Origin: Thalia democratica
Taxonomy: Eukaryota
Length of the DNA stretch: 64,000 nucleotides
Assembly (NCBI GenBank): GCA_965202585.1
Contig: OZ241827.1
Coordinates: 61,318,001 to 61,382,000, forward strand
Direction: 5' to 3'
Shown here: positions 1 through 64,000 of the stretch, piece by piece
Numbering within the stretch: the first letter of the stretch is position 1
Layout: every line of letters begins with the position of its first letter
The notes under the pieces: model-generated
Told to the model about the DNA's origin: nothing
What the model saw: only the letters and a program-made list of their open reading frames with translations
Databases searched by the model: none
Translations under genes and position numbers: made by a program

Positions 1-2179
1 AGGCACCATTATGAAAATATTTTTGCATTTAATAACTTTAAATATTAATAAAGATTTAAATACAGTTTAAGAAATAATTTCAACTAAAATATTTCAGTTT
101 TAGTTTATATAAAGTATATGTTTAATTGAATTGTGATTTGTAGATATAGTTTTTTTTTTTTCAAAACATATCAACTACTAACATGCATTGATTAAGAACA
201 AAATTAATAATTTGCAGCCCTTGTCATTTTCTATAAATTACATAATGGCGTTACACCCCCCTATGGCCTTATCAGATTTGAATATGCTTACTTATTGAAT
301 TGTTAAGTAATTACAAACATTAAATGAGAAGTAGTATACATAAAAATGAACACCTTGAATACAGATCTTATTAGTTGTTATCTTTTCATAGGTTTGCCAT
401 ACAGTTAGGCTAGTTTGAATTATATTGAAACCTTTTAAATTATAGACTAATTTTTTATAATTAATAACTTTTCATACTAGTTTTTAATACTTTTTCTTTT
501 AACTTTGGTATGTTTAGATATTCAAGCTCAAGCTAAAACATGTTTTTTTTCTAAATTTTATTTTTGAATAAGGCTTACACAGAAAAATTTTTACACCCAG
601 TTTAAATAACTAAAAGAACCTGTAGAAATATTGTATGATTTGTTTGCAAATATTTGACAAGGTTTTTGTATACCTGAAAATTTTAAATTATAAATTATAC
701 CAAAATAACTGGAATAAAAAAGTCAAAAAATCTATTTTTAGGCTATTTTTAATCAATAATTGTAATTGAAATTTTGTACTAATTCCATTCAAACTTCAAT
801 AATCATGTACACTGTGAGATATATCTAAATTAACCAGAAACCACTGATAGATAAAAAACAGTTAGTCCACTTTATAATTCAATTACTTTTAAAACTAATT
901 CTAAATTTATTTTTTTGCTATGCACTTTGCTTTTGTTTTAAAATTAAATAACAAACATTTTAATAAATAACAAATAAGAAAGAAAAGAAAGTAAAATTGG
1001 GTGTTATAAGTTTTTATCTTTAAATAAGACAAAGTGATTACCTTCTTCTAGGTTTTTCTTTTTATACTTAAAACATGGAAAATAATTAAAAATATTTAAA
1101 CTTTTTAATGATAGTTAGAAATACTTACTGTCTAAAGAAATTTAGTGCAATGATTTAATGTTGAATCGATTATATTTAAAAATAAATTAGTGAATAAAGT
1201 AAATCTGATAAAGAGGGCTCTTTATGTAAATTTAGTTGGTAGAAGTAGTACAGGAAGTAGAAAATTTATAACTGAAAAATGTTTTCAATGTTTGGTTTAA
1301 AAAATTTTTTTACTAAAAGTAATAGAATTTAGGTTAGAAATAACACATGTATCAAACAATCTTTATTTGTATTGTTAATCATTATATTTAGTATATAACA
1401 CAATTAAGTAGTGCTACAGTGTAGTTTTCAATAATTTATACTCTTTATAAGATTGCCAGTTGACAAACACTTGGAATACCCAGGATATAACTAATAACAA
1501 TTTGAAATTTGTGAAAGTTTTAGGATAAGTCAGAATACTATGATTTTTTTTATATATAAAAAATTCAGGATAGTTTAACAATTTTTTTAATCTCAGTACA
1601 TATTTTTTCTAGATCTTGATAAGATTGAGTCAATATAATTTAAAATTTTGCTACTTTTTTTACCAAGCTTTGTTACAGAACTTAATTTTTTATGATTATA
1701 AAATTCTTTAATTTTTTATTTTTTACCCTTATGGGTAGCTCTTTACATTGTAGTATTTCTTTTTAACTAGTATTGACATTCATGATAACTTGAATTTGTG
1801 TAAAACAGAAAAAAATTAGATGTTATCACAATCTTCAAAAGTAAGTATTTATACTTAGTTAAGTAAACATCAAATGTAAAAGAATTTATATACAGCTTAT
1901 CTGTTTTAGTTTTTAAAAGAAAAGTAAACATGAAGTACAAAAAGTTTGCACAAGAAGCAAAAGCTTTTTTAAGGATGGTGAACATGCATTTTGGTAAAAG
2001 TTCTAAGGTAGTTTGTCACTTTTATAACAAATTAAAGCATAAGCACTTATATTTGCATAGAAACAACAACTTAGCAGTCTAAATAATTAAAAAGAACTGT
2101 TTAATTTTGTATATAGTTGGTACTTCATTAGCTGGTAAATATAAATTTTAAAGAACAATAAACATGTACTGCAGAAAGT

Positions 2180-2490
2180 GGTGTACTAACAATTCCTATG
2201 CACTATTCCCACCTGCTTATTTCCCACCCGATCAATTCCGCCCCAAACGATTCTCACCCGAGTCAGATCCCATCCGAACAGTTCACAACTGATTAATTTC
2301 AACCTAATAATTTCTCACTCGATTAATTCCCACCCAAGTTGTTCATCACTTTTGCAAGGATCTTTTTTTGCACGGTGTCATTTTCATACGGGTTTCATTT
2401 TTGCATCACTTTAGGAAAAGTATCTACTTTTGCATGACGTCACTTTTGAACCAGTCGTCACTTTTACAAAGATGTTATTTTTGCATAGTT
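2180..2490 (+). mobile_element. Foldback/MULE-like left arm (cccacccgatc module followed by ttttgcacg module)
   Basis: Starts ggtgtactaaca like the arm at 15439; degenerate tandem modules match those at 13727 and 17120. Confidence 0.6.
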
Positions 2491-2722
2491 TAAAACTTTA
2501 TCAATATAAAATATTTAAAGTAAATTAAACTAAGTTTCATTGAAATTTCATAAAACTTAAATTTATCAAATGAATCTAAAAATATATTTAAATTTCTATT
2601 AAACAAAAACTAAAGTTTATTTAGTAAAATATATATTGAATTAATAATATATTTTAGTTTCGTTTAAAGTAATAAAAATTAATGTTTTAAAATTTACAGA
2701 AAGCTATAAGTATTAGAAAACA

Positions 2723-4510
2723 ATGGTTAAAAACAACAGTGAAATTAATAAGTTTATAACAAAGTTTCCACAGCACAAGGATTGCTTTCAACATATTTTT
2801 AAATTAGAAGAAGTATGTAAGAATGAAAAAATAAACGATGCTAAAAAACGTTTTGACGAAACAACGGAAACTCTAAATGAAAAAGCGATAAAGTTTTTTG
2901 AGTACAGGTCTACAAATTTTCAAACGTTGAACTCAGAAGAGTTTAAACTAAAACTTGAACTCTTGTCCAAAAACGACAAGGATTATGACGTAATTTCAAA
3001 GTCTCTTGATCCAAAAAAAACTAAAGATTCCACTGAAGAACAAGAACTTTCGATCCAGTTAGACACAAACAAAGCCTCTAAAGTCTTAATGATATACAGG
3101 GTCTTACCAAACAAAGACACGTTAACTGAAGCAAAAACATCAGACTGCTCAAATTTACTCTTGCTGCACGGCACTCAAAGGAAAAACATAGAAGGGATAC
3201 TAAAGGATGGTTTTAAGCCTTCTACTGGTGGGTTCAGAGGTCCTGGAGTCTATCACACCAGTTTGTTTGGTTACGCGTCTGTTTTTGGCAAGTTTCACGG
3301 ACAAAACGATGGCACGGCTAAAGCGTACACTTACTTGTTTGTCAACAAAGTGCGTCTGCAAAACGTCAAAGAAGGAAAGATGAAAGAAAGAGGAATTTTC
3401 GATCAGTATCTGAAGAGCGAACCTTTTGTGGAACTGTATAGGTATTCGTTTGAAAAGTACGAAAAACTGATAAATGAAGATTCAGGTGAAAATACGCACG
3501 ACAGTGAGAATAGCATAATTCCGGAAGGCACTTACCAGGTTGATGGTCTCAGGTTGAATGAAGTCGTTGCTCATCATGAATTGGTGACTCCTGCATATTT
3601 GATTGAAATTGAAGAAAACCAGAGCGTTGATATTTTCGTTGAAGACCTGCTTTTTGGAATTAGAGATGGCCTACGTTTGAAACGTTATATTGACGATGAA
3701 GTAGCTGCAAAAAAAAGATTGAAGTTGAAACAGTTTCGTAAAAGCAGTTCTTTAGTAGATGATTATGCAAATACAGGAGAAACTCGCACAGTAGAGTGTA
3801 TCATTAAAGCTGCACGTAGAAAACTAGAAGAAAATTATAAAGCAGAAGTACACTACATAGAAACGAAATTTGATTTAGAAATTAGCTCAGTAATGAAACA
3901 AATTCAATTTGACTTTATAAACTTTATAGGCAAAATTTCTAGCCAGGAAAATATGAAATACGAGTTAGAGTCACTGAAAACTGAAAACGAAGACTATCAG
4001 TTCATTCTGCAGTCATTAACAAGCGAAAAGTTCAGCAGCAACCCAAAGTTCCTTCACATGCTCAAAATTCACAGCATTGATAAAAGCGGAGAAAGCAAAC
4101 TGAAAGGCCGAAAGCTTTTATTGCACGGAGTTAAATCAAACCAAGCTTTCGACATTATCAGATCAGGTTATCCTGATACAATTCAGAAATGTGAGTGTTA
4201 CAGAAGGGAATTTATAAAGTTCGAATGTCACTGCTTCGCCACTTCGACGATCAGTAACGAAATTTCCAATGGCCTCAGCTACTGCAAAACGGAAGATGGC
4301 GCCGTTGAGAAGCTGTCGTTTGTTGTAGTTGGCGCCAAGAACATCGAATGTGATTTCGTAGCAGATGAAGAGATTAGAAAGCTGGACACTGACAGCAGAG
4401 GATGTTCTGTTCCTGGAGGATCTTTTATTGGCAGAAGCTGCGCTTGGGTCGAGTCTGTAGACCAGATGATTCCGGCTTATTTACTCATATTTAAACAAGA
4501 TGACTTTTAA
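2723..4510 (+). CDS. PARP-like ADP-ribosyltransferase with two tandem ART domains (595 aa, single-exon CDS), copy 1
   Basis: Domain 1: LLLHGT..NIEGILKDGF..G..GPGVYH..LNEVV..VTPAYLI (H-Y-E motifs). Domain 2: LLLHGV..IIRSGY..GLSYC..QMIPAYLL. AATAAA at 4560. Confidence 0.88.
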   Translation: MVKNNSEINKFITKFPQHKDCFQHIFKLEEVCKNEKINDAKKRFDETTETLNEKAIKFFEYRSTNFQTLNSEEFKLKLELLSKNDKDYDVISKSLDPKKTKDSTEEQELSIQLDTNKASKVLMIYRVLPNKDTLTEAKTSDCSNLLLLHGTQRKNIEGILKDGFKPSTGGFRGPGVYHTSLFGYASVFGKFHGQNDGTAKAYTYLFVNKVRLQNVKEGKMKERGIFDQYLKSEPFVELYRYSFEKYEKLINEDSGENTHDSENSIIPEGTYQVDGLRLNEVVAHHELVTPAYLIEIEENQSVDIFVEDLLFGIRDGLRLKRYIDDEVAAKKRLKLKQFRKSSSLVDDYANTGETRTVECIIKAARRKLEENYKAEVHYIETKFDLEISSVMKQIQFDFINFIGKISSQENMKYELESLKTENEDYQFILQSLTSEKFSSNPKFLHMLKIHSIDKSGESKLKGRKLLLHGVKSNQAFDIIRSGYPDTIQKCECYRREFIKFECHCFATSTISNEISNGLSYCKTEDGAVEKLSFVVVGAKNIECDFVADEEIRKLDTDSRGCSVPGGSFIGRSCAWVESVDQMIPAYLLIFKQDDF

Positions 4511-4559
4511 GCTTTTACTTTTCGTGATACTTATTTAGTGAACAGCTTTTTAGGATTTG

Positions 4560-4565
4560 AATAAA
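4560..4565 (+). terminator. Polyadenylation signal of ART copy 1
   Basis: AATAAA 50 nt after the stop; conserved in copy 2. Confidence 0.6.
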
Positions 4566-5259
4566 GTTAATAATAAATGTCTAATGCTTAATGTTACTTG
4601 ATTTAGCGTACAACTTAATTAAACTTTTTAAAATTGTTAAGTTGATAAAACTTTAATTAAAAATATATATTAAATAATTGAGCTTTTGTTCACCTAAGTT
4701 TGCATTTAAGGAAAATATGCGTTTTTCTTGAAATTATTACGCTTTTATCATGGCTTTAAGCTCAATATTTTAATTTGCCTCTGTTAAATAAAATGCTCAT
4801 TGATCCTAAGTCTTTTTAACCTGTTAAAATATTTTAAAAGTAAGTATAATGTATATATTAGCTTTGGACTAGAGTAATTTTATTTTTGAATTTTTTAAAA
4901 CAAAAAAATGTAGCATTTTTTTTAGTTTTTTAATAAACTTAAAACATTTTAACACTTTTCACATTTAATTGATAATTTATTTGTATATAGCTAAAGAAAA
5001 AGTTTTTTTTTTTGTTGAGACTTAAGATTATTTTATTGAATTCTCGAAAAATAATTTACTTTCATTTGATATTCTAAAAATATCATTATGCTTTTGTTTA
5101 ATGATTAAGCTTATATGTTTAAATTAAAAATGATAATTTTATAAAGATTATTTGTGCTATTTAATTTATGAAACCCTAGCTGAAAATAGTACAAGGTGTT
5201 CAGCTATTTCCACTAATGCGATCAATATTTTGTAAAAAAAACAAAAAGAAGTCGAGTTT

Positions 5260-6480
5260 TTGGATCAACATCCAACAACCCGAATTCTAACGATACACGA
5301 TTTTACGATCTGTGAAGCTTGTTTTGCATTATAAAACTGGGTCTTGTTTCTTTACAACCTTTCAATTAGTAGTCTGTTGAGTAACTACAAGTATTTCTGT
5401 TCAACATTCGTCATCTCGATTACTCACGGTTTACGATTTGTCGAGCTGTAAATTTTTTTTTCACACCATGAACGCATGATTTTTCCACAACCATTCAATC
5501 AGTAGTCTGTGGAAAAACTACTCTAATTTAGTTGAAGGACTAGTATCCGTCACTCCAATTATTCACGGTACACGATTTTTCGAACTGTTTAGCTAATTTC
5601 TTAACGATTAAAGCTTTATATGCTTTTATATATGCCAACAAGTAAATCAGAAGTCTCTGGAGAAACTACAATTAGTAAAGTTGATTTATCATCGACCGTC
5701 AACCTGATTTCTCACAGTACATGATTTTAAAGTTGTGAAGCTGGCTTATATATTATAAAGTTTAAAGATGGTCTTCTATAACTACTCAATCTGAAGTTTT
5801 TGGAGAAGCTACACCACTCAAGTTGATGGATCAACACCTGTTACTGCAATTACTCACTCACGGTACATGAGTTATCAAGTTGTGAAGCTGGTTTTTTATA
5901 AGATAAAGTTTAAAGATGGTTTATCCATAACCACTCAACCAGAAGTCTGTTGAGAAACTACACTTATTAAAGTTAAAAGTTCAACACCTGTCACCCTGAC
6001 TACTCATTCACGGTACAAGTTTTGTAGAGCTGTGTAGCTGTAAGGCTAAATAATTTTTCTACAACCTTCTAAAAAGAGTTTTGTTGAGAAACTTCACCTG
6101 GTCAAGTTAACAGATCAACATCCGTCATCCCGATTACTCACGATAACAGTTTCTTAGTTGTGAGGATGTTTTTGCACAATAAACGCTAAATATGGTTCCT
6201 CTGTAAAATCTAAATCAGAAGTCTATAGAGAAACTACACATTGTCAAATTGACGAACCAACATCCGTTATCCCGATCACTTTAGTACACGATCTATCGGT
6301 CTGTGTAGCTGGTTTCTTATCATGAACACTACACAAGGCTTAGCTATAACAGTACATTGGAAGTCTATAGAAACGCGACTCCTGATCAACCTGATGGATC
6401 ATCACCCGTCACCCCGATTACTCAAGAACTAAAATTAATTGATTTGTTGAAGCTGGTTTTGTACTATGAACGATAAACTT
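5260..6480 (+). repeat. Degenerate ~144-bp tandem satellite (about 9 units), sushi/CCP-exon related
   Basis: Recurring agtctgtggagaaactacacctggtcaagttgatggatcaacacccgtcaccccgattactcacggtacacga..tgtgaagctgg at spacings of about 134-150 bp. Confidence 0.9.
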
Positions 6481-6704
6481 GGATTGTTTACAAACTCTTA
6501 ATTTGAATTACAAGCTTTTAATAAGAAATAGCACTCCGTGTAAATTAAGTGTAAAATTTATAAGTTGGAATTAAAATATATATGTAAATTAATTATATCA
6601 GATTATATAGTGATAGGATGGATGTCGATTTTATTGGGAATAGTTACGTTTTCAGCTGTGCTAAACTTACGACTATTGTTAATTAACGATTTATTAAAAA
6701 GTGA

Positions 6705-6935
6705 ATACTGGTGCACAGGTGATGTTTTGTGCGAAAGTAAAACTTTCGTGAAAATGACGTTAGGCTTTGCAAAAGTGACGTTTAATTTGTGTTGCATTTA
6801 ATCGGGTGAGAATGTATTCAGGTTGAGAATAACTAAAACGGTTATAGATTCGAATGGGAATAGATCGATTGGGATTTGATTTTGGTTGCAATTAATCGAC
6901 TGTGAATGTGCGCGGGTTGAAACAGAAAATATACC
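6705..6935 (-). mobile_element. Foldback/MULE-like right arm (inverted modules)
   Basis: gtgcgaaag/tgcaaaagtgac units, then gggtgagaat/tgggaatag units; the end gtgcgcgggttgaaacagaaaatatacc aligns with 17477-17502. Confidence 0.55.
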
Positions 6936-9724
6936 AGGGCCGGTTTTGACTAATTATCTGTTTTCTGTGTACTCCTTGAAAAAAAAGAAGAAAAAAGAGG
7001 ATCTTAGATTAGATGGACTAAAAACGTTGTTTATTGACTTGATTTTGATTATTTATTAAACTTTGAATAATGAATGTTGAATTTATTACATTGAAAGATT
7101 AGAAAAAGTCAACATTTAATTTTTCTCTTTTTTGACCAGCTGTAATAGATTTAGAATTGAATTTTAATTATTATAAAATTAACACGCAGAAAAGTGATCA
7201 TTATAAAAAATGGGTTGTTGTGATACTTTAAGATAAACCCAGTTTGAATTAAAATATTTTTTTTAAAGCTTAAAATATAACTACAATGTATGTAAAGTTG
7301 AAACTTGATATAAATATGATTATTACGATTTAGTAATTGCTATCAATACATAGCAATTACTAATGTTTATTTATTAAGAACAAAAATAATTATTTTCTGC
7401 CCTGGTCATCTTCTAGAATCTGGAAACTACATAATGGCTTTTTAATTAAAAACAAAAATTTAGCTTCACTTGACTAAGGAAAGGAATATATCCAGTAACA
7501 GTTGTTTCATTTAGTATTTATATGATTTTTATTGAGCAGTCAAAATGCAGAGGCACCATTATGAAAATATTTTTGCATTTAATAACTTTAAATATTAATA
7601 AAGATTTAAATACAGTTTAAGAAATAATTTCAACTAATTTCAGTTTTAGTTTATATAAAGTATATGTTTAATTGAATTGTGATTTGTAGATATAGTTTTT
7701 TTTTTTTCAAAACATATCAACTACTAACATGCATTGATTAAGAACAAAATTAATAATTTGCAGCCCTTGTCATTTTCTATAAATTACATAATGGCGTTAC
7801 ACCCCCCTATGGCCTTATCAGATTTGAATATGCTTACTTATTGAATTGTTAAGTAATTACAAACATTAAATGAGAAGTAGTATACATAAAAATGAACACC
7901 TTGAATACAGATCTTATTAGTTGTTATCTTTTCATAGGTTTGCCATACAATTAGGCTAGTTTGAATTATATTGAAACCTTTTAAATTATAGACTAGTTTT
8001 TTATAATTAATAACTTTTCATACTAGTTTGTAATACTTTTTCTTATAACTTTGGTATGTTTAGATATTCAAGCTCAAGCTAAAACATGTTTTTTTTCTAA
8101 ATTTTATTTTTGAATAAGGCTTACACAGAAAAATTTTTACACCCAGTTTAAATAACTAAAAGAACCTGTAGAAATATTGTATGATTTGTTTGCAAATATT
8201 TGACAAGGTTTCTGTATACCTGAAAATTTTAAATTATAAATTATACCAAAATAACTGGAATAAAAAAGTCAAAAAATCTATTTTTAGGCTATTTTTAATC
8301 AATAATTGTAATTGAAATTTTGTACTAATTCCATTCAAACTTCAATAATCATGTACACTGTGAGATATATCTAAATTAACCAGGAACCACTGATAGATAA
8401 AAAACAGTTAGTCCACTTTATAATTCAATTACTTTTAAAACTAATTCTAAATTTATTTTTTTGCTATGCACTTTGCTTTTGTTTTAAAATTAAATAACAA
8501 ACATTTTAATAAATAACAAATAAGAAAGAAAAGAAAGTAAAATTGGGTGTTATAAGTTTTTATCTTTAAATAAGACAAAGTGATTACCTTCTTCTAGGTT
8601 TTTCTTTTTATACTTAAAACATGGAAAATAATTAAAAATATTTAAACTTTTTAATGATAGTTAGAAATACTTACTGTCTAAAGAAATTTAGTGCAATGAT
8701 TTAATGTTGAATCGATTATATTTAAAAATAAATTAGTGAATAAAGTAAATCTGATAAAGAGGGCTCTTTATGTAAATTTAGTTGGTAGAAGTAGTACAGG
8801 AAGTAGAAAATTTATAACTGAAAAATGTTTTCAATGTTTGGTTTAAAAAATTTTTTTACTAAAAGTAATAGAATTTAGGTTAGAAATAACACATGTATCA
8901 AACAATCTTTATTTGTATTGTTAATCATTATATTTAGTATATAACACAATTAAGTAGTGCTACAGTGTAGTTTTCAATAATTTATACTCTTTATAAGATT
9001 GCCAGTTGACAAACACTTGGAATACCCAGGATATAACTAATAACACTTTGAAATTTGTGAAAGTTTTAGGATAAGTCAGAATACTATGATTTTTTTTATA
9101 TATAAAAAATTCAGGATAGTTTAACAATTTTTTTAATCTCAGTACATATTTTTTCTAGATCTTGATAAGATTGAGTCAATATAATTTAAAATTTTGCTAC
9201 TTTTTTACCAAGCTTTGTTACAGAACTTAATTTTTTATGATTATAAAATTCTTTAATTTTTTATTTTTTACCCTTATGGGTAGCTCTTTACATTGTAGTA
9301 TTTCTTTTTAACTAGTATTGACATTCATGATAACTTGAATTTTTGTAAAACAGAAAAAAATTAGATGTTATCACAATCTTCAAAAGTAAGTATTTATACT
9401 TAGTTAAGTAAACATCAAATGTAAAAGAATTTATATACAGCTTATCTGTTTTAGTTTTTAAAAGAAAAGTAAACATGAAGTACAAAAAGTTTGCACAAGA
9501 AGCAAAAGCTTTTTTAAGGATGGTGAACATGCATTTTGGTAAAAGTTCTAAGGTAGTTTGTCACTTTTATAACAAATTAAAGCATAAGCACTTATATTTG
9601 CATAGAAACAACAACTTAGCAGTCTAAACCATTAAAAAGAACTGTTTAATTTTGTATATAGTTGGTACTTCATTAGCTGGTAAATATAAATTTTAAAGAA
9701 CAATAAACATGTACTGCAGAAAGT

Positions 9725-10035
9725 GGTGTACTAACAATTCCTATGCACTATTCCCACCTGCTTATTTCCCACCCGATCAATTCCGCCCCAAACGATTCTC
9801 ACCCGAGTCAGATCCCATCCGAACAGTTCACAACTGATTAATTTCAACCTAATAATTTCTCACTCGATTAATTCCCACCCAAGTTGTTCATCACTTTTGC
9901 AAGGATCTTTTTTTGCACGGTGTCATTTTCATACGGGTTTCATTTTTGCATCACTTTAGGAAAAGTATCTACTTTTGCATGACGTCACTTTTGAACCAGT
10001 CGTCACTTTTACAAAGATGTTATTTTTGAATAGTT
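9725..10035 (+). mobile_element. Foldback/MULE-like left arm, duplicate copy
   Basis: Duplicate of 2180-2490. Confidence 0.6.
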
Positions 10036-10267
10036 TAAAACTTTATCAATATAAAATATTTAAAGTAAATTAAACTAAGTTTCATTGAAATTTCATAAAA
10101 CTTAAATTTATCAAATGAATCTAAAAATATATTTAAATTTCTATTAAACAAAAACTTAAGTTTATTTAGTAAAATATATATTGAATTAATAATATATTTT
10201 AGTTTCGTTTAAAGTAATAAAAATTAATGTTTTAAAATTTACAGAAAGCTATAAGTATTAGAAAACA

Positions 10268-12055
10268 ATGGTTAAAAACAACAGTGAAATTAATAAGTTT
10301 ATAAAAAAGTTTCCACAGCACAAGGATTGCTTTCAACATATTTTTAAATTAGAAGAAGTATGTAAGAATGAAAAAATAAACGATGCTAAAAAACGTTTTG
10401 ACGAAACAACGGAAACTCTAAATGAAAAAGCGATAAAGTTTTTTGAGTACAGGTCTACAAATTTTCAAACGTTGAACTCAGAAGAGTTTAAACTAAAACT
10501 TGAACTCTTGTCCAAAAACGACAAGGATTATGACGTAATTTCAAAGTCTCTTGATCCAAAAAAAACTAAAGATTCCACTGAAGAACAAGAACTTTCGATC
10601 CAGTTAGACACAAACAAAGCCTCTAAAGTCTTAATGATATACAGGGTCTTACCAAACAAAGACACGTTAACTGAAGCAAAAACATCAGACTGCTCAAATT
10701 TACTCTTGCTGCACGGCACTCAAAGGAAAAACATAGAAGGGATACTAAAGGATGGTTTTAAGCCTTCTACTGGTGGGTTCAGAGGTCCTGGAGTCTATCA
10801 CACCAGTTTGTTTGGTTACGCGTCTGTTTTTGGCAAGTTTCACGGACAAAACGATGGCACGGCTAAAGCGTACACTTACTTGTTTGTCAACAAAGTGCGT
10901 CTGCAAAACGTCAAAGAAGGAAAGATGAAAGAAAGAGGAATTTTCGATCAGTATCTGAAGAGCGAACCTTTTGTGGAACTGTATAGGTATTCGTTTGAAA
11001 AGTACGAAAAACTGATAAATGAAGATTCAGGTGAAAATACGCACGACAGTGAGAATAGCATAATTCCGGAAGGCACTTACCAGGTTGATGGTCTCAGGTT
11101 GAATGAAGTCGTTGCTCATCATGAATTGGTGACTCCTGCATATTTGATTGAAATTGAAGAAAACCAGAGCGTTGATATTTTCGTTGAAGACCTGCTTTTT
11201 GGAATTAGAGATGGCCTACGTTTGAAACGTTATATTGACGATGAAGTAGCTGCAAAAAAAAGATTGAAGTTGAAACAGTTTCGTAAAAGCAGTTCTTTAG
11301 TAGACGATTATGCAAATACAGGAGAAACTCGCACAGTAGAGTGTATCATTAAAGCTGCACGTAGAAAACTAGAAGAAAATTATAAAGCAGAAGTACACTA
11401 CATAGAAACGAAATTTGATTTAGAAATTAGCTCAGTAATGAAACAAATTCAATTCGACTTGACAAACTTTATAGGCAAAATTCCTAGCCAGGAAAGTATG
11501 AAATATGAGTTAGAGTCACTGAAAACTGAAAACGAAGACTATCAGTTCATTCTGCAGTCATTAACAAGCGAAAAGTTCAGCAGCAACCCAAAGTTCCTTC
11601 ACATGCTTAAAATTCACAGCATTGATAAAAGCGCAGAAAGCAAACTGAAAGGCCGAAAGCTTTTATTGCACGGAGTTAAATCAAACCAAGCTTTCGACAT
11701 TATCAGATCAGGTTATCCTGATACAATTCAGAAATGTGAGTGTTACAGAAGGGAATTTATAAAGTTCGAATGTCACTGCTTCGCCACTTCGACGATCAGT
11801 AACGAAATTTCCAATGGCCTCAGCTACTGCAAAACGGAAGATGGCGCCGTTGAGAAGCTGTCGTTTGTTGTAGTTGGCGCCAAGAACATCGAATGTAATT
11901 TCGTAGCAGATGAAGAGATTAGAAAGCTGGACACTGACAGCAGAGGATGTTCTGTTCCTGGAGGATCTTTTATTGGCAGAAGCTGCGCTTGGGTTGAGTC
12001 TGTAGACCAGATGATTCCGGCTTATTTACTCATATTTAAACAAGATGACTTTTAA
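10268..12055 (+). CDS. PARP-like tandem-ART protein, copy 2 (595 aa)
   Basis: Intact ORF with 7 aa differences from copy 1; AATAAA at 12105. Confidence 0.88.
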   Translation: MVKNNSEINKFIKKFPQHKDCFQHIFKLEEVCKNEKINDAKKRFDETTETLNEKAIKFFEYRSTNFQTLNSEEFKLKLELLSKNDKDYDVISKSLDPKKTKDSTEEQELSIQLDTNKASKVLMIYRVLPNKDTLTEAKTSDCSNLLLLHGTQRKNIEGILKDGFKPSTGGFRGPGVYHTSLFGYASVFGKFHGQNDGTAKAYTYLFVNKVRLQNVKEGKMKERGIFDQYLKSEPFVELYRYSFEKYEKLINEDSGENTHDSENSIIPEGTYQVDGLRLNEVVAHHELVTPAYLIEIEENQSVDIFVEDLLFGIRDGLRLKRYIDDEVAAKKRLKLKQFRKSSSLVDDYANTGETRTVECIIKAARRKLEENYKAEVHYIETKFDLEISSVMKQIQFDLTNFIGKIPSQESMKYELESLKTENEDYQFILQSLTSEKFSSNPKFLHMLKIHSIDKSAESKLKGRKLLLHGVKSNQAFDIIRSGYPDTIQKCECYRREFIKFECHCFATSTISNEISNGLSYCKTEDGAVEKLSFVVVGAKNIECNFVADEEIRKLDTDSRGCSVPGGSFIGRSCAWVESVDQMIPAYLLIFKQDDF

Positions 12056-12104
12056 GCTTTTACTTTTAGTGATACATACTTAGTGAACAGCTTTTTAGGA
12101 TTTG

Positions 12105-12110
12105 AATAAA
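12105..12110 (+). terminator. Polyadenylation signal of ART copy 2
   Basis: AATAAA about 50 nt after the stop. Confidence 0.6.
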
Positions 12111-13726
12111 GTTTATTGATAAATGTCTAATGCTTAATGTTACTTGGTTTAGCGTACAACTTAATTAAGCTTTTTTAAATTGTTAAGTTGATAAAACTTT
12201 GATTAAAAATATTTATTAAATAATTGAGCTTTTGTTCACCTAAGTTTGCACTTAAGGAAAATATGCGTTTTTCTTGAAATTATTACGCTTTTATCATGGC
12301 TTTAAGCTCAATATTTTAATTTGCCTCTGTTAAATAAAATGCTCATTGATCCTAAGTCTTTTTAACCTGTTAAAATATTTTAAAAGTAAGTATAATGTAT
12401 ATATTAGCGTTAGACTAGAGTAATTTTATTTTTGAATTTTTTAAAACAAAAAAAAATTCTAAAAATGTAGCATTTTTTTTAGTTTTTTAATAAACTTAAA
12501 ACATTTTAACACTTTTCACATTTAATTGATAATTTATTTGTATATTAGCTAAAGAAAAAGTTTTTTTTTTGTTGAGACTTATGATTGTTTTATTGAATTC
12601 TCAAAAAATAATTTACTTTCATTTGATATTCTAAAAATATCATTATGCTTTTGTTTAATGATTAAGCTTATATGTTTAAATTAAAAATGATAATTTTATA
12701 AAGATTATTTGTGCTATTTAATTTATGAAACCCTAGCTGAAAATAGTACAAGGTGTTCAGCTATTTCCACTAATGCTTATGTATAATAACTACACCTAAA
12801 TACAAATGTTGGAAAGCTCTTTAAATATACAATATGCATACGGTATGCACAAATTAAATCTGCAATATGGGCCTATAAATTATATAAATAGAAATTAAAA
12901 TTAGTAAAAAGTTGTAGTCCTTCATTACAAAAGCTTGCAAGTCCCTTTTCTAGTAACTCCTGCAACAAAGTATAATATGTACTAACAAAAAAGTTTTCTG
13001 TATCAACAATAAAACCTTTAACAACAATTAAATTAAAAAAAATATGTTTTAGCTACTGTACCAGTAAATATTTTGTTAAAGATTTTTGTGGTTTTTGATA
13101 AATAAAAACTTTTATTAATAGTTGTTAAGAAGCTAAGGAAAATACTTCTAGTTTTATTTTAGTTTTAATCTTCTTTAGTTTTTTATAATTACATGTATGA
13201 ATAAAAAGATTCGGAATACATTCAAATATTAGTTTTCTAATACTATTTTAGACCGGATTCGAATGATTTCCTTTTAAAAGTTCAATACGATCAATTAGAA
13301 TCCTAAACAGCAAATAATGCAAAAAAAAACATTTCTAACTTTTACAAAATATAAATACATTAAATAAAGTTTAATAGTATTTTTAAGTTATTTTAAAGTA
13401 TTTATAGTATTTTTAAGTTATTTTTTAAGCAAGTTAGAAAATATTATTAAACTAAAAAACTTTAAAGGTGCACTGTCAAGACCAAATTGAGTTAAAAAAA
13501 GAATAATATTTACGTAAAATTTGTTTACATTTCTATTTAAAGATTATGTCAAAGTTACAGTGTTTTGTAAGATTTATTTGAATTAAAATAAGTACTAAAA
13601 ACTGAAATCTAGCATAAACAAGAACTATTTCTAAACTTACTTTTTGCCGTAAAACAACCTTTTCAGAGTAAGTATAAATTTTATAGTAATTGTAATAATA
13701 ACTTTATTTTTGAACATATATTTTAT

Positions 13727-15068
13727 GGGAACGGGTCACTTTTGCACGAGCGTCACTTTTGCACGAGTGGACACTTTTGCACGTGTGGACACTTTTGCAC
13801 GGCGACTCTTTCGCACGGAGGGTCACTTTAGCACGAGGGGACACTTTTGCGCGGAGGGTCACTTTTGCACGAGGGGACACTTTTGCACAGCGACTCTTTC
13901 GCACGGAGGGTCACTTTTGCACGGAGGGACACTTTTGCATGCAAGGTCATTTTGCACGGCGTCATTTTTGCACGGCGACATTTTTACACGTCAAAACTTT
14001 TGCGCGACGTTACATTTGCATGGTGACATTTTTGCATAGCGTCACTTTCGCACAGCGTTATATTGTCACGGATATACTTATGAACTGCAAAAATTTTAAG
14101 CAGTCAGTCAATTTTAAACGGAACTTTACTTTTGCACGCTTCTAGTTTTTATTTTCTTAAACAAAAGTTCGAATAAAGTTTTTTTAGTCAACTTAAATAA
14201 TATTCGCTTTTAAACGCAAGTTGTTTTAAATAAATTACATTGTTTGTCCTTGGTATGAATATTTTGTAAACATTTTTGTTTTATCTTCTCGTTAGTTTGT
14301 TTCTAACATAAATTATACTGTTTAAGACTTTTAAATATTTCACTTTTTGCCTTTAATATAAGTATGTTATAAAATTTTAGTTTTCCGTTTCTTTTTATGT
14401 TACAAATTTGGTACTAGCTAAAAAACTTTTTACCAAAATGCAATGTTGATTTTCCGATCGAAAAAGTCATCGTGCCAAAATGTCGCTGTGCAAAAATTTC
14501 ATCGTAAAAATTTGACATTCTGCAAAATTATAGTTGTGCAACATTGCTGCCGTAAAAAAATGTTATCGTGAAAAAATGTCGCTGAGCAAAAGTGTATCCT
14601 CATGCAAAAATGACGCCGTGCAAAAATTACCCTGCGTGCATAAGTGACGACCGTGCAAAAGTGTCTCGTCGTGAAAAAGTAACGCCGTGCAAAAGTGTCC
14701 CTAGGGCAAAAATGACCCTCTGTGCAAAAGAGTCGCCGTGCAAAAGTGTCACCTCGTGCAAAAGTGACCCTCCGTGCAAAAGTGATGCCGCGCAAAAGTG
14801 TCCCCTCGTGCTAAAGTGACGCTCGTGCAAAAGAGTCGCCGTGCAAAAGTTTCCCTTCGTGCAAAAAAGACACTGCGCGCAAAAGTGAAGCGGTGCAAAA
14901 GTGTCCCCTCGTGCAAAAGTATCGCTCGTGCAAAAGAGTCGCCGTGCAAAAGTGTATCCTCGTGAAAAAGTGACCCTGCAAGCAAAAGTGACGCTCGTGC
15001 AAAAGTGTCCCCTCGTGCAAAAGTATCGCTCGTGCAAAAGTGATGCTCGTGCAAAATAACACCCACCC
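13727..15068. mobile_element. Non-autonomous foldback/Mutator-like element
   Basis: Long inverted arms of 15-18-bp cttttgcacg units (13727-14140 and about 14460-15068); GGG...CCC termini; perfect 9-bp TSD atattttat at 13718-13726 and 15069-15077. Confidence 0.85.
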
Positions 15069-15438
15069 ATATTTTATATAAGATTATGATAAAAATATTA
15101 AACAAAATAAAAGAGGTATGAAAACTATAAGCGGTAGAAGGAGTAAAACAAGTAGGAGAAATAGAATAATTTTAGTTATTATTTTTTATTACTATTATTA
15201 AAAACAAAACAGAATCAAATATCTTATAGTTGAAGTTGGTTGACTAGTTAAGTAATTGGTGTAAACGCAAGTTTAAGAAAAGTAGAGATTAAAGATTAAT
15301 TAAATCATATAACTTACATATTTGAGTTTGAGTTATTTCATATTAAGTTGGTTGTTTTAAGAATAATAGTTTTCTAAGTAAGAAATATATAAAAACTTAA
15401 AAAGTCTGATACGGGTTTTGTACTACGGTGTTGTTAAT

Positions 15439-17502
15439 GGTATACTAACATTTTCCAACCAAGCACAATTCCCATCCGATCAATTCGCAACCCTATCATT
15501 TCCCACCCGGATATATTCTTAACCGATCAATTCCCACCTAAATCATTTCCCTTAAGCTTAGAAAATATGTATACTCTTTGCTTATATATATTTTTAAACT
15601 TTTTTTAATAGAAGTCAACTTAAAGATGACATTAGCTCGGTTTAAAGTCAAAATTACAACATAAAATACATAGGGGCACAAAAACACGCACGAATCAGGA
15701 TTTTTGACGATAAAGTTAAATTATATCCTTTCAAGTTTAGTTGTAAAATACCAAGAGTCTTTAAAAAAATTTTCTAATTAAAAACTTTTTTTGGTAAAGT
15801 AAAACAACAGTTAGATAGTTTCAATTATTTATAGTTAGTTTAACAGCATATTATTTTTGTGGATTTTAGTTTTTTATAAATGTTTAAATTATTTAAAATT
15901 TTGCTTAAACTTGTATCTTTTTGCTTTTTACTTAATATTAAACTATAAAGAAATCTTATGATTTTAACAAAAACTTGAAGTTTAGTCTAAAAAAAATTTC
16001 TAAAGTATTTTAGTTAATAATAATAACTGTTTGCCCCGTATCGAGTGTAAGTGCAGTTTTTAAGCAATAAATAAAATTAATTACTTTATGTCATACAATT
16101 ATTACCAAAATTCGTGTGTAACTACTGTTTTAAAGTTTAATTATAACAATTTTATGTCTTACAAGCTCAATCTACCGTACAACTTAGAAGTTACTTGTTG
16201 TATGATGTATGTATTGATTTTTTTTATAGTGTGCCTTTTAGTTTTTTTTTGTTTTACAAGAATATCGATCTTATTTTTAAACTACTTATACAAACAAATC
16301 AAAAAAATAAAAATGATAGGCTTAAACTTTTTAAACTTATATATATTATTCTTTGAACTATTTTAGCTAAAAGAAATCTTAAGAATTAAAATTCAAACTA
16401 AGATTAAAATTTGGTATATTTTTTTTAGAATATATTGCAAGTGCGAAAAAATGCGTTGCTTTTATTGTCAGCACTTAACTTGTCTTGAAAGGTTATAATG
16501 TTATTTGGTTCTCTTTTGAAAACATTGTTGCTTTAACAGCGTATAATTTTGTACGGATACTCTCACCTGGTCAAATAAAACTAATGAAAATAAAAATAAA
16601 AATAGAAAAGTTAAACCAAAAAACAAAACTTAAGTAAAGTAATTTGTTCCTAAATTGTTCGTATTTTGATAATAAAAAATTTAGTATACATTTTTACTCT
16701 AATTAGAATAGTTTTCAATTGTCTTTTACTTATAATTAGTCTTGTTTTAGTTTTATTTAAAACTAATCTTTATTTATTAGTAGTTAGTATTTTATTGATA
16801 CGTAATTATTGTTTAAACAGTTAAAATTTACATTTATTACAATTTTAGTTTCTTTTTTATGTATTTATATAAGTTTCATCAACTTAGTTTTATAAAATTT
16901 ATGAAAAAAGTCTAACGTGCAAAAATGACAACTAACGCAATATGTCGCACTAGTAAAAGTTTGATGCCATGCAAACAGGACACTTTGTGCAATATTCAGC
17001 CATAAAAAAGTTTTAATTCGTGGAAAAGTGACACCTATGCAAATCTGACACTATGCAAAAACAACTCTCCGTGTAAAAGTGATGTTCTGTAAAATTCACG
17101 TTTATATTAATTAGTTAGAAATGATCCGGGTGGCAAGTAATCCGGATGGGAATTGATGCAGGTGGGAGTTGATCGGGTGGGAATTGAGTAGGCTGGGAAT
17201 AGGTTCGGGTTAGAATTGATCAGGTGGAATTCAGTTTAGGTGGAAATTGATCGTGTGGGAATTAATTCACGTGGTAATCGATCGGGTTGAATTTGATTTG
17301 GGTGGGAATTGGTCGGTAGGGACTTGATTCGGGTGGGATTTGATCGGGTGGTATTGATCGGATGGGATTTGATCGGGTGGGATTTGATCGGGTGGCATTT
17401 GATTCGGGTGGGATTTGATCGGGTGGGATTTGTATTGGGTGGATAATGATTCGGGTGGGATTAAAATGGGAATTGTGCGCAGGTTGGAACTGAACGGGTT
17501 CC
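15439..17502. mobile_element. Second foldback/MULE-like element with asymmetric arms
   Basis: Left ttccaaccaagcacaattccc matches the reverse complement of right gggaattgtgcgcaggttggaa; flanks gttgttaat and gttattact (7/9 match, possible TSD). Confidence 0.6.
17120..17470 (+). repeat. G-rich 15-16-bp minisatellite (gggtgggatttgatc)n, about 20 units
   Basis: Directly visible tandem units within the right arm of the 15439-17502 element. Confidence 0.9.
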
Positions 17503-17569
17503 GTTATTACTTAACTACTAAATACACACTTTTGCAGCAACTACGCTAAACTTTTTTTTTAAACTTCTA

Positions 17570-18713
17570 AATCAGAAATCTGTGGAGAAACTGCACCTCA
17601 AGTTGATGGATCCTCACCCGGAACCCGATTACTCACTAAGTAGACGATCCGTCAAGTTTTGAAGCTGTTTTTGCACCGTGAATGCTGGAAATAATTTCTA
17701 TCAAGCTCTAATTCAGAAGCCTGTGGAGAAACTACAGCCGCACAACTGAATCAGCCCCCGTCACCCAGATTATTCACGGTATCACGGTTGTCGATATGTG
17801 AAGCTGGTATCGCGACATGAACGCTAGACATCGTTTCTCCACAACCGTTCAACAAATAGTCTATGAAGAAACTACATTTGGTCAAGTTGGTGGATAAGCA
17901 CCCGTCACCCCTATTACTCATGATACACGATTTGTCTATCTGTTAAGCTGGTTTAACATTACGTACGCTGGACATAGTTTTTCTACAACCATTCAATAAG
18001 TATGGATCTACAACCTCTTAATCAGTAGTCTGTGGAGGCATCAGCACCCGTGACCCCTATTGCTTTGAGTACACGATTTATTGAGTTGTAAAAATGGTTT
18101 CGCACAATGAACGCTGAACTAGGATTTTTCACTATCTCTCAATTAGTATTCTCATGAGAAAACACACCTGATTAAATTGATGAATCAGGACCCGTCATCC
18201 CAATTGTTAATGGTAAACACTTTGCAAAATGGGGGCTAAACATGGCTTCTCCAAAAATTCTTGTTCAGAAAGTTATCAAGAATCTTGGTCAAGTTTGATT
18301 ACTGACACGGTACACGGTCGATCTGTGAATTTGGTTTCACACCTTGAACGCTGGAAATGGTTTGTCCACTTCTTTTAGTAAGTAATCTGTGGAGAAACTA
18401 CACCTGGTCAAGTTGATGGATTAACACCCGTTACCAAGAATACTCATGATACACGACTTGTCTATTTCGCAACAAGAACACTAAACACAGTATCTCCATA
18501 ACCGTTCAATCAGTAGTCTATGGAGAAGTTCAATCAATACATTTGGTCAAGTTGGTGGATAAGCACCCGTCACCCCTATTACTCATGATACACGATTTGT
18601 CGATCTGTTAAGCTGGTTTAACATTATGTACGCTGGACAAAGTTTTTCTACAACCATTCAATAAGTATGGATCTACAACCTCTTAGTCAATAGTCTGTGG
18701 AGTAACTACACCA
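17570..18713 (+). repeat. Second array of the ~144-bp CCP-related satellite (about 8 units)
   Basis: Same consensus as 5260-6480; a full unit at 17798-17941 measures 144 bp. Confidence 0.9.
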
Positions 18714-19943
18714 TCAATTCAGATTTATTTTAATTGTAAGTTAAATATCTATTAATACTATTATAATAGAAATTAATTCAGTAAAAAATGAACAACGTTT
18801 ACGCAGTTATTTTTGACAACACAAAAAATATATCAAAAATAAGAATGATTCCAGTAAAATTTTCCAAAAATTTTCAATTTGAACGCTCAAAGTTAAGCAA
18901 AGTATTTAAATAAATTTAGTGATATGATTGACAAGAAACTGTTTATACATAATTTACTTTAACTAAAACGTTGAGAAGGGTCTATAACTGAAGGTTTATT
19001 TTTGGCATTGATGTTGAAGTTACAAAAAATAAGATAAATTTTCATAATTTATATTTTAGGTCAAGTGCTTAAATAAGTAAAGTCACTGTCTTTAATTAAT
19101 AAACATTCACTATATAAGCTTTTAATAAGGATATTTTCACAATTAGTTATTTTCATATACAATAAATAAATTGAGTTATAGTTTTCCTTATTTAATATTT
19201 ATTTGCAGTTTGCATTGGGTGGCTTTAAAAAATCAAATGGTGCCTGCGTGAAAGTTTCTTCAAGTCATCCAAAAATTTTCACAGGAAGTTGTTGTAATGT
19301 TTGCCAATTGCAATAAAAACTAGCTGAAAACACAATATTCGCTGTTTTTATAAGCACCTTACTGTACAAAGTTGTTTAAAAATTTGAAAATTATTAAAAA
19401 TGAAAACAATGGTATACTCACAATTCCCATCCAAATTTTTTTTTCACTTCTTTTCCTCTTTATTTATTTTCTTATTTTTTTGACCTTAATCCTTACCCTG
19501 TACTTTTATTCATACCAATTTTCTTAATAAATTATTTTCAACTACAACTAAGCGTGTCCCGAAAATAATACATATATTTGACCTACTATTAACAACTATT
19601 AAGGTAATTGGCTATCATTAAAATTTTCGAATGGAATTAAATAGTCTTGAAAGTTATTTTTACGCAAAACGTTACCTTTGTAGCATAATAAGCTGGATAC
19701 GTCAACTACATCAGGTGTTGTCCCACCACATTCTGCCTTTAGATCAGTGTTGGAAGCGTAACCACTTTCACATCTAAAGTCAACCTGGGTACCTTGTTCA
19801 ATTGGTAGATTAGGTGGTGATCCGTTTACTGTTGCCGTGGCATAATCAACTGAAGGAATACTGCTGAACTCTGTGACAAAAGTCAATTATATTAAAGATA
19901 AAATATTACCGGAAAGAGTCAGATGAAACTTTTTATTAAAGGT
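18714..19943 (-). repeat. Dispersed duplicate of the main gene's exon R and flanking intron (source 45221-45785 plus 46690-47434)
   Basis: tcaattcagatttattttaattgtaa at 18714/45221; homology ends at ttattaaaggt 19943/47434. Confidence 0.92.
19676..19870 (-). pseudogene. Orphan CCP exon R' (copy of 47166-47360), first Cys changed to Phe
   Basis: 195 nt, phase 1-1, AG/GT intact; EFSSIP versus ECSSIP. Confidence 0.75.
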
Positions 19944-20056
19944 CGTAGAAAAAAACAACTACTAAACAATCACCACATACTTATAAAAGTTATTTTTTTT
20001 AGTATCTCGAATGAAATTTTATTGATTTGTTAAATTATGTTAGAATAAGGTGTAAG

Positions 20057-20381
20057 CTATATATTATGTTTGTTAAAACCTGAAATTTTATCTCGCAGTT
20101 TTATCTCGCAAAGACCAAACTTTTGGCCACATTTAATTTCTAACGAGCATCGTTGGTCGTTCATAATCAGTGGGGCCATAAAACTGACATATGCACAGTG
20201 CTGGTTGTTATTTACACCGTTATTTGGCTCATTTGCGGCCCACGAAAACAAGTTTCCAGCCATATAAGTGTCGAACACCTCATCTGTAGCTGAAGATCCC
20301 GGTTTTCGCCACTCGCCCTCAACTAATTCATCGGTCAGTCCGATCCACGCTGAATTAACCAGGACCAAATCCCTGATTTCT
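20057..20381 (-). CDS. CTLD C-half terminal exon L1 (intact)
   Basis: EIRDLVLVNSAWIGLTD..EPNNG..HCAYV..MND..C..GLCE; phase-2 acceptor aaacag|A GAA; AATAAA at 20018-20023. Confidence 0.8.
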
Positions 20382-20766
20382 CTGTTTTTTTATTTTCAGA
20401 TTTACGCGGTAATAAAGTTCAAATGAACCCGCTGTGATTTTTTGCGGTAAAAGAGATGAAGAAAAAATCAAGCATGTTAGTTGAATTTAATTTTATATGC
20501 AAAGTTGTGTACGTCCGATGTTACTCAAATTTTTTTTCTTGTTGTTAGTTTGCTAACTAAACCAAAGCTTAAGTTGTTTGTTATATTCTTAGGATGTGTT
20601 ACTTAAACAGTGAAAAACACATAATTGATCGAGATTTTTTAAGCTGGTAAAAAAAAGAAATATTTTTTACCGTTAACAAGTATTTTCACACTAATTCAAG
20701 TCATGATCAAGTTGTTAAACGAAATGTTTTTTTTCAATAGACATATATATTTAAAATACAATTTAC

Positions 20767-20890
20767 GGGTGATATATTTTCCCGTCGGGTCCTAAGTTTT
20801 CATATATTAGGTCTCCATTCAATCTTTGACATTGCTCCCGAGCCTGGTTAAACGTACCCATTTTTCTCGTTAAGCTGAACTCGTATTCCC
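20767..20890 (-). CDS. CTLD N-half exon N1 (intact, 124 nt)
   Basis: cacag|..GEYEFSLTRKMGTFNQAREQCQRLNGDLIYENLGPDGKIYHP|gtaaat; phase 1-2, in frame with L exons. Absent from the ORF track. Confidence 0.82.
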
Positions 20891-21107
20891 CTGTGAGTTG
20901 TTAGTGAGTCAAAAATTATTCAATAAAAAACCAACATATTAAGCATTTTGGTCAAGGTAAACTTTAGTAACAAAGGTTTTAATTTATACAAATTAAGCTT
21001 TTATTTGGTCGTTATGTTTATGTGGTTTATTTCGTAATTATGCTTTTTATGTTGGTGAAACTAAAAACCTTAATTTAATTAATGATTTTTAACTTGAAAT
21101 ATACTCA

Positions 21108-21250
21108 TCAATTAGTGATCTTTAGATTAATAAAGTACAAAAACTGGTAATTTGAATCATCGCAAGCGTATCTAGTCATGGTGTAGTCAGTAAAGTCTAG
21201 TTCTACGATTTTCACATTGAAATCGTCCGAGGTTGGTAGGAGAGGACAAA
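21108..21250 (-). pseudogene. CCP stub exon C1 with its splice acceptor deleted
   Basis: CPLLPTSDDFNVKIVELDFTDYTMTRYAC..; the ttatttag acceptor seen in C3/C5 is missing (about 9-nt deletion). Confidence 0.65.
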
Positions 21251-22289
21251 AACAGTTGTTTAAAATTTAATAGTTTTAACACATTGTTGAAACATGCTTG
21301 TGTTTATCTATAGGCTGTAGATTATACAAATTTAACCGGATGACACCGGATGTAGAGCGCGCAAAATAAAAAGATACAAATATTGAAATAAAGAAAAGAA
21401 AGATAGAAGTAATAAGTTTATGCCACCGAATGTTCTATGTTCAAATAGACCAAAACTGGAAGTTGTTGCTGGAGGACAGCTTGTCTGCTACAGTATGCGT
21501 AAACTTATGAGTATGGCACGCTAACAACTCAAATCGAGCTGTTCGCCCCGTCGACATTGCTAAAGTAGGTATACAAAGTGTATATAGAACAAGATGTAAA
21601 AACTACGAAGTTATGAAGTAAAGTACAAAGTAAATGTTCTAGATAAACAAACAAATACTTGAATAAGAAGGATTTTCCGGAGATCATCTAGCTTTTCTAA
21701 GATGGCGGCTTACGCTCAAAGCGCCAAGAGACGTGGAACTGCTTTCTTCTTGACATGAAGTCGGTAAAACTTGCTCTCTCATTCGCTCGGCTGCTTATGT
21801 ACACCTCGTTTGCATAACAGTTCCGCATGATCAAGGCATGGTTCTAATTATCTAATTATAACATGCTGGTAGAAGCATGATACCCGGCGTGATTGTTAGT
21901 TTACTCTCCATGGCATTTAGGAAATTGCGTCAACTAACTTAACTAGCGATTGTTATTATTTGTTCGAAACAATGTTTTAAAAAAACAAATTGTTTTTATT
22001 TGAACTATTATTAAACGAAAACAATTTAAAAATTAAATTATTTATTAACTAACTCGACATTTTGACTATCGAAGCGAAAACAATAAATTTTTCAGGTCGA
22101 TGTCAAATATCGACTTTTTTTTTTTTAATGAGTAAGCTTTATGAAAGCAAACAAATAGTATCATACTTCTCAAAAAGTCGTTTAGTTCAATCTGTAGAGT
22201 TTAAATTTAAAACTTTATTTTAAGAACAATTAGTGATAGAAAAATAATAAAAAAGAATAAAAAATTTTAGAAAATAAACTAAACATTAT

Positions 22290-22760
22290 AAATATAAAGT
22301 TTAATTTAAACCTCAACTTATAGGAATTACGAGATGCTCCATAATCAAGTATCACAAAATATACTTGAAATTTAAATCAAATTACAAAGGGGATTCATCT
22401 AAATTGTATTAAGTACATTTTTTTGATAAAAATAAACTAATCATGATAAATAAAAAGTTCAATTTAAACCTCAACTTAAACGAATTACGAAAAGCTCAAC
22501 GATCAAACATATTTTATTATATGTTTGATTCAAAACTAATTTTTTCTGAAAAATTAGCTTCCTTATTTATACTACTTTTATGATTTATGTCAATCTGCAA
22601 CACCTCCTTAACACTTAAGAAAAAGACAACAATAAAGCATCACAAAATATAAATTAAAATAAAAACGATATTCATTCAAATTGCATTAAGCACATTTTCG
22701 ATAAAATACATCATAAAGTCCATCAATTTAGATATAAAGTTTAATTTAAACCTCAAGTTA
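22290..22760 (+). repeat. Three copies of aaagtttaatttaaacctcaacttaa-type motif downstream of gag (also about 30345-30810)
   Basis: Motif at about 22297, 22455 and 22737. Confidence 0.6.
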
Positions 22761-24101
22761 AGTGAATTAGTAAGAGCTTTAATTTTATTCTGAACTTTTT
22801 ATTATAAGGTCTACTAACGTAATTTTTTTTCGGTGACGCTAATAGTTATTACTGTTACCATGGTTTTGGTAACGATTATCAAGTTCGTGCCTATAACTAC
22901 CACCGTTACAAAAATTTTGGTTTCGATATTAAAATTTCGAACGAAGTATCTAGAAAAATTAATGCAATTTTGATTTCGATTGTTAAAGTTACGCCCGTAA
23001 TTATTACTATTACCGTAGTTTTGGTAACGCTTTTAAAAGTTCTGTCTCAAGTTACCGCTATTGTCATAACTTTGTTTAACATACCTGTCATTGCCGCTAT
23101 TGTGACGCCCATTATGTCGTTGATGGCCTTGGTTTTTTCTTGACTTGTTATAATTGACTGGTGGATCGGATACAGGAGGGTCGTCACTTTGGTGTGACCG
23201 CATAGTCTGTACGCGGGGTTTAAATTGTATAAGATCTATTACAACATATTTTTCGATCCTGCTCTTCAAAGAACTAGGAGCATGATATTATAAAAAGAAC
23301 TTAATACGGTTATCCTCATGAGCTGTTGCACATTCGGTAGCCTCGGCCAAACACGCGCTAAACGAAGTAGAGCTCGTATGTATTGGAAGTTTGCTGAGAA
23401 TTGGCGTAAAGGGACAGTTACGTATTTCAAAAAATTCTTCGAATGAAAATTTTGTTTTTCAGGGTTGACTGTCGTATAGTATTGTGACACCTCGTCGGAA
23501 ACCCATTTTATGTTATATTTCGTGTGATCATCTGTCACATTGAGTCGCTCAAATTCTCCGACGAAGTAATTCAGGGTTTGGCGTGGTGTAGTAATTTTAG
23601 TGAAACGGTGAAATTTACGTGTAAGCTTATCTGCGCTAGTTTCTTTATTAAAAACACTGCCGTCGTTGACGTAAATCAGAAGAAGAGTTTTTTTTATCGT
23701 TCTAATGTTCTAATTATTTCATTAACATTTTTTAACGACGTTTGATGACTGTACGCCGTTAAATGTTCAAAACTGTTCGGTGCGACATAGTTTTGGCGCA
23801 TTTTTTGTTTATTAATGGTCTTCGTTTTCGTTGTGTATTCGTTAATGTTATCGAAAGGTAGTGGATCGTAGCGTTGAAGGATGCCATTATAACCCTCAGC
23901 TCTTGCTACTAACACTTTCTTTTCGTCTGATATCGATTTGTGTTGTTCTGATATCGCTTTGTGTTGGTGAGATATGTTAGTCCGCTCAGGGTTTATAGTT
24001 GGTATGTGGTAACTAGCGTCCAAACCATCTTCAGCATCGGTAACTAACCTCGAGCGGTCGTATACTGACACAGGTATGGATCTCTTGCTGCTAGCACTCA
24101 T
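22753..24101 (-). pseudogene. Degenerate Ty3/Gypsy-like gag (copy 1), no pol
   Basis: Several frameshifts and stops; motif NYFVGEFERLNVTDDHTKY..PDEVS..SFKEFFERR resembles invertebrate Gypsy gag N-termini; Asn-rich tail. Confidence 0.55.
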
Positions 24102-25049
24102 CCTCAAATAGAATGATTAGTGCTACTAATCGTGTTAGTGAGTGTGCGTTACAATTAACAGCTTTTACAAAAGGTTTAATATAATCTAGCCTATAAATAA
24201 ATGCTTAATTAAGCTTAAATAGGTTAAATTCTAGTTAGTAAACAACTATTCTAGTTAATACTAGGTAGTAAAAACGTTTTACAACGTTCATCACAAATTT
24301 TTTAAATAAGTTTTCAGTTCTAAACGGTATCTTTTTTTTAAATTACTTTTGCTACTTTATAACTTTCCTTAACAGTTTTTTCTGATGAGTCTGTAGTTAC
24401 AAATGATAACTATGTTAAAACTGATTTAAGCAATTTTTTTTTCGTTTCTCGCAATAAATCCCAACTAAAGTTTTTTATTCCTATAGCTCGTCTTGTGTAT
24501 CACATTTACTGTTTTTAAATGCAATATGTATTTTTATTGCAGATAAAAAATTGCTAGAATGCTCAATAGAAAATAAGTTTTTCTACTTCATAAATGGCTT
24601 AATAAATTTTATACATTTATTAAAAATATTTATAAAACTTAGTTTTTCATTAAAGCTGACTTATAAATACTTTTTTAGCTATATAACAAGTTCACTCTTA
24701 ACAAACTTCGACATTTCTTTATTTTCTGAATTTTATTTTAAATACAGATGCCAAACAAACAGGCTAGTTTTAAAATTTTTTAAAACGTCGAATTTTATGA
24801 CTGTGGTGTAGTTTACTAACTGTTTTTTTTTGTCTACTTACATATTGCAATTTTATTGCAATTATTGTTTGTATTTATCGGCATTTTTAATGAGTATTGA
24901 CTCAATAAAACAGATCAACTAAGCATATATTTTTTTATTAGTCTGAAAAATAAATAATCGATGAATTTATTTAAAAAAAGTTTTTGTTTTTCAATGACAA
25001 AAAAAATAGTTTCAAGATAGTATGTTATGGTAATTAAATCACTCTTTTG

Positions 25050-25400
25050 TTTTAATCAATCTTACCAGGAAAAAAAAATGTCGTATTGTGTGAGAGGGTA
25101 GAAGATATTCGCTTAAAACTGAGCAGATTTAATTCAAATAGATTAAAATTCAGTAACTTTCCACAAAGATAATAAGAAGAAAATAAGTAAATAATTCCTT
25201 TATATTAATTATCTCAACTAAACTAACTACTGATTTCATCATATTTCTATTTTTGATACTAATTAGTTTTATTTCCCTACGTCTCCCCCTAATAGAATAC
25301 TATTTTAATATTAGTAATTTGTACTACGTTTTCACCTTTTATATTAAGCAAATAGGTTTAAACTTTTTATTGAGTTTTTATAACTTTAGCTATGTTTGAT
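25050..25400 (+). mobile_element. CR1-like LINE 3' fragment
   Basis: Aligns with 53240-53600 (ttacca..tgtga.agggt.gaa..ttaaaact; ttccctacg.ctccccctaa). Confidence 0.6.
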
Positions 25401-25462
25401 GATCAGTACTTTGTACTTAAGCCCGCTTGGTTAAGTTCACAATAGCGGTTTATCGCAACTAT

Positions 25463-25505
25463 TCCTGCCTGATTAGCCCTAATTAGGACGAAACCGGTCG
25501 TAGGA
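25463..25505 (+). ncRNA. Minimal type I hammerhead ribozyme, degenerate (Penelope-type)
   Basis: tcctgc-CTGATTA-gccc-taatta-ggac-GAAA-ccg-GTC-gtagga; 6-bp stem I; core G8 replaced by U. Confidence 0.7.
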
Positions 25506-27040
25506 TTGTCTCGGATGCTGTTGATCTTGCGGTAAAGCTCATTAATTATTACTGATGGCGCGAAACATCTCAACTCTGTTGATGATGGCCGTAATAACTA
25601 CTGGTTATTTTTAAAAGGTAATTTTTAAAAAATTACTCGTCTCATACTAGTATTGTTTGTCACAAAGCAGCATACTGTTTTTACATGTAAATTTACTCTT
25701 AAACACAATAGTTTGCAACTAAAACTAATTTTCATTTGTATATGATTATGTTATTTTGATATAATTTACTTTATCATTAAATTTAGTCATAGTTTCAGTA
25801 TAGCCTTTTTAATATATGTTTTAAATAATGAAAGCCGGTTAAATAAAAAAGCTTTCTACCCCTGCAACAAACTTGTGATGTTTAAAAAGACCACCAGAAA
25901 ATATCAGATGGCTTATTGAGATTAACAATAAATTTATTATTACTCGCCAACAAGATTGTGCAAATTTAGTTTATGTCGTTTAAATCGTTAATTTAGTACA
26001 TTTAAAAAAGTGGTTTGAATACTGATTTCTACAACTAAAAAAAAATTAAGTGACTAGTTTACAAATAAATATAAAATAGTTTTACCCTACTTTACTTGTT
26101 TGAAATAAAAATAAGTAGTTGCTATCATTATGCGGTGCTAAACATACTTTGTTTAGGTAACCTTGAAGTGTACAACTACTTCTATTCTTATGAAGCACAA
26201 TTTAAGCTTAAAGAGATATATCAGAACAATAAAATTTATTACAAGTATTAAACAAAAGGTTGGTATTATATACTGTAGGCTAGAAGTAAACGTATTCTAC
26301 CGCAGACCGTTTACTGTTTTAATAAAAATAGAAATTGTTTTAAAAAACAATCAAGTACTACTGAAATATTTTTAAAGCCAAATAGCTTCTACCACTTAAA
26401 AAAAAAAGTACTATATTATTATTCTCTAAATAAACTTTATATATTTAGGTTGTTTCAATAAAAAATATGTCCAACGCCTTGTATTTAAGTTTGCTTTAGG
26501 AGTATAAATACAATAAAGGAGTGCATCATTGAGGAACTTTTAAATGTTTAGTATTAGCTAATTTTAAATAAGAAATAAATAATTTAAGCACAGTAAAGCT
26601 GTTTTGTGCACAAGTGTATCTTACGGGATAAAACAACTAAAATATCTCAAACGAGAAAGCTAAATAAAATCTTGTTTTCAATGTACAGCAGACAAACATG
26701 CATATAGCTCTTAATTTGAGATTTCAAACAAATGCAATAAAAAAACCTTACAAAACATTTAGACTAAACTAAAATATTACACAGTACTACGATGACTTAT
26801 TAGGTAATTTAAAGAAGAAAAAATGTTTTACACTAGCATTACAATGATATATATCTAACAAGATTTAAACAAAACTTTAAAAACTAAAAAAATACAGAGC
26901 TATAAAATCTAAATAAAAAAAAGTACAAAGTTTTATTATAAGGAACAAAAACAAAAAAATCTAAAAACACAAACTCATAAAATAAATACAAAACAGCAGC
27001 ACCAACAAGTGCTGTGCTCTGCTACGCACAGCTCAATTTT

Positions 27041-27323
27041 TTACTCTTCGGGCGGTTTTATCTCGCAGAGACCCAACTTTAAAGGAATCGAGCAATGATT
27101 GTCGTCCATACCCAGCCGTCCAAACTTCAAACGGACATACACGCAGTTTTGGATGGTGTGTTCGCCGCCGTCGTTTGGCTCACCCGAGGCCTACGAGAAC
27201 AAGTTTCCGGCCATTTCAGTGTCAAACATCTCATCTGATTCCGGTTTCCGCCACACGCCCTCAACTAATTCGTCGGTCAGGCCGATCCACGCTTCCTTAT
27301 CCAGGACCAATTTTCTGATTTCT
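27041..27323 (-). pseudogene. CTLD C-half exon L2 with premature stop
   Basis: Paralog of L4; TGG to TAG at 27191-27193, upstream of EPN. Confidence 0.85.
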
Positions 27324-28084
27324 CTGTTTATTTTACTTTGAGATTTACGCTGTAATACAGTTAAAATGAATCGCTGTGATTTTTTTTTGGTAAAAGAGAT
27401 GAAGAAAAAATCAAGCATGTTAGTTGGATTTATTTTTATATGCAAAGTTGTGTACGTCCGATGTTACTCAAATTTTTTTGATGTCGTTAGTTTGCTAACT
27501 AAACCAAAACTTAAGTTGTTTTTTATATTCTTAGGATGTGTTAGTTTACTAGTGAAACACACAAAATTGATCGAGATTTTTAAGCTGGTAATAAAAGAAA
27601 TATTTTTACTGTTAACAAGCATTTTTACACTAACTCATGTCATAATCAAATTGTATAACATAATGCTGTTATGTTTTAAAGACAAATATATTTAAAATAA
27701 AACTTACAGCTTTTCACTGTACAGCAGACAAACATGCAAATAGCTTTTAATTTTAGATTTTAAACAAATGCAATAAATAACCTTATAAAATATTCTAGTC
27801 TATACTAAAACACTCTACAGTGTTACGATGACTTATTAGGTAATTTAAATATGAAAAAATGTTTTACTACAGCATTTTAATGATATATATCTAACTAGGT
27901 TTAAACTAAACTTTAAAAACTAAGAAAAAAATACAGAGCCATAAAATCTAAATGAAAAAAAAGTACAAAGTTTTATTAAAAGGAACAAAAACAAAATAAT
28001 TTAAAAACAGGAGCTCATAAAACAAATACAAAACTTCAACACCTTCAAGCGCTGCGCTCTGCTTCGCACAGCTCAAATTTCTTT

Positions 28085-28421
28085 TCAATCTTCGGGCGGT
28101 TTTATCTCGCAAAGACCAAACTTGTCGCCCGAGTAAAAAGATGAGCATGTTCCAGCCGGAACATCGGTGCAGCAGTTGGTGTCGTCCATATTCAGTGGGC
28201 CTTTGTAACCGACATACACACAGTCCTGGTCAACTGCGCTGTTCCCATTAACGCGGCCGTTATTGGGCTCAGGCCATACCCACGAGAACAAGTTTCCATT
28301 CATTTCAGTGTCAAACTTCTCATCTGAAGCTGAAGATCCCGGTTTCCGCCACACGCCCTCAACTAATTCGTCGGTCAGGCCGATCCACGCTGGATTATCC
28401 AGGACCAAATCCCTGATTTCT
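28085..28421 (-). CDS. CTLD C-half terminal exon L3 (intact)
   Basis: 337 nt; WIGLTD, EPN, MDD, GLCE; phase-2 acceptor; AATAAA at 27972-27977. Confidence 0.8.
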
Positions 28422-28809
28422 CTGTTTATTTTTTACTTTGAGATTTACGCTGTAATACAATTAAAATAAATCCGCTGTGATTTTCTTTTAGTAAAAGAGA
28501 TGAAGAAAAAATCAAGCATGTTAGTTAAATTTAATTTTATATGCAAAGTTGTGTACGTCCGATGTTACTCAAATTTTTTTGTTGTTGTTAGTTTGCTAAC
28601 TAAACCAAAGCTTAAGTTGTTTATTATATTCTTAGGATGTGTTAGTTAAACAGTGAAAAACACAAAATTGATCGAGATTTTTTAAGCTGGTTAAAAAACG
28701 AAATATTTTTTACCGTTAACAAGTATTTTTACACTAATTCAAGTCATGATCAAGTTGTTAAACGAAATGCCTTTTTTCAATAGACATATATATTTAAAAT
28801 ACAATTTAC

Positions 28810-28911
28810 GGGTGATATATTTTCCCGTCGGGTCCTAAGTTTTCATATATTAGGTCTCCATTCAATCTTTGACATTGCTCCCGAGTTTCGTTAAGCTGAA
28901 CTCGTATTCCC
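28810..28911 (-). pseudogene. CTLD N-half exon N3 with 22-nt frameshifting deletion
   Basis: 102 nt versus 124 nt in N1 and N5; cctggttaaacgtaccc.. is missing. Confidence 0.85.
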
Positions 28912-29128
28912 CTATGAGTTGTTAGTGAGTCAAAAACTATCCAATTACAAACAAACATATTAAGCATTTTGGTCAAGGTACAATTTTAGTAACGAAGGTT
29001 TTAATTTATACAACTTAAGCTTTTATTTGGTCGTTTTATTTATGTGGTTTTTTTCATAGTTATGCTTTTTACGTGGTGAAACTAAAAACCTTAATTTAAT
29101 TAATGATTTTTAACTTGAAATATACTCA

Positions 29129-29271
29129 TCACTTAGTGATGTTTAGATGAATAAAGTACAAAAACTGGTAATTTGAATCATCGCAAGCGTATCTAGTCAT
29201 GGTGTAGGCAGTAAAGTCTAAATCTACGATTTTCACATTGAAATCGTCCGGGGTTGGTAGGAGAGGACAAA
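29129..29271 (-). other. CCP stub exon C3 (half module ending in a stop)
   Basis: ttatttag|VCPLLPTPDDFNVKIVDLDFTAYTMTRYACDDSNYQFLYFIHLNITK*. Confidence 0.6.
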
Positions 29272-30803
29272 CTAAATAAAACTGTTGTTCAAAATCCAAT
29301 AGTTTTAACACAGTGTTGAAACATGCTTGTGTTTATCTATAGGCTGTAGATTATACAAATTTAACCGGATGACACCGGATGTAGAGCGCGCAAAATAAAA
29401 AGATACAAATGTTGAAATAAAGAAAAGAAAGATAGAAGTAATAAGTTTATGCCACCGAATGTGTAGGCTTATACGTTGAGTTCTATGTTCAAGTTGACCA
29501 AAACTGGAAGTTGTTGCTGGAGGACAGCTTGTCTGCTACAGTATGCGTAAACTTATGAGTATGGCACGCTAACAACTCAAATCGAGCTGTACGCCCCGTC
29601 GACATTGCTAAAGTAGGTATACAAAATGTATATAGAATAAGATATAAAAACTACGAAGTTATGAAGTAAAGTACAAAGTAAATGTTTTAGATAAAAAACA
29701 AATACTTGAATAAGAAGGATTTTCCGGAGATCATCTAGCTTTTCTAAGATGGCGGCTTACGCTCAAAGCGCCAAGAGACGTGGAACTGCTTTCTTCTTGA
29801 CATGAAGTCGGTAAAACTTGCTCTCTCATTCGCTCGGCTGCTCATGTACACCTCGTTTGCATAACAGTTCCGCATGATCAAGGCATGGTTCTAATTATCT
29901 AATTATAACATGCTGGTAGAAGCATGATACCCGGCGTGATTGTTAGTTTACTCTACATGGCATTAAGAAAATTGCGTCAACTAACTTAACTAGCGATTGT
30001 TATTATTTGTTCGAAACAATGTTTTAAAAAACCAAATTGTTTTTAAATTAATTATCATTAAACGAAAAAAAATTAAAATTAAAATTATTAATTAACTAAC
30101 TCGACAATTTAACTATCGAAGCGAAAACAATAAATTTTTCAGGTCGATGTCCAATATCGACTTTATTTATTTTTTTTTTTCTAATGAGTAAGTTTTATGA
30201 AATCAAACAAATAGTATCATACTTCTCAAAAAGTCGTTCTATTCAATCTATAGAATTTAAATTTTTAACTTTATTTTAAGAACAATTAATGATAGAAGAA
30301 TAAAAAAGAAGAATAAAAAATTCAGAAAATAAATAATCATTATAAAAGTTTAATTTAAACCTCAACTTAAACGAATTACGAGATGCTCCATAATCAAGTA
30401 TCACAAAATATACTTGAAATTTAAATCAAATTACAAAGGGGACTCATCTAAATTGTATTAAGTACATTTTTTTGATAAAAATAAACTAATCATGATAAAT
30501 AAAAAGTTCAATTTAAACCTCAACTTAAACGAATTACGAGAAGCTCAACGATCAAACATATTTTATTATATGTTTGATTCAAAACTAATTTTTTCTGAAA
30601 AATTAGCTTCCTTATTTATACTACTTTTATGATTTATGTCAATCTGCAACACCTCCTTAACACTTGAGAAAAAGACAACAATAAAGCATCACAAAATATA
30701 AATTAAATTAAAAACGATATTCATTCAAATTGCATTAAGCACATTTTTTCGATAAAATACATCATAAAGTCCATCAATTTAGATATAAAGTTTAATTTAA
30801 ACC

Positions 30804-32160
30804 TCAAGTTAAGTGAATTAGTAAGAGCTTTAATTTTGTTCTGAACTTTTTATTATAAGGTCTACTAACGTAATTTTTTTTCGGTGACGCTAATAGTTAT
30901 TACTGTTACCATGGATTTGGTAACGATTATCAAGTTCGTGCCTATAGCTACCACCGTTACAACAATTTTGGTTTCGGATATTAAAATTTCGAACGAAGTA
31001 TCTAGAATAATTAATGCAATTTTGATTTCGATTGTTAAAGTTACGCCCGTAATTATTACTATTACCGTAATTTTGGTAACGCTTTTAAAAGTTCTGTCTC
31101 AAGTTACCGCTGTTGTCATAACTTTGTTTAACATACCTGTCATTGCCGCTATTGTGACGCCCATTATGTCGTTGATGGCCTTGGTTTTTTCTTGACCTGT
31201 TATAATTGACTGGTGGATCGGATACAGGAGGGTCGTCACTTTGGTGTGACTGCATAGTCTGTACGCGGCGTTTCAATTGTATAAGATCTTCTACAACATA
31301 TTTTCGATCCTGCTCTTTAAAGAACTAGGAGCATGATATTATAAAAAGAACTTAATACGGTCATCCTCATGAGCTGTTGCACATTCGGTAGCCTCGGCCA
31401 AATACGCGCTAAACGAAGTAGAGCTGGTATGTATTGGACGTTTGCCGAGAATTGGCGTAAAGGGACAGTCACGTCTTTCAAAAAATTCTTTGAACGATTG
31501 AAAATTTTGTTTTTCAGGGCTGACTGTCGTATAGTATTGTGACACCTCGTCGGGAACCCATTTTCCGACCATAATGTTATATTTCGTGTGATCATCTGTC
31601 ACATTGAGTCGCTCAAATTCTCCGACGAAGTAATTCAGGGTTTGGCGTGGTCTAGTAATTTTAGTGAAACGGTGAAATTTACGTGTAAGCTTATCTGCGC
31701 TAGTTTCTTTATTAAAAACACTGCCGTCGTTGACGTAAATCGGAAGAAGAGTTTTTTTTTTTGTTCTAATGTTCTAATTATTTCATTGACATTTTTTAAC
31801 GACGTTTGATGACTGTACGCCGATAAATGTTCAAAACTGTTCGGTGCGACATAGTTTTGGCGCATTTTTTGTTTATTAACGGTCTTCGTTCTCGTTTTGT
31901 ATCCGTTAATGTTATCGAAAGGTAGTGGATCGTAGCGTTGAAGGATGCCGTTATAACCCTCAGCTCTTGCTACTAACACTTTCCTTTCGTCTGATATCGA
32001 TTTGTGTTGTTCTGATATCGCTTTGTGTTGGTGAGATATGTTAGTCCGCTCAGGGTTTATAGTTGTGGTAACTAGCGTCCATACCCTCTTCAGCATCAGT
32101 AACTAACCTCGAGCGGTCGTATACTGACACAGGTATGGATCTCTTGCTGCTAGCACTCAT
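30804..32160 (-). pseudogene. Degenerate Ty3/Gypsy-like gag (copy 2)
   Basis: Duplicate of 22753-24101 and better preserved; joined frames give TLNYFVGEFERLNVTDDHTKYNIMVGKWVPDEVSQYY..FKEFFERR. Confidence 0.55.
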
Positions 32161-33199
32161 CCTCAAATAGAATGATTAGTGCTACTAATCGTGTTAGTGA
32201 GTGTGCGTTACGATTAACAGCTTCTACAAAAGGTCTAATATAATCTAGCCTATAAATAAATGCTTAATTAAGCTTAACTAGGTTAGATTCTAGTTAGTAA
32301 ACAACTATTCTAGTTAATACTAGATAGTAAAAACGTTTTACAACGTTTTACAACGTCCATCACAAATTTTTAAAATAAGTTTTCAGTTCTAAACGGTATA
32401 TTTTTTTTAATTACTTTTGCTACTTTATAACTTTCCTTAACAGTTTTTTCTAGTCAGTCTGTAGTTACAAATGATAACTATGTTAAAACTGATTTAAGCA
32501 ATTTTTTTTTTCTTTTCTCGCAATAACTCCCAACTAAAGTTTTTTATTCCTATAGCTCGTCTTGTGTATCACATTTACTGTTTTTAAATGCAATATGTAT
32601 TTTTATTGCAGATAAAAAATTGCTACAATGCTCAATAGAAAATAAGTTTTTCTACTTCATAAATGGCTTAATAAATTTTATACATTTATTAAAAATATTT
32701 ATAAAACTTAGTTTTTCATTAAAGCTGACTTATAAATATTTTTTTAGCTATATAACAAATTCACTCTTAACAAACTTCGACATTTCTTTATTTTGTGAAT
32801 TTTATTTTAAACACAGATGCCAAACAAACAGGCTAGTTTTAAAATTTAAAAAACTCAGACTAGGTTAAACATTTTCTAAACCTCAGGTGTAGGTGAAACT
32901 TTTATTTCAAAAGCTTTGAATAAAACGTCGAATTTTATGACTGTGGTGTAGTTTACTAACTGTTTTTTTTGTCTACTTACACATTGCAATTTTATTGCAA
33001 TTATTGTTTGTATTTATCGGCATTTGCAATGAGTATTGACTCAATAAAAGAGATCAACTAAGCATATATTTTTTCATTAGTCTGAAAAATAAATAATCGA
33101 TGAATTTAATTGAAAAAGTTTTTGTTTTTCAATGACAAAAAAATAGTTTCAAGATAGTATGTTATGGTAGTTAAATCACTCTTTTGTTTTAATCAATCT

Positions 33200-33540
33200 T
33201 ACCAAGAAAAAAAATTAAATGTCGTATTGTGTGAGAGGGTAGAAGATATTCGCTTAAAACTGAGCAGATTTAATTCAAATAGTATAAAATTCAGTAACTT
33301 TCCACAAAGATAGTAAGAAGAAAATAAGTAAATTATTTCTTTATATTAATTATCTGATCTAAACTAACTACTGATTTCATCATATTTCTATTTTTGATAC
33401 TAATTAGTTTTATTTCCCTACGTCTCCCCCTAATAGAATATTATTTTAATATTAGTAATTTGTACTACGTTTTCACCTTTTATATTAAGCAAATAAGTTT
33501 AAATTTTTTATTGAGTTTTTATAACTTTAGCTATGTTTGA
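33200..33540 (+). mobile_element. CR1-like LINE 3' fragment, duplicate
   Basis: Duplicate of 25050-25400. Confidence 0.6.
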
Positions 33541-33603
33541 TGATCAGTACTTTGTACTTAAGCCCGCTTCGTTAAGATCACAATAGCGGTGTCTCGCGAC
33601 TAT

Positions 33604-33646
33604 TCCTGCCTGATTAGCCCTAATTAGGACGAAACCGGTCGTAGGA
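33604..33646 (+). ncRNA. Minimal type I hammerhead ribozyme, degenerate duplicate
   Basis: Identical to 25463-25505. Confidence 0.7.
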
Positions 33647-34767
33647 TTGTCTCGGATGCTGTTGATCTTGCGGTAAAGCTCATTAATTATTACTGATGGC
33701 GCGAAACATCTCAACTCTGTTGATGATGGCCGTAATAACTACTGGTTATTTTTAAAAGGTAATTTTTAAAAAATTACTCGTCTCATACTAGTATTGTTTG
33801 TCACAAAGCAGCATACTGTTTTTACATGTAAATTTACTCTTAAACACAATAGTTTGCAACTAAAACTAATTTTCATTTGTGTATGATTATGTTATTTTGA
33901 TATAACTTACTCTATCATTAAACTTAGTCATAGTTTCAGTATAGCCTTTTTAATATATGTTTTAAATAATGAAAGCTGGTCAAATAAAAAAGCTTTCTAC
34001 CCCTGCAACAAACTTGTGCTGTTTAAAAAGACCACCAGAAAATATCAGATGGCTTATTGAGATTAACAATAAATTTATTATTACTCGCCAACAAGATTGT
34101 GCAAATTTAGTTTATGTCGTTTAAATCGTTAATTTAGTACATTTAAAAAAAGTGGTTTGAATACTTATTTTTACAACTAAAAAAAAATTAAGTGACTAGT
34201 TTACAAATAAATATAAAATAGTTTTACCCTACTTTACTTGTTTGAAATAAAAATAAATAGTTGCTATCATTATGCGGTGCCAAACGTACTTTATTTAGGT
34301 AACCTTGAAATGTACAACTACTTCTATTCTTATGAAGCACAATTTAAGCTTAAAGAGATATATCAGAACAATTAAATTTATTACAAGTATTAAACAAAAG
34401 GTTGGTATTATATACTGTAGGCTAGAAATAAACGTAGTCTACCGCAGACCGTTTACTGTTATAATAAAAATAGAAATTGTTTTAAAAAACAATCAAGTAC
34501 TACTGAAATATTTTTAAAGCCAAATAGCTTCTACCACTTAAAATATATAAAAAAGTCATTTATTATTATTCTATAAATAAACTTTATATATTTAGGTTGT
34601 TTCAATTAAAAATATGTCCAAAGCCTTGTATTTAAGTTTGCTTTAGGAGTACAATAAAGGAGTGCATCATTGAGTAACTTTTAAATGTTTAGTATTAACT
34701 AGTTTTAAATAAGAAATAAATAATTTAAGCACAGTAAAGCTGTTTTGTGCACAAGTGTATCTTACGG

Positions 34768-34917
34768 CAGTACTTCTGAAATGGGGTTCCTTTCGAAATT
34801 AAAAAAAAAAACATTTATTTAATTAAACATTTTATGTAAAATTAAAATTAGGGGTTCCGCGGAAAAGTTGAACTGTGGAAAAGGGTTCCGCCACTAGAAA
34901 AAGGTTCAGAAGCACTG
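34768..34917. mobile_element. 150-bp hAT (Charlie-type) MITE
   Basis: TIR cagtacttctgaa / ttcagaagcactg; 8-bp TSD tcttacgg (34760-34767, 34918-34925); empty site in the paralog near 26620. Confidence 0.93.
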
Positions 34918-35338
34918 TCTTACGGGATAAAACAACTAAAATATCTCAAACGAGAAAGTGAAATAAAATCTTGTTTTCACTGTACAGCAGACAAACATGC
35001 ATATAGCTCTTAATTTGAGATTTCAAACAAATGCAATAAAAAACCTTACAAAACATTTAGACTAAACTAAAATATTACACAGTACTACGATGACTTATTA
35101 GGTAACTTAAAGAAGAAAAAATGTTTACACTAGCATTATAATGATATATATCTAACAAGATTTAAACAAAACTTTAAAAACTAAAAAAATACAGAGCTAT
35201 AAAATCTAAATGAAAAAAAAGTACAAAGTTTTATTAAAACGAACAAAAACAAAATAATCTAAAAACACAAACTCATAAAATAAATACAAAACAGCAGCAC
35301 CAACAAGCGATGTGCCCTGCTACGCACAGCTCAATGTT

Positions 35339-35621
35339 TTACTCTTCGGGCGGTTTTATCTCGCAGAGACCCAACTTTAAAGGAATCGAGCAATGATTGT
35401 CGTCCATACCCAGCCGTCCAAACTTTAAACGGACATACACGCAGTTTTGGATGGTGTGTTCACCGCCGTCGTTTGGCTCACCTGAGGCCCACGAGAACAA
35501 GTTTCCAGCCATTTCAGTGTCAAACACCTCATCTGATTCCGGTTTCCGCCACACGCCCTCAACTAATTCGTCGGTCAGGCCGATCCACGCTTCCTTATCC
35601 AGGACCAATTTTCTGATTTCT
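35339..35621 (-). CDS. CTLD C-half terminal exon L4 (intact)
   Basis: 283 nt; EIRKLVLDKEAWIGLTD..EPND..NCVYV..MDDNHC..GLCE; AATAAA at 35230-35235; no N-half exon of its own. Confidence 0.8.
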
Positions 35622-36077
35622 CTGTTTATTTTACTTTGAGATTTACGCTGTAATACAGTTAAAATGAATCCGCTGTGATTTTTTCGGTAAAAGAGATGAA
35701 GAAAAAATCAAGCATGTCAGTTGGTTTTAATTTTATATGCAAAGTTGTGTACGTCCAATGTTACTAAATTTTTTTGTTGTTGTTAGTTTGCTAACTAAAC
35801 CAAAACTTAAGTTGTTTATTATATTCTTAGGATGTGTTAGTTTACTAGTGAAACACACATAATTGATCGAGATTTAAAAGCTGGTAATAAAAGAAATATT
35901 TTTACTGTTAACAAGTATTTTTACACTAACTCATGTCATAATCAAATTGTATAACATAATGCTGTTATGTTTTAAAGACAAATATATTTAAAATAAAACT
36001 TACAGCTTTTCACTGTACAGCAGACAAACATGCATATAGCTTTTACTTTTAGATTTCAAACAAATGCAATAAATAAC

Positions 36078-37865
36078 TAGTGATGTACCGGACTCACTAT
36101 CCGGGTCCGGGTCCGGCCGGATATTGCCATTTTTGTCTGATATCCGGATCCGGCCGGATTCTAATTTGAAAAAAAAGTCCGGATCCGGTTCCGGCCGGAT
36201 TTTAATTTGAAAAAAAAGTCCGGATCCGGTTCCGGCCGGATTCTAATTTGAAAAAAAAGTCCGGATCCGGGTCCGGCCGGATCCTAACAGAGATCCGGCC
36301 GGACCCGGATCTAGTTAGTAAAAAAGAGCATACTGAAAAGTATTTTTCCAAAAACAAACCCTGTGTAAATTAATAAGAGTCATTTTCGTCAGCTAAAATT
36401 AAACATCTACCGTGATTGGCTCATTTTGTACATGTGACTAATTTACATTTGTTTACATTTAAACTATGAAATAAACATTTCAGAAATGCAGCTCATTACA
36501 TATGCAGTAAAATTGAAAACTTTGGAATAAATACTTGCATTATTTATTGTTTAAAGTTGAGCTCAGAGAATATTTAGAGTTAATACGGTTGAATGTAAGA
36601 TCCGATGAGAATCATATGACAAAATGTTTCAAACTAAATACTGACACAACAAAACATCAGAACATGACAGGCAGTTTATATGTAAGCAGTTAGTTAATTT
36701 GGTGTGCAGCTTGAAGCAACAAAATATCTTGAACTTTTTTGTGAATGTTTATTGTAAGTAGTGTTTTGTTTTAAAAGTGAATAATTCAACTGGTGTTTAA
36801 TTGTTTAAATATTTAAGCCAGGTTTGTAGTTTAATAGTTTATTAAAAATTTAACAGTTTCTTGTTTACTAAAAGTTTTATTTTATTTTTAGTTTATTGTT
36901 TTAAGTCTTTTGAGATAGATTTAAATAGCTTCCAGTTTTTAAAGTGTTACCAAAGTAATTAATAGTTTTGTATATGCTAGTATTTCTTATTGTGTTTTAT
37001 ATAAAAGATTCATCACTCAAAACTGTCGTGTCTGATTATAGAAAGTAGTCTCAGTTAGAATTTAGAATTTGTTAGATATTAGTTAAATAAGGTAGGATTT
37101 AACTATGATGGGTAGTACTAATAGGTTAAGTGTACCACAATCAGTACACAACTTTACTACCAAATTGTCAACCCTTGCTAGCTGTTCTACTGATTATTAG
37201 ATTAAAGTAATTTTTTCAGTTTTTAAAAACCTCATTCTGACTCAGGCTTGTTTATATTCACTCTAGCTAGTTTTATTGACTTAAACAGTGGCAACCCTGC
37301 TAGTTAGAAAATTTTTGGGAATTTTAGAAATCTTGGACTGCCTCAGGCTAGTTTAGTTTTTTATAAAAACTCAGGCTAATTTTCTTTTAGATTTTGAATG
37401 AGTTTGAGCTGATCCAGTTTTCAATAGTTTGTAGTTTTCTAGTGTATTTTGTTCAAGAACTTGATTTCAGATTTTTAATTGTAAATAAAACCTAAATTTG
37501 TAAACCTTGTGGCTAGCTGTTCTAACTTTTATTAGATTAAAGTTTTTTTTTTCAGTTTTTAAAAACCTCATTCTGACTCAGGCTAGTTTATACTAGTGAT
37601 GTATTGGACTCACTTTCCGGGTCCGGGTCCGGCCGGATATTGCCATTTTTGTCTGATATCCGGATCCGGCCGGATTCTAATTTGAAAAAAAAGTCCGGGT
37701 CCGGTTCCGGCCGGATTTTATTTTGAAAAAAAGTCCGGATCCGGTTCCGGCCGGATTCTAATTTGAAAAAAAAGTCCGGATCCGGTTCCGGCCGGATTCT
37801 AATTTGAAAAAAAGTCCGGATCCGGGTCCGGCCGGACCCGAAATTGTGGGTCCGGTACATCACTA
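36078..37865. mobile_element. 1,788-bp composite hAT-like element
   Basis: TIR tagtgatgtaccggac / gtccggtacatcacta; 8-bp TSD taaataac (36070-36077, 37866-37873); empty site at about 27773-27781; internal ~41-bp CCGG-rich tandem repeats. Confidence 0.92.
37594..37865. mobile_element. Inner 272-bp MITE (second left end plus shared right end)
   Basis: tagtgatgtattggactcac.. repeats the 36078 left arm. Confidence 0.85.
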
Positions 37866-38173
37866 TAAATAACCTTATAAAATATTCTAGTCTATACTAA
37901 AACATTCTACAGTGTTACGATGACTTATTAGGTAATTTAAATATGAAAAAATGTTTTACTACAGCACTTTAATGATATATATCTAACTAGGTTTAAACTA
38001 AACTTTAAAACTAAGAAAAAAATACAGAGCCATAAAATCTAAATGAAAAAAGTACAAAGTTTTATTGAAAGGAGCAAAAACAAAATAATTTAAAAACAGG
38101 AGCTCATAAAACAAATACAAAACTTCAACACCTTCAAGCGCTGCGCTCTGCTTCGCACAGCTCAAATTTCTTT

Positions 38174-38510
38174 TTAACCTTCGGGCGGTTTTATCTCGCA
38201 AAGACCAAACTTGTCGCCCGAGTAAAAAGATGTGCATGTTCCCACCGGAACATCGGTGCAGCAGTTGGTGTCGTCCATATTCAGTGGGCCTTTGTAACCG
38301 ACATACACACAGTCCTGGTAAACTGCGGTGATCCTATTAACACGGCCGTTATTGGGCTCAGGCGGTACCCACGAGAACAAGTTTCCATTCATTCTAGTGT
38401 CAAACACCTCATCTGAAGCTGAAGATCCCGGTTTCCGCCACTCACCCTCAACAACTTCGTCGGTCAGGCCGATCCACGCTGGATTTTCCAGGACCAAATC
38501 CCTGATTTCT
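38174..38510 (-). CDS. Terminal CTLD C-half exon L5
   Basis: WIGLTD, EPN, MDD, GLCE; stop TAA; AATAAA at 38061-38066. Confidence 0.87.
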
Positions 38511-41500
38511 CTGTTTTTTTATTTTCAGATTTACGCGGTAATAAAGTTCAAATGAATCCGTTGTGATTTTTTGCGGTAAACGAGATGAAGAAAAAATTAA
38601 GCATGTCAGTTGGATTTAATTTTATATGCAAAGTTGTGTACGTCCGATGTTACTCAAAAAATTGTTGTTATTTTGCTAACTAAATCAAAACTTAAGTTGT
38701 CTGTTATATTCTTAGGATAGGTTAGTTAAATAGTGAAACACACAGAATTAATCGAGATTTTTAAAGTTGGTAAAAAAGAAATATTTTTTATCGTAAAAAA
38801 GTACTTTCACACAAGTTCAAGTCATTATCAAGTTGTCAAACGAAATGCTGTTTTGTTTTATAGACATACATATATATATATATTTAAAATACAACTTACG
38901 GGTGATACATTTTCCCGTCGGGTCCCAAGTTTTTATATATTAGGTCTCCACTCATTTCTTGACATTGCTCCCGAGCCTGGTTAAACGTACCCTTTTTTTT
39001 CGTTAAGCTGAACTCGTATTCCCCTGTGAGTTGTTAGTGAGTCAAAAATAATTCAATAAGAAACCAACATATTAAGCATTTTCGTCAAGGTACAATTTTA
39101 GTAAAAAAGGTTTTAGTTTATACAAATTAAGCTTTTATTTGGTCGTTATGTTTATGTGGTTTATTTCGTAATTATGCTTTTTATGTTGGTGAAACTAAAA
39201 ACCTTAATTTAATTAATGATTTTTAACTTGAAATATACTCATCAATTAGTGATGTTTAGATGAATAAAGTACAAAAACTGGTAATTTGAATCATCGCAAG
39301 CGTATCTAGTCATGGTGTAGTCAGTAAAGTCTAGTTCTACGATTTTCACATTGAAATCGTCCGGGGTTGGTAGGGGAGGACAAACTTAATAAAACTGTAG
39401 TTTAAAATCCAATAGTTTTAACGCATTGTTGAAACATGCTTGTGTTATCTATAGGCTAAAGATTATACAAATTTTAACGTTTAAAATTTTTATAAAAAAC
39501 TCTAAAAAAGCAATAGTTTTGGTTCAAACTTTTTTTGTTTGTTGTTTTTTGCTTACTTTTAACGCATTCTGCGTTTTCTGACCACCCATCTACAGTGCAT
39601 GTAGTATAGTTGCTTCCAGAAATACGTATAAATCCTTGATTACATTCGTAAGTTATTTTGACGCGCCGTACAAGCTGATCTCCTAAATATCTCTCTTCGA
39701 TATTATAAGATGCATTAGGTATTGCTGGACACCTCACATCTATTTTTTATCAATAGTGTCACATACAGAAATAAAAACTAATACAAACATCTCAAGTGTT
39801 AAAAAACTCTACACATACTAAGTAGAAATTTAATCTTTTATGTAAATAACAAGATTAGTACTTTCATGACATTCCGGTGTTGGTATTTCACAGAGCACAT
39901 TCATTTCAAACGTAGAGCTTCGGTCGATTAACATTTGTTGTTTTGAGAGGGTTACGTAGTCTTCAGCAGGAAAAACGTGGTTGGGCTCACCAAATGTCCA
40001 AGTGTACTTCACATCTTCTTCTTTTGTCGGCGTCTCACCGTGATCCTTGATTCTTGAATCTTTATCTGTCTCGTACGCTATTGAGTTGTCTGACACAAAC
40101 TTGAAGACTTGTTCGGTTTCCGAATCACTTATACCGGTCCAGCACTCCCAGGTGAAACCTGATAGAGTGTTTTCTATCACACTGTAAAAAACATTAGCGT
40201 CAATATTTTTGAAAAAGAATGCAATAAAACTTTAGTTAACCCGAAAGAGCAGTGACGGAGTTATCGGAACTGCAACTTATACTGGCTGTTAAATATTTTG
40301 ACTCTGTAATTATTTTTTGTCGTAGATATTTTAGATTGCTTGCTTTAATTAAACTCATTCAAAAGAAATTATGAACATTAAACATACAATGTTTGTTCGT
40401 TCCGATACTAACACTATATAAAGGACCGTTGAGCAATTTTATTCGGGCCGCTACTTATGTTTAGTTAAAAAAGTTTGTAGTATACAAATAAACATAAAAA
40501 ATCATTAAAATTACAAGTTTGATATAAATTAAGTTTTAAGTAAACTTTAAGGCTAATTACATTGTTACATGGCAGACTGAGACCGGTTTCGTCCTTATTA
40601 GGACTCATCAGTCACTCACAACCAAAAAACTTGCAGTCATCACAGACTGATGAGTACCAATAAGGAGAATCCGGTCTCAGTCTACCGAAGGCTTGTGGTC
40701 TGATGATCTAATCGGCATGATCAAACCTTATGTTAAACATGAGCTTGTCTTACGGCATACGAAAGTCCACGCTTAGCCTCTGTAGACTTTCGCCGATGTT
40801 TTCGTTGTTAGAAATAACTAAATCAATAAAATAACTTATTATTTTTGCAAGAAGTGACATAGTTTACATTTCACATATAAGCTTAAAGTCAATGGAGAAA
40901 AACAGTAAATTAAAGTTGGTATATACTTATTAATAAAATAATTTGTTTTATATTATTTATTCGACAGCTTTGCGTCGCATTACAACATTTTCGACTGAAA
41001 TTAAAAACAATAAAGCTAAGTAAAATAATTATCAAAAAAATTCGAAATGTACCCAAAAAGTTAATACGAAAATAACCTAATTAGAAAAACTTTATCTTAA
41101 TTAAATACTCCTGATATTTGTTAAATCTTAATGATTATATTTTCTATACAGCACCTCTCCCTGAAAACCATTTTTTTTATTAACTGTTTTTGTATTTTAC
41201 AACCTAAGGTAGAAACTTCCATAACTGAGTTTATAAACTGCATAAAAGTGTAAAATAAATTCTCATTAGAGATTCAAACTAAACAAGTTCGTTAAAATGT
41301 AACAATAATTTTGTACTTAGTTCAAAAAAGCAATTACTTTTTACAACTGAGAAATTAAGTGGGTTTATCAAAGTTTTTAGTGCAGTTCATATAAATACTT
41401 ACCTGTTTAAAAATATTATGCTATTTTATATACTAAGCTTAGATAAAAGTCTCCTATATTTCCAAGTTTTAATGCAAAAGTGACCAAAGTTTAACAACAA

Positions 41501-44500
41501 TTTGCTTTACAAATTATACATTTGCTTATTTTCTAAAGATTGTGTGTTTATGTATACTGTTGAAGTTGATAAATTTTTGATTCTTAGGTCAAACGTTGAA
41601 AAAAAAAAACAAGTAGTTATAATTAAAAAATTGAATTTCTTTTAAGCAACTTACTTATGATAGTTTTTCCACCTAAGCTTCATACTTTGCTCTAGCAAAC
41701 GTCCACTATTTTCTTCACAATGACTTTTAGCGTCTCCAAAGTTCTCCAGTTTTTCAGACGTGATGAACTGAAAACAATCTGAAAGTAAACAGTAGTTACA
41801 GCTTTGAAATTAAGTTAATATAGTATTTAGAACTTTATTAAAATGTTTTAAGTCTAAGGCTTATAGGAATAAATATATATGCATCTTTAGTTTCTCCCAA
41901 AATATCTTATTTTATCAAATTTTTAGAAAAACAATTAAAAAAAGTCAGAAATATCTAATTAAACTACTTATTAAACGTAACTTTTATACACCCTTTTTAA
42001 GTTATGGAAAACAAATTAAATTTGCTTTGGCGGTTTAATATAAATTTTTGAATACATCATTATTCAACTTTTCCTATCGTCTCGCGCCAACTACCGTTGT
42101 AAACCGAATTTTAAAATTTGTTTTGAGGCCTTATATGCGCAAGAGTCTTGGCTTTCTACCTACTAACTTAAAAAAACAAAAACAAAAAAAATTATCGATA
42201 TGTCGGGCTATTGGCCAACTTAAAACGCAGCAGTTTATCAGCAATAATAATTAAGTAAAACAAACTGAAAGATAATTCTTAACTAGGTCCTTATAAAGGA
42301 TCTAGGATTCCGCAAAATGTCTTTAAATAGCCAGTTACTTTTTTTTTCAAATCTATTTTGTTCTAATTACTATTTACTTGGTGTTCGATTAGTATTCATA
42401 ATTTATTAATTGTTTCTTAAGTTTACCCATATTTTTATTTACTTAAATGATTTTGTTTATATTTATTTAGTTTGACTTGAAAATGCATTTTTTGATAACG
42501 AAATTATAGAGTTGTAACTATTTTTAATGATAAAAATGCCACATTGAAAACCATCATACTTAGTTATTTCAAACCTATTTTAATAATCTTAAATTTTCAG
42601 TGCTACGATATCAGTAAATATAAAATCATCATACTAAAAGTCAAATCCTATCACCTACCTTAGTAAAAAATGTCATAATAATCTATAAACAAACTTTATA
42701 GATTAAAAATTTACATAAAGGCGAAAAAACAATTAATTAATTTAAAATGTGAGTTCCTCTACTAAATAATCTTATTGTTAAAAATAGTTTTTCAAAAAAT
42801 TAATTATATAACTTAAAACTAATTGAACTGTTTAAACCTACAACATTTGAAAAAAAAAAGATAAGTCTCAACTGAAAATAAATATTTTTGAATTCTAGAG
42901 TAGAATAAATCTAATAATTTAGAGGTAGACAAAACTAAGCTAGTATTTATGACTATCATTTATTCTCCTTTTGCACAAAACAAAAGTTTTATGAGTTGAG
43001 TACTTTTATTAAAAATGGTGGAACTTTAATAACTGACTACAACTAAAAGGCAATCAAATCACAGTACTAAAAACACTTTTGTATTGTGAGCAAAATATCA
43101 AAACTTGAAAACAAAATTTTATCCTTAGAAGAGTGGTAACAGTGCAGACGCTGAAAACTAAAAGCAACTAACTGTTACGACACTGGAGCACATTTTTATT
43201 GTTCCACATACCATCTTCCTGACACTTATAAACAAAGTCACCCAAATACAGCTTGTCGTAACCACTTTTGCACACGTACTCGACTTGCAGCGCCTCGTCA
43301 AAACTCGCTTTCGTTTTCGTTACCATTTCAATGTTGTAATTATCGAGCTTATCATCGGGTATTGCATCCGGGCAGTCTGCAACATTGCGGTGCATGTTAA
43401 AGTGACTTTTCAGAAACGAACAATTCTAAATGTTCATTCAGATTTCTCGCGTTTCGCAAAAAGTTAAAAACTTAAATTGATATAAGCAACATCATTTTAG
43501 TTTGTTGCAAAAATGCATATAAAATATCTTTCAAAGTGTGTTTTATAAACAGTTGTATACTGATTTTGAATCAAGTAGATTAGGTAAGGGACTAGGCGGG
43601 GTTTTTAATACTTTAGTATATAGTTCTTCAAAGCAAGTTAATTATGTGTTAGTTTCAACAACTAATCTAAGGAAAAACTTTTATTAGTGAAAACGACTTT
43701 TCAAAATAACTTTACTTTTAACTTTGGTCATATGAATTTTTAAAACAAAAACAGGATATTTTAAAGATTATAAAACTTAAAAGTTTCTTAAATTAAGCAA
43801 ATTGCATAGATATTTTACTTTGATTTTTATAAAAACCACAAAATATTGATAATATTTTAACTTTTGTTTTACAAAGAATAATAAAAACTTCAACGAATTG
43901 ATAACTTTAAATTAACATTTAAAACTAAGCTTTCAGCACAAAAAATTGAAGCATTTTAAAACTAATTAACCTGTTTGCAAACTTGACGAAATACTCTTAA
44001 TTTGACAAACTTGTTATATCGCTAGTAAACTTTAAAGGAACGCATAATTTAAAAGCATTGCCTGGTAGAATTAAACAGTTCAATAAGTAATAACTCTACT
44101 CAACATTCTACAGAGCAAGATTAATAGAAAAAATTTCATATATCACCTTTTCTACATTTTCCTCCTACACCGACCCACGTTGCGTTCTTGCTACAAGTAA
44201 GTTGGAACGACTCTGCGCTGCTCCCGTCTTCCAAAAAGAGCGAAGAACCACCTTCGCACACGAAAGTTGCTACGCGATGATAAGAAGCATCGTCGGTCAC
44301 TGATAATTGTGTGTTGTTAAATGATGGAACTTCAGGACAATCTGTAATGAACGATTCATACGGTCTAGGTTTGTATAGCTTAGTCAATTAGTAAGGAAAC
44401 TATAGTAATATACGCATTCATTAAATAATTTAAGTGAAACTTTACTAGTTTGAAAATCGACAACAAATTGGAAATTTTGAAAAAAACTATCTTTTAAAAA

Positions 44501-47500
44501 TCAAGTACAAAACTTGGCATCAAGTTAAGTGTATTATATATCGGGTAACTAATACACACATGAGGGTACTCAATAAGTTTCTAAAAAGAAAAAATTATAT
44601 ATTTTTTTTCGGGTCAATGAATCTAGCAATATTTTTCTACATATAACTTTTTAGACTTTATTTAAAGTGAAAGTTTTTTGATAAAAAACATTTTTATTTA
44701 TTTCTGTGCTATCAAATAAAGAGAAATTTGTGGCAAACCCACATAATCAATAACTGTGATATACTACTCAATGATGTTCACATTTTATCAAGCTATTTTG
44801 CAAAATTTGTTTGCAGAAATCAAACATTAAGACTTTAGCTATTTGTGGTAAATAATATTTCTATGGTATGAGCCTAAAATTATTTACTTTAAAAAACCCA
44901 CTTGAGTCATACATCACGAATGCAAACTTATCACTAAATCGATTAAGATTTATCGCTTTTATAACAAAACCGGATTAAAAAAAAATTAATTGCGAAATTC
45001 ATAACCGTTTTGATATCTTATAAATTATAGAAAACATCTTTATTTTGTACATAAAACAATAAAGTAACTGATCCGTGTCACTGATCAAAATTAATAAAAA
45101 ATCGTTACTATTATATTATTAAGTAGATTTAAGTATAATTTGCAAATAAATATAAAACCAGATAAAAAAAGATTATTTTAAAATTTTGAAAAAGATAATT
45201 TCAAGACTACAGCTGAGTGATCAATTCAGATTTATTTTAATTGTAACTTAAATATCTGCTAATACTATTATAATAGAAACTAATTCAGTAAAAAATGAAC
45301 AACGTTTACGCAGTTATTTTTGACAACACAAAAAAAATATATCAAAAATAAGAATGATTCCAATGATTACAACATTTTTTAAATTTGAACGCTCAAAGAT
45401 AAGCAAAGTATTTAAATAGATTTAGTAATCTGAATTGATAAGAAACTTTTTATACATAATACTTTACTTTAATTAAAATGTTGAGAAGGGTATATAACTA
45501 AAGGTCTACTTTTGGCATTGATGTTGAAGTTACAAAAAAACAAAATAAATTTTTATATTTTATATTTTAGATCAAGTGCTTAAATAAGTAAAGTCACAGT
45601 CTATATAATTAACAAACACTCTCTATATGAGCTTTTATTAAAGATATTTTCACCATTTGTTATTTTGATATACAATATATAAATTGAATTGTAGTTTTCC
45701 TTATTTAACATCTAATCTACAGTTTGCATTGGGGTGGCTTTTAAAAAATCAAATGGTGCCTACGTGAAAGTTTCTTCAAAACATTAAAAATTAACGCAAT
45801 CTAAAAAGATTAATCTATTTTGTGAAAACTGCATCTTAATTACACTCAATGTTTTTGATACTGTGAGATTAATTACTTACAGCCTCAAATATATACACAA
45901 TAAAAATATATTTTCCGATTTGTTCTAATTATATATAAAATACACGTTTTATGTTTGACCAAAATATACATTTCCTCAAAAGGTCCATCAACATGTTTAT
46001 AAATATTTTTTCTTAAATTATATTTGTTTGTAGAGACTGTTTTTAAAAATCAATGGTTACATGGCAATTCAAACTCTTATAGAAAAGTTTTTTAAGTAGC
46101 CATATATCAATAAGTTATATTTTTAAAATAAAATCTATGGTAGGTCTAAGATCACAATGGTAAAAAACACACTTAAAAAAACTATATAACAGAACATTAA
46201 TAATTACTATATTTTAGTGAGTTTTAAAACTTATTTAAGCTAAATTTTATTCATTAGATTAATTTTTAAATAGATTAAAATGCTATTGTAGGTCTAACAA
46301 TAAGATTATAATGGTAAATTACTTTGGCTTTTAAACATTTATTAAAAGAGATGATTATCAACAACTCAGAATTATTAAAATTTGAGTTATTAAAGTCCAA
46401 TTGTCAGAACTTTAACAGACGTGCACCCAAAAATTATACAATGAATGCATAAAGCTATTCAAAACTGTGTAAGAAAGTATTATAAAAGTGCTACTAGATT
46501 TGATGTAACTTTTATGACTTTTTGTAAGTTTTCTTGAATTTCTAGCTACTTTTTTAATCAAGAAGTGCCTTCACAAACTTAAGTTGAATCGTCTTAAATT
46601 GTACCAAATTTTTTTGTTATAATTTCCATATGTAAAATATTTAAAAGCTAAAAACTTTAAGGTTGCATTTCTGGATCCCAGACAGTTCGCATTGGAGGGG
46701 CTTTAAAAAATCAAATGGTGCCTGCGTGAAAATTTTTTCAAATCATCGAAAAATTTTCACACGAAGTTGTTGTAATATTTGCCAATTGCAATAAAAACTA
46801 GCTGAAAACACAATAGTCGCTGTTTTTATAAGCACCTTACTGTGCAAAGTTGTTTAAAAGTTTGAAAAACATTACAAATGAAAACAGTGGTATGCTCACA
46901 ATTCCCATCCAGAACTTTTTTTATTTCTTTTCCTCTTTATTTATTTTCTCATTTTTTTACTATCACAGTTACCCTTAATCCTTACCTTGTAATTTTTATT
47001 CATACCAATTTTCTTACTAAATTATTTTCAACTACAACTAAGCGTGTCAAGAAAATAATACATATATTTGACCTACTATTAACAACTATTAAGGTAATTG
47101 GCTATGATTAAAATTTTCGAATGGAATTAAATAGTCTTGAAAGTTATTTTTACACAAAACGTTACCTTTGTAGCATAATAAGCTGGATACGTCAACTACA
47201 CCAGGTGTTGTCCCACCACATGCTGCCATCAGATCAGTGTTGGAAGCGTAACCACTTTGACATTTAAAGTCAACCTGAGTACCGTGTTCAATCGGTAGAT
47301 TAGGTGGTGATCCATTTACTGTTGCCGTGGCATAATCTACTGGAGGAATACTGCTGCACTCTGTGACAAAAATCAATGATTTTTAAAGATAAATTATCAC
47401 CGTAAATAGTCAGATGAAACTTTTTATTAAAGGTAATGTCACAATCTAAAAAATTTATAATGTGTGATAACCGAACTCGTATTAAATTCTTTTTTTTAAT

Positions 47501-50500
47501 ACAATGAGTTTAAACTCTTAAAACAGGGGTAGGCAAAATGAGGCCCACGATGTACTTTTCAACTAAAATTATACTGTTTTCTAGGAAACTTAGGAAACTT
47601 TCTTAAATTTCATCCGAGCTTTTTGGCTTGTCATGTTTTGCTTGCACCACTTATGCAAATAAAACTGCCACGCGTACAAATGTATAGCAAATTAGCTTTT
47701 TGAAAACCTGCGCACAATGGATAACTAGAAGTTTGACTTTTAGTAAAACTTCTTAAATTTTATTTATATAGTAGTAGAGGGGTGCACGTCTATTCAAATT
47801 TGTACAATTCAAATTCCGACAATTCAAATTCTTAAAAAAACATTGAAACGGCCACAAAAAAATGTAATGTATATTTATCGAAAATAAAAAAGACATATGT
47901 TAATAATATTAGTATTTACATGCTATTTTTATCTTTTTGCAAAAAATTAAATCTTTTTTGAGATATGGCTTCAATAAAGTAAAATACATATTTATTTTTA
48001 GTAATTTTAAAATATCTTGATAAATATTTTATATTTTACAAAAATTAAAATAAGTTGCTTTTAGATATTAATAAAATCTACATATGTATATTTTATTTTT
48101 TCCAAATTTATACTACTATTTGAGATATAATCTTTTAAATAATTTTTTTAAGAATTTTAATTGACGGAATTTGAGTTGTCCGAATTCGAATTGTCATGTA
48201 ACTAGAAGTAAAGTCGTGTTTAATAACTACATAACTTTTTTCATTCCTTGAAATAATTCCAAATTGTAAATATTAGGTATTAATTCGTATTTAACAAGAA
48301 AATGGAACTTCAAAACAAAAAAATGTTTTTTTTTGTAAATAGTTGTAATGACTACTATTTTAAATTTACTCTCAACTAAAATGATTTGGAGAGCAAATTT
48401 GAACACAACATAAAACTAGAAACATATAGTTTTTCTAATCATACTCTTAAACAAACAGAATAAAACATCAACTGACTTGGCGTGCAGGCGGGAGGTATAG
48501 AGCGATCCCAATCGCCTGAGTCCTGACAAGTGATCGTGTCGGAACCTTCCAGGGTGTGGTGAGCATCGCATGAGTAGACGGCTCTTGTGCCAGGAATCAT
48601 CAATTTGTCGTCCGTGCTGTACACTATCTTGTAGCTGGACCGGCCTACGAGAGGTGGGTATGGGCACACTGGTTTGGAAACAAGCAAGTTTTACAATTAC
48701 GTTATGATATAGTTTTTCAAAGCATAATCAAGAAAATTTACAAAAAAAAACATGGGAAAAAATAAAAGGTTAAAGTAATCTTGACCGACTTAAACAACAT
48801 CTAGATTATACTTTTTTTTTCAGAAATAGAACCTAAAACAAAAACATCAGATATATCTATTGAGCATTATTATAAGGATCAATTATCAAAATAATATTTA
48901 TTTAAGGTTTTGAATTTTCTTGACAACTAAAAGCAAACATAATAAGTTAAATATCAGGTTTAACTTTTAAAAATTTTAGTACTTTACTAAAGTTTTATTT
49001 TAGATTATAACATGTTCAATTTGTTTATTTTGATTAACAACAACATTAAAGAAAAAGTAATGTTTTATACGAAACAAACAATTTGACCGACTTTTTAAAC
49101 ATTCAAATTCATTCTTCTCCCAGTCTCCACCATTTACACAGTTGTAAGTTGTGCTCACAGACTCTGGCACCAAAAAGTACGAATTTCTGCAAGTGTAAGT
49201 AACTCTTTGCTCAATTGTTTCTGAATTAACTTGATACTCTAAGTTAATAGTTTTTTCTGCATTTGGTATTGTTGGTGATGGGCCACAATCTACAAAAACA
49301 CTAGAAATTTTAGAAAAAAATTTGTAAATTTTAAAACACAAAGTTAAGCAAAACGTAACAAAAGTTATAAAATAGTAACAAAACTTTTATTACGTAAAAA
49401 CAACAAGTTTCTCAATAGGCAGTAGAGTAAGTAGGTAGTGTATAACTTAAAATGAATTGTTTTTTTACGTGTTGATTAGACTAGCATTATAAACTAACGG
49501 GAAGAGAATATTCTATTTAGATTAATAGTTATTTTACAGAGGTTGTTAGACTTAAAATAAACTAAAATTTTTATAAAACTAACTTTTTACAAAAAGTATA
49601 AATATTAAAAAAAAAAAAAATTTCTATATTAAGACTTTCAACCGTTTTATTAAAGTCGCTTTGAAGGATGATTAAAAGTATGCAACTAATGCGAAGCGTG
49701 ATATCGTCATATGGCATGTGAAAAATATTTAAAGTTAGCTCTAATTTGTTTTTGTGTCAAAAAGTTAATATCTTAAAAAAGCTAAAAACAAAAATTTTAG
49801 GTTTTATAGGTTTCTGCATTTTAGTTAGTTTATGGTTCTCCGTACCGACTATATTGTCACAATGCATCGTAACTATTTCCAAAATATTGAAGTAAGAAGT
49901 TTTAAAAAAGACAAAAACTGTTTAAAATAACAGCTTTTGATGATTATAAATAATCATGCATAGTTTACCAAATATTTATGAAAAACTAATCTAATGGAAG
50001 CAGTTATTTGAGCTTATTTTATAATAGGGTAAACAATCGTTTCTTCAACTTTATATATAATGCTGGGTGATATGTTCAGTAATGTATTCTATCAAAATGG
50101 ATCTTAGTTTTACAAGTACCAATTATGATTCACTATAGTTAGAATAATTTATTTAAGTTACAGTAACAATGATAATTTTATTTTTAGAAAATTTTTTTTA
50201 TCTTCATTTTGATCCTCGATCCTTAGTTCAGTAAAAATAGCCAGGTTGTTTTATTAAAAAAAAAACAGTTTAAATAACACTATATATTTGAAGATAGTCA
50301 TACAAAAAAAAAGTTTTAAAGTTAATTCTGTCAGACACTATTTATATTAGTTCAAGGACTTTTGTCTTATGATTATGTGAAAATTTGTTGTATTTTCATT
50401 AATTGGATTACACTTAGAAATTAAGTAACATTCAGAAACCTGAATAGCACTCAAAAGTTGGGGTCCATTCACCGTTTTTGCCGCAAGTCATTCTTGAAAC

Positions 50501-53500
50501 TATTGGCACGAAATATTCTCTGCATGAATACTCAAGCTCACTTCCACTTAAATCGTAGCCTCCACTTCTTATTGGATTAACGATATCGAAAGAATGAGTG
50601 TTTGGTATAGTTGGTACTTCATTGCATTCTAAGTATTGATGTTTAAGCAATTTAAATTCACTTTAAAAAAATTACTTCTCTTTCAGTTATAATATTCAAA
50701 AAATGATTTTTTTTCAATTTTTAATTAAAATACTTTTATCGCGTAGATAGTAAAAGTAGTTTGGTAGGAAATAGTATTTTTACTTAACTTACTTTTCAGA
50801 CATTTAAACTTTTCATTGTTAACCCAAGATCCATTTACACAAGTATGGGTAGTGTCTGCAGACTCTGGTACTTTAAAGTACTGATCTTCGCAAGTGTAAG
50901 ATACAATTTGTTCAACTGTTGTATCTGAATTAACATTAACAACTTTTTCTCTACTTTTTACAGAATTTGTTATATTTGGTGATGATCCACAATCTAAAAA
51001 TAATATTAGTTTTATTCTAATTGAAAATAGACAAACTTTAAATAAAAGCACAATATACAAAACAACTATACTGGTATGTGTTTATAAAAGTAAAGAAAAA
51101 AATTATGTTTTTTTTTAGATTTTACTTAATTTAAAAAACATTTTTATACATAATAAAGCTGACTAACTAGGTAAATGGCATTTTAAATATTGAAATAAAT
51201 CTTTTATAGAAGCAAAACTGAAACACCAACAAACACTTTTTTAAATTGTAATATAACTGTAATTAAGCCAAAAATTAAGGTAACTAAACTTTATAAAAAC
51301 CATTTTTATCGTTTAAGTTACATATAAACTAAGTATAATCATTTTTAAGATTAAAACCATAAGTCTACTATAGTTTTTACAATTCATCAGCTTAATTTAA
51401 ACCTCAATTTAAACTTTTTAGCACCTTATTTTAAAAATAACAAAAGTATAAAATACCCGTCTCACATTAAAAAGTTAGTAAAAGAAAAATTTATCCTAAA
51501 CAAAAAACCTAAGATAAATACATCATTTTCTAAAGATCACAAAAACAAATCAATAGAAAATCAATTAGCCGGTTAAAAAACACAATTTTAAACATTAAGG
51601 AAAAATTTTGCAAAAATATTAAATTAAAAAAAAGTTTAATGTTACGTATATCTAAGTTCAAAGTAAGTATTGCAAAACTGCGTTTTATATGACAGTAATA
51701 AAGATAAAATAGTAACTTGGAAATTTTAAACAACCTCAACTTTTAAGAAAAGTTTCCAAAAAGTACTCAAAAAAGATGATAACAACCAAAGTTTTAAACT
51801 AGGTCAAAAAAAAAAATTGAAATGGAAAACTTTTTTAAAACTTATAAAAACACTAAAAATTCAACTATCCACCTAAAAAATAAAATCATTAGAACCCCAG
51901 ATAATATCCCGTCCTACTTTATTAAGTATACAATTCCATCAATAATTTTTCCACATTCATTAGTATTAAATTACTCTATAGTATTAGCAGAAGTAACCAA
52001 AACAAAATAAAATGTATTTTTTTCATTCCAGTCCATAAGAAATGTTACAAACGCAACACATTTAACTGTGAGCAAATATCTATAACTAGTGCCTTTTCTC
52101 GAACTTTTTAACACTTTATATCTATAAAAATTCATTATCACATTTTGACTGTAATTTACAATCTAATGTACAATTTGGTTTTGTCCCTAACCGCTCGTAA
52201 AATATTCATCGGTTTACATGCTTACATTCATGGATATTTCCATATCTAAAAACGAATATATTAAAGTAGTTTACGCTAATATTAAACAAGCTTTTGATTC
52301 AGTATCAATCAAGCAATTATTAAAATTTTTGAGTTAGTACGGACTACATTAATACCTAGTGAATTGGTTCAATAATATTTTAATTGGGATGTCACAAAGT
52401 GTGGTACGCTGTCAGACCCATTTACGATGTACAGTGGAGTATCACAAGGTGGTGTAATTGGTCCCCTTCTTTTTTAAATTTACATTAACGACATTAATTC
52501 AAACATTGATATTCAGATCATATGAGTTTTTTTTCAGATGATGCAAACATTTTTAGTGAGTCAAATATTTCATTACATTATACTTTAGAATCTAGATACT
52601 ATCCACAAATGACTAAAAAAAACAAAACTTGATTTAAATCCTAAGATATGTAAAACTCTAACTATTAAGAAAAACAAATCAAGCTCTATTGACCTTATAA
52701 TCAATAACACTAAGATACCAACAGCAACATTTTTAAATATACAGAAATATATACTTCTAAAAATTTAAAATTAAATAAACATATAAATTGTTTATATAAA
52801 ATCCCACAAAGTTTGTCTTATCAAATATTGAAAACTTTTAAAACTAGTTAAGCTACTATTCTGAGAAACTGTTTAAAATATATATTCGTCCAAACAGTAC
52901 CCAAATTTGGTCACCATAAATAAAAAAAAAGACATTATTAAAACTGATTCTGTGCAAAGTTTTATGTGTAATCGGTGAAACATAAATGCATCATATAATG
53001 ATAGATTAGTTAAACTTAGATTGAAACCTCTAGAATATCGAAGATGTAAATTTGGTCTATTTACACTTTATAAAATTTCAAATAGCAAATATAAGGTTTT
53101 TCACAGTCAATTTTTCAGTTTTTCCATAACAAATATCAGTTAAGAAGAAATTATAGAAAATGAGAAGTAAACATAATTTTGTCAACATTCAGTGACAAGG
53201 TTCATTTTTTTCACGGAGCAATGACTATGTGGCAAAATTACCACAAGATGTTGTATCGTGTGAAAGGGTGGAATATTTTTAGTTAAAACTAATAAAGTTT
53301 GATTCTAAATATCATACATATATTTAAAATTCAATAATTGCCCGATAAAAGAACTATGATTTTATAATATGTATCTCATCTAAATTAACTACTGAAACTT
53401 TTATTTTCTGTTTATAATTTTAATTATTTTTATTTCCCTACGCCTCCCCCCTAACAGACTATTATTTTTCTTTTGTTCAATTTATACTAATTTGTTATGT

Positions 53501-56500
53501 CATAAAAAAAATCATTTATTTAGTTGTACTTTCTTTTTTGTGTGTATACCAAGTTATCGCCTTTTATACTAAGCATATAAATTCAAGCTTTAATTAGTTC
53601 TTTACAGATTTAACTTTGTTTATTTTTTGGTTTATGTTAAACTGTTGAATATAAACTCATTTTGTCTTTATTTTCTTTTTTTGTGTCCTATTTAAGTGGC
53701 CAAGATTCTGATGCCTGAGTCCAATATTGCACAATAAACAATAAAATAACAATAATAATAATAAATTAGAACTCTATATATATCAATGTGACAAAACGTC
53801 ATAACCTTTTGGAGATAAATACTAAAAAAGTGTAATACTTGACCATTTACCACATTGTTTGAATAAAAACTACTTTGATAATTTATATTTCCAACTTACC
53901 ACTCAAACACTCAAATTCTTTAAAAACCCAGGTTCCATTGACACAACTATGAGTGGTGTCCTGATCATATGGAACTAAAAAGTACGGTTGTTGGCAAGTG
54001 TAAGAAACTTCAAGTTGAACTTCTTCTCCTGAATCAACTGAAGCTGTTACATCCACACTCTTCAATGCGTTTGTAATAGCTCGTGATAAACCACAATCTG
54101 TAAATTGAATGTGTTATTTAGGTTATTGTGGAATTAAAGTTTCATAAAAGTGATTTTAACTGACATTACTGACAACTTTTTATAATTTAACCACACATCA
54201 CTTGTTTTTATAAGTATTTAAACTAGTTTTAAAAGTTAATAGAAAAAAAAAAAAGTATAAAATTTCAAACTAATGAGATGACAAAAAGTAAGTTTTTATA
54301 ATTTTGCACAAGCTTATAAACTTTTTACTTTTGTTAATTTATGTTAAATGCATTTTACATCTGCACTGTATATCTGACATGAGTGTATTTTTCTGTTGTA
54401 GATATTGGTCAATAACTAATAAGATCACGTTTTTTATTTGTAAGTTATTCGCCAAACTAAAATGAGGAGTTTTGTAATTTATTCCTATTACTGCCGTTTA
54501 ATAACTTCATTCATATCGCTATTTTGGCGCATTCTTATATGAATATATATAGTATTTTAATTTATAATTTTAGAAAGTTGTTTAACATGACATAACACCA
54601 GTTTGATATAATCGTTTAATGAACTACCTTTTTGTTGACTAGTTTTAATTTGATAAACATATTTAAACTTATTTTAATTGACACCTTTAAAAAGATAAGG
54701 CTAGGGAAAATAAACAATCTTGTTTTTATTTCTAGAAGAAAAAAAATTCACATAAAAAAATTATGTTTCTTAACAAAAAGTTAACTTCTACTATATTAAA
54801 ACCATAAGAAGTTAGCTAATCTTAAATAAAAACAATTTACAAAAAATCATTATTCTAAATCATAAATAACAAACTGCAATAAATCAAAAAAAAAAACTAA
54901 AATAGTCAAATAAAATGGTATTTTTGCAAAAATATTAACAAGAGCACTGAGCTAAAACCACTCAAAAAGCAAAACTCTAAAGAAGCTAGCTCAAAAAAAA
55001 GAAGTATTTAATAAACCAGCAACCTCTTAAGCACGTAGGAGCCTCAGTGTGAGGCCAGCTTCTGTCGTCATTGCAAGTGAAAGTGTAGGTGGTACCGGGG
55101 ACAGCCACCAAACCGTTGATGCAGCGGTAGGTGGCCTCTGGCATCGGCAACCACTTTCCTTCCAGCTTATTGGTGATTGTCACGTCTACGTTTTGTCCCT
55201 TTGGTGGGTCAGCGCATTCTGTTGTGGTTATTTAAGTAAACGTAAAAAAAGCTGTCTTTCAAAATGCTGTAGCATTTAAATAAAGCCATTTCTTCAGCTT
55301 TAAGCATGATGTTTTTTATAAGTTGCAAAGAAAACTATTGAATTTAAAAAGGACCTCTGAGACAGCCGACAGCGTGTTTCCATCCCATCGTGGTGCAGAC
55401 GACTTGGTTGTTCGACGGATGGGGAGTAGCATCAGTGTTGCAGGCAAAGTTCAGGAGCTCACCGTCAAAGTATTCTTCATCCGGGTTTACGTCACTGTAC
55501 ACTCCGTTGTACAGCACTGGCGGCGGGTTTTCGCAAGCTGAAAACAAGTAGTTTAAAAGTCTACTTTATTAAATAATTTTCGTAGAAGTCAAAGTTTTAG
55601 GTGGAGCTGACAGCATGAAAAAAATCAACTGTTAGTGATTACAATATTCGCGAGATGACGTCATAGAAGTACAGAGCAACATGAGTACATTGGTCTCTAT
55701 GCATTCCATGTTAATTTTTATTACAGTTTTAATACAATATAGTTTCGAAACAAAAAATTTAACAAAGTTCAAAGTAGTTCAACCTTCCTCGTAGTCGATA
55801 TGACGTCATCATATGTTACCCTTGACATCTGTCATTCCACGCTTTATAAAAATTTGATGAAAACTTTTTATTTCTGTTTTACAAATACAAAAACTGCCTG
55901 TGCCAGCCGAAAATGTACAGTACGAAGTTCAACAAAAATCTCACCGTCAAAGGAGAACGTTTTGTTGATCTCAAGAGCTTCAAGACTGTTCGTTTTGCAT
56001 TCTGCCCAGCTGGGAACGGGGGCGTGTTCTGGAAATCTGCCGGTTACCACAACCCAAGAGTGGTGTGTGTCTGTTTGAAATAAAACTTATGTTCAAGAAG
56101 GTATTAATAATTGTGGTTTTCAATGAAAAGTTAAGTTTTACTTAGTCAGTTATTGCATTAAAATGTTTATTATAACATAATCTACTACCCTATGTTTGGA
56201 AAAACGTTTAAACATCTGTATTAGAATAATCAGCTCTAATTCTTACATTTGCTGTCCTTGTAGATGTATATTTCTTATTATCAATAAATTAAGTTTAGTG
56301 ATGAAATTGAGCTATCTGTTTCGAAGCTTTTAGTTGTAGGATTGTGTAGAAAAATATTAGGTTTGAAAGTATTATTTATCTTTTTTTTATTTTTTTAGCA
56401 ATAAATACTCTTTAAAAAATCACAAGGACTAAGGTAAAATGTATGTAAAAATTTGATACAACTATATGTTATATAAAAGTTGTACAGAAACTATAGTTTT

Positions 56501-59500
56501 TACAAAATTCTTATTGTTGAAGAGCAATACTTACATGCAATTAAAAAAGGAATATAAATTAAAAGATAACTTTTAAAAACATAACTAAAAAAAATCAAAC
56601 AAGAAGTTGCACTTTTAGTTTAAATAAGTGTTTTTTTTTGACAAAGCGAAAATAAACGATATTTTAGACTTTCAAAATTACAGTAAAATGATACAACGAG
56701 TAATAACCGAGGGTTTCCAATGAGCATCTATCAATTCTGTCTACTCCGATTTTCGCCATTATATTGTTGGAGTTTTGTGAAAATTTTTGACGGAGGTTTT
56801 GCGCTCCTCTGACTGCCATGACTATTACGTCACCGTAAATCGAATTGTCTTCGATGAAAGCAGCCATGCGTTCAACCTGATTAAAAGTTTTTGATTATAA
56901 ACCGTTTTTAATATTTTATCTTACGGTACTAGAGATAAAATTTGTTGAACCTAGTACAATTTAACTAAGGTACCTTTAAAGCTTAAAGTTAAATTATTAC
57001 AACACTCTCATATATTTTTGTTCTCTTCTACAAAATAAAAACAAACAATTTATCTAAAACTGACAAACAACTTCGAAATTGTTATAGCATAATAGTTTAT
57101 TCTTACTTTAAGTTTTAATCAATGTACTAATAAATTCAAAATGACCCACTATAATTTCATCCAGCATGGTGTCGAACCTCTTGTATTGGACAGTGTCGGT
57201 CAAAGGGTTTATGATTGCAACGCCAGTTCCTCTTTCGCTCCCGAACAAATTATCGGATCCTTGCCACTTTATGATTCCGTTCCTTTGCGTTGACGCTTGA
57301 TATCCCGCTGATAATGCGTAAACGTGGAAAGTCTCTGCCAAAATAAAAACTAATAGATTCAGCGATTTTTTTTGAAATGGTTTAAATCAGATAAAGGTTT
57401 ATTTTCACAAAAATTATTATGTGTTAACTTTTTTAGTTTTGTGTACTAGTTTGTAACTAATTGTATTATTTAGTTTTTTATGCTGAGAAGGTAGAATACT
57501 ATGAAAATGTAAGAATAACAAAAACTAAAAAGTGTACTATAAAGATCAATAAAAACCATTACTAGTTTTAAAAGTAACTAACTATCAATTAATTTTATAC
57601 AAAACTAAAAAAAATTCTTTTTAATTGTGATCGTCTTTGTAAGTTGATCAGTGATATTTACAAATATTAATTTTAACATTAATTTGGTATTAAGTAAAAT
57701 TTGTTCTGTTTTGTTGACTTGTCCTACAATGTAAACTCACTGATTTTCAGTAAAACTTATTATTGCATTTTCTTCGTTGCCAAGCAAATCTCTAAAAAGT
57801 GCTGTTTTTTTATGGTTTGAAGTCACAGTGGGATGTTGTGTGAGATCTTTCAAAGAAGCTTGTTGAAACGTGCTGCTCTTTGCTCTTATATAACAAGCTT
57901 TGTTTGTAGTGTTTGATCTAATATGTTCATAACTTGTATATTTATAATATTTCAAGAACATATGTAAGCAATATATTTGGTCGGTAGGCCAGACATTTGC
58001 TTGTTTTACCTATATTGTGGTTAACCATCCTGGACTGCTACCAGCTAATAGTGTATGATAGATACATGCTGTTTGTATAACATATTTTTATAACTATCCC
58101 AAACTGGTGCCTGATTTAAACCCTAGCCCATCGTATTTTACGGAATTTCTTAAATTTCATCCGAGCTCATTGGCTTTTCATGCTTTGCTTGCAGCTCTAA
58201 TGCAAATAAAACTGCCACGCGTACAAATGTAAAGCAAATTAGCTTTTTGAAAACCTGCGCACAATGGATAACTAGAAGTTTGACTTTGATTACAACTCGT
58301 TAAGTTTTGTTTATATAGTAGTAGAGTCGTGTTTAATAACTACATAACTTTGTTCATTCCTTGAAATAATTTCAAGTTGTAAATATTAGGTACCAATTTA
58401 TACTTTAAGCATATTTATGAATGTAAATGTTTAATAATTAGTATCTAACAAGAAAATAAAACTTCAAAACAAAAAATGTTTTTTTTTTGTAAATAGTTGT
58501 AATGACTACTATTTTAAGTTTACTCTCAACTAAACTGATTTGGAGAGCAAATTTGAACACAACATAAAACTAGAAACAAATAGTTTTTCTAACCATACTC
58601 TTAAACAAACAGAATAAAACATCAACTGACTTGGCGTGCAGGCGGGAGGTGTGGAGCGATCCCAATCGCCTGAGTCCTGACAAGTGATCGTGTCGGAACC
58701 TTCCAGGGTGTGGTGAGCATCGCATGAGTAGACGGCTCTTGTGCCAGGAATCATCAATTTGTCGTCCGTGCTGTACATTATCTTGTAGTTGGACCGGCCG
58801 TCGAGTGGTGGGTATGGGCAAACTGGTTTGGAAACAAGCAAGTTTAACAATTACGTTATGATATAGTTTTTCAAAGCATAATCAAGAAAATTTACAAAAT
58901 AAAAACATGGCAAAAAATAAAAGGTTTAAGTAATCTTGACCGACTTAAACAACATCTAGATTATACTTTTTTTTCAGAAATAGAACCTAAAACAAAAACA
59001 TCAGATATATCTATTGAGCATTATTATAAGGATCAATTATCAAAATAATATTTATTTAAGGTTTTGAATTTTCTTGACAACTAAAAGCAAACATAATAAG
59101 TTAAATATCAGGTTTAACTTTTAAAAATTTTAGTACTTTACTAAAGTTTCATTTTAGATTATAACATGTTCAATTTGTTTATTTTGATTAACAACAACAT
59201 TAAAGAAAAAGTAATGTTTTATATGAAACAAACAATTTGACCGACTTTTTAAACATTCAAATTCATTCTTCTCCCAGTCTCCACCATTTACACAGTTGTA
59301 AGTTGTGCTCACAGACTCTGGCACCAAAAAGTACGAATTTCTGCAAGTGTAAGTAACTCTTTGCTCAATTGTTTCTGAATTAACTTGATACTCTAAGTTA
59401 ATAGTTTTTTCTGCATTTGGTATTGTTGGTGATGGGCCACAATCTACAAAAACACTAGAAATTTTAGAAAAAAATTTGTAAATTTTAAAACACAAAGTTA

Positions 59501-62500
59501 AGCAAAACGTAACAAAAGTTATAAAATAGTAACAAAACTTTTATTACGTAAAAACAACAAGTTTCTCAATAGGCAATAGAGTAAGTAGGTAGTGTATAAC
59601 TTAAAATGAATTGTTTTTTTACGTGTTGATTAGACTAGCATTATAAACTAACGGGAAGAGAATATTCTATTTAGATTAATAGTTATTTTACAGAGGTTGT
59701 TAGACTTAAAATAAACTAAAATTTTTATAATACTAACTTTTTACAAAAAGTATAGTTATTTAAAAAAAAAAAATTTCTATATTAAGACTTTCAACCGTTT
59801 TATTAAAGTCGCTTTGAAGGATGATTAAAAGTATGCAACTAATGCGAAGCGTGATATCGTCATATGGCATGTGAAAAATATTTAAAGTTAGCTCTAATTT
59901 GTTTTTGTGCAAAAAGTTAATACTGACTTGGCGTGCATCCGGGAGGTATGGAGCGATCCCAATCGCCTGAGTCCTGACAAGTGATCGTGTCGGAACCTTC
60001 CAGGGTGTGGTGAGCATCGCATGAGTAGACGGCTCTTGTGCCAGGAATCATCCATTTGTCGTCCGTGCTGTACATAATCTCGTAAGTGGACCGGCCTTCG
60101 AGTGGTGGGTATGGGCAAACTGGTTTGGAAACAAGCAAGTTTAACAATTACGTTGTGATATAGTTTTTCAAAGCATTATCAAGAATTACAAAATAAAAAC
60201 ATGGCAAAAAATAAAAGGTTTAAGTAATCTTGACCGATTTAAATAGCATCTAGATTATACTTTCTTTTCAGAAACAGAACCTAAAACAAAGACATTAGAT
60301 AAAATTATTAACCAAATATCTTTAGCAGTATAAAATTTTTCACAAACTTAAATTGTAACTAAAAGCAATGAGATTAGAACCTGGGTAGCACTGAAAAATT
60401 GACGTCCATTGACCGTTTTCATCACAAGTTAATTTGGACACATTTGACACGAAATCAGCATTGCATGTGTACTCAACTTCAGTACCATTCAAATAAACCT
60501 CTCCTCTTTTATTAGGATTTAAAATTTCGGGACTTTGAGCGTTTTTAACTGTTGGTATATCATCGCATTCTGAATATTGACGTTTGAGGTAGTTTAATTT
60601 TGGTTTATTTGAAACTATTGTCGCCTTAATTACAAACTATATAAAAAAACAGCATTGAGAATACTGAAAAAACCTTATTTTAATGATCTAAACCTTTTAA
60701 AAATCTACACATAAGTCTTACACAAACTTTTAATGCAACTTATTAGTACATTAGGTTCCCACGTTGCTCCCAGTTCACAACGAAATCGAATATTTGCATT
60801 TTCGTTTACCAGATAGTAATTAGGATTACAGCTATAATCAACTATACTTTCTGCCATGGTTCCATTTTCAAGCCTTACAGTTGAATTTGTAGTTGTATAC
60901 GAGTTTAGCATGTATGGAGGTACTTCGCAGACTAAAAATACGTGTATATGTGTCAAAACTTACTATTTGAATACATAAGTAAATAAAAAACGACAATTTT
61001 TTGCTAATTATGTTATCATGTTTAATTTTTATTGTTTTTTCACTAACCTGGAGCACACTTTGGGGCATTTTGAAAGTCCCAACTTCCATTAAAGTCACAA
61101 ATCCGTGTTTTATTTTCACCCCACATAAAACTGTGTGAAGGAGCACACTCGTAGGTAACTTCAGTTTCACTCCAAAACTCGTCTTTTTTATGGCTGAATG
61201 TTATATCTGAAGTGACGTAATCTCCTACAGGAGGCAATTCGCATCCTATTACAATGTGATAATTTAACTTGTAAAATTCATAATTTCATTTAACGACAAT
61301 GCACTCCAGTATTGAAATAAGAGATAGTTTGTAAAACCAACTTAACAGTAATCTTACTAAAACAAATAGCTCTTGAGCCCACTAAATCAATATTTACAAA
61401 GTTGAAAAGTTATTAGCGAATTAAACTACAAAGAGTTCAAAACGTTGTCACTTTCCCACGGAGTAACTTCATGTCACGTGTGTCATGTTACATGAGTCTT
61501 CAGGCTTGTACATAGTAACGACTCGTGCGAAAATGACTACAGTGAAAAAGCAAGGACGTGCGAAATTAGCGCTCGATGTGTAAGTGACGTTCCGCGTTTG
61601 TTGGACACCTATCTATTTTGAAAGAATAAAAAACTAGTACTTTTATTTGTTTTATGACATAGCTCAATTTTGTAAAATTTGTGTCTTTAAAAAAACAATG
61701 AATGATCTCAACTTATCGATTAGGAGAATACAGGGTTTGTGTGCGCAATTTTTTTTTAATTTTCCTGATTGAGACCGATTAAGCCTGATATTTTTTAAAG
61801 TAGGAAAAAATACTTTTAGAAGTAATTTTGGGTATGGGGGGTCTTGATTAGTACTATTGTAGTCTCTGACTTTAACGGCTTTATGGCAAAAATTATTTTG
61901 AGCTTTAAAAATTTCCAAAAAGCAACTCATGGCTTAGTTACAACTCAATAAAATAAGACTAAATTATGAAAAGGGTGATCGACCCCCGCCCCCTATGCAC
62001 TTAAGATAAAATAATCAGTGATAAGTTTTAAAATAAGTGATATATCTAATCTATTACTAGTGTAAAAGTTTAATATATATTACTTAGCACAATTGTTCAA
62101 TTTAGTTAAGCATTAAGTAAAACATCATAACCAGAAAATTTATGATAAAACGACGTGCATTGTAGTGTTTTCTTAACATTTAAAATGAAAGGTTAGACAA
62201 GTATTAAAATAAGTACAAAATGTTTATTGTAGTATTTTGACTAAACTTGAAATTGATACATAGTTATAAATCCTAAACTCTAAATAAATACAGTGATTAT
62301 TGATTTCATATCACATTTAAAAAGCTTACACTTAAATTTAAAAAAAAAACCTTTAATATTTTGTTGTTGTAAAGAAAAATGAATTGTACCTAAAATTTGT
62401 ACTCCCACAAAACTTAGTAAATAAACAAATAGTTAAATGTATGAAAAAACTGGTGAGAGGTTTAATCTAAAAATTATTTGGTATAAAGTCTTAAAAGTAT

Positions 62501-63739
62501 AAATTAAAACAGTTCAACCAACTAAGCTATGAAAAACATAGCTGGTGTAAACAAATTCAAACAAACAGCTAAGTTGTTGAACTAAACTGTAATGTCTAAA
62601 CTGTATATTTTTTATGAATTTTAATATGACGTACATAATCAATTCAAAACATAACATGGAAGATTCTTAAAATTTGTTTTAGAGATTCAACAAAAGGAAT
62701 TAAGCATTTATTTTTACAATTACTGACTGATTTTGTCTTTAATACCAACATTTATATTGAGAAATAAGTTCACATCTCAATTTGATCTTAAAAAAATTCT
62801 CAATTTTTTTAAACAATATTTTTTAAGCATTTGAACTTTGAAAAATGAGATTCTAAAATTTTTGAATAAAAAAAAAGATTTAGCCTGATGTTTTTCAACT
62901 TTTTTCAAAAAAACTGATTTAGCCTGATTTGGCCTGATTAAGCCTGATGCGCACCCTGAGAATGATATAACTTCAAATATTTTAAGATTTATTATAAAAA
63001 CAATACTTCACTCAAAAAAAAGATCATCAGTTAATAATAAAATCTGTTTTAAATATGGTAAATATGTTATAAGATATTAGGCTTAACTTTAGCAAAACTG
63101 TCAAATGTAAAAGTTCAAACACTGTAATTGATTGTAATAACATAAAACTTTAGAAACTATAAACTTTGTTAATTTCAACAAAACAGCAGATAAATACTAG
63201 TTTTTTAAAAGTGTACAAAATGTGAACTAACTTGTAATGCAGAGAGGTTCTTTAGTGTTGTTGTAAGATCCGTCATCTGAACATTGGTAAAAATAATCAC
63301 TTGATGTTCCATTATGAAATATATAGCCATCATTACATGTATAACTGAAAGTATCACCATTTATGTAAACACCGGTTGTTTTTTGGTCGAGAGCATTTAA
63401 TTTTCCGTTAAGTATGTCATCGAGTTTACGACAAACTAAAACAAAACAAAAATATTAATTACATCGAACAATAATTATCTTTAAGAAAATGGAGAAAAAT
63501 GTTTTGTTAAGTGAGTGGTTAACTCATTTTATTTTACTAACGTGGAATACATTTAGGGGCATTTTGAAAGTCCCAACTTCCGTTAAATCCACACGTCCGC
63601 TTTTTGTTTTCCCCCCACAAAAAACTATGCGTAGAAGCACATTTATAGGTAACTTCAGTTTTACTCCAAAACTCGTCTTTCTTGTGGCTGAATGTTATTT
63701 TCCAACTCAAGTTATCTCCTGTAGGAGGCGAAGGACAAC
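38174..63739 (-). CDS. Large multi-exon mosaic protein, 5'-partial: (CCP)8-ILEI-(CCP)10-CTLD-CCP-CTLD, about 1,700 aa, probably secreted
   Basis: 26 exons with AG/GT boundaries join in one open frame when 57757-58068 and the stub 39242-39384 are skipped; all CCP exons are phase 1-1; no transmembrane segment seen. Confidence 0.78.
38900..39023 (-). CDS. Terminal CTLD N-half exon N5
   Basis: GEYEFSLTKKKGTFNQAREQCQEMSGDLIYKNLGPDGKMYHP|gtaagt; 124 nt. Confidence 0.87.
39242..39384 (-). other. CCP stub exon C5 (half module, in-frame stop, no phase-1 donor)
   Basis: attaag|VCPPLPTPDDFNVKIVELDFTDYTMTRYACDDSNYQFLYFIHLNITN*. Confidence 0.6.
39557..39739 (-). CDS. CCP exon 19 (last; donor feeding the lectin cassettes)
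   Basis: DVRCPAIP..YECNQGF..CTVDGWSENAECVK|gtaagc; 183 nt. Confidence 0.88.
39862..40181 (-). CDS. Internal CTLD C-half exon
   Basis: WTGISD..WTFGEPN..LCE; phase 2-1, 320 nt. Confidence 0.82.
40575..40617 (-). ncRNA. Minimal type I hammerhead ribozyme with intact core
   Basis: Minus strand: gagtga-CTGATGA-gtcc-taataa-ggac-GAAA-ccg-GTC-tcagtc. Confidence 0.85.
40641..40682 (+). ncRNA. Inverted degenerate hammerhead copy
   Basis: CTGATGA-gtaccaataagga-GAAT-ccg-GTC-tcagtc; inverted repeat of 40575-40613. Confidence 0.72.
41655..41778 (-). CDS. Internal CTLD N-half exon
   Basis: DCFQFITSEKLENFGDAKSHCEENSGRLLEQSMKLRWKNYH|gtaagt; 124 nt, phase 1-2. Absent from the ORF track. Confidence 0.85.
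43173..43376 (-). CDS. CCP exon 18
   Basis: DCPDAIP..YVCKSGY..YKCQEDGMW..QC; 204 nt, phase 1-1. Confidence 0.88.
44147..44341 (-). CDS. CCP exon 17
   Basis: DCPEVP..FVCEGG..TCSKNATW..KC; 195 nt. Confidence 0.88.
47166..47360 (-). CDS. CCP exon 16 (R; atypical, lacks the conserved Trp)
   Basis: ECSSIPP..HGTQVDFKCQSGY..ACGGTTPGVVDVSSLLC; 195 nt. Confidence 0.85.
47780..48204. mobile_element. 425-bp inverted-repeat insertion (MITE/foldback-like)
   Basis: Absent from the paralogous intron near 58325; internal inverted acaattc.aattc.gac repeats; flanks gtagtagag and gaagtaaag (7/9). Confidence 0.7.
48477..48668 (-). CDS. CCP exon 15 (P3)
   Basis: VCPYPPL..YSCDAHH..TCQDSGDW..PAC; 192 nt. Confidence 0.9.
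49092..49289 (-). CDS. CCP exon 14 (Q2)
   Basis: DCGPSP..YTCRNSY..NCVNGGDW..FEC; 198 nt. Confidence 0.9.
50440..50628 (-). CDS. CCP exon 13
   Basis: ECNEVP..YSCREYF..TCGKNGEW..FEC; 189 nt. Confidence 0.9.
50793..50993 (-). CDS. CCP exon 12
   Basis: DCGSSP..YTCEDQY..TCVNGSW..FKC; 201 nt. Confidence 0.9.
51800..53765 (+). mobile_element. 5'-truncated degenerate CR1/L2-type LINE (RT remnant, 3' UTR, (aat)n tail), antisense in intron
   Basis: Decayed RT motifs: TPDNIP, PVHKK, QFGFVPNRS, QAFDSV, SGVSQGGVIGPLLF..IYINDI, FSDD, RLVKLRLKPLEYRR. Confidence 0.85.
53900..54097 (-). CDS. CCP exon 11
   Basis: DCGLSR..YTCQQPY..SCVNGTW..FEC; 198 nt. Confidence 0.9.
55024..55218 (-). CDS. CCP exon 10
   Basis: ECADPP..YRCINGL..TCNDDRSW..PTC; 195 nt. 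Confidence 0.9.
55355..55537 (-). CDS. CCP exon 9
   Basis: ACENPPP..FACNTD..VCTTMGW..GC; 183 nt. Confidence 0.9.
55945..56070 (-). CDS. ILEI/PANDER-like domain, exon c
   Basis: DTHHSWVVVTGRFP..SWAEC; donor g|gtgaga gives phase 1. Confidence 0.7.
56708..56876 (-). CDS. ILEI/PANDER-like domain, exon b
   Basis: VERMAAFIEDNSIYGDVIVMAVRG; phase 0-1. Confidence 0.72.
57150..57334 (-). CDS. ILEI/PANDER-like domain, exon a
   Basis: YALSAG..GIIKWQG..RGTGVAIINPLTDTVQYKRFDT resembles the ILEI RGxNxxxxDxxTGxVxxxxxFDT motif; phase 1-0. Confidence 0.72.
57757..58068 (-). pseudogene. Exon-like segment X (unknown domain) with in-frame TAG
   Basis: Phase-1 acceptor aaacag|CA TGT; about 104-109 codons open except TAG at 58010-58012; donor ambiguous (57757 phase 1 or 57741 phase 2). 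Confidence 0.5.
58631..58822 (-). CDS. CCP exon 8 (P2)
   Basis: Paralog of P3 and P1; 192 nt. Confidence 0.9.
59246..59443 (-). CDS. CCP exon 7 (Q1)
   Basis: Protein identical to Q2; 198 nt. Confidence 0.9.
59928..60119 (-). CDS. CCP exon 6 (P1)
   Basis: VCPYPPLEGRSTY..PPGC; 192 nt. Confidence 0.9.
60381..60569 (-). CDS. CCP exon 5
   Basis: ECDDIPTVKNAQ..YTCNADF..TCDENGQW..FQCYP; 189 nt. Absent from the ORF track. Confidence 0.88.
60728..60931 (-). CDS. CCP exon 4
   Basis: VCEVPP..YSCNPNY..RCELGATW..SC; 204 nt. Confidence 0.88.
61048..61245 (-). CDS. CCP exon 3
   Basis: CELPP..YECAPSH..ICDFNGSW..PKC; 198 nt; paralog of exon 1. Confidence 0.9.
61731..62958. mobile_element. Possible hAT-like element (CAGGG..CCCTG ends, cctgatt subterminal motifs)
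   Basis: cagggt..tgcgca and tgcgcaccctg ends; no clean 8-bp TSD. Confidence 0.35.
63232..63435 (-). CDS. CCP exon 2
   Basis: VCRKLDDILNG..YTCNDGY..QCSDDGSY..PLC; 204 nt. Absent from the ORF track. Confidence 0.88.
63542..63739 (-). CDS. CCP exon 1 in window
   Basis: CPSPP..YKCASTH..TCGFNGSW..PKC; 198 nt. Confidence 0.9.
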
Positions 63740-64000
63740 CTATTGTAACGTAAACTTGTTGCTTGGTAATGAATAACATATATTTTCAAAATTAATCACC
63801 TGTATAGTTTTAAGAACGTACTTATTTGTAAGTTTCATATAGTAAAAAAAGCCTAACAGAACGATTGTTAAACTAAAAGTAATTTAAATTTTTAAAATCC
63901 ATTAACTCAATATCCGTTAAACCAACAGTATCTAGCAAGTTAATTAAGTAACCATTGACAAAACTAATGATTATGTTTAGTATTTAAACTTTTATGATAA

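Follow-up and report, generated by a model that had tools for sequence, protein, structure and literature searches.

Two tandem arrays in the window (the whole 64,000-nt stretch of DNA that we analysed) are built of units that sequence comparison identifies as homologues of a family of sushi-like exons. The arrays are probably the fossils of a non-coding tandem-repeat family that was founded by an internal interval of such an exon (nt ~40-166, with a core of 123 nt). We call these exons R-type, after exon R, a member that lies in the same window. In the founding event, two similar sites within a single exon would have been joined, whether through unequal exchange, slippage or microhomology-mediated circularisation, and the resulting duplication would then have expanded. 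Coordinates of the arrays, the exons and the relevant breakpoints are collected in Table 1.

Table 1. Repeat arrays, R-type exons and duplication breakpoints in the window.
Feature	Position	Strand	Description
Array 1	5211-6488	+	9 diverged ~142-bp units, non-coding as predicted from sequence; exon-only profile matches 8 units, best E 5e-8 window-wide
Array 2	17562-18712	+	~8 units of the same repeat family as array 1, some partial; exon-only profile gives 8 matches, best E 3e-9
Exon R	47167-47358	-	192-nt member of the sushi-like exon family, flanked by canonical AG/GT splice sites
Exon R'	19677-19866	-	recent copy of exon R (91% over the surrounding segment), ~960 bp from array 2
7.55-kb duplication junction	5212-5220		at ~5216, cuts into the array
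Array 2 right edge	18710-18716		coincides to the base with the R/R' segmental duplication breakpoint

A preliminary description of this DNA had reported a head-to-tail array with a 144-bp consensus, a frameshifted translation containing CEAGF and a stop in every frame. The array is indeed present, with nine head-to-tail units beginning at ~5211 and a start-to-start spacing of 134-150 bp. The tandem unit stands as well, but its length has to be corrected to ~141 bp, with a consensus of 141 nt for the window units and of 138-139 nt for the family. Because the units of array 1 are too diverged (mean pairwise identity 63%, range 53-74%), Tandem Repeats Finder at default settings called only 2.7 copies (5648-6040), and the units were instead defined via seed-based repeats and profiles. 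In one frame the window consensus reads ..SEVC.ETT..QVDGS.SVTPITHGTRF.., and one base out of register it reads ..CEAGF... Stops occur in all six frames of the consensus and the longest unit ORF is 47 aa; as had been proposed, the arrays are now, by this translation, non-coding. Identity within a window array is no higher than identity to other arrays, as would be expected if the arrays drifted without homogenisation. In Rfam, at gathering thresholds, no family matched any part of the window (40572-40685 included), and the repeat unit is thus not a derivative of a known RNA gene. Array 1 was also found in public contigs labelled as two organisms, with ~2% differences, and the contig depth across it is similar to that of its flanks. 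Separately, a segment of ~200 bp located ~450 bp past array 1 (6926-7127) is a very abundant short dispersed repeat, whose summed contig depth reached 10^4-10^5 in two runs as against ~200 in its neighbours.

The similarity between repeat and exon is significant, collinear and strand-specific, and it is seen in both search directions. With a profile of the nine window units, the best matches outside the arrays were the two segments of exon R that the preliminary description had aligned, found in exon R and in its copy R' (E 0.67, 0.93 and 3.6). With a profile of 59 units from six genomic arrays, the same exon R/R' matches improved to E 0.019 and 0.041 and lengthened to 71 nt, and the alignment to the exon contained a 2-nt gap at the position of the frameshift. 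An exon match that improves with a better estimate of the ancestral unit is as predicted by true homology. We then scored the repeat profile against 20 members of the exon family (~150 copies), sampled genome-wide and picked solely by protein similarity to exon R. Eleven of the 20 scored 9.8-21.6 bits, while the maximum was 8.9 bits in 6,000 dinucleotide shuffles of the exons and 8.4 bits in 6,000 codon shuffles. This is the shuffled-control comparison that had been suggested earlier, and its outcome, up to 21.6 bits for exons against at most 8.9 in 12,000 shuffles, favours descent from a sushi-like exon.

In the reverse direction, a nucleotide profile made from exons only (17 of them) was run over the whole window, on both strands, at E<=1. 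It returned exons R and R', 16 array units and one marginal site, and every one of the 16 unit matches (E 3e-9 to 0.3) lies on the + strand. The same profile matched nearly all units in the arrays on contigs C1, C6 and C470 and in the C2 array upstream of the window, with scores of up to 38.7 bits. Each match spans exon positions ~39/47 to ~166, and successive matches abut. At the protein level, an HMM of the exon family gave 37 matches of at least 5 bits to + strand translations of the arrays and none to the - strand, with a mean of 0.6 for shuffled arrays; BLASTP of a natural unit ORF against an exon gave two matches, at E 5e-6 and 0.003, whose order is permuted. Pfam found no family at E<=10 in eight natural unit ORFs, the generic Sushi model included, and the repeat profile matched none of roughly 25 other sushi exons in the window, indicating that the likeness is specific to the R-type family. 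We regard the homology of the repeat units to this family as established. The earlier view that the repeat was born from a sushi-like exon is therefore upheld, with exon-only matches down to E 3e-9 and shuffles far below the exons.

Exon R, which translates as CSSIPPVDYATATVNGSPPNLPIEHGTQVDFKCQSGYASNTDLMAACGGTTPGVVDVSSLLCYK, is one of at least 150 copies of a 192-nt exon family in the genome. A six-frame genome search with its peptide found ~150 exon copies and recovered no array unit. Against Pfam PF00084, six of these exons scored 16.7-21.7 bits, with only one exceeding the gathering cut-off of 20.7. Of 20 aligned exons, 18 have all four cysteines (in R' the first position is F, and L034 is gapped in the column of the third), and a tryptophan between Cys3 and Cys4 is absent from all 17 exons aligned in full. 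The predicted product of the R-type family is a divergent, Trp-less sushi-like module.

Which member of the family served as donor is a separate matter. Exon R had been named as the source, but it is not identifiable as the specific parent: unit consensuses are 61-65% identical to exon R and 59-68% identical to other subfamilies (per-array consensus against each sampled exon), so that none is discriminated, and paralogues on other chromosomes outscore exon R against the repeat profile. DNA searches of the genome with the array sequence returned arrays only and no exon, from which it follows that no exon is a close parent. The search for an open-frame array or a parent gene that had been recommended likewise yielded no open-frame array in the genome and no close parent exon among the 20 sampled. 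The unit is a mosaic of subfamily features: CGETTPG links it to the C5 relatives of exon R, PVTPI to the C10 subfamily, and SAPVT..HGTR..CE.GF.P together with TSQS..CG to a widespread CTTVPSV.. subfamily, one exon of which has an exact 18-mer in common with one C1 unit. The donor may thus have been an early or now lost member of the family, or one equally distant from all surviving subfamilies.

The unit is collinear with the inner two-thirds of the exon (nt ~40-166), and the point at which successive units meet can be read directly. The unit-to-unit junction is ..GGTCAAGTTGA|TGGATCAGCACCC.., where the left part matches the second site of the exon, ..CCTGGCCAAGTTGAC.. (codons PGQVD), and the right part matches its first site, ..AAyGGATCAGCACCCGTC.. 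(codons NGSAPV). The two exon stretches are similar, with ..GTn AAy GGA TC.. encoding VNGS and ..GTT GAy GTA TC.. encoding VDVS, and they share ~8 of 12 nt in most family members. Successive units abut where these stretches would join, in agreement with the junction proposed earlier at the VNGS/VDVS microhomology. The accompanying claim that the unit equals the interval between them fails, as equivalent positions in the exon are 123 nt (41 codons) apart and the unit, at 138-142 nt, has ~17 extra nt and a 2-nt loss. The extra nucleotides follow the GF(A/V)P codons and precede those for T(S/T)QS. All array consensuses have in common this ~17-nt insertion, the 2-nt loss that shifts the frame before CEAGF, and the resulting in-frame TGA; the last common ancestor unit was thus already non-coding.

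These shared lesions weigh on the alternative that the arrays are the wreck of a coding repeat, in which a 41-codon in-frame duplication would have made an expressed exon of repeated two-thirds sushi modules. Such a start is compatible with a core of exactly 123 nt, with which the first duplications would keep frame, and many genes of this genome are built from tandem sushi exons. However, the frameshift, the stop and the 17-nt insertion common to all arrays mean that the ancestor unit was already broken; no long open frame is found in the arrays or in runs of units (the longest, of 123 aa, lies at one array edge); and the first and last codons of the exon and its splice sites are kept at no array edge. 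We consider a former coding repeat rather unlikely. As for founding by an internal exon interval, the data fit both in-place unequal exchange or slippage and a small circle copied and reinserted elsewhere. A route via such a circle would account for the lack of any array inside a parent exon.

For the arrays of this window, the earlier suggestion of birth in place is not borne out. Their orientation is opposite to that of the local exons. Exon nt 1-38 and 170-192 were found at none of the array edges, although all edges are truncated or rearranged and this observation is hence not decisive. In addition, the edge of array 2 is the junction of the much younger R/R' duplication, in which 18713-19277 matches 45220-45792 at 88% with no array left of 45220. 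With the two copies of this duplication 88-91% identical and the array units only ~63% identical to each other, array 2 is far older, and its nearness to exon R' is secondary. The extent of array 1 was also set by duplication. It was copied, at 96% identity, from units 9-17 of an array of 17 units directly upstream of the window, and it has only nine of these because the junction of a 7.55-kb tandem duplication (1-5219 matches 7551-12776 at 98.9%) cuts into it.

The window has other features as well. Within the 7.55-kb duplication are two 98.9% identical intronless ORFs of 595 aa (2723-4510 and 10268-12055, +), which carry PARP/ART-like motifs (..LLLHGT..GF..G.GVY..). A different, low-complexity tandem repeat (13704-15105) starts ~900 bp after the second copy ends at 12776, and has long overlapping open frames on both strands (..FARRVTFARGDTFA..). 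In the lectin-exon region, 36069-36287 and 37592-37904 share a tandem/dispersed repeat with locus L016 on C6 (6725-7690) at 77-91% identity; this repeat overlaps an ORF at 37588-37863 that contains ..RIRPEPDPDFFFKLESG.. repeats.

Rather than forming one local satellite, the arrays belong to a low-copy family on seven contigs, part of it carried by a transposon. The family comprises ~130 assembled units, or ~18 kb of the 802-Mb genome, with a head-to-tail tandem arrangement of a defined monomer at seven places beyond array 1. The whole region is present a second time on C5 as a segmental duplicate (98% identity). C1 holds an array of 12 units, the last six of which are two copies of a three-unit higher-order repeat; the arrays of C6 and C9 have three units each, and C4 has a pair of partial units. 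The unplaced contig C470 ends within an array of at least 54 units, whose near-identity points to recent re-amplification. A six-frame genome search with a natural unit ORF revealed neither a further locus nor an array with an open frame. In common with satellite DNA, the repeat has a tandem monomer and is non-coding, but at ~130 units it does not show the long arrays and high copy number of one, and it is better called a low-copy, satellite-like tandem-repeat family than a major satellite.

An abundant dispersed element, for which a first look gave 757-895 candidates genome-wide, has copies on both sides of the C1, C6 and C9 arrays. The canonical element is ~920 bp long with terminal inverted repeats (5' end CAGGGTTTCCCAACC, 3' end GGTTGGGAACCACTG), and several copies are flanked by 8-bp target-site duplications. 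An example is C5:28615829-28616759 (L039, 526-1449); copies are 83-89% identical, and short derivatives of ~440 bp occur. The termini of hAT transposons begin YARNG. Judging from its ends and the 8-bp duplications, the element is probably a non-autonomous hAT-type transposon. The C6 and C9 copies of the array are 92% identical over exactly 1,177 bp, and each is a composite in which 290 bp from the 5' end of one element are followed by three units and then by a complete short element, the whole being bounded by the outer inverted repeats. Each composite has different 8-bp duplications matching at 7 of 8 positions, CACTAAAG/CATTAAAG on C9 and CCGAAGTA/CCCAAGTA on C6. Since each carries its own target-site duplications, the units reached new chromosomes by composite transposition.

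This bracketing of the C1, C6 and C9 arrays by the same element, and the clear transposition of the C6/C9 composite, raise the alternative that an element captured an exon fragment first, that the fragment became tandem inside it, and that all arrays are eroded insertions. Against this, no repeat unit was present in any of ten element copies (eight canonical ~920-bp copies and two short derivatives), and the C1 units lie between the 3' end of one element and the 5' end of another, outside both. Moreover, an element profile found no match in the window at E<=1, and no trace of the element was found in the flanks of the C2 and C5 arrays, the oldest, or of C470. The transposon association would thus be later than the origin, and we judge capture before amplification unlikely. 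We return to founding by an internal exon interval, for which a full path from coding exon to mobile satellite is plausible, if short of probable. A 41-codon interval would have been joined at a 12-nt microhomology, possibly by way of a DNA circle copied by rolling circle, to give a non-coding array; the array would have been enclosed by two hAT-like elements, moved by composite transposition, and re-expanded on C470.

Whole sushi-like exons have also multiplied in tandem elsewhere in the genome. At C8:58168972-58180047 (L036) and on contig C1519, a near-identical 341-bp unit occurs in at least 33 repeats; it consists of a 192-nt sushi-like exon with AG/GT sites and a 149-nt intron, and belongs to the family of exon R (37-43% aa identity). 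At C5:17939900-17941200 (L037), a tandem array with a period of ~296 bp contains related sushi-like exons of alternating types with splice-like borders, reading ..VSHGTTVSYYCKTGYSP..CGSTTPGSIDISDI...

Such exon-plus-intron arrays of the R-type family might in principle have given rise to the ~142-bp unit, through a deletion from VDVS to the next VNGS that then spread through the array, and the junction produced would be identical. We think this very unlikely, however, because the unit retains nothing resembling an intron or a splice site, its extra segment amounts to only ~17 nt and is located in mid-unit rather than at the junction, and the deletion would have to reach every unit. That an unrelated repeat resembles sushi exons by chance or composition deserves next to no credence: single segments compared with just exon R reach marginal E values in the window (0.019-0.67), but exon scores far exceed those of 12,000 shuffles, strand specificity is strict, nearly every unit covers exon nt 40-166 collinearly, and window-wide E values go down to 3e-9.

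The arrays of the window probably have no present function, given the lack of open frames, of an Rfam family and of homogenisation, and too little identity to the sampled exons for small-RNA pairing. The longest exact matches between the window arrays and the 20 sampled exons are 10-14 nt. Small-RNA or antisense regulation of the CCP gene, which the preliminary description had raised, is implausible, as the best 21-nt windows have 4-5 mismatches to exons R and R'. The case points to no new molecular function. Its interest lies in a clean worked example of coding sequence entering the repeat pool, in which part of the interior of a coding exon is the donor and the microhomology locates the join with a precision of a few bases. 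The subsequent decay, segmental duplication, transposon-mediated movement and re-amplification can all be followed within a single genome. The example suggests that genomes rich in tandem sushi exons, this one among them, may keep feeding their repeat pool.

Several known systems resemble parts of this history. Human LPA kringle IV-2 and the long homologous repeats of CR1 are coding exon-intron tandem arrays, and with CR1, LPA and the 341-bp arrays on C8 the present case shares its domain type and the propensity of sushi-type exons for tandem multiplication. In LPA, CR1 and C8 the units comprise entire exons plus introns, with splice sites intact and frames open, whereas the 142-bp unit is a frameshifted internal exon fragment that has no splice sites and lies outside gene models. 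Stellate/Su(Ste) of Drosophila, human D4Z4 and other macrosatellites are gene-derived tandem repeats, and there too the tandem unit descends from a protein-coding gene. Stellate and D4Z4 units, however, are kilobase-sized, comprise whole genes or large parts of them and are often transcribed or translated; here the source is a 123-nt exon piece, and the unit is of nucleosome scale like that of classical satellites.

The transposon phase has closer counterparts in the DTC84 MITE of the clam Donax trunculus, with short satellite-like arrays associated with a DNA transposon (PMC3879986), in the Helentron-carried arrays of the Pacific oyster (PMC7492417) and in the transposon-associated short arrays of Tetris in Drosophila virilis (PMC4079207). 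These share with the present case short arrays scattered over many euchromatic sites, the movement of some of them by a non-autonomous DNA transposon, and the potential to seed longer homogeneous arrays. In contrast to these, the repeat here comes from a protein-coding exon instead of transposon sequence, and it is not a structural part of the element but is enclosed between two copies that moved as a composite. In the DTC84 type the array is a fixed internal module of the element; here ten copies lack units, and units lie between two copies.

The sources of satellites given in a 2025 review are transposons, rDNA spacers, micro- and minisatellites and older satellites (PMC12692304, section 4.1). 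In our search of the open-access literature, an internal exon fragment serving as a non-coding monomer was not among the sources in that section; the word 'exon' is absent from this review, and in a 2017 review (PMC5615363) it matches only 'exonuclease' in a reference title. If the full path outlined above is true, exons would genuinely be a source of satellite DNA, one that has so far gone unlisted. The course of events would nonetheless follow the general scheme for satellites (PMC12692304, PMC5615363), in which a seed duplication is succeeded by expansion, dispersal and re-amplification.

What the first reader, a model, noticed from the sequence alone, without database searches (positions are those of the whole stretch)
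20057..39739. Candidate alternative-3'-end system generating variable C-type lectin heads on one CCP stalk
Each duplicated unit begins inside the intron just after the last CCP exon (break about 80 nt past the 39557 donor), so the units have no promoter or signal peptide but are splice-compatible. There are three N-half exons (N5, N3, N1; phase 1-2) and five C-half terminal exons (L5, L4, L3, L2, L1; phase-2 acceptor, own stop, own AATAAA), all on the gene's strand. L4 has no N exon of its own yet is intact, so it can only be used by splicing from N5. Intact parts allow N5-L5, N5-L4, N5-L3, N5-L1 and N1-L1. The result would be one ~19-CCP scaffold with interchangeable sugar-binding tips, a 3'-end analogue of Dscam/protocadherin cassettes for innate recognition.
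Basis: partly seen in the sequence, partly recalled or inferred. Interest (0 to 1): 0.85.

Follow-up and report, generated by a model that had tools for sequence, protein, structure and literature searches.

The report
Duplicated, hypervariable lectin-head exons on a sushi-repeat gene
The end of a long sushi-repeat gene, which encodes its sugar-binding lectin head, has been copied several times in tandem and the sugar-binding part is unusually variable between copies and between samples, but nothing yet shows that the extra heads are spliced onto the protein.

Summary
On the minus strand, a gene with at least 19 CCP exons ends in a C-type lectin domain split into an N-half exon and a terminal L-half exon. 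Downstream lie two more N exons and four more L exons, and every splice phase, stop and AATAAA is as stated. N3 (22-nt deletion) and L2 (in-frame TAG) are broken.

The array is a nested tandem duplication made by unequal crossing-over: unit 3 is a chimera of unit 1 (5' part) and unit 5 (3' part). The youngest copy is decaying. L1 has lost the family's tail and UTR at a breakpoint.

The L exon's sugar-binding half is 70-78% identical between cassette types, inside introns and UTRs that are 86-92% identical. Marine metagenome contigs show other head types, and mid-exon mosaics, in L5-like flanks. Heads on this stalk therefore vary strongly, at least between haplotypes or gene copies.

Alternative 3'-end splicing is untested. 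The only RNA trace is one short L5-like contig, no RNA run held L4, and two divergent metagenome contigs show a single L before the downstream flank.

An unchecked note from this scan (s1-301124) reports a similar "one constant half, eight alternative halves" locus elsewhere in this genome.

The parts
39557..39739 (-). Last constant CCP (sushi) exon, phase 1-1
   Evidence: Pfam Sushi 28.8 bits, above the 20.7 cut-off. Splice sites were read.
39132..39478 (-). Start of duplicated unit 5 (break at 39478). Contains the half-CCP relic (39384-39280) and an intronic block, 39371-39132, that is 97-100% conserved.
   Evidence: The relic has no phase-1 donor (read). The block has no significant RNA fold.
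38900..39023 (-). N5: N-half CTLD exon, intact, phase 1 in and phase 2 out
   Evidence: It aligns to the N-terminal part of the CTLD repeats of P0010.
38174..38510 (-). L5: first terminal L-half exon (WIGL, EPN, MDD, CEIK, TAA). AATAAA at 38066-38061.
   Evidence: This is the only cassette with an RNA trace: an X4 contig at 38291-38482. Contig L001 is 99.2% identical.
36078..37864 (.). High-copy DNA transposon inserted between the L5 and L4 units. It has a 9-bp target-site duplication (GTTATTTAT) and terminal inverted repeats (AGTGATGTACCGGAC).
   Evidence: Depth is about 2000 times the single-copy level in three DNA runs. It is absent at the equivalent U3/L2 junction.
35339..35621 (-). L4: second terminal L exon, intact, with no N exon of its own. 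Short-loop head type.
   Evidence: P0004 on contig L003 is 96% identical at DNA level with 1 aa change. No RNA run was found.
29366..34918 (.). Spacer of copy A, about 5.5 kb. No recognisable gene.
   Evidence: It is 94-98% identical to 21337-26626. Its ORFs have no Pfam or Atlas relatives.
28810..28911 (-). N3: N-half exon broken by a 22-nt deletion; donor gtaaat
28085..28421 (-). L3: intact L exon of the L5 type, inside the chimeric unit 3 (U1-like 5' part, U5-like 3' part)
   Evidence: Informative-site track. Compared with L5, the exon differs at 21/337 sites against 4/308 in the UTR. Its loop residues also occur in L5-context contigs from other samples.
27041..27323 (-). L2: copy of L4 with an in-frame TAG at 27193-27191
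20767..20890 (-). N1: intact N-half exon with the weaker donor gtaaat. It has 7 aa differences from N5.
20057..20381 (-). L1: intact L exon with a third head type. Homology to the other cassettes ends at 20095, so the tail RDKISGFNKHNI*, the stop and the UTR come from a breakpoint.
   Evidence: No close copy exists in public protein collections (best 61% identity).
18713..19943 (-). Displaced copy of 45220-47434. It includes a CCP exon (within 19886-19599) whose first Cys has become Phe.
   Evidence: 88-91% identity. ORF translations.

Best explanation
This is the 3' end of a gene encoding a stalk of at least 19 CCP domains that ends in a C-type lectin domain (no membrane-anchor exon follows the lectin domain; the 5' end lies outside the window). 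The lectin domain is encoded by two exons: N (framework) and L (terminal exon carrying WIGL, EPN, the loops and the stop).

The lectin-head part has been copied in tandem by unequal crossing-over.
- An older step left a partial unit (half-CCP relic, N1, L1) about 8 kb downstream, and placed a second, very different L exon (L4) directly behind L5.
- A recent crossover between unit 5 and unit 1 then duplicated the intervening 8 kb. This created the chimeric unit 3 (N3, L3) and L2.

The sugar-binding half of the L exon is hypervariable. Deeply diverged cores sit in young flanks, and other samples carry other cores and mid-exon mosaics in the same flanks. The array therefore most likely arose by capturing divergent head alleles or paralogues in cis, at a locus under diversifying or balancing selection with frequent recombination or gene conversion.

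L5 is the default terminal exon. Use of the downstream cassettes is possible by splice phase but unproven, and the youngest copy is already decaying.

Shown: the anatomy, the chimera, the hypervariability and the decay. Inferred: the selection regime, capture in cis, and L5 as the default exon.
For: - Self-BLAST shows the nested repeat.
- Copies A and B are about 97% identical over 6 kb, but only 85-94% in the part from the half-CCP relic through N and the N-L intron into the start of the L exon.
- The informative-site track shows unit 3 switching from U1-like to U5-like just before the L acceptor.
- Events after that duplication: the 22-nt deletion in N3, the TAG in L2, and a transposon with a 9-bp target-site duplication in copy A only.
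- The 3' half of the L exon is 70-78% identical between types, against 86-92% for intron and UTR. Fisher p ranges from 3e-4 to 5e-7.
- dS is 0.6-1.3 in the 3' half against 0.12-0.34 in the 5' half, and CpG observed/expected is about 1.
- Other samples, compared with L5: in L001 all 6 differences fall in the exon and none in 393 nt of flanks. L041 has 11/196 differences in the binding half and 0/87 in the UTR. L043 is 98.6% identical in the 5' half of the exon but 70% in the 3' half, with a different UTR.
- L005 carries another head type after an intron that is U5-identical over its first ~120 nt and 87-89% over the whole stretch.
- At least seven head types share one framework.
- RNA: only an L5-like contig in metatranscriptome X4, with zero depth on introns, N5 and L4.
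Against: - The metagenome contigs are short. Whether the other head types are alleles of this locus or paralogues elsewhere in the genome cannot be told.
- Depth of a U5-intron contig is about 2.6 times single copy in X1, which hints at further copies.
- Codon alignments in the loop region are uncertain, and this inflates dS.
- The RNA evidence is a single 191-nt contig with three mismatches and a 1-nt deletion, from a metatranscriptome that may contain DNA.
- Missing RNA for L4 is weak negative evidence, because no species-specific RNA run was available.
- L4, L3, N1 and L1 are intact and splice-compatible, which an inert-copy reading does not require.
Confidence: 0.6

Rival explanations
1. 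The array is a working alternative-3'-end system: transcripts from the CCP stalk are spliced from N5 to L5, L4, L3 or L1, or from the last CCP exon to N1-L1. One scaffold then carries several lectin heads in one animal.
For: - All L acceptors are identical and in phase 2. Every cassette has a stop, and four of five keep the AATAAA at a conserved position.
- L4 has no N exon of its own yet is intact, and it is present in another sample with 1 aa change.
- Before the transposon insertion, the L4 acceptor lay only about 0.7 kb behind the L5 poly(A) signal.
- Strong diversification of the binding half shows that head diversity matters for this gene.
- An unchecked scan note reports a second locus with one constant half and eight alternative halves.
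Against: - No junction was observed.
- No RNA run holds L4, and X4 covers only L5.
- N3 and L2 were lost within about 3% divergence.
- L1 lacks the family's tail and UTR.
- N1 and N3 carry a weaker donor (gtaaat).
- A 1.8-kb transposon now separates L5 from L4.
- Contigs L002 and L004 show one L followed directly by the flank that here follows L4.
- The intactness of L4 can be explained by recent capture of a live allele.
Confidence: 0.25
2. The downstream cassettes are not expressed. Instead they serve as a germline reservoir for gene conversion into L5, in the manner of pseudo-V donors. Broken copies could still contribute loop sequences.
For: - L3's loop residues (W45, G55-N56, D60) also occur in contigs whose intron is 98% U5-like.
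- L5 variants carry states seen in other cassettes.
- L043 is a mid-exon mosaic.
- Variation is patchy and confined to the exon.
Against: - The same pattern arises if L3 simply descends from another L5 allele at the time of the crossover.
- No conversion tract was traced to a donor inside this window for the most divergent heads (the P0003, P0038 and P0039 types).
- Germline conversion between tandem copies is generic and does not imply a selected reservoir.
Confidence: 0.2
3. Assembly artefact. Copies A and B are two haplotypes of one locus that were joined in tandem through the homology between U1 and U5.
For: - A and B differ by about 3%, which is within the range of heterozygosity in marine invertebrates (established knowledge).
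- The A/B topology is what a haplotype switch at the repeat would give.
- No exact L3 copy was found in other data.
Against: - In DNA runs X1 and X2, the contig over L4 has about 2.3 times the depth of neighbouring single-copy contigs (466 vs about 205; 321 vs about 140), as expected for L4 and L2 collapsed together.
- U1 and U5 are only about 90% identical, too little to mislead long-read assembly (established knowledge).
- The window has no N runs.
- Even if this were true, L5, L4 and N1-L1 would remain.
Confidence: 0.07

Closest known systems
Drosophila mod(mdg4) and lola: common 5' exons joined to one of many alternative 3' terminal exons
   Same: Constant upstream exons are followed by an array of same-phase terminal cassettes that encode a variable C-terminal binding domain, each with its own stop and poly(A) signal. 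[quoted passage not shown] Here, a 240-nt block in the intron after the last constant exon is 97-100% conserved.
   Different: No transcripts are shown here. There are only five cassettes, two of the eight N and L exons are broken, the copies are very young (3-14% flank divergence), and there is no evidence for independent promoters or trans-splicing. The variable domain is an extracellular lectin half, not a zinc finger or FLYWCH domain.
Dscam exon clusters and clustered protocadherins / UGT1A
   Same: Tandem arrays of duplicated exons that could give one scaffold many recognition specificities.
   Different: Dscam cassettes are internal and mutually exclusive, lying between constitutive exons. 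Protocadherin and UGT1A variable exons are 5' exons, each with its own promoter. Here the cassettes are 3'-terminal, carry stops and have no visible promoter, so neither architecture is met (this comparison rests on established knowledge of those loci).
Polymorphic invertebrate recognition loci, e.g. the Botryllus fuhc-linked Fester and FcoR families
   Same: Receptor families that include sushi domains and show extreme polymorphism, copy-number differences between haplotypes, diversification by intergenic recombination, and some swapping of modules by alternative splicing (PMC12582321). The present locus shows deep head lineages in young flanks, mosaics, and differences in cassette number between contigs.
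   Different: No homology: those proteins belong to the Ig superfamily. A self/non-self role is not shown here. The organism is unidentified (a marine, AT-rich eukaryote seen in Tara Oceans metagenomes). The allelic status of the variants is unproven.
EPN-type C-type lectin CRDs (Mincle, DC-SIGN, collectins) and CCP+CTLD mosaic proteins (selectins, lecticans)
   Same: The L half aligns to residues 56-119 of the Mincle CRD, including WIGL and EPN. The protein combines sushi repeats with a CTLD.
   Different: Domain order and number differ: at least 19 CCPs, an internal CTLD, one more CCP, then a terminal CTLD. WND is replaced by MDD or MND. Each half alone scores below Pfam's cut-off. Only 16 proteins in 1.84 billion representatives reach E<=0.001, so the subfamily is restricted to this lineage.

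Membership tests
C-type lectin-like domain (Pfam PF00059) | Sequence match to the CTLD profile | tested here: inconclusive
   The L halves hit Lectin_C at 15-22 bits, below the 22.6 cut-off, because only half a domain was scored. PDB CRDs (Mincle, DC-SIGN, SP-D) match at E 0.001-0.1. Related contig L038 has a precomputed Lectin_C hit.
C-type lectin-like domain (Pfam PF00059) | N half and L half together make one domain, with WIGL, four framework Cys, and EPN plus an acidic/Asn pair at the Ca2+ site | tested here: met
   N5 aligns to residues 424-448 and L5 to residues 478-545 of one CTLD repeat of P0010. WIGLTD, EPN(N/D), MDD/MND and C...C...CEI are conserved in all head types. The joined protein was not folded.
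Sushi / CCP (PF00084) | Profile match above the curated cut-off, and phase 1-1 exons | tested here: met
   The last CCP exon scores 28.8 bits against a 20.7 cut-off. Nineteen CCP-pattern exons lie on the minus strand. Phases were read.
Alternative 3'-terminal-exon array (lola / mod(mdg4) type) | Several terminal cassettes, each with a compatible acceptor, a stop and a poly(A) signal, downstream of common exons | tested here: met
   Exceptions: L2 (TAG) and N3 (frameshift) are broken, and L1's stop and AATAAA lie in non-homologous sequence.
Alternative 3'-terminal-exon array (lola / mod(mdg4) type) | mRNAs that join the common exons to each cassette | tested here: inconclusive
   No species RNA run was available. 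Metatranscriptome X4 has only an L5-like contig and no joints. No RNA run holds L4.
Dscam-type mutually exclusive exon cluster | Internal cassettes lying between constitutive exons, without stop codons | tested here: not met
   Every L cassette ends in a stop with no conserved donor.
Protocadherin / UGT1A-type variable first exons | Variable exons upstream of the constant exons, each with its own promoter | tested here: not met
   The cassettes lie 3' of the constant CCP exons and start inside an intron. Promoters were not tested.
Tandem segmental duplication by unequal crossing-over (NAHR) | A chimeric junction unit whose two parts match the two parental repeats, with tandem copies of even identity | tested here: met
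   Unit 3 is U1-like 5' of about 38580 (in U5 coordinates) and U5-like 3' of about 38440. The 6-kb bodies are about 97% identical.
Locus under balancing or diversifying selection | Divergence peak at the ligand-binding codons relative to flanking non-coding DNA | tested here: met
   Binding half 70-78% identical against flanks 86-92%, odds ratios 2.5-3.5, p from 3e-4 to 5e-7. The same pattern holds in L001, L041 and L043.
Locus under balancing or diversifying selection | Divergent variants shown to be alleles segregating at one locus | not testable with these tools
   Only metagenome contigs of 0.5-3 kb were available. L001 and L005 come from one sample and share their first ~120 nt, which could mean alleles or paralogues.

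The most novel reading that the evidence does not exclude
One multi-CCP stalk receives interchangeable sugar-binding heads in two ways. Within an animal, the head is chosen among tandem 3' cassettes, in cis or by mod(mdg4)-like trans-splicing helped by the conserved intronic block at 39371-39132. Between animals, cassettes are exchanged and captured among haplotypes. This would be a germline-encoded, individually variable lectin repertoire used at several loci of this genome.
Probability: 0.18. Interest if true: 0.85.

Novelty: new variant of a known kind. Interest (0 to 1): 0.55.

Why it matters
Invertebrates generate recognition diversity in only a few known ways: Dscam splicing, FREP, 185/333, VLR assembly, and polymorphic allorecognition loci.

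This locus adds a lectin whose sugar-binding half-domain sits on its own terminal exon. That exon is duplicated, exchanged and diversified far faster than its surroundings, so it is a natural module for swapping specificity on a constant stalk.

If the extra cassettes are expressed, this would be the first lectin example of a lola/mod(mdg4)-style 3' cassette system in innate recognition. If they are not, the locus is still a clean case of head-exon hypervariability and of unequal crossing-over capturing divergent heads in cis.

The question can be tested directly with one long-read cDNA experiment.

Tried and rejected
1. A pattern scan of metagenome contigs for the conserved WIGLTD-coding motif gave 31 loci. 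All were GC-rich bacterial chance matches.
2. Rfam at gathering threshold over 18000-48000 gave no family. The hammerhead noted by another reader was not confirmed at that threshold.
3. The conserved intronic block 39125-39390 was folded on both strands. Z-scores were -0.8 and +0.7, so no stable structure is indicated.
4. ORFs in the spacer (31638-32096, 23697-24107) have no credible Pfam or Atlas relatives, so they are treated as non-coding.
5. CpG decay as the cause of fast exon divergence was rejected, because CpG observed/expected is about 1 in the exons.
6. The L cassettes as internal domains spliced onward were rejected. There is no conserved donor after CEIK; only L5 has a weak G|GTTAAA.
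7. L003 was tried as an outgroup to test recent constraint on L4. Numbers were too few (exon 3/283 against flank 7/308 substitutions, p=0.34), and L003 is probably an L4 orthologue rather than an outgroup.
8. The organism could not be named. Homologues of the neighbouring PARP-like ORF, and all lectin hits, are unnamed ENA metagenome proteins.
9. The X2 joint 36003->38930 has only 22 letters on its shorter side and was judged a mapping artefact.
Full report
**What is there**

The window is AT-rich (about 30% GC) and has no N runs. On the minus strand, about 19 CCP/sushi exons run from 63737 to 39564. They include an internal C-type lectin domain that is itself split into an N half (about 41773-41657) and a C half (40180-39870).

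The last CCP exon is 39739-39557 (Pfam Sushi 28.8 bits). It ends in phase 1 at A|gtaagc. It is followed by these exons:
- N5, 39023-38900, phase 1 to phase 2.
- L5, 38510-38174, with a phase-2 acceptor, a TAA stop, and AATAAA at 38066-38061.

N5 aligns to the N-terminal part of one CTLD repeat of an insect mannose-receptor-like protein, and L5 aligns to the C-terminal part of the same repeat. The L half aligns to residues 56-119 of the Mincle CRD and carries WIGL, EPN and the acidic pair of the Ca2+ site. N plus L therefore make one lectin domain, and L holds all the sugar-binding determinants.

Related metagenome contigs (L038, L039) have one N and one L separated by an intron of about 200 nt at the same position. 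The split is therefore a feature of the family.

**Check of the observation**

- N3 is broken by a 22-nt deletion.
- L2 is broken by a TAG at 27193-27191.
- N1 and N3 have the donor gtaaat where N5 has gtaagt.
- The homology break lies at 39478, 79 nt past the donor.

Two points need correcting.

First, L1 shares homology with the other cassettes only up to 20095, just after CEIKL. Its last 12 codons, its stop and its AATAAA lie in unrelated sequence. Next to it sits a displaced copy of 47434-45220, whose CCP exon has lost its first cysteine.

Second, each unit starts with a half-CCP relic (39384, 29271, 21250) that has a phase-1 acceptor but no phase-compatible donor.

**How the array arose**

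Self-comparison shows an 8-kb tandem repeat:
- Copy A, 39478->29366: relic, N5, L5, a transposon, L4, spacer.
- Copy B, 29365->21337: relic, N3, L3, L2, spacer.
- Partial copy C, 21336->~20100: relic, N1, L1.

Copies A and B are about 97% identical over the spacer and the L4/L2 units. They are only 85-94% identical from the relic to the start of the L exon.

At sites where unit 5 and unit 1 differ, unit 3 follows unit 1 up to about 38580 (U5 coordinates). It follows unit 5 from about 38440 onward. That is the signature of one unequal crossover between unit 1 and unit 5, which duplicated everything between them.

After that event three changes occurred:
- N3 took its deletion.
- L2 took its stop.
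- A 1.8-kb DNA transposon (9-bp target-site duplication, 15-nt inverted ends, about 2000 times single-copy depth) landed between L5 and L4 in copy A only.

Two of the three coding exons in copy B (N3 and L2) are therefore already dead at about 3% divergence. This argues against strong selection on every cassette.

**The unexpected part: a hypervariable binding half**

Between head types (L5/L3, L4/L2, L1 and the head on contig L002), the identities are:

| Region | Identity |
|---|---|
| N-L intron | 86-91% |
| 3' UTR | 86-92% |
| 5' half of the L exon | 80-88% |
| 3' half of the L exon (after NLFSW, through the loops to CEIK) | 69-78%, with many in-frame length changes |

The excess divergence in the 3' half gives odds ratios of 2.5-3.5, with p from 3e-4 to 5e-7.

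Synonymous divergence is 0.6-1.3 in the 3' half against 0.12-0.34 in the 5' half. CpG is not depleted. A mutational explanation is therefore unlikely, and neutral decay cannot exceed the divergence of the flanks.

Public metagenome contigs show the same pattern in sequence from other samples.
- L001 is 99.2% identical to the L5 locus. All six differences fall in the exon.
- L041 has a 98% U5-type intron and an identical UTR, but 11/196 differences in the binding half. These include the very loop residues (W45, G55-N56, D60) that distinguish L3 from L5.
- L043 has a U5-type intron (95-98%, by two alignments) and a 98.6% identical 5' half of the exon. It then switches to a 70%-identical binding half with a different UTR.
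- L005 comes from the same sample as L001 and shares its first ~120 nt. It carries yet another head, the P0003 type.

At least seven head types share one framework.

The "excess amino-acid change between L3 and L5" noted earlier in this scan (dN/dS 1.35, with 21/337 exon differences against 4/308 UTR differences) is thus best read as L3 descending from a different L5 variant. It need not reflect selection after the duplication.

**Are the downstream cassettes used?**

This could not be decided. The three best-matching sequencing runs are DNA, with even depth over introns.

The one metatranscriptome that holds any of the region has a single 191-nt contig. It lies inside the L5 exon and carries three mismatches and a 1-nt deletion. 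There is also some depth on the L5 UTR. Depth is zero on the introns, N5, the last CCP exon and L4, and there are no joints. A second search with the L4 exon and its UTR found no RNA run.

Contigs L002 (about 88% identical to unit 5) and L004 each show a single L. It is followed directly by the flank that follows L4 in this window. The L5+L4 pair is therefore not universal.

Flank divergence between L5 and L4 (14%) lies in the same range as flank divergence between the metagenome variants and unit 5 (2-13%). L4 may therefore be a recently captured live head, and its intact frame says little about use in second position.

Depth of the L4 contig is about 2.3 times single copy in organism A and about 1.2 times in organism B. 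This fits a real L4/L2 duplication in A and argues against an assembly artefact there.

**Verdict**

- Variable lectin heads on a constant stalk are supported at the level of copies, haplotypes or samples.
- The proposed mechanism, alternative 3'-end splicing, is possible but unproven, and I put it at about one in four.
- The best-supported account is a hypervariable head exon, with unequal crossing-over stacking divergent heads in cis and the youngest copy decaying.

The closest architectural analogue is lola/mod(mdg4), which joins common exons to alternative 3' terminal exons (PMC13490949), not Dscam or protocadherin. The closest evolutionary analogue is polymorphic recognition loci such as the Botryllus Fester/FcoR families, which diversify by intergenic recombination, copy-number variation and some alternative splicing (PMC12582321).

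An unchecked scan note (s1-301124) describes another locus in this genome with one constant CTLD half and eight alternative halves. If that is real, it raises the odds that the arrangement is used.

**Left unexplained**

A 240-nt intronic block, 39371-39132, is 97-100% identical in all three units and in contig L002, although the surrounding intron is about 88% identical. It covers most of the half-CCP relic and about 150 nt after it. Changes inside the relic are mostly non-synonymous, so the block is not conserved as coding sequence. It has no significant fold.

Noticed in passing
window 39132-39371 (copies near 29260-29020 and 21240-21000; L002:215-455): An intronic block just after the last constant exon is 97-100% identical in all three units and in a relative that is about 88% identical overall. 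It is not conserved as coding sequence, and no stable RNA fold was found.
   Followed up: partly
window 36078-37864: A non-autonomous DNA transposon with a 9-bp target-site duplication (GTTATTTAT), 15-nt terminal inverted repeats and 212-nt internal direct repeats. Its depth is about 2000 times single copy in three DNA runs, and it is also present in the metatranscriptome.
   Followed up: partly
window 40424-40821: A second high-copy repeat (depth roughly 250 to 1000 times single copy) inside the intron of the internal lectin domain. Another reader placed a hammerhead here; Rfam gave no match at gathering threshold.
   Followed up: partly
window 1-5219 and 7551-12776: A 5.2-kb duplication at 98.9% identity. 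Each copy carries an intronless 595-aa ORF on the + strand (2723-4510 and 10268-12055). Its homologues, all unnamed ENA metagenome proteins at 27-35% identity, carry the PARP catalytic domain PF00644.
   Followed up: partly
window 18713-19943: A displaced copy (88-91% identity) of 45220-47434 from inside the same gene, lying directly behind L1. The first cysteine of its CCP exon is replaced by Phe (FVTEFSSIP versus FVTECSSIP).
   Followed up: partly
window 48278-49770 vs 58432-59922; 48471-48853 / 58625-59007 vs 59922-60301: Recent duplications (92-98% identity) of blocks of CCP exons inside the stalk itself, so the stalk length is also in flux.
   Followed up: no
window 13733-15056: A satellite-like array of direct and inverted repeats (74-85% identity) with long spurious ORFs on both strands.
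   Followed up: no
window 38364-38365: All three DNA runs read CA instead of GG on the + strand. This changes Pro45 of L5 to Trp, the residue found in L3 and in contig L041, and is a shared polymorphism next to the EPN motif.
   Followed up: partly
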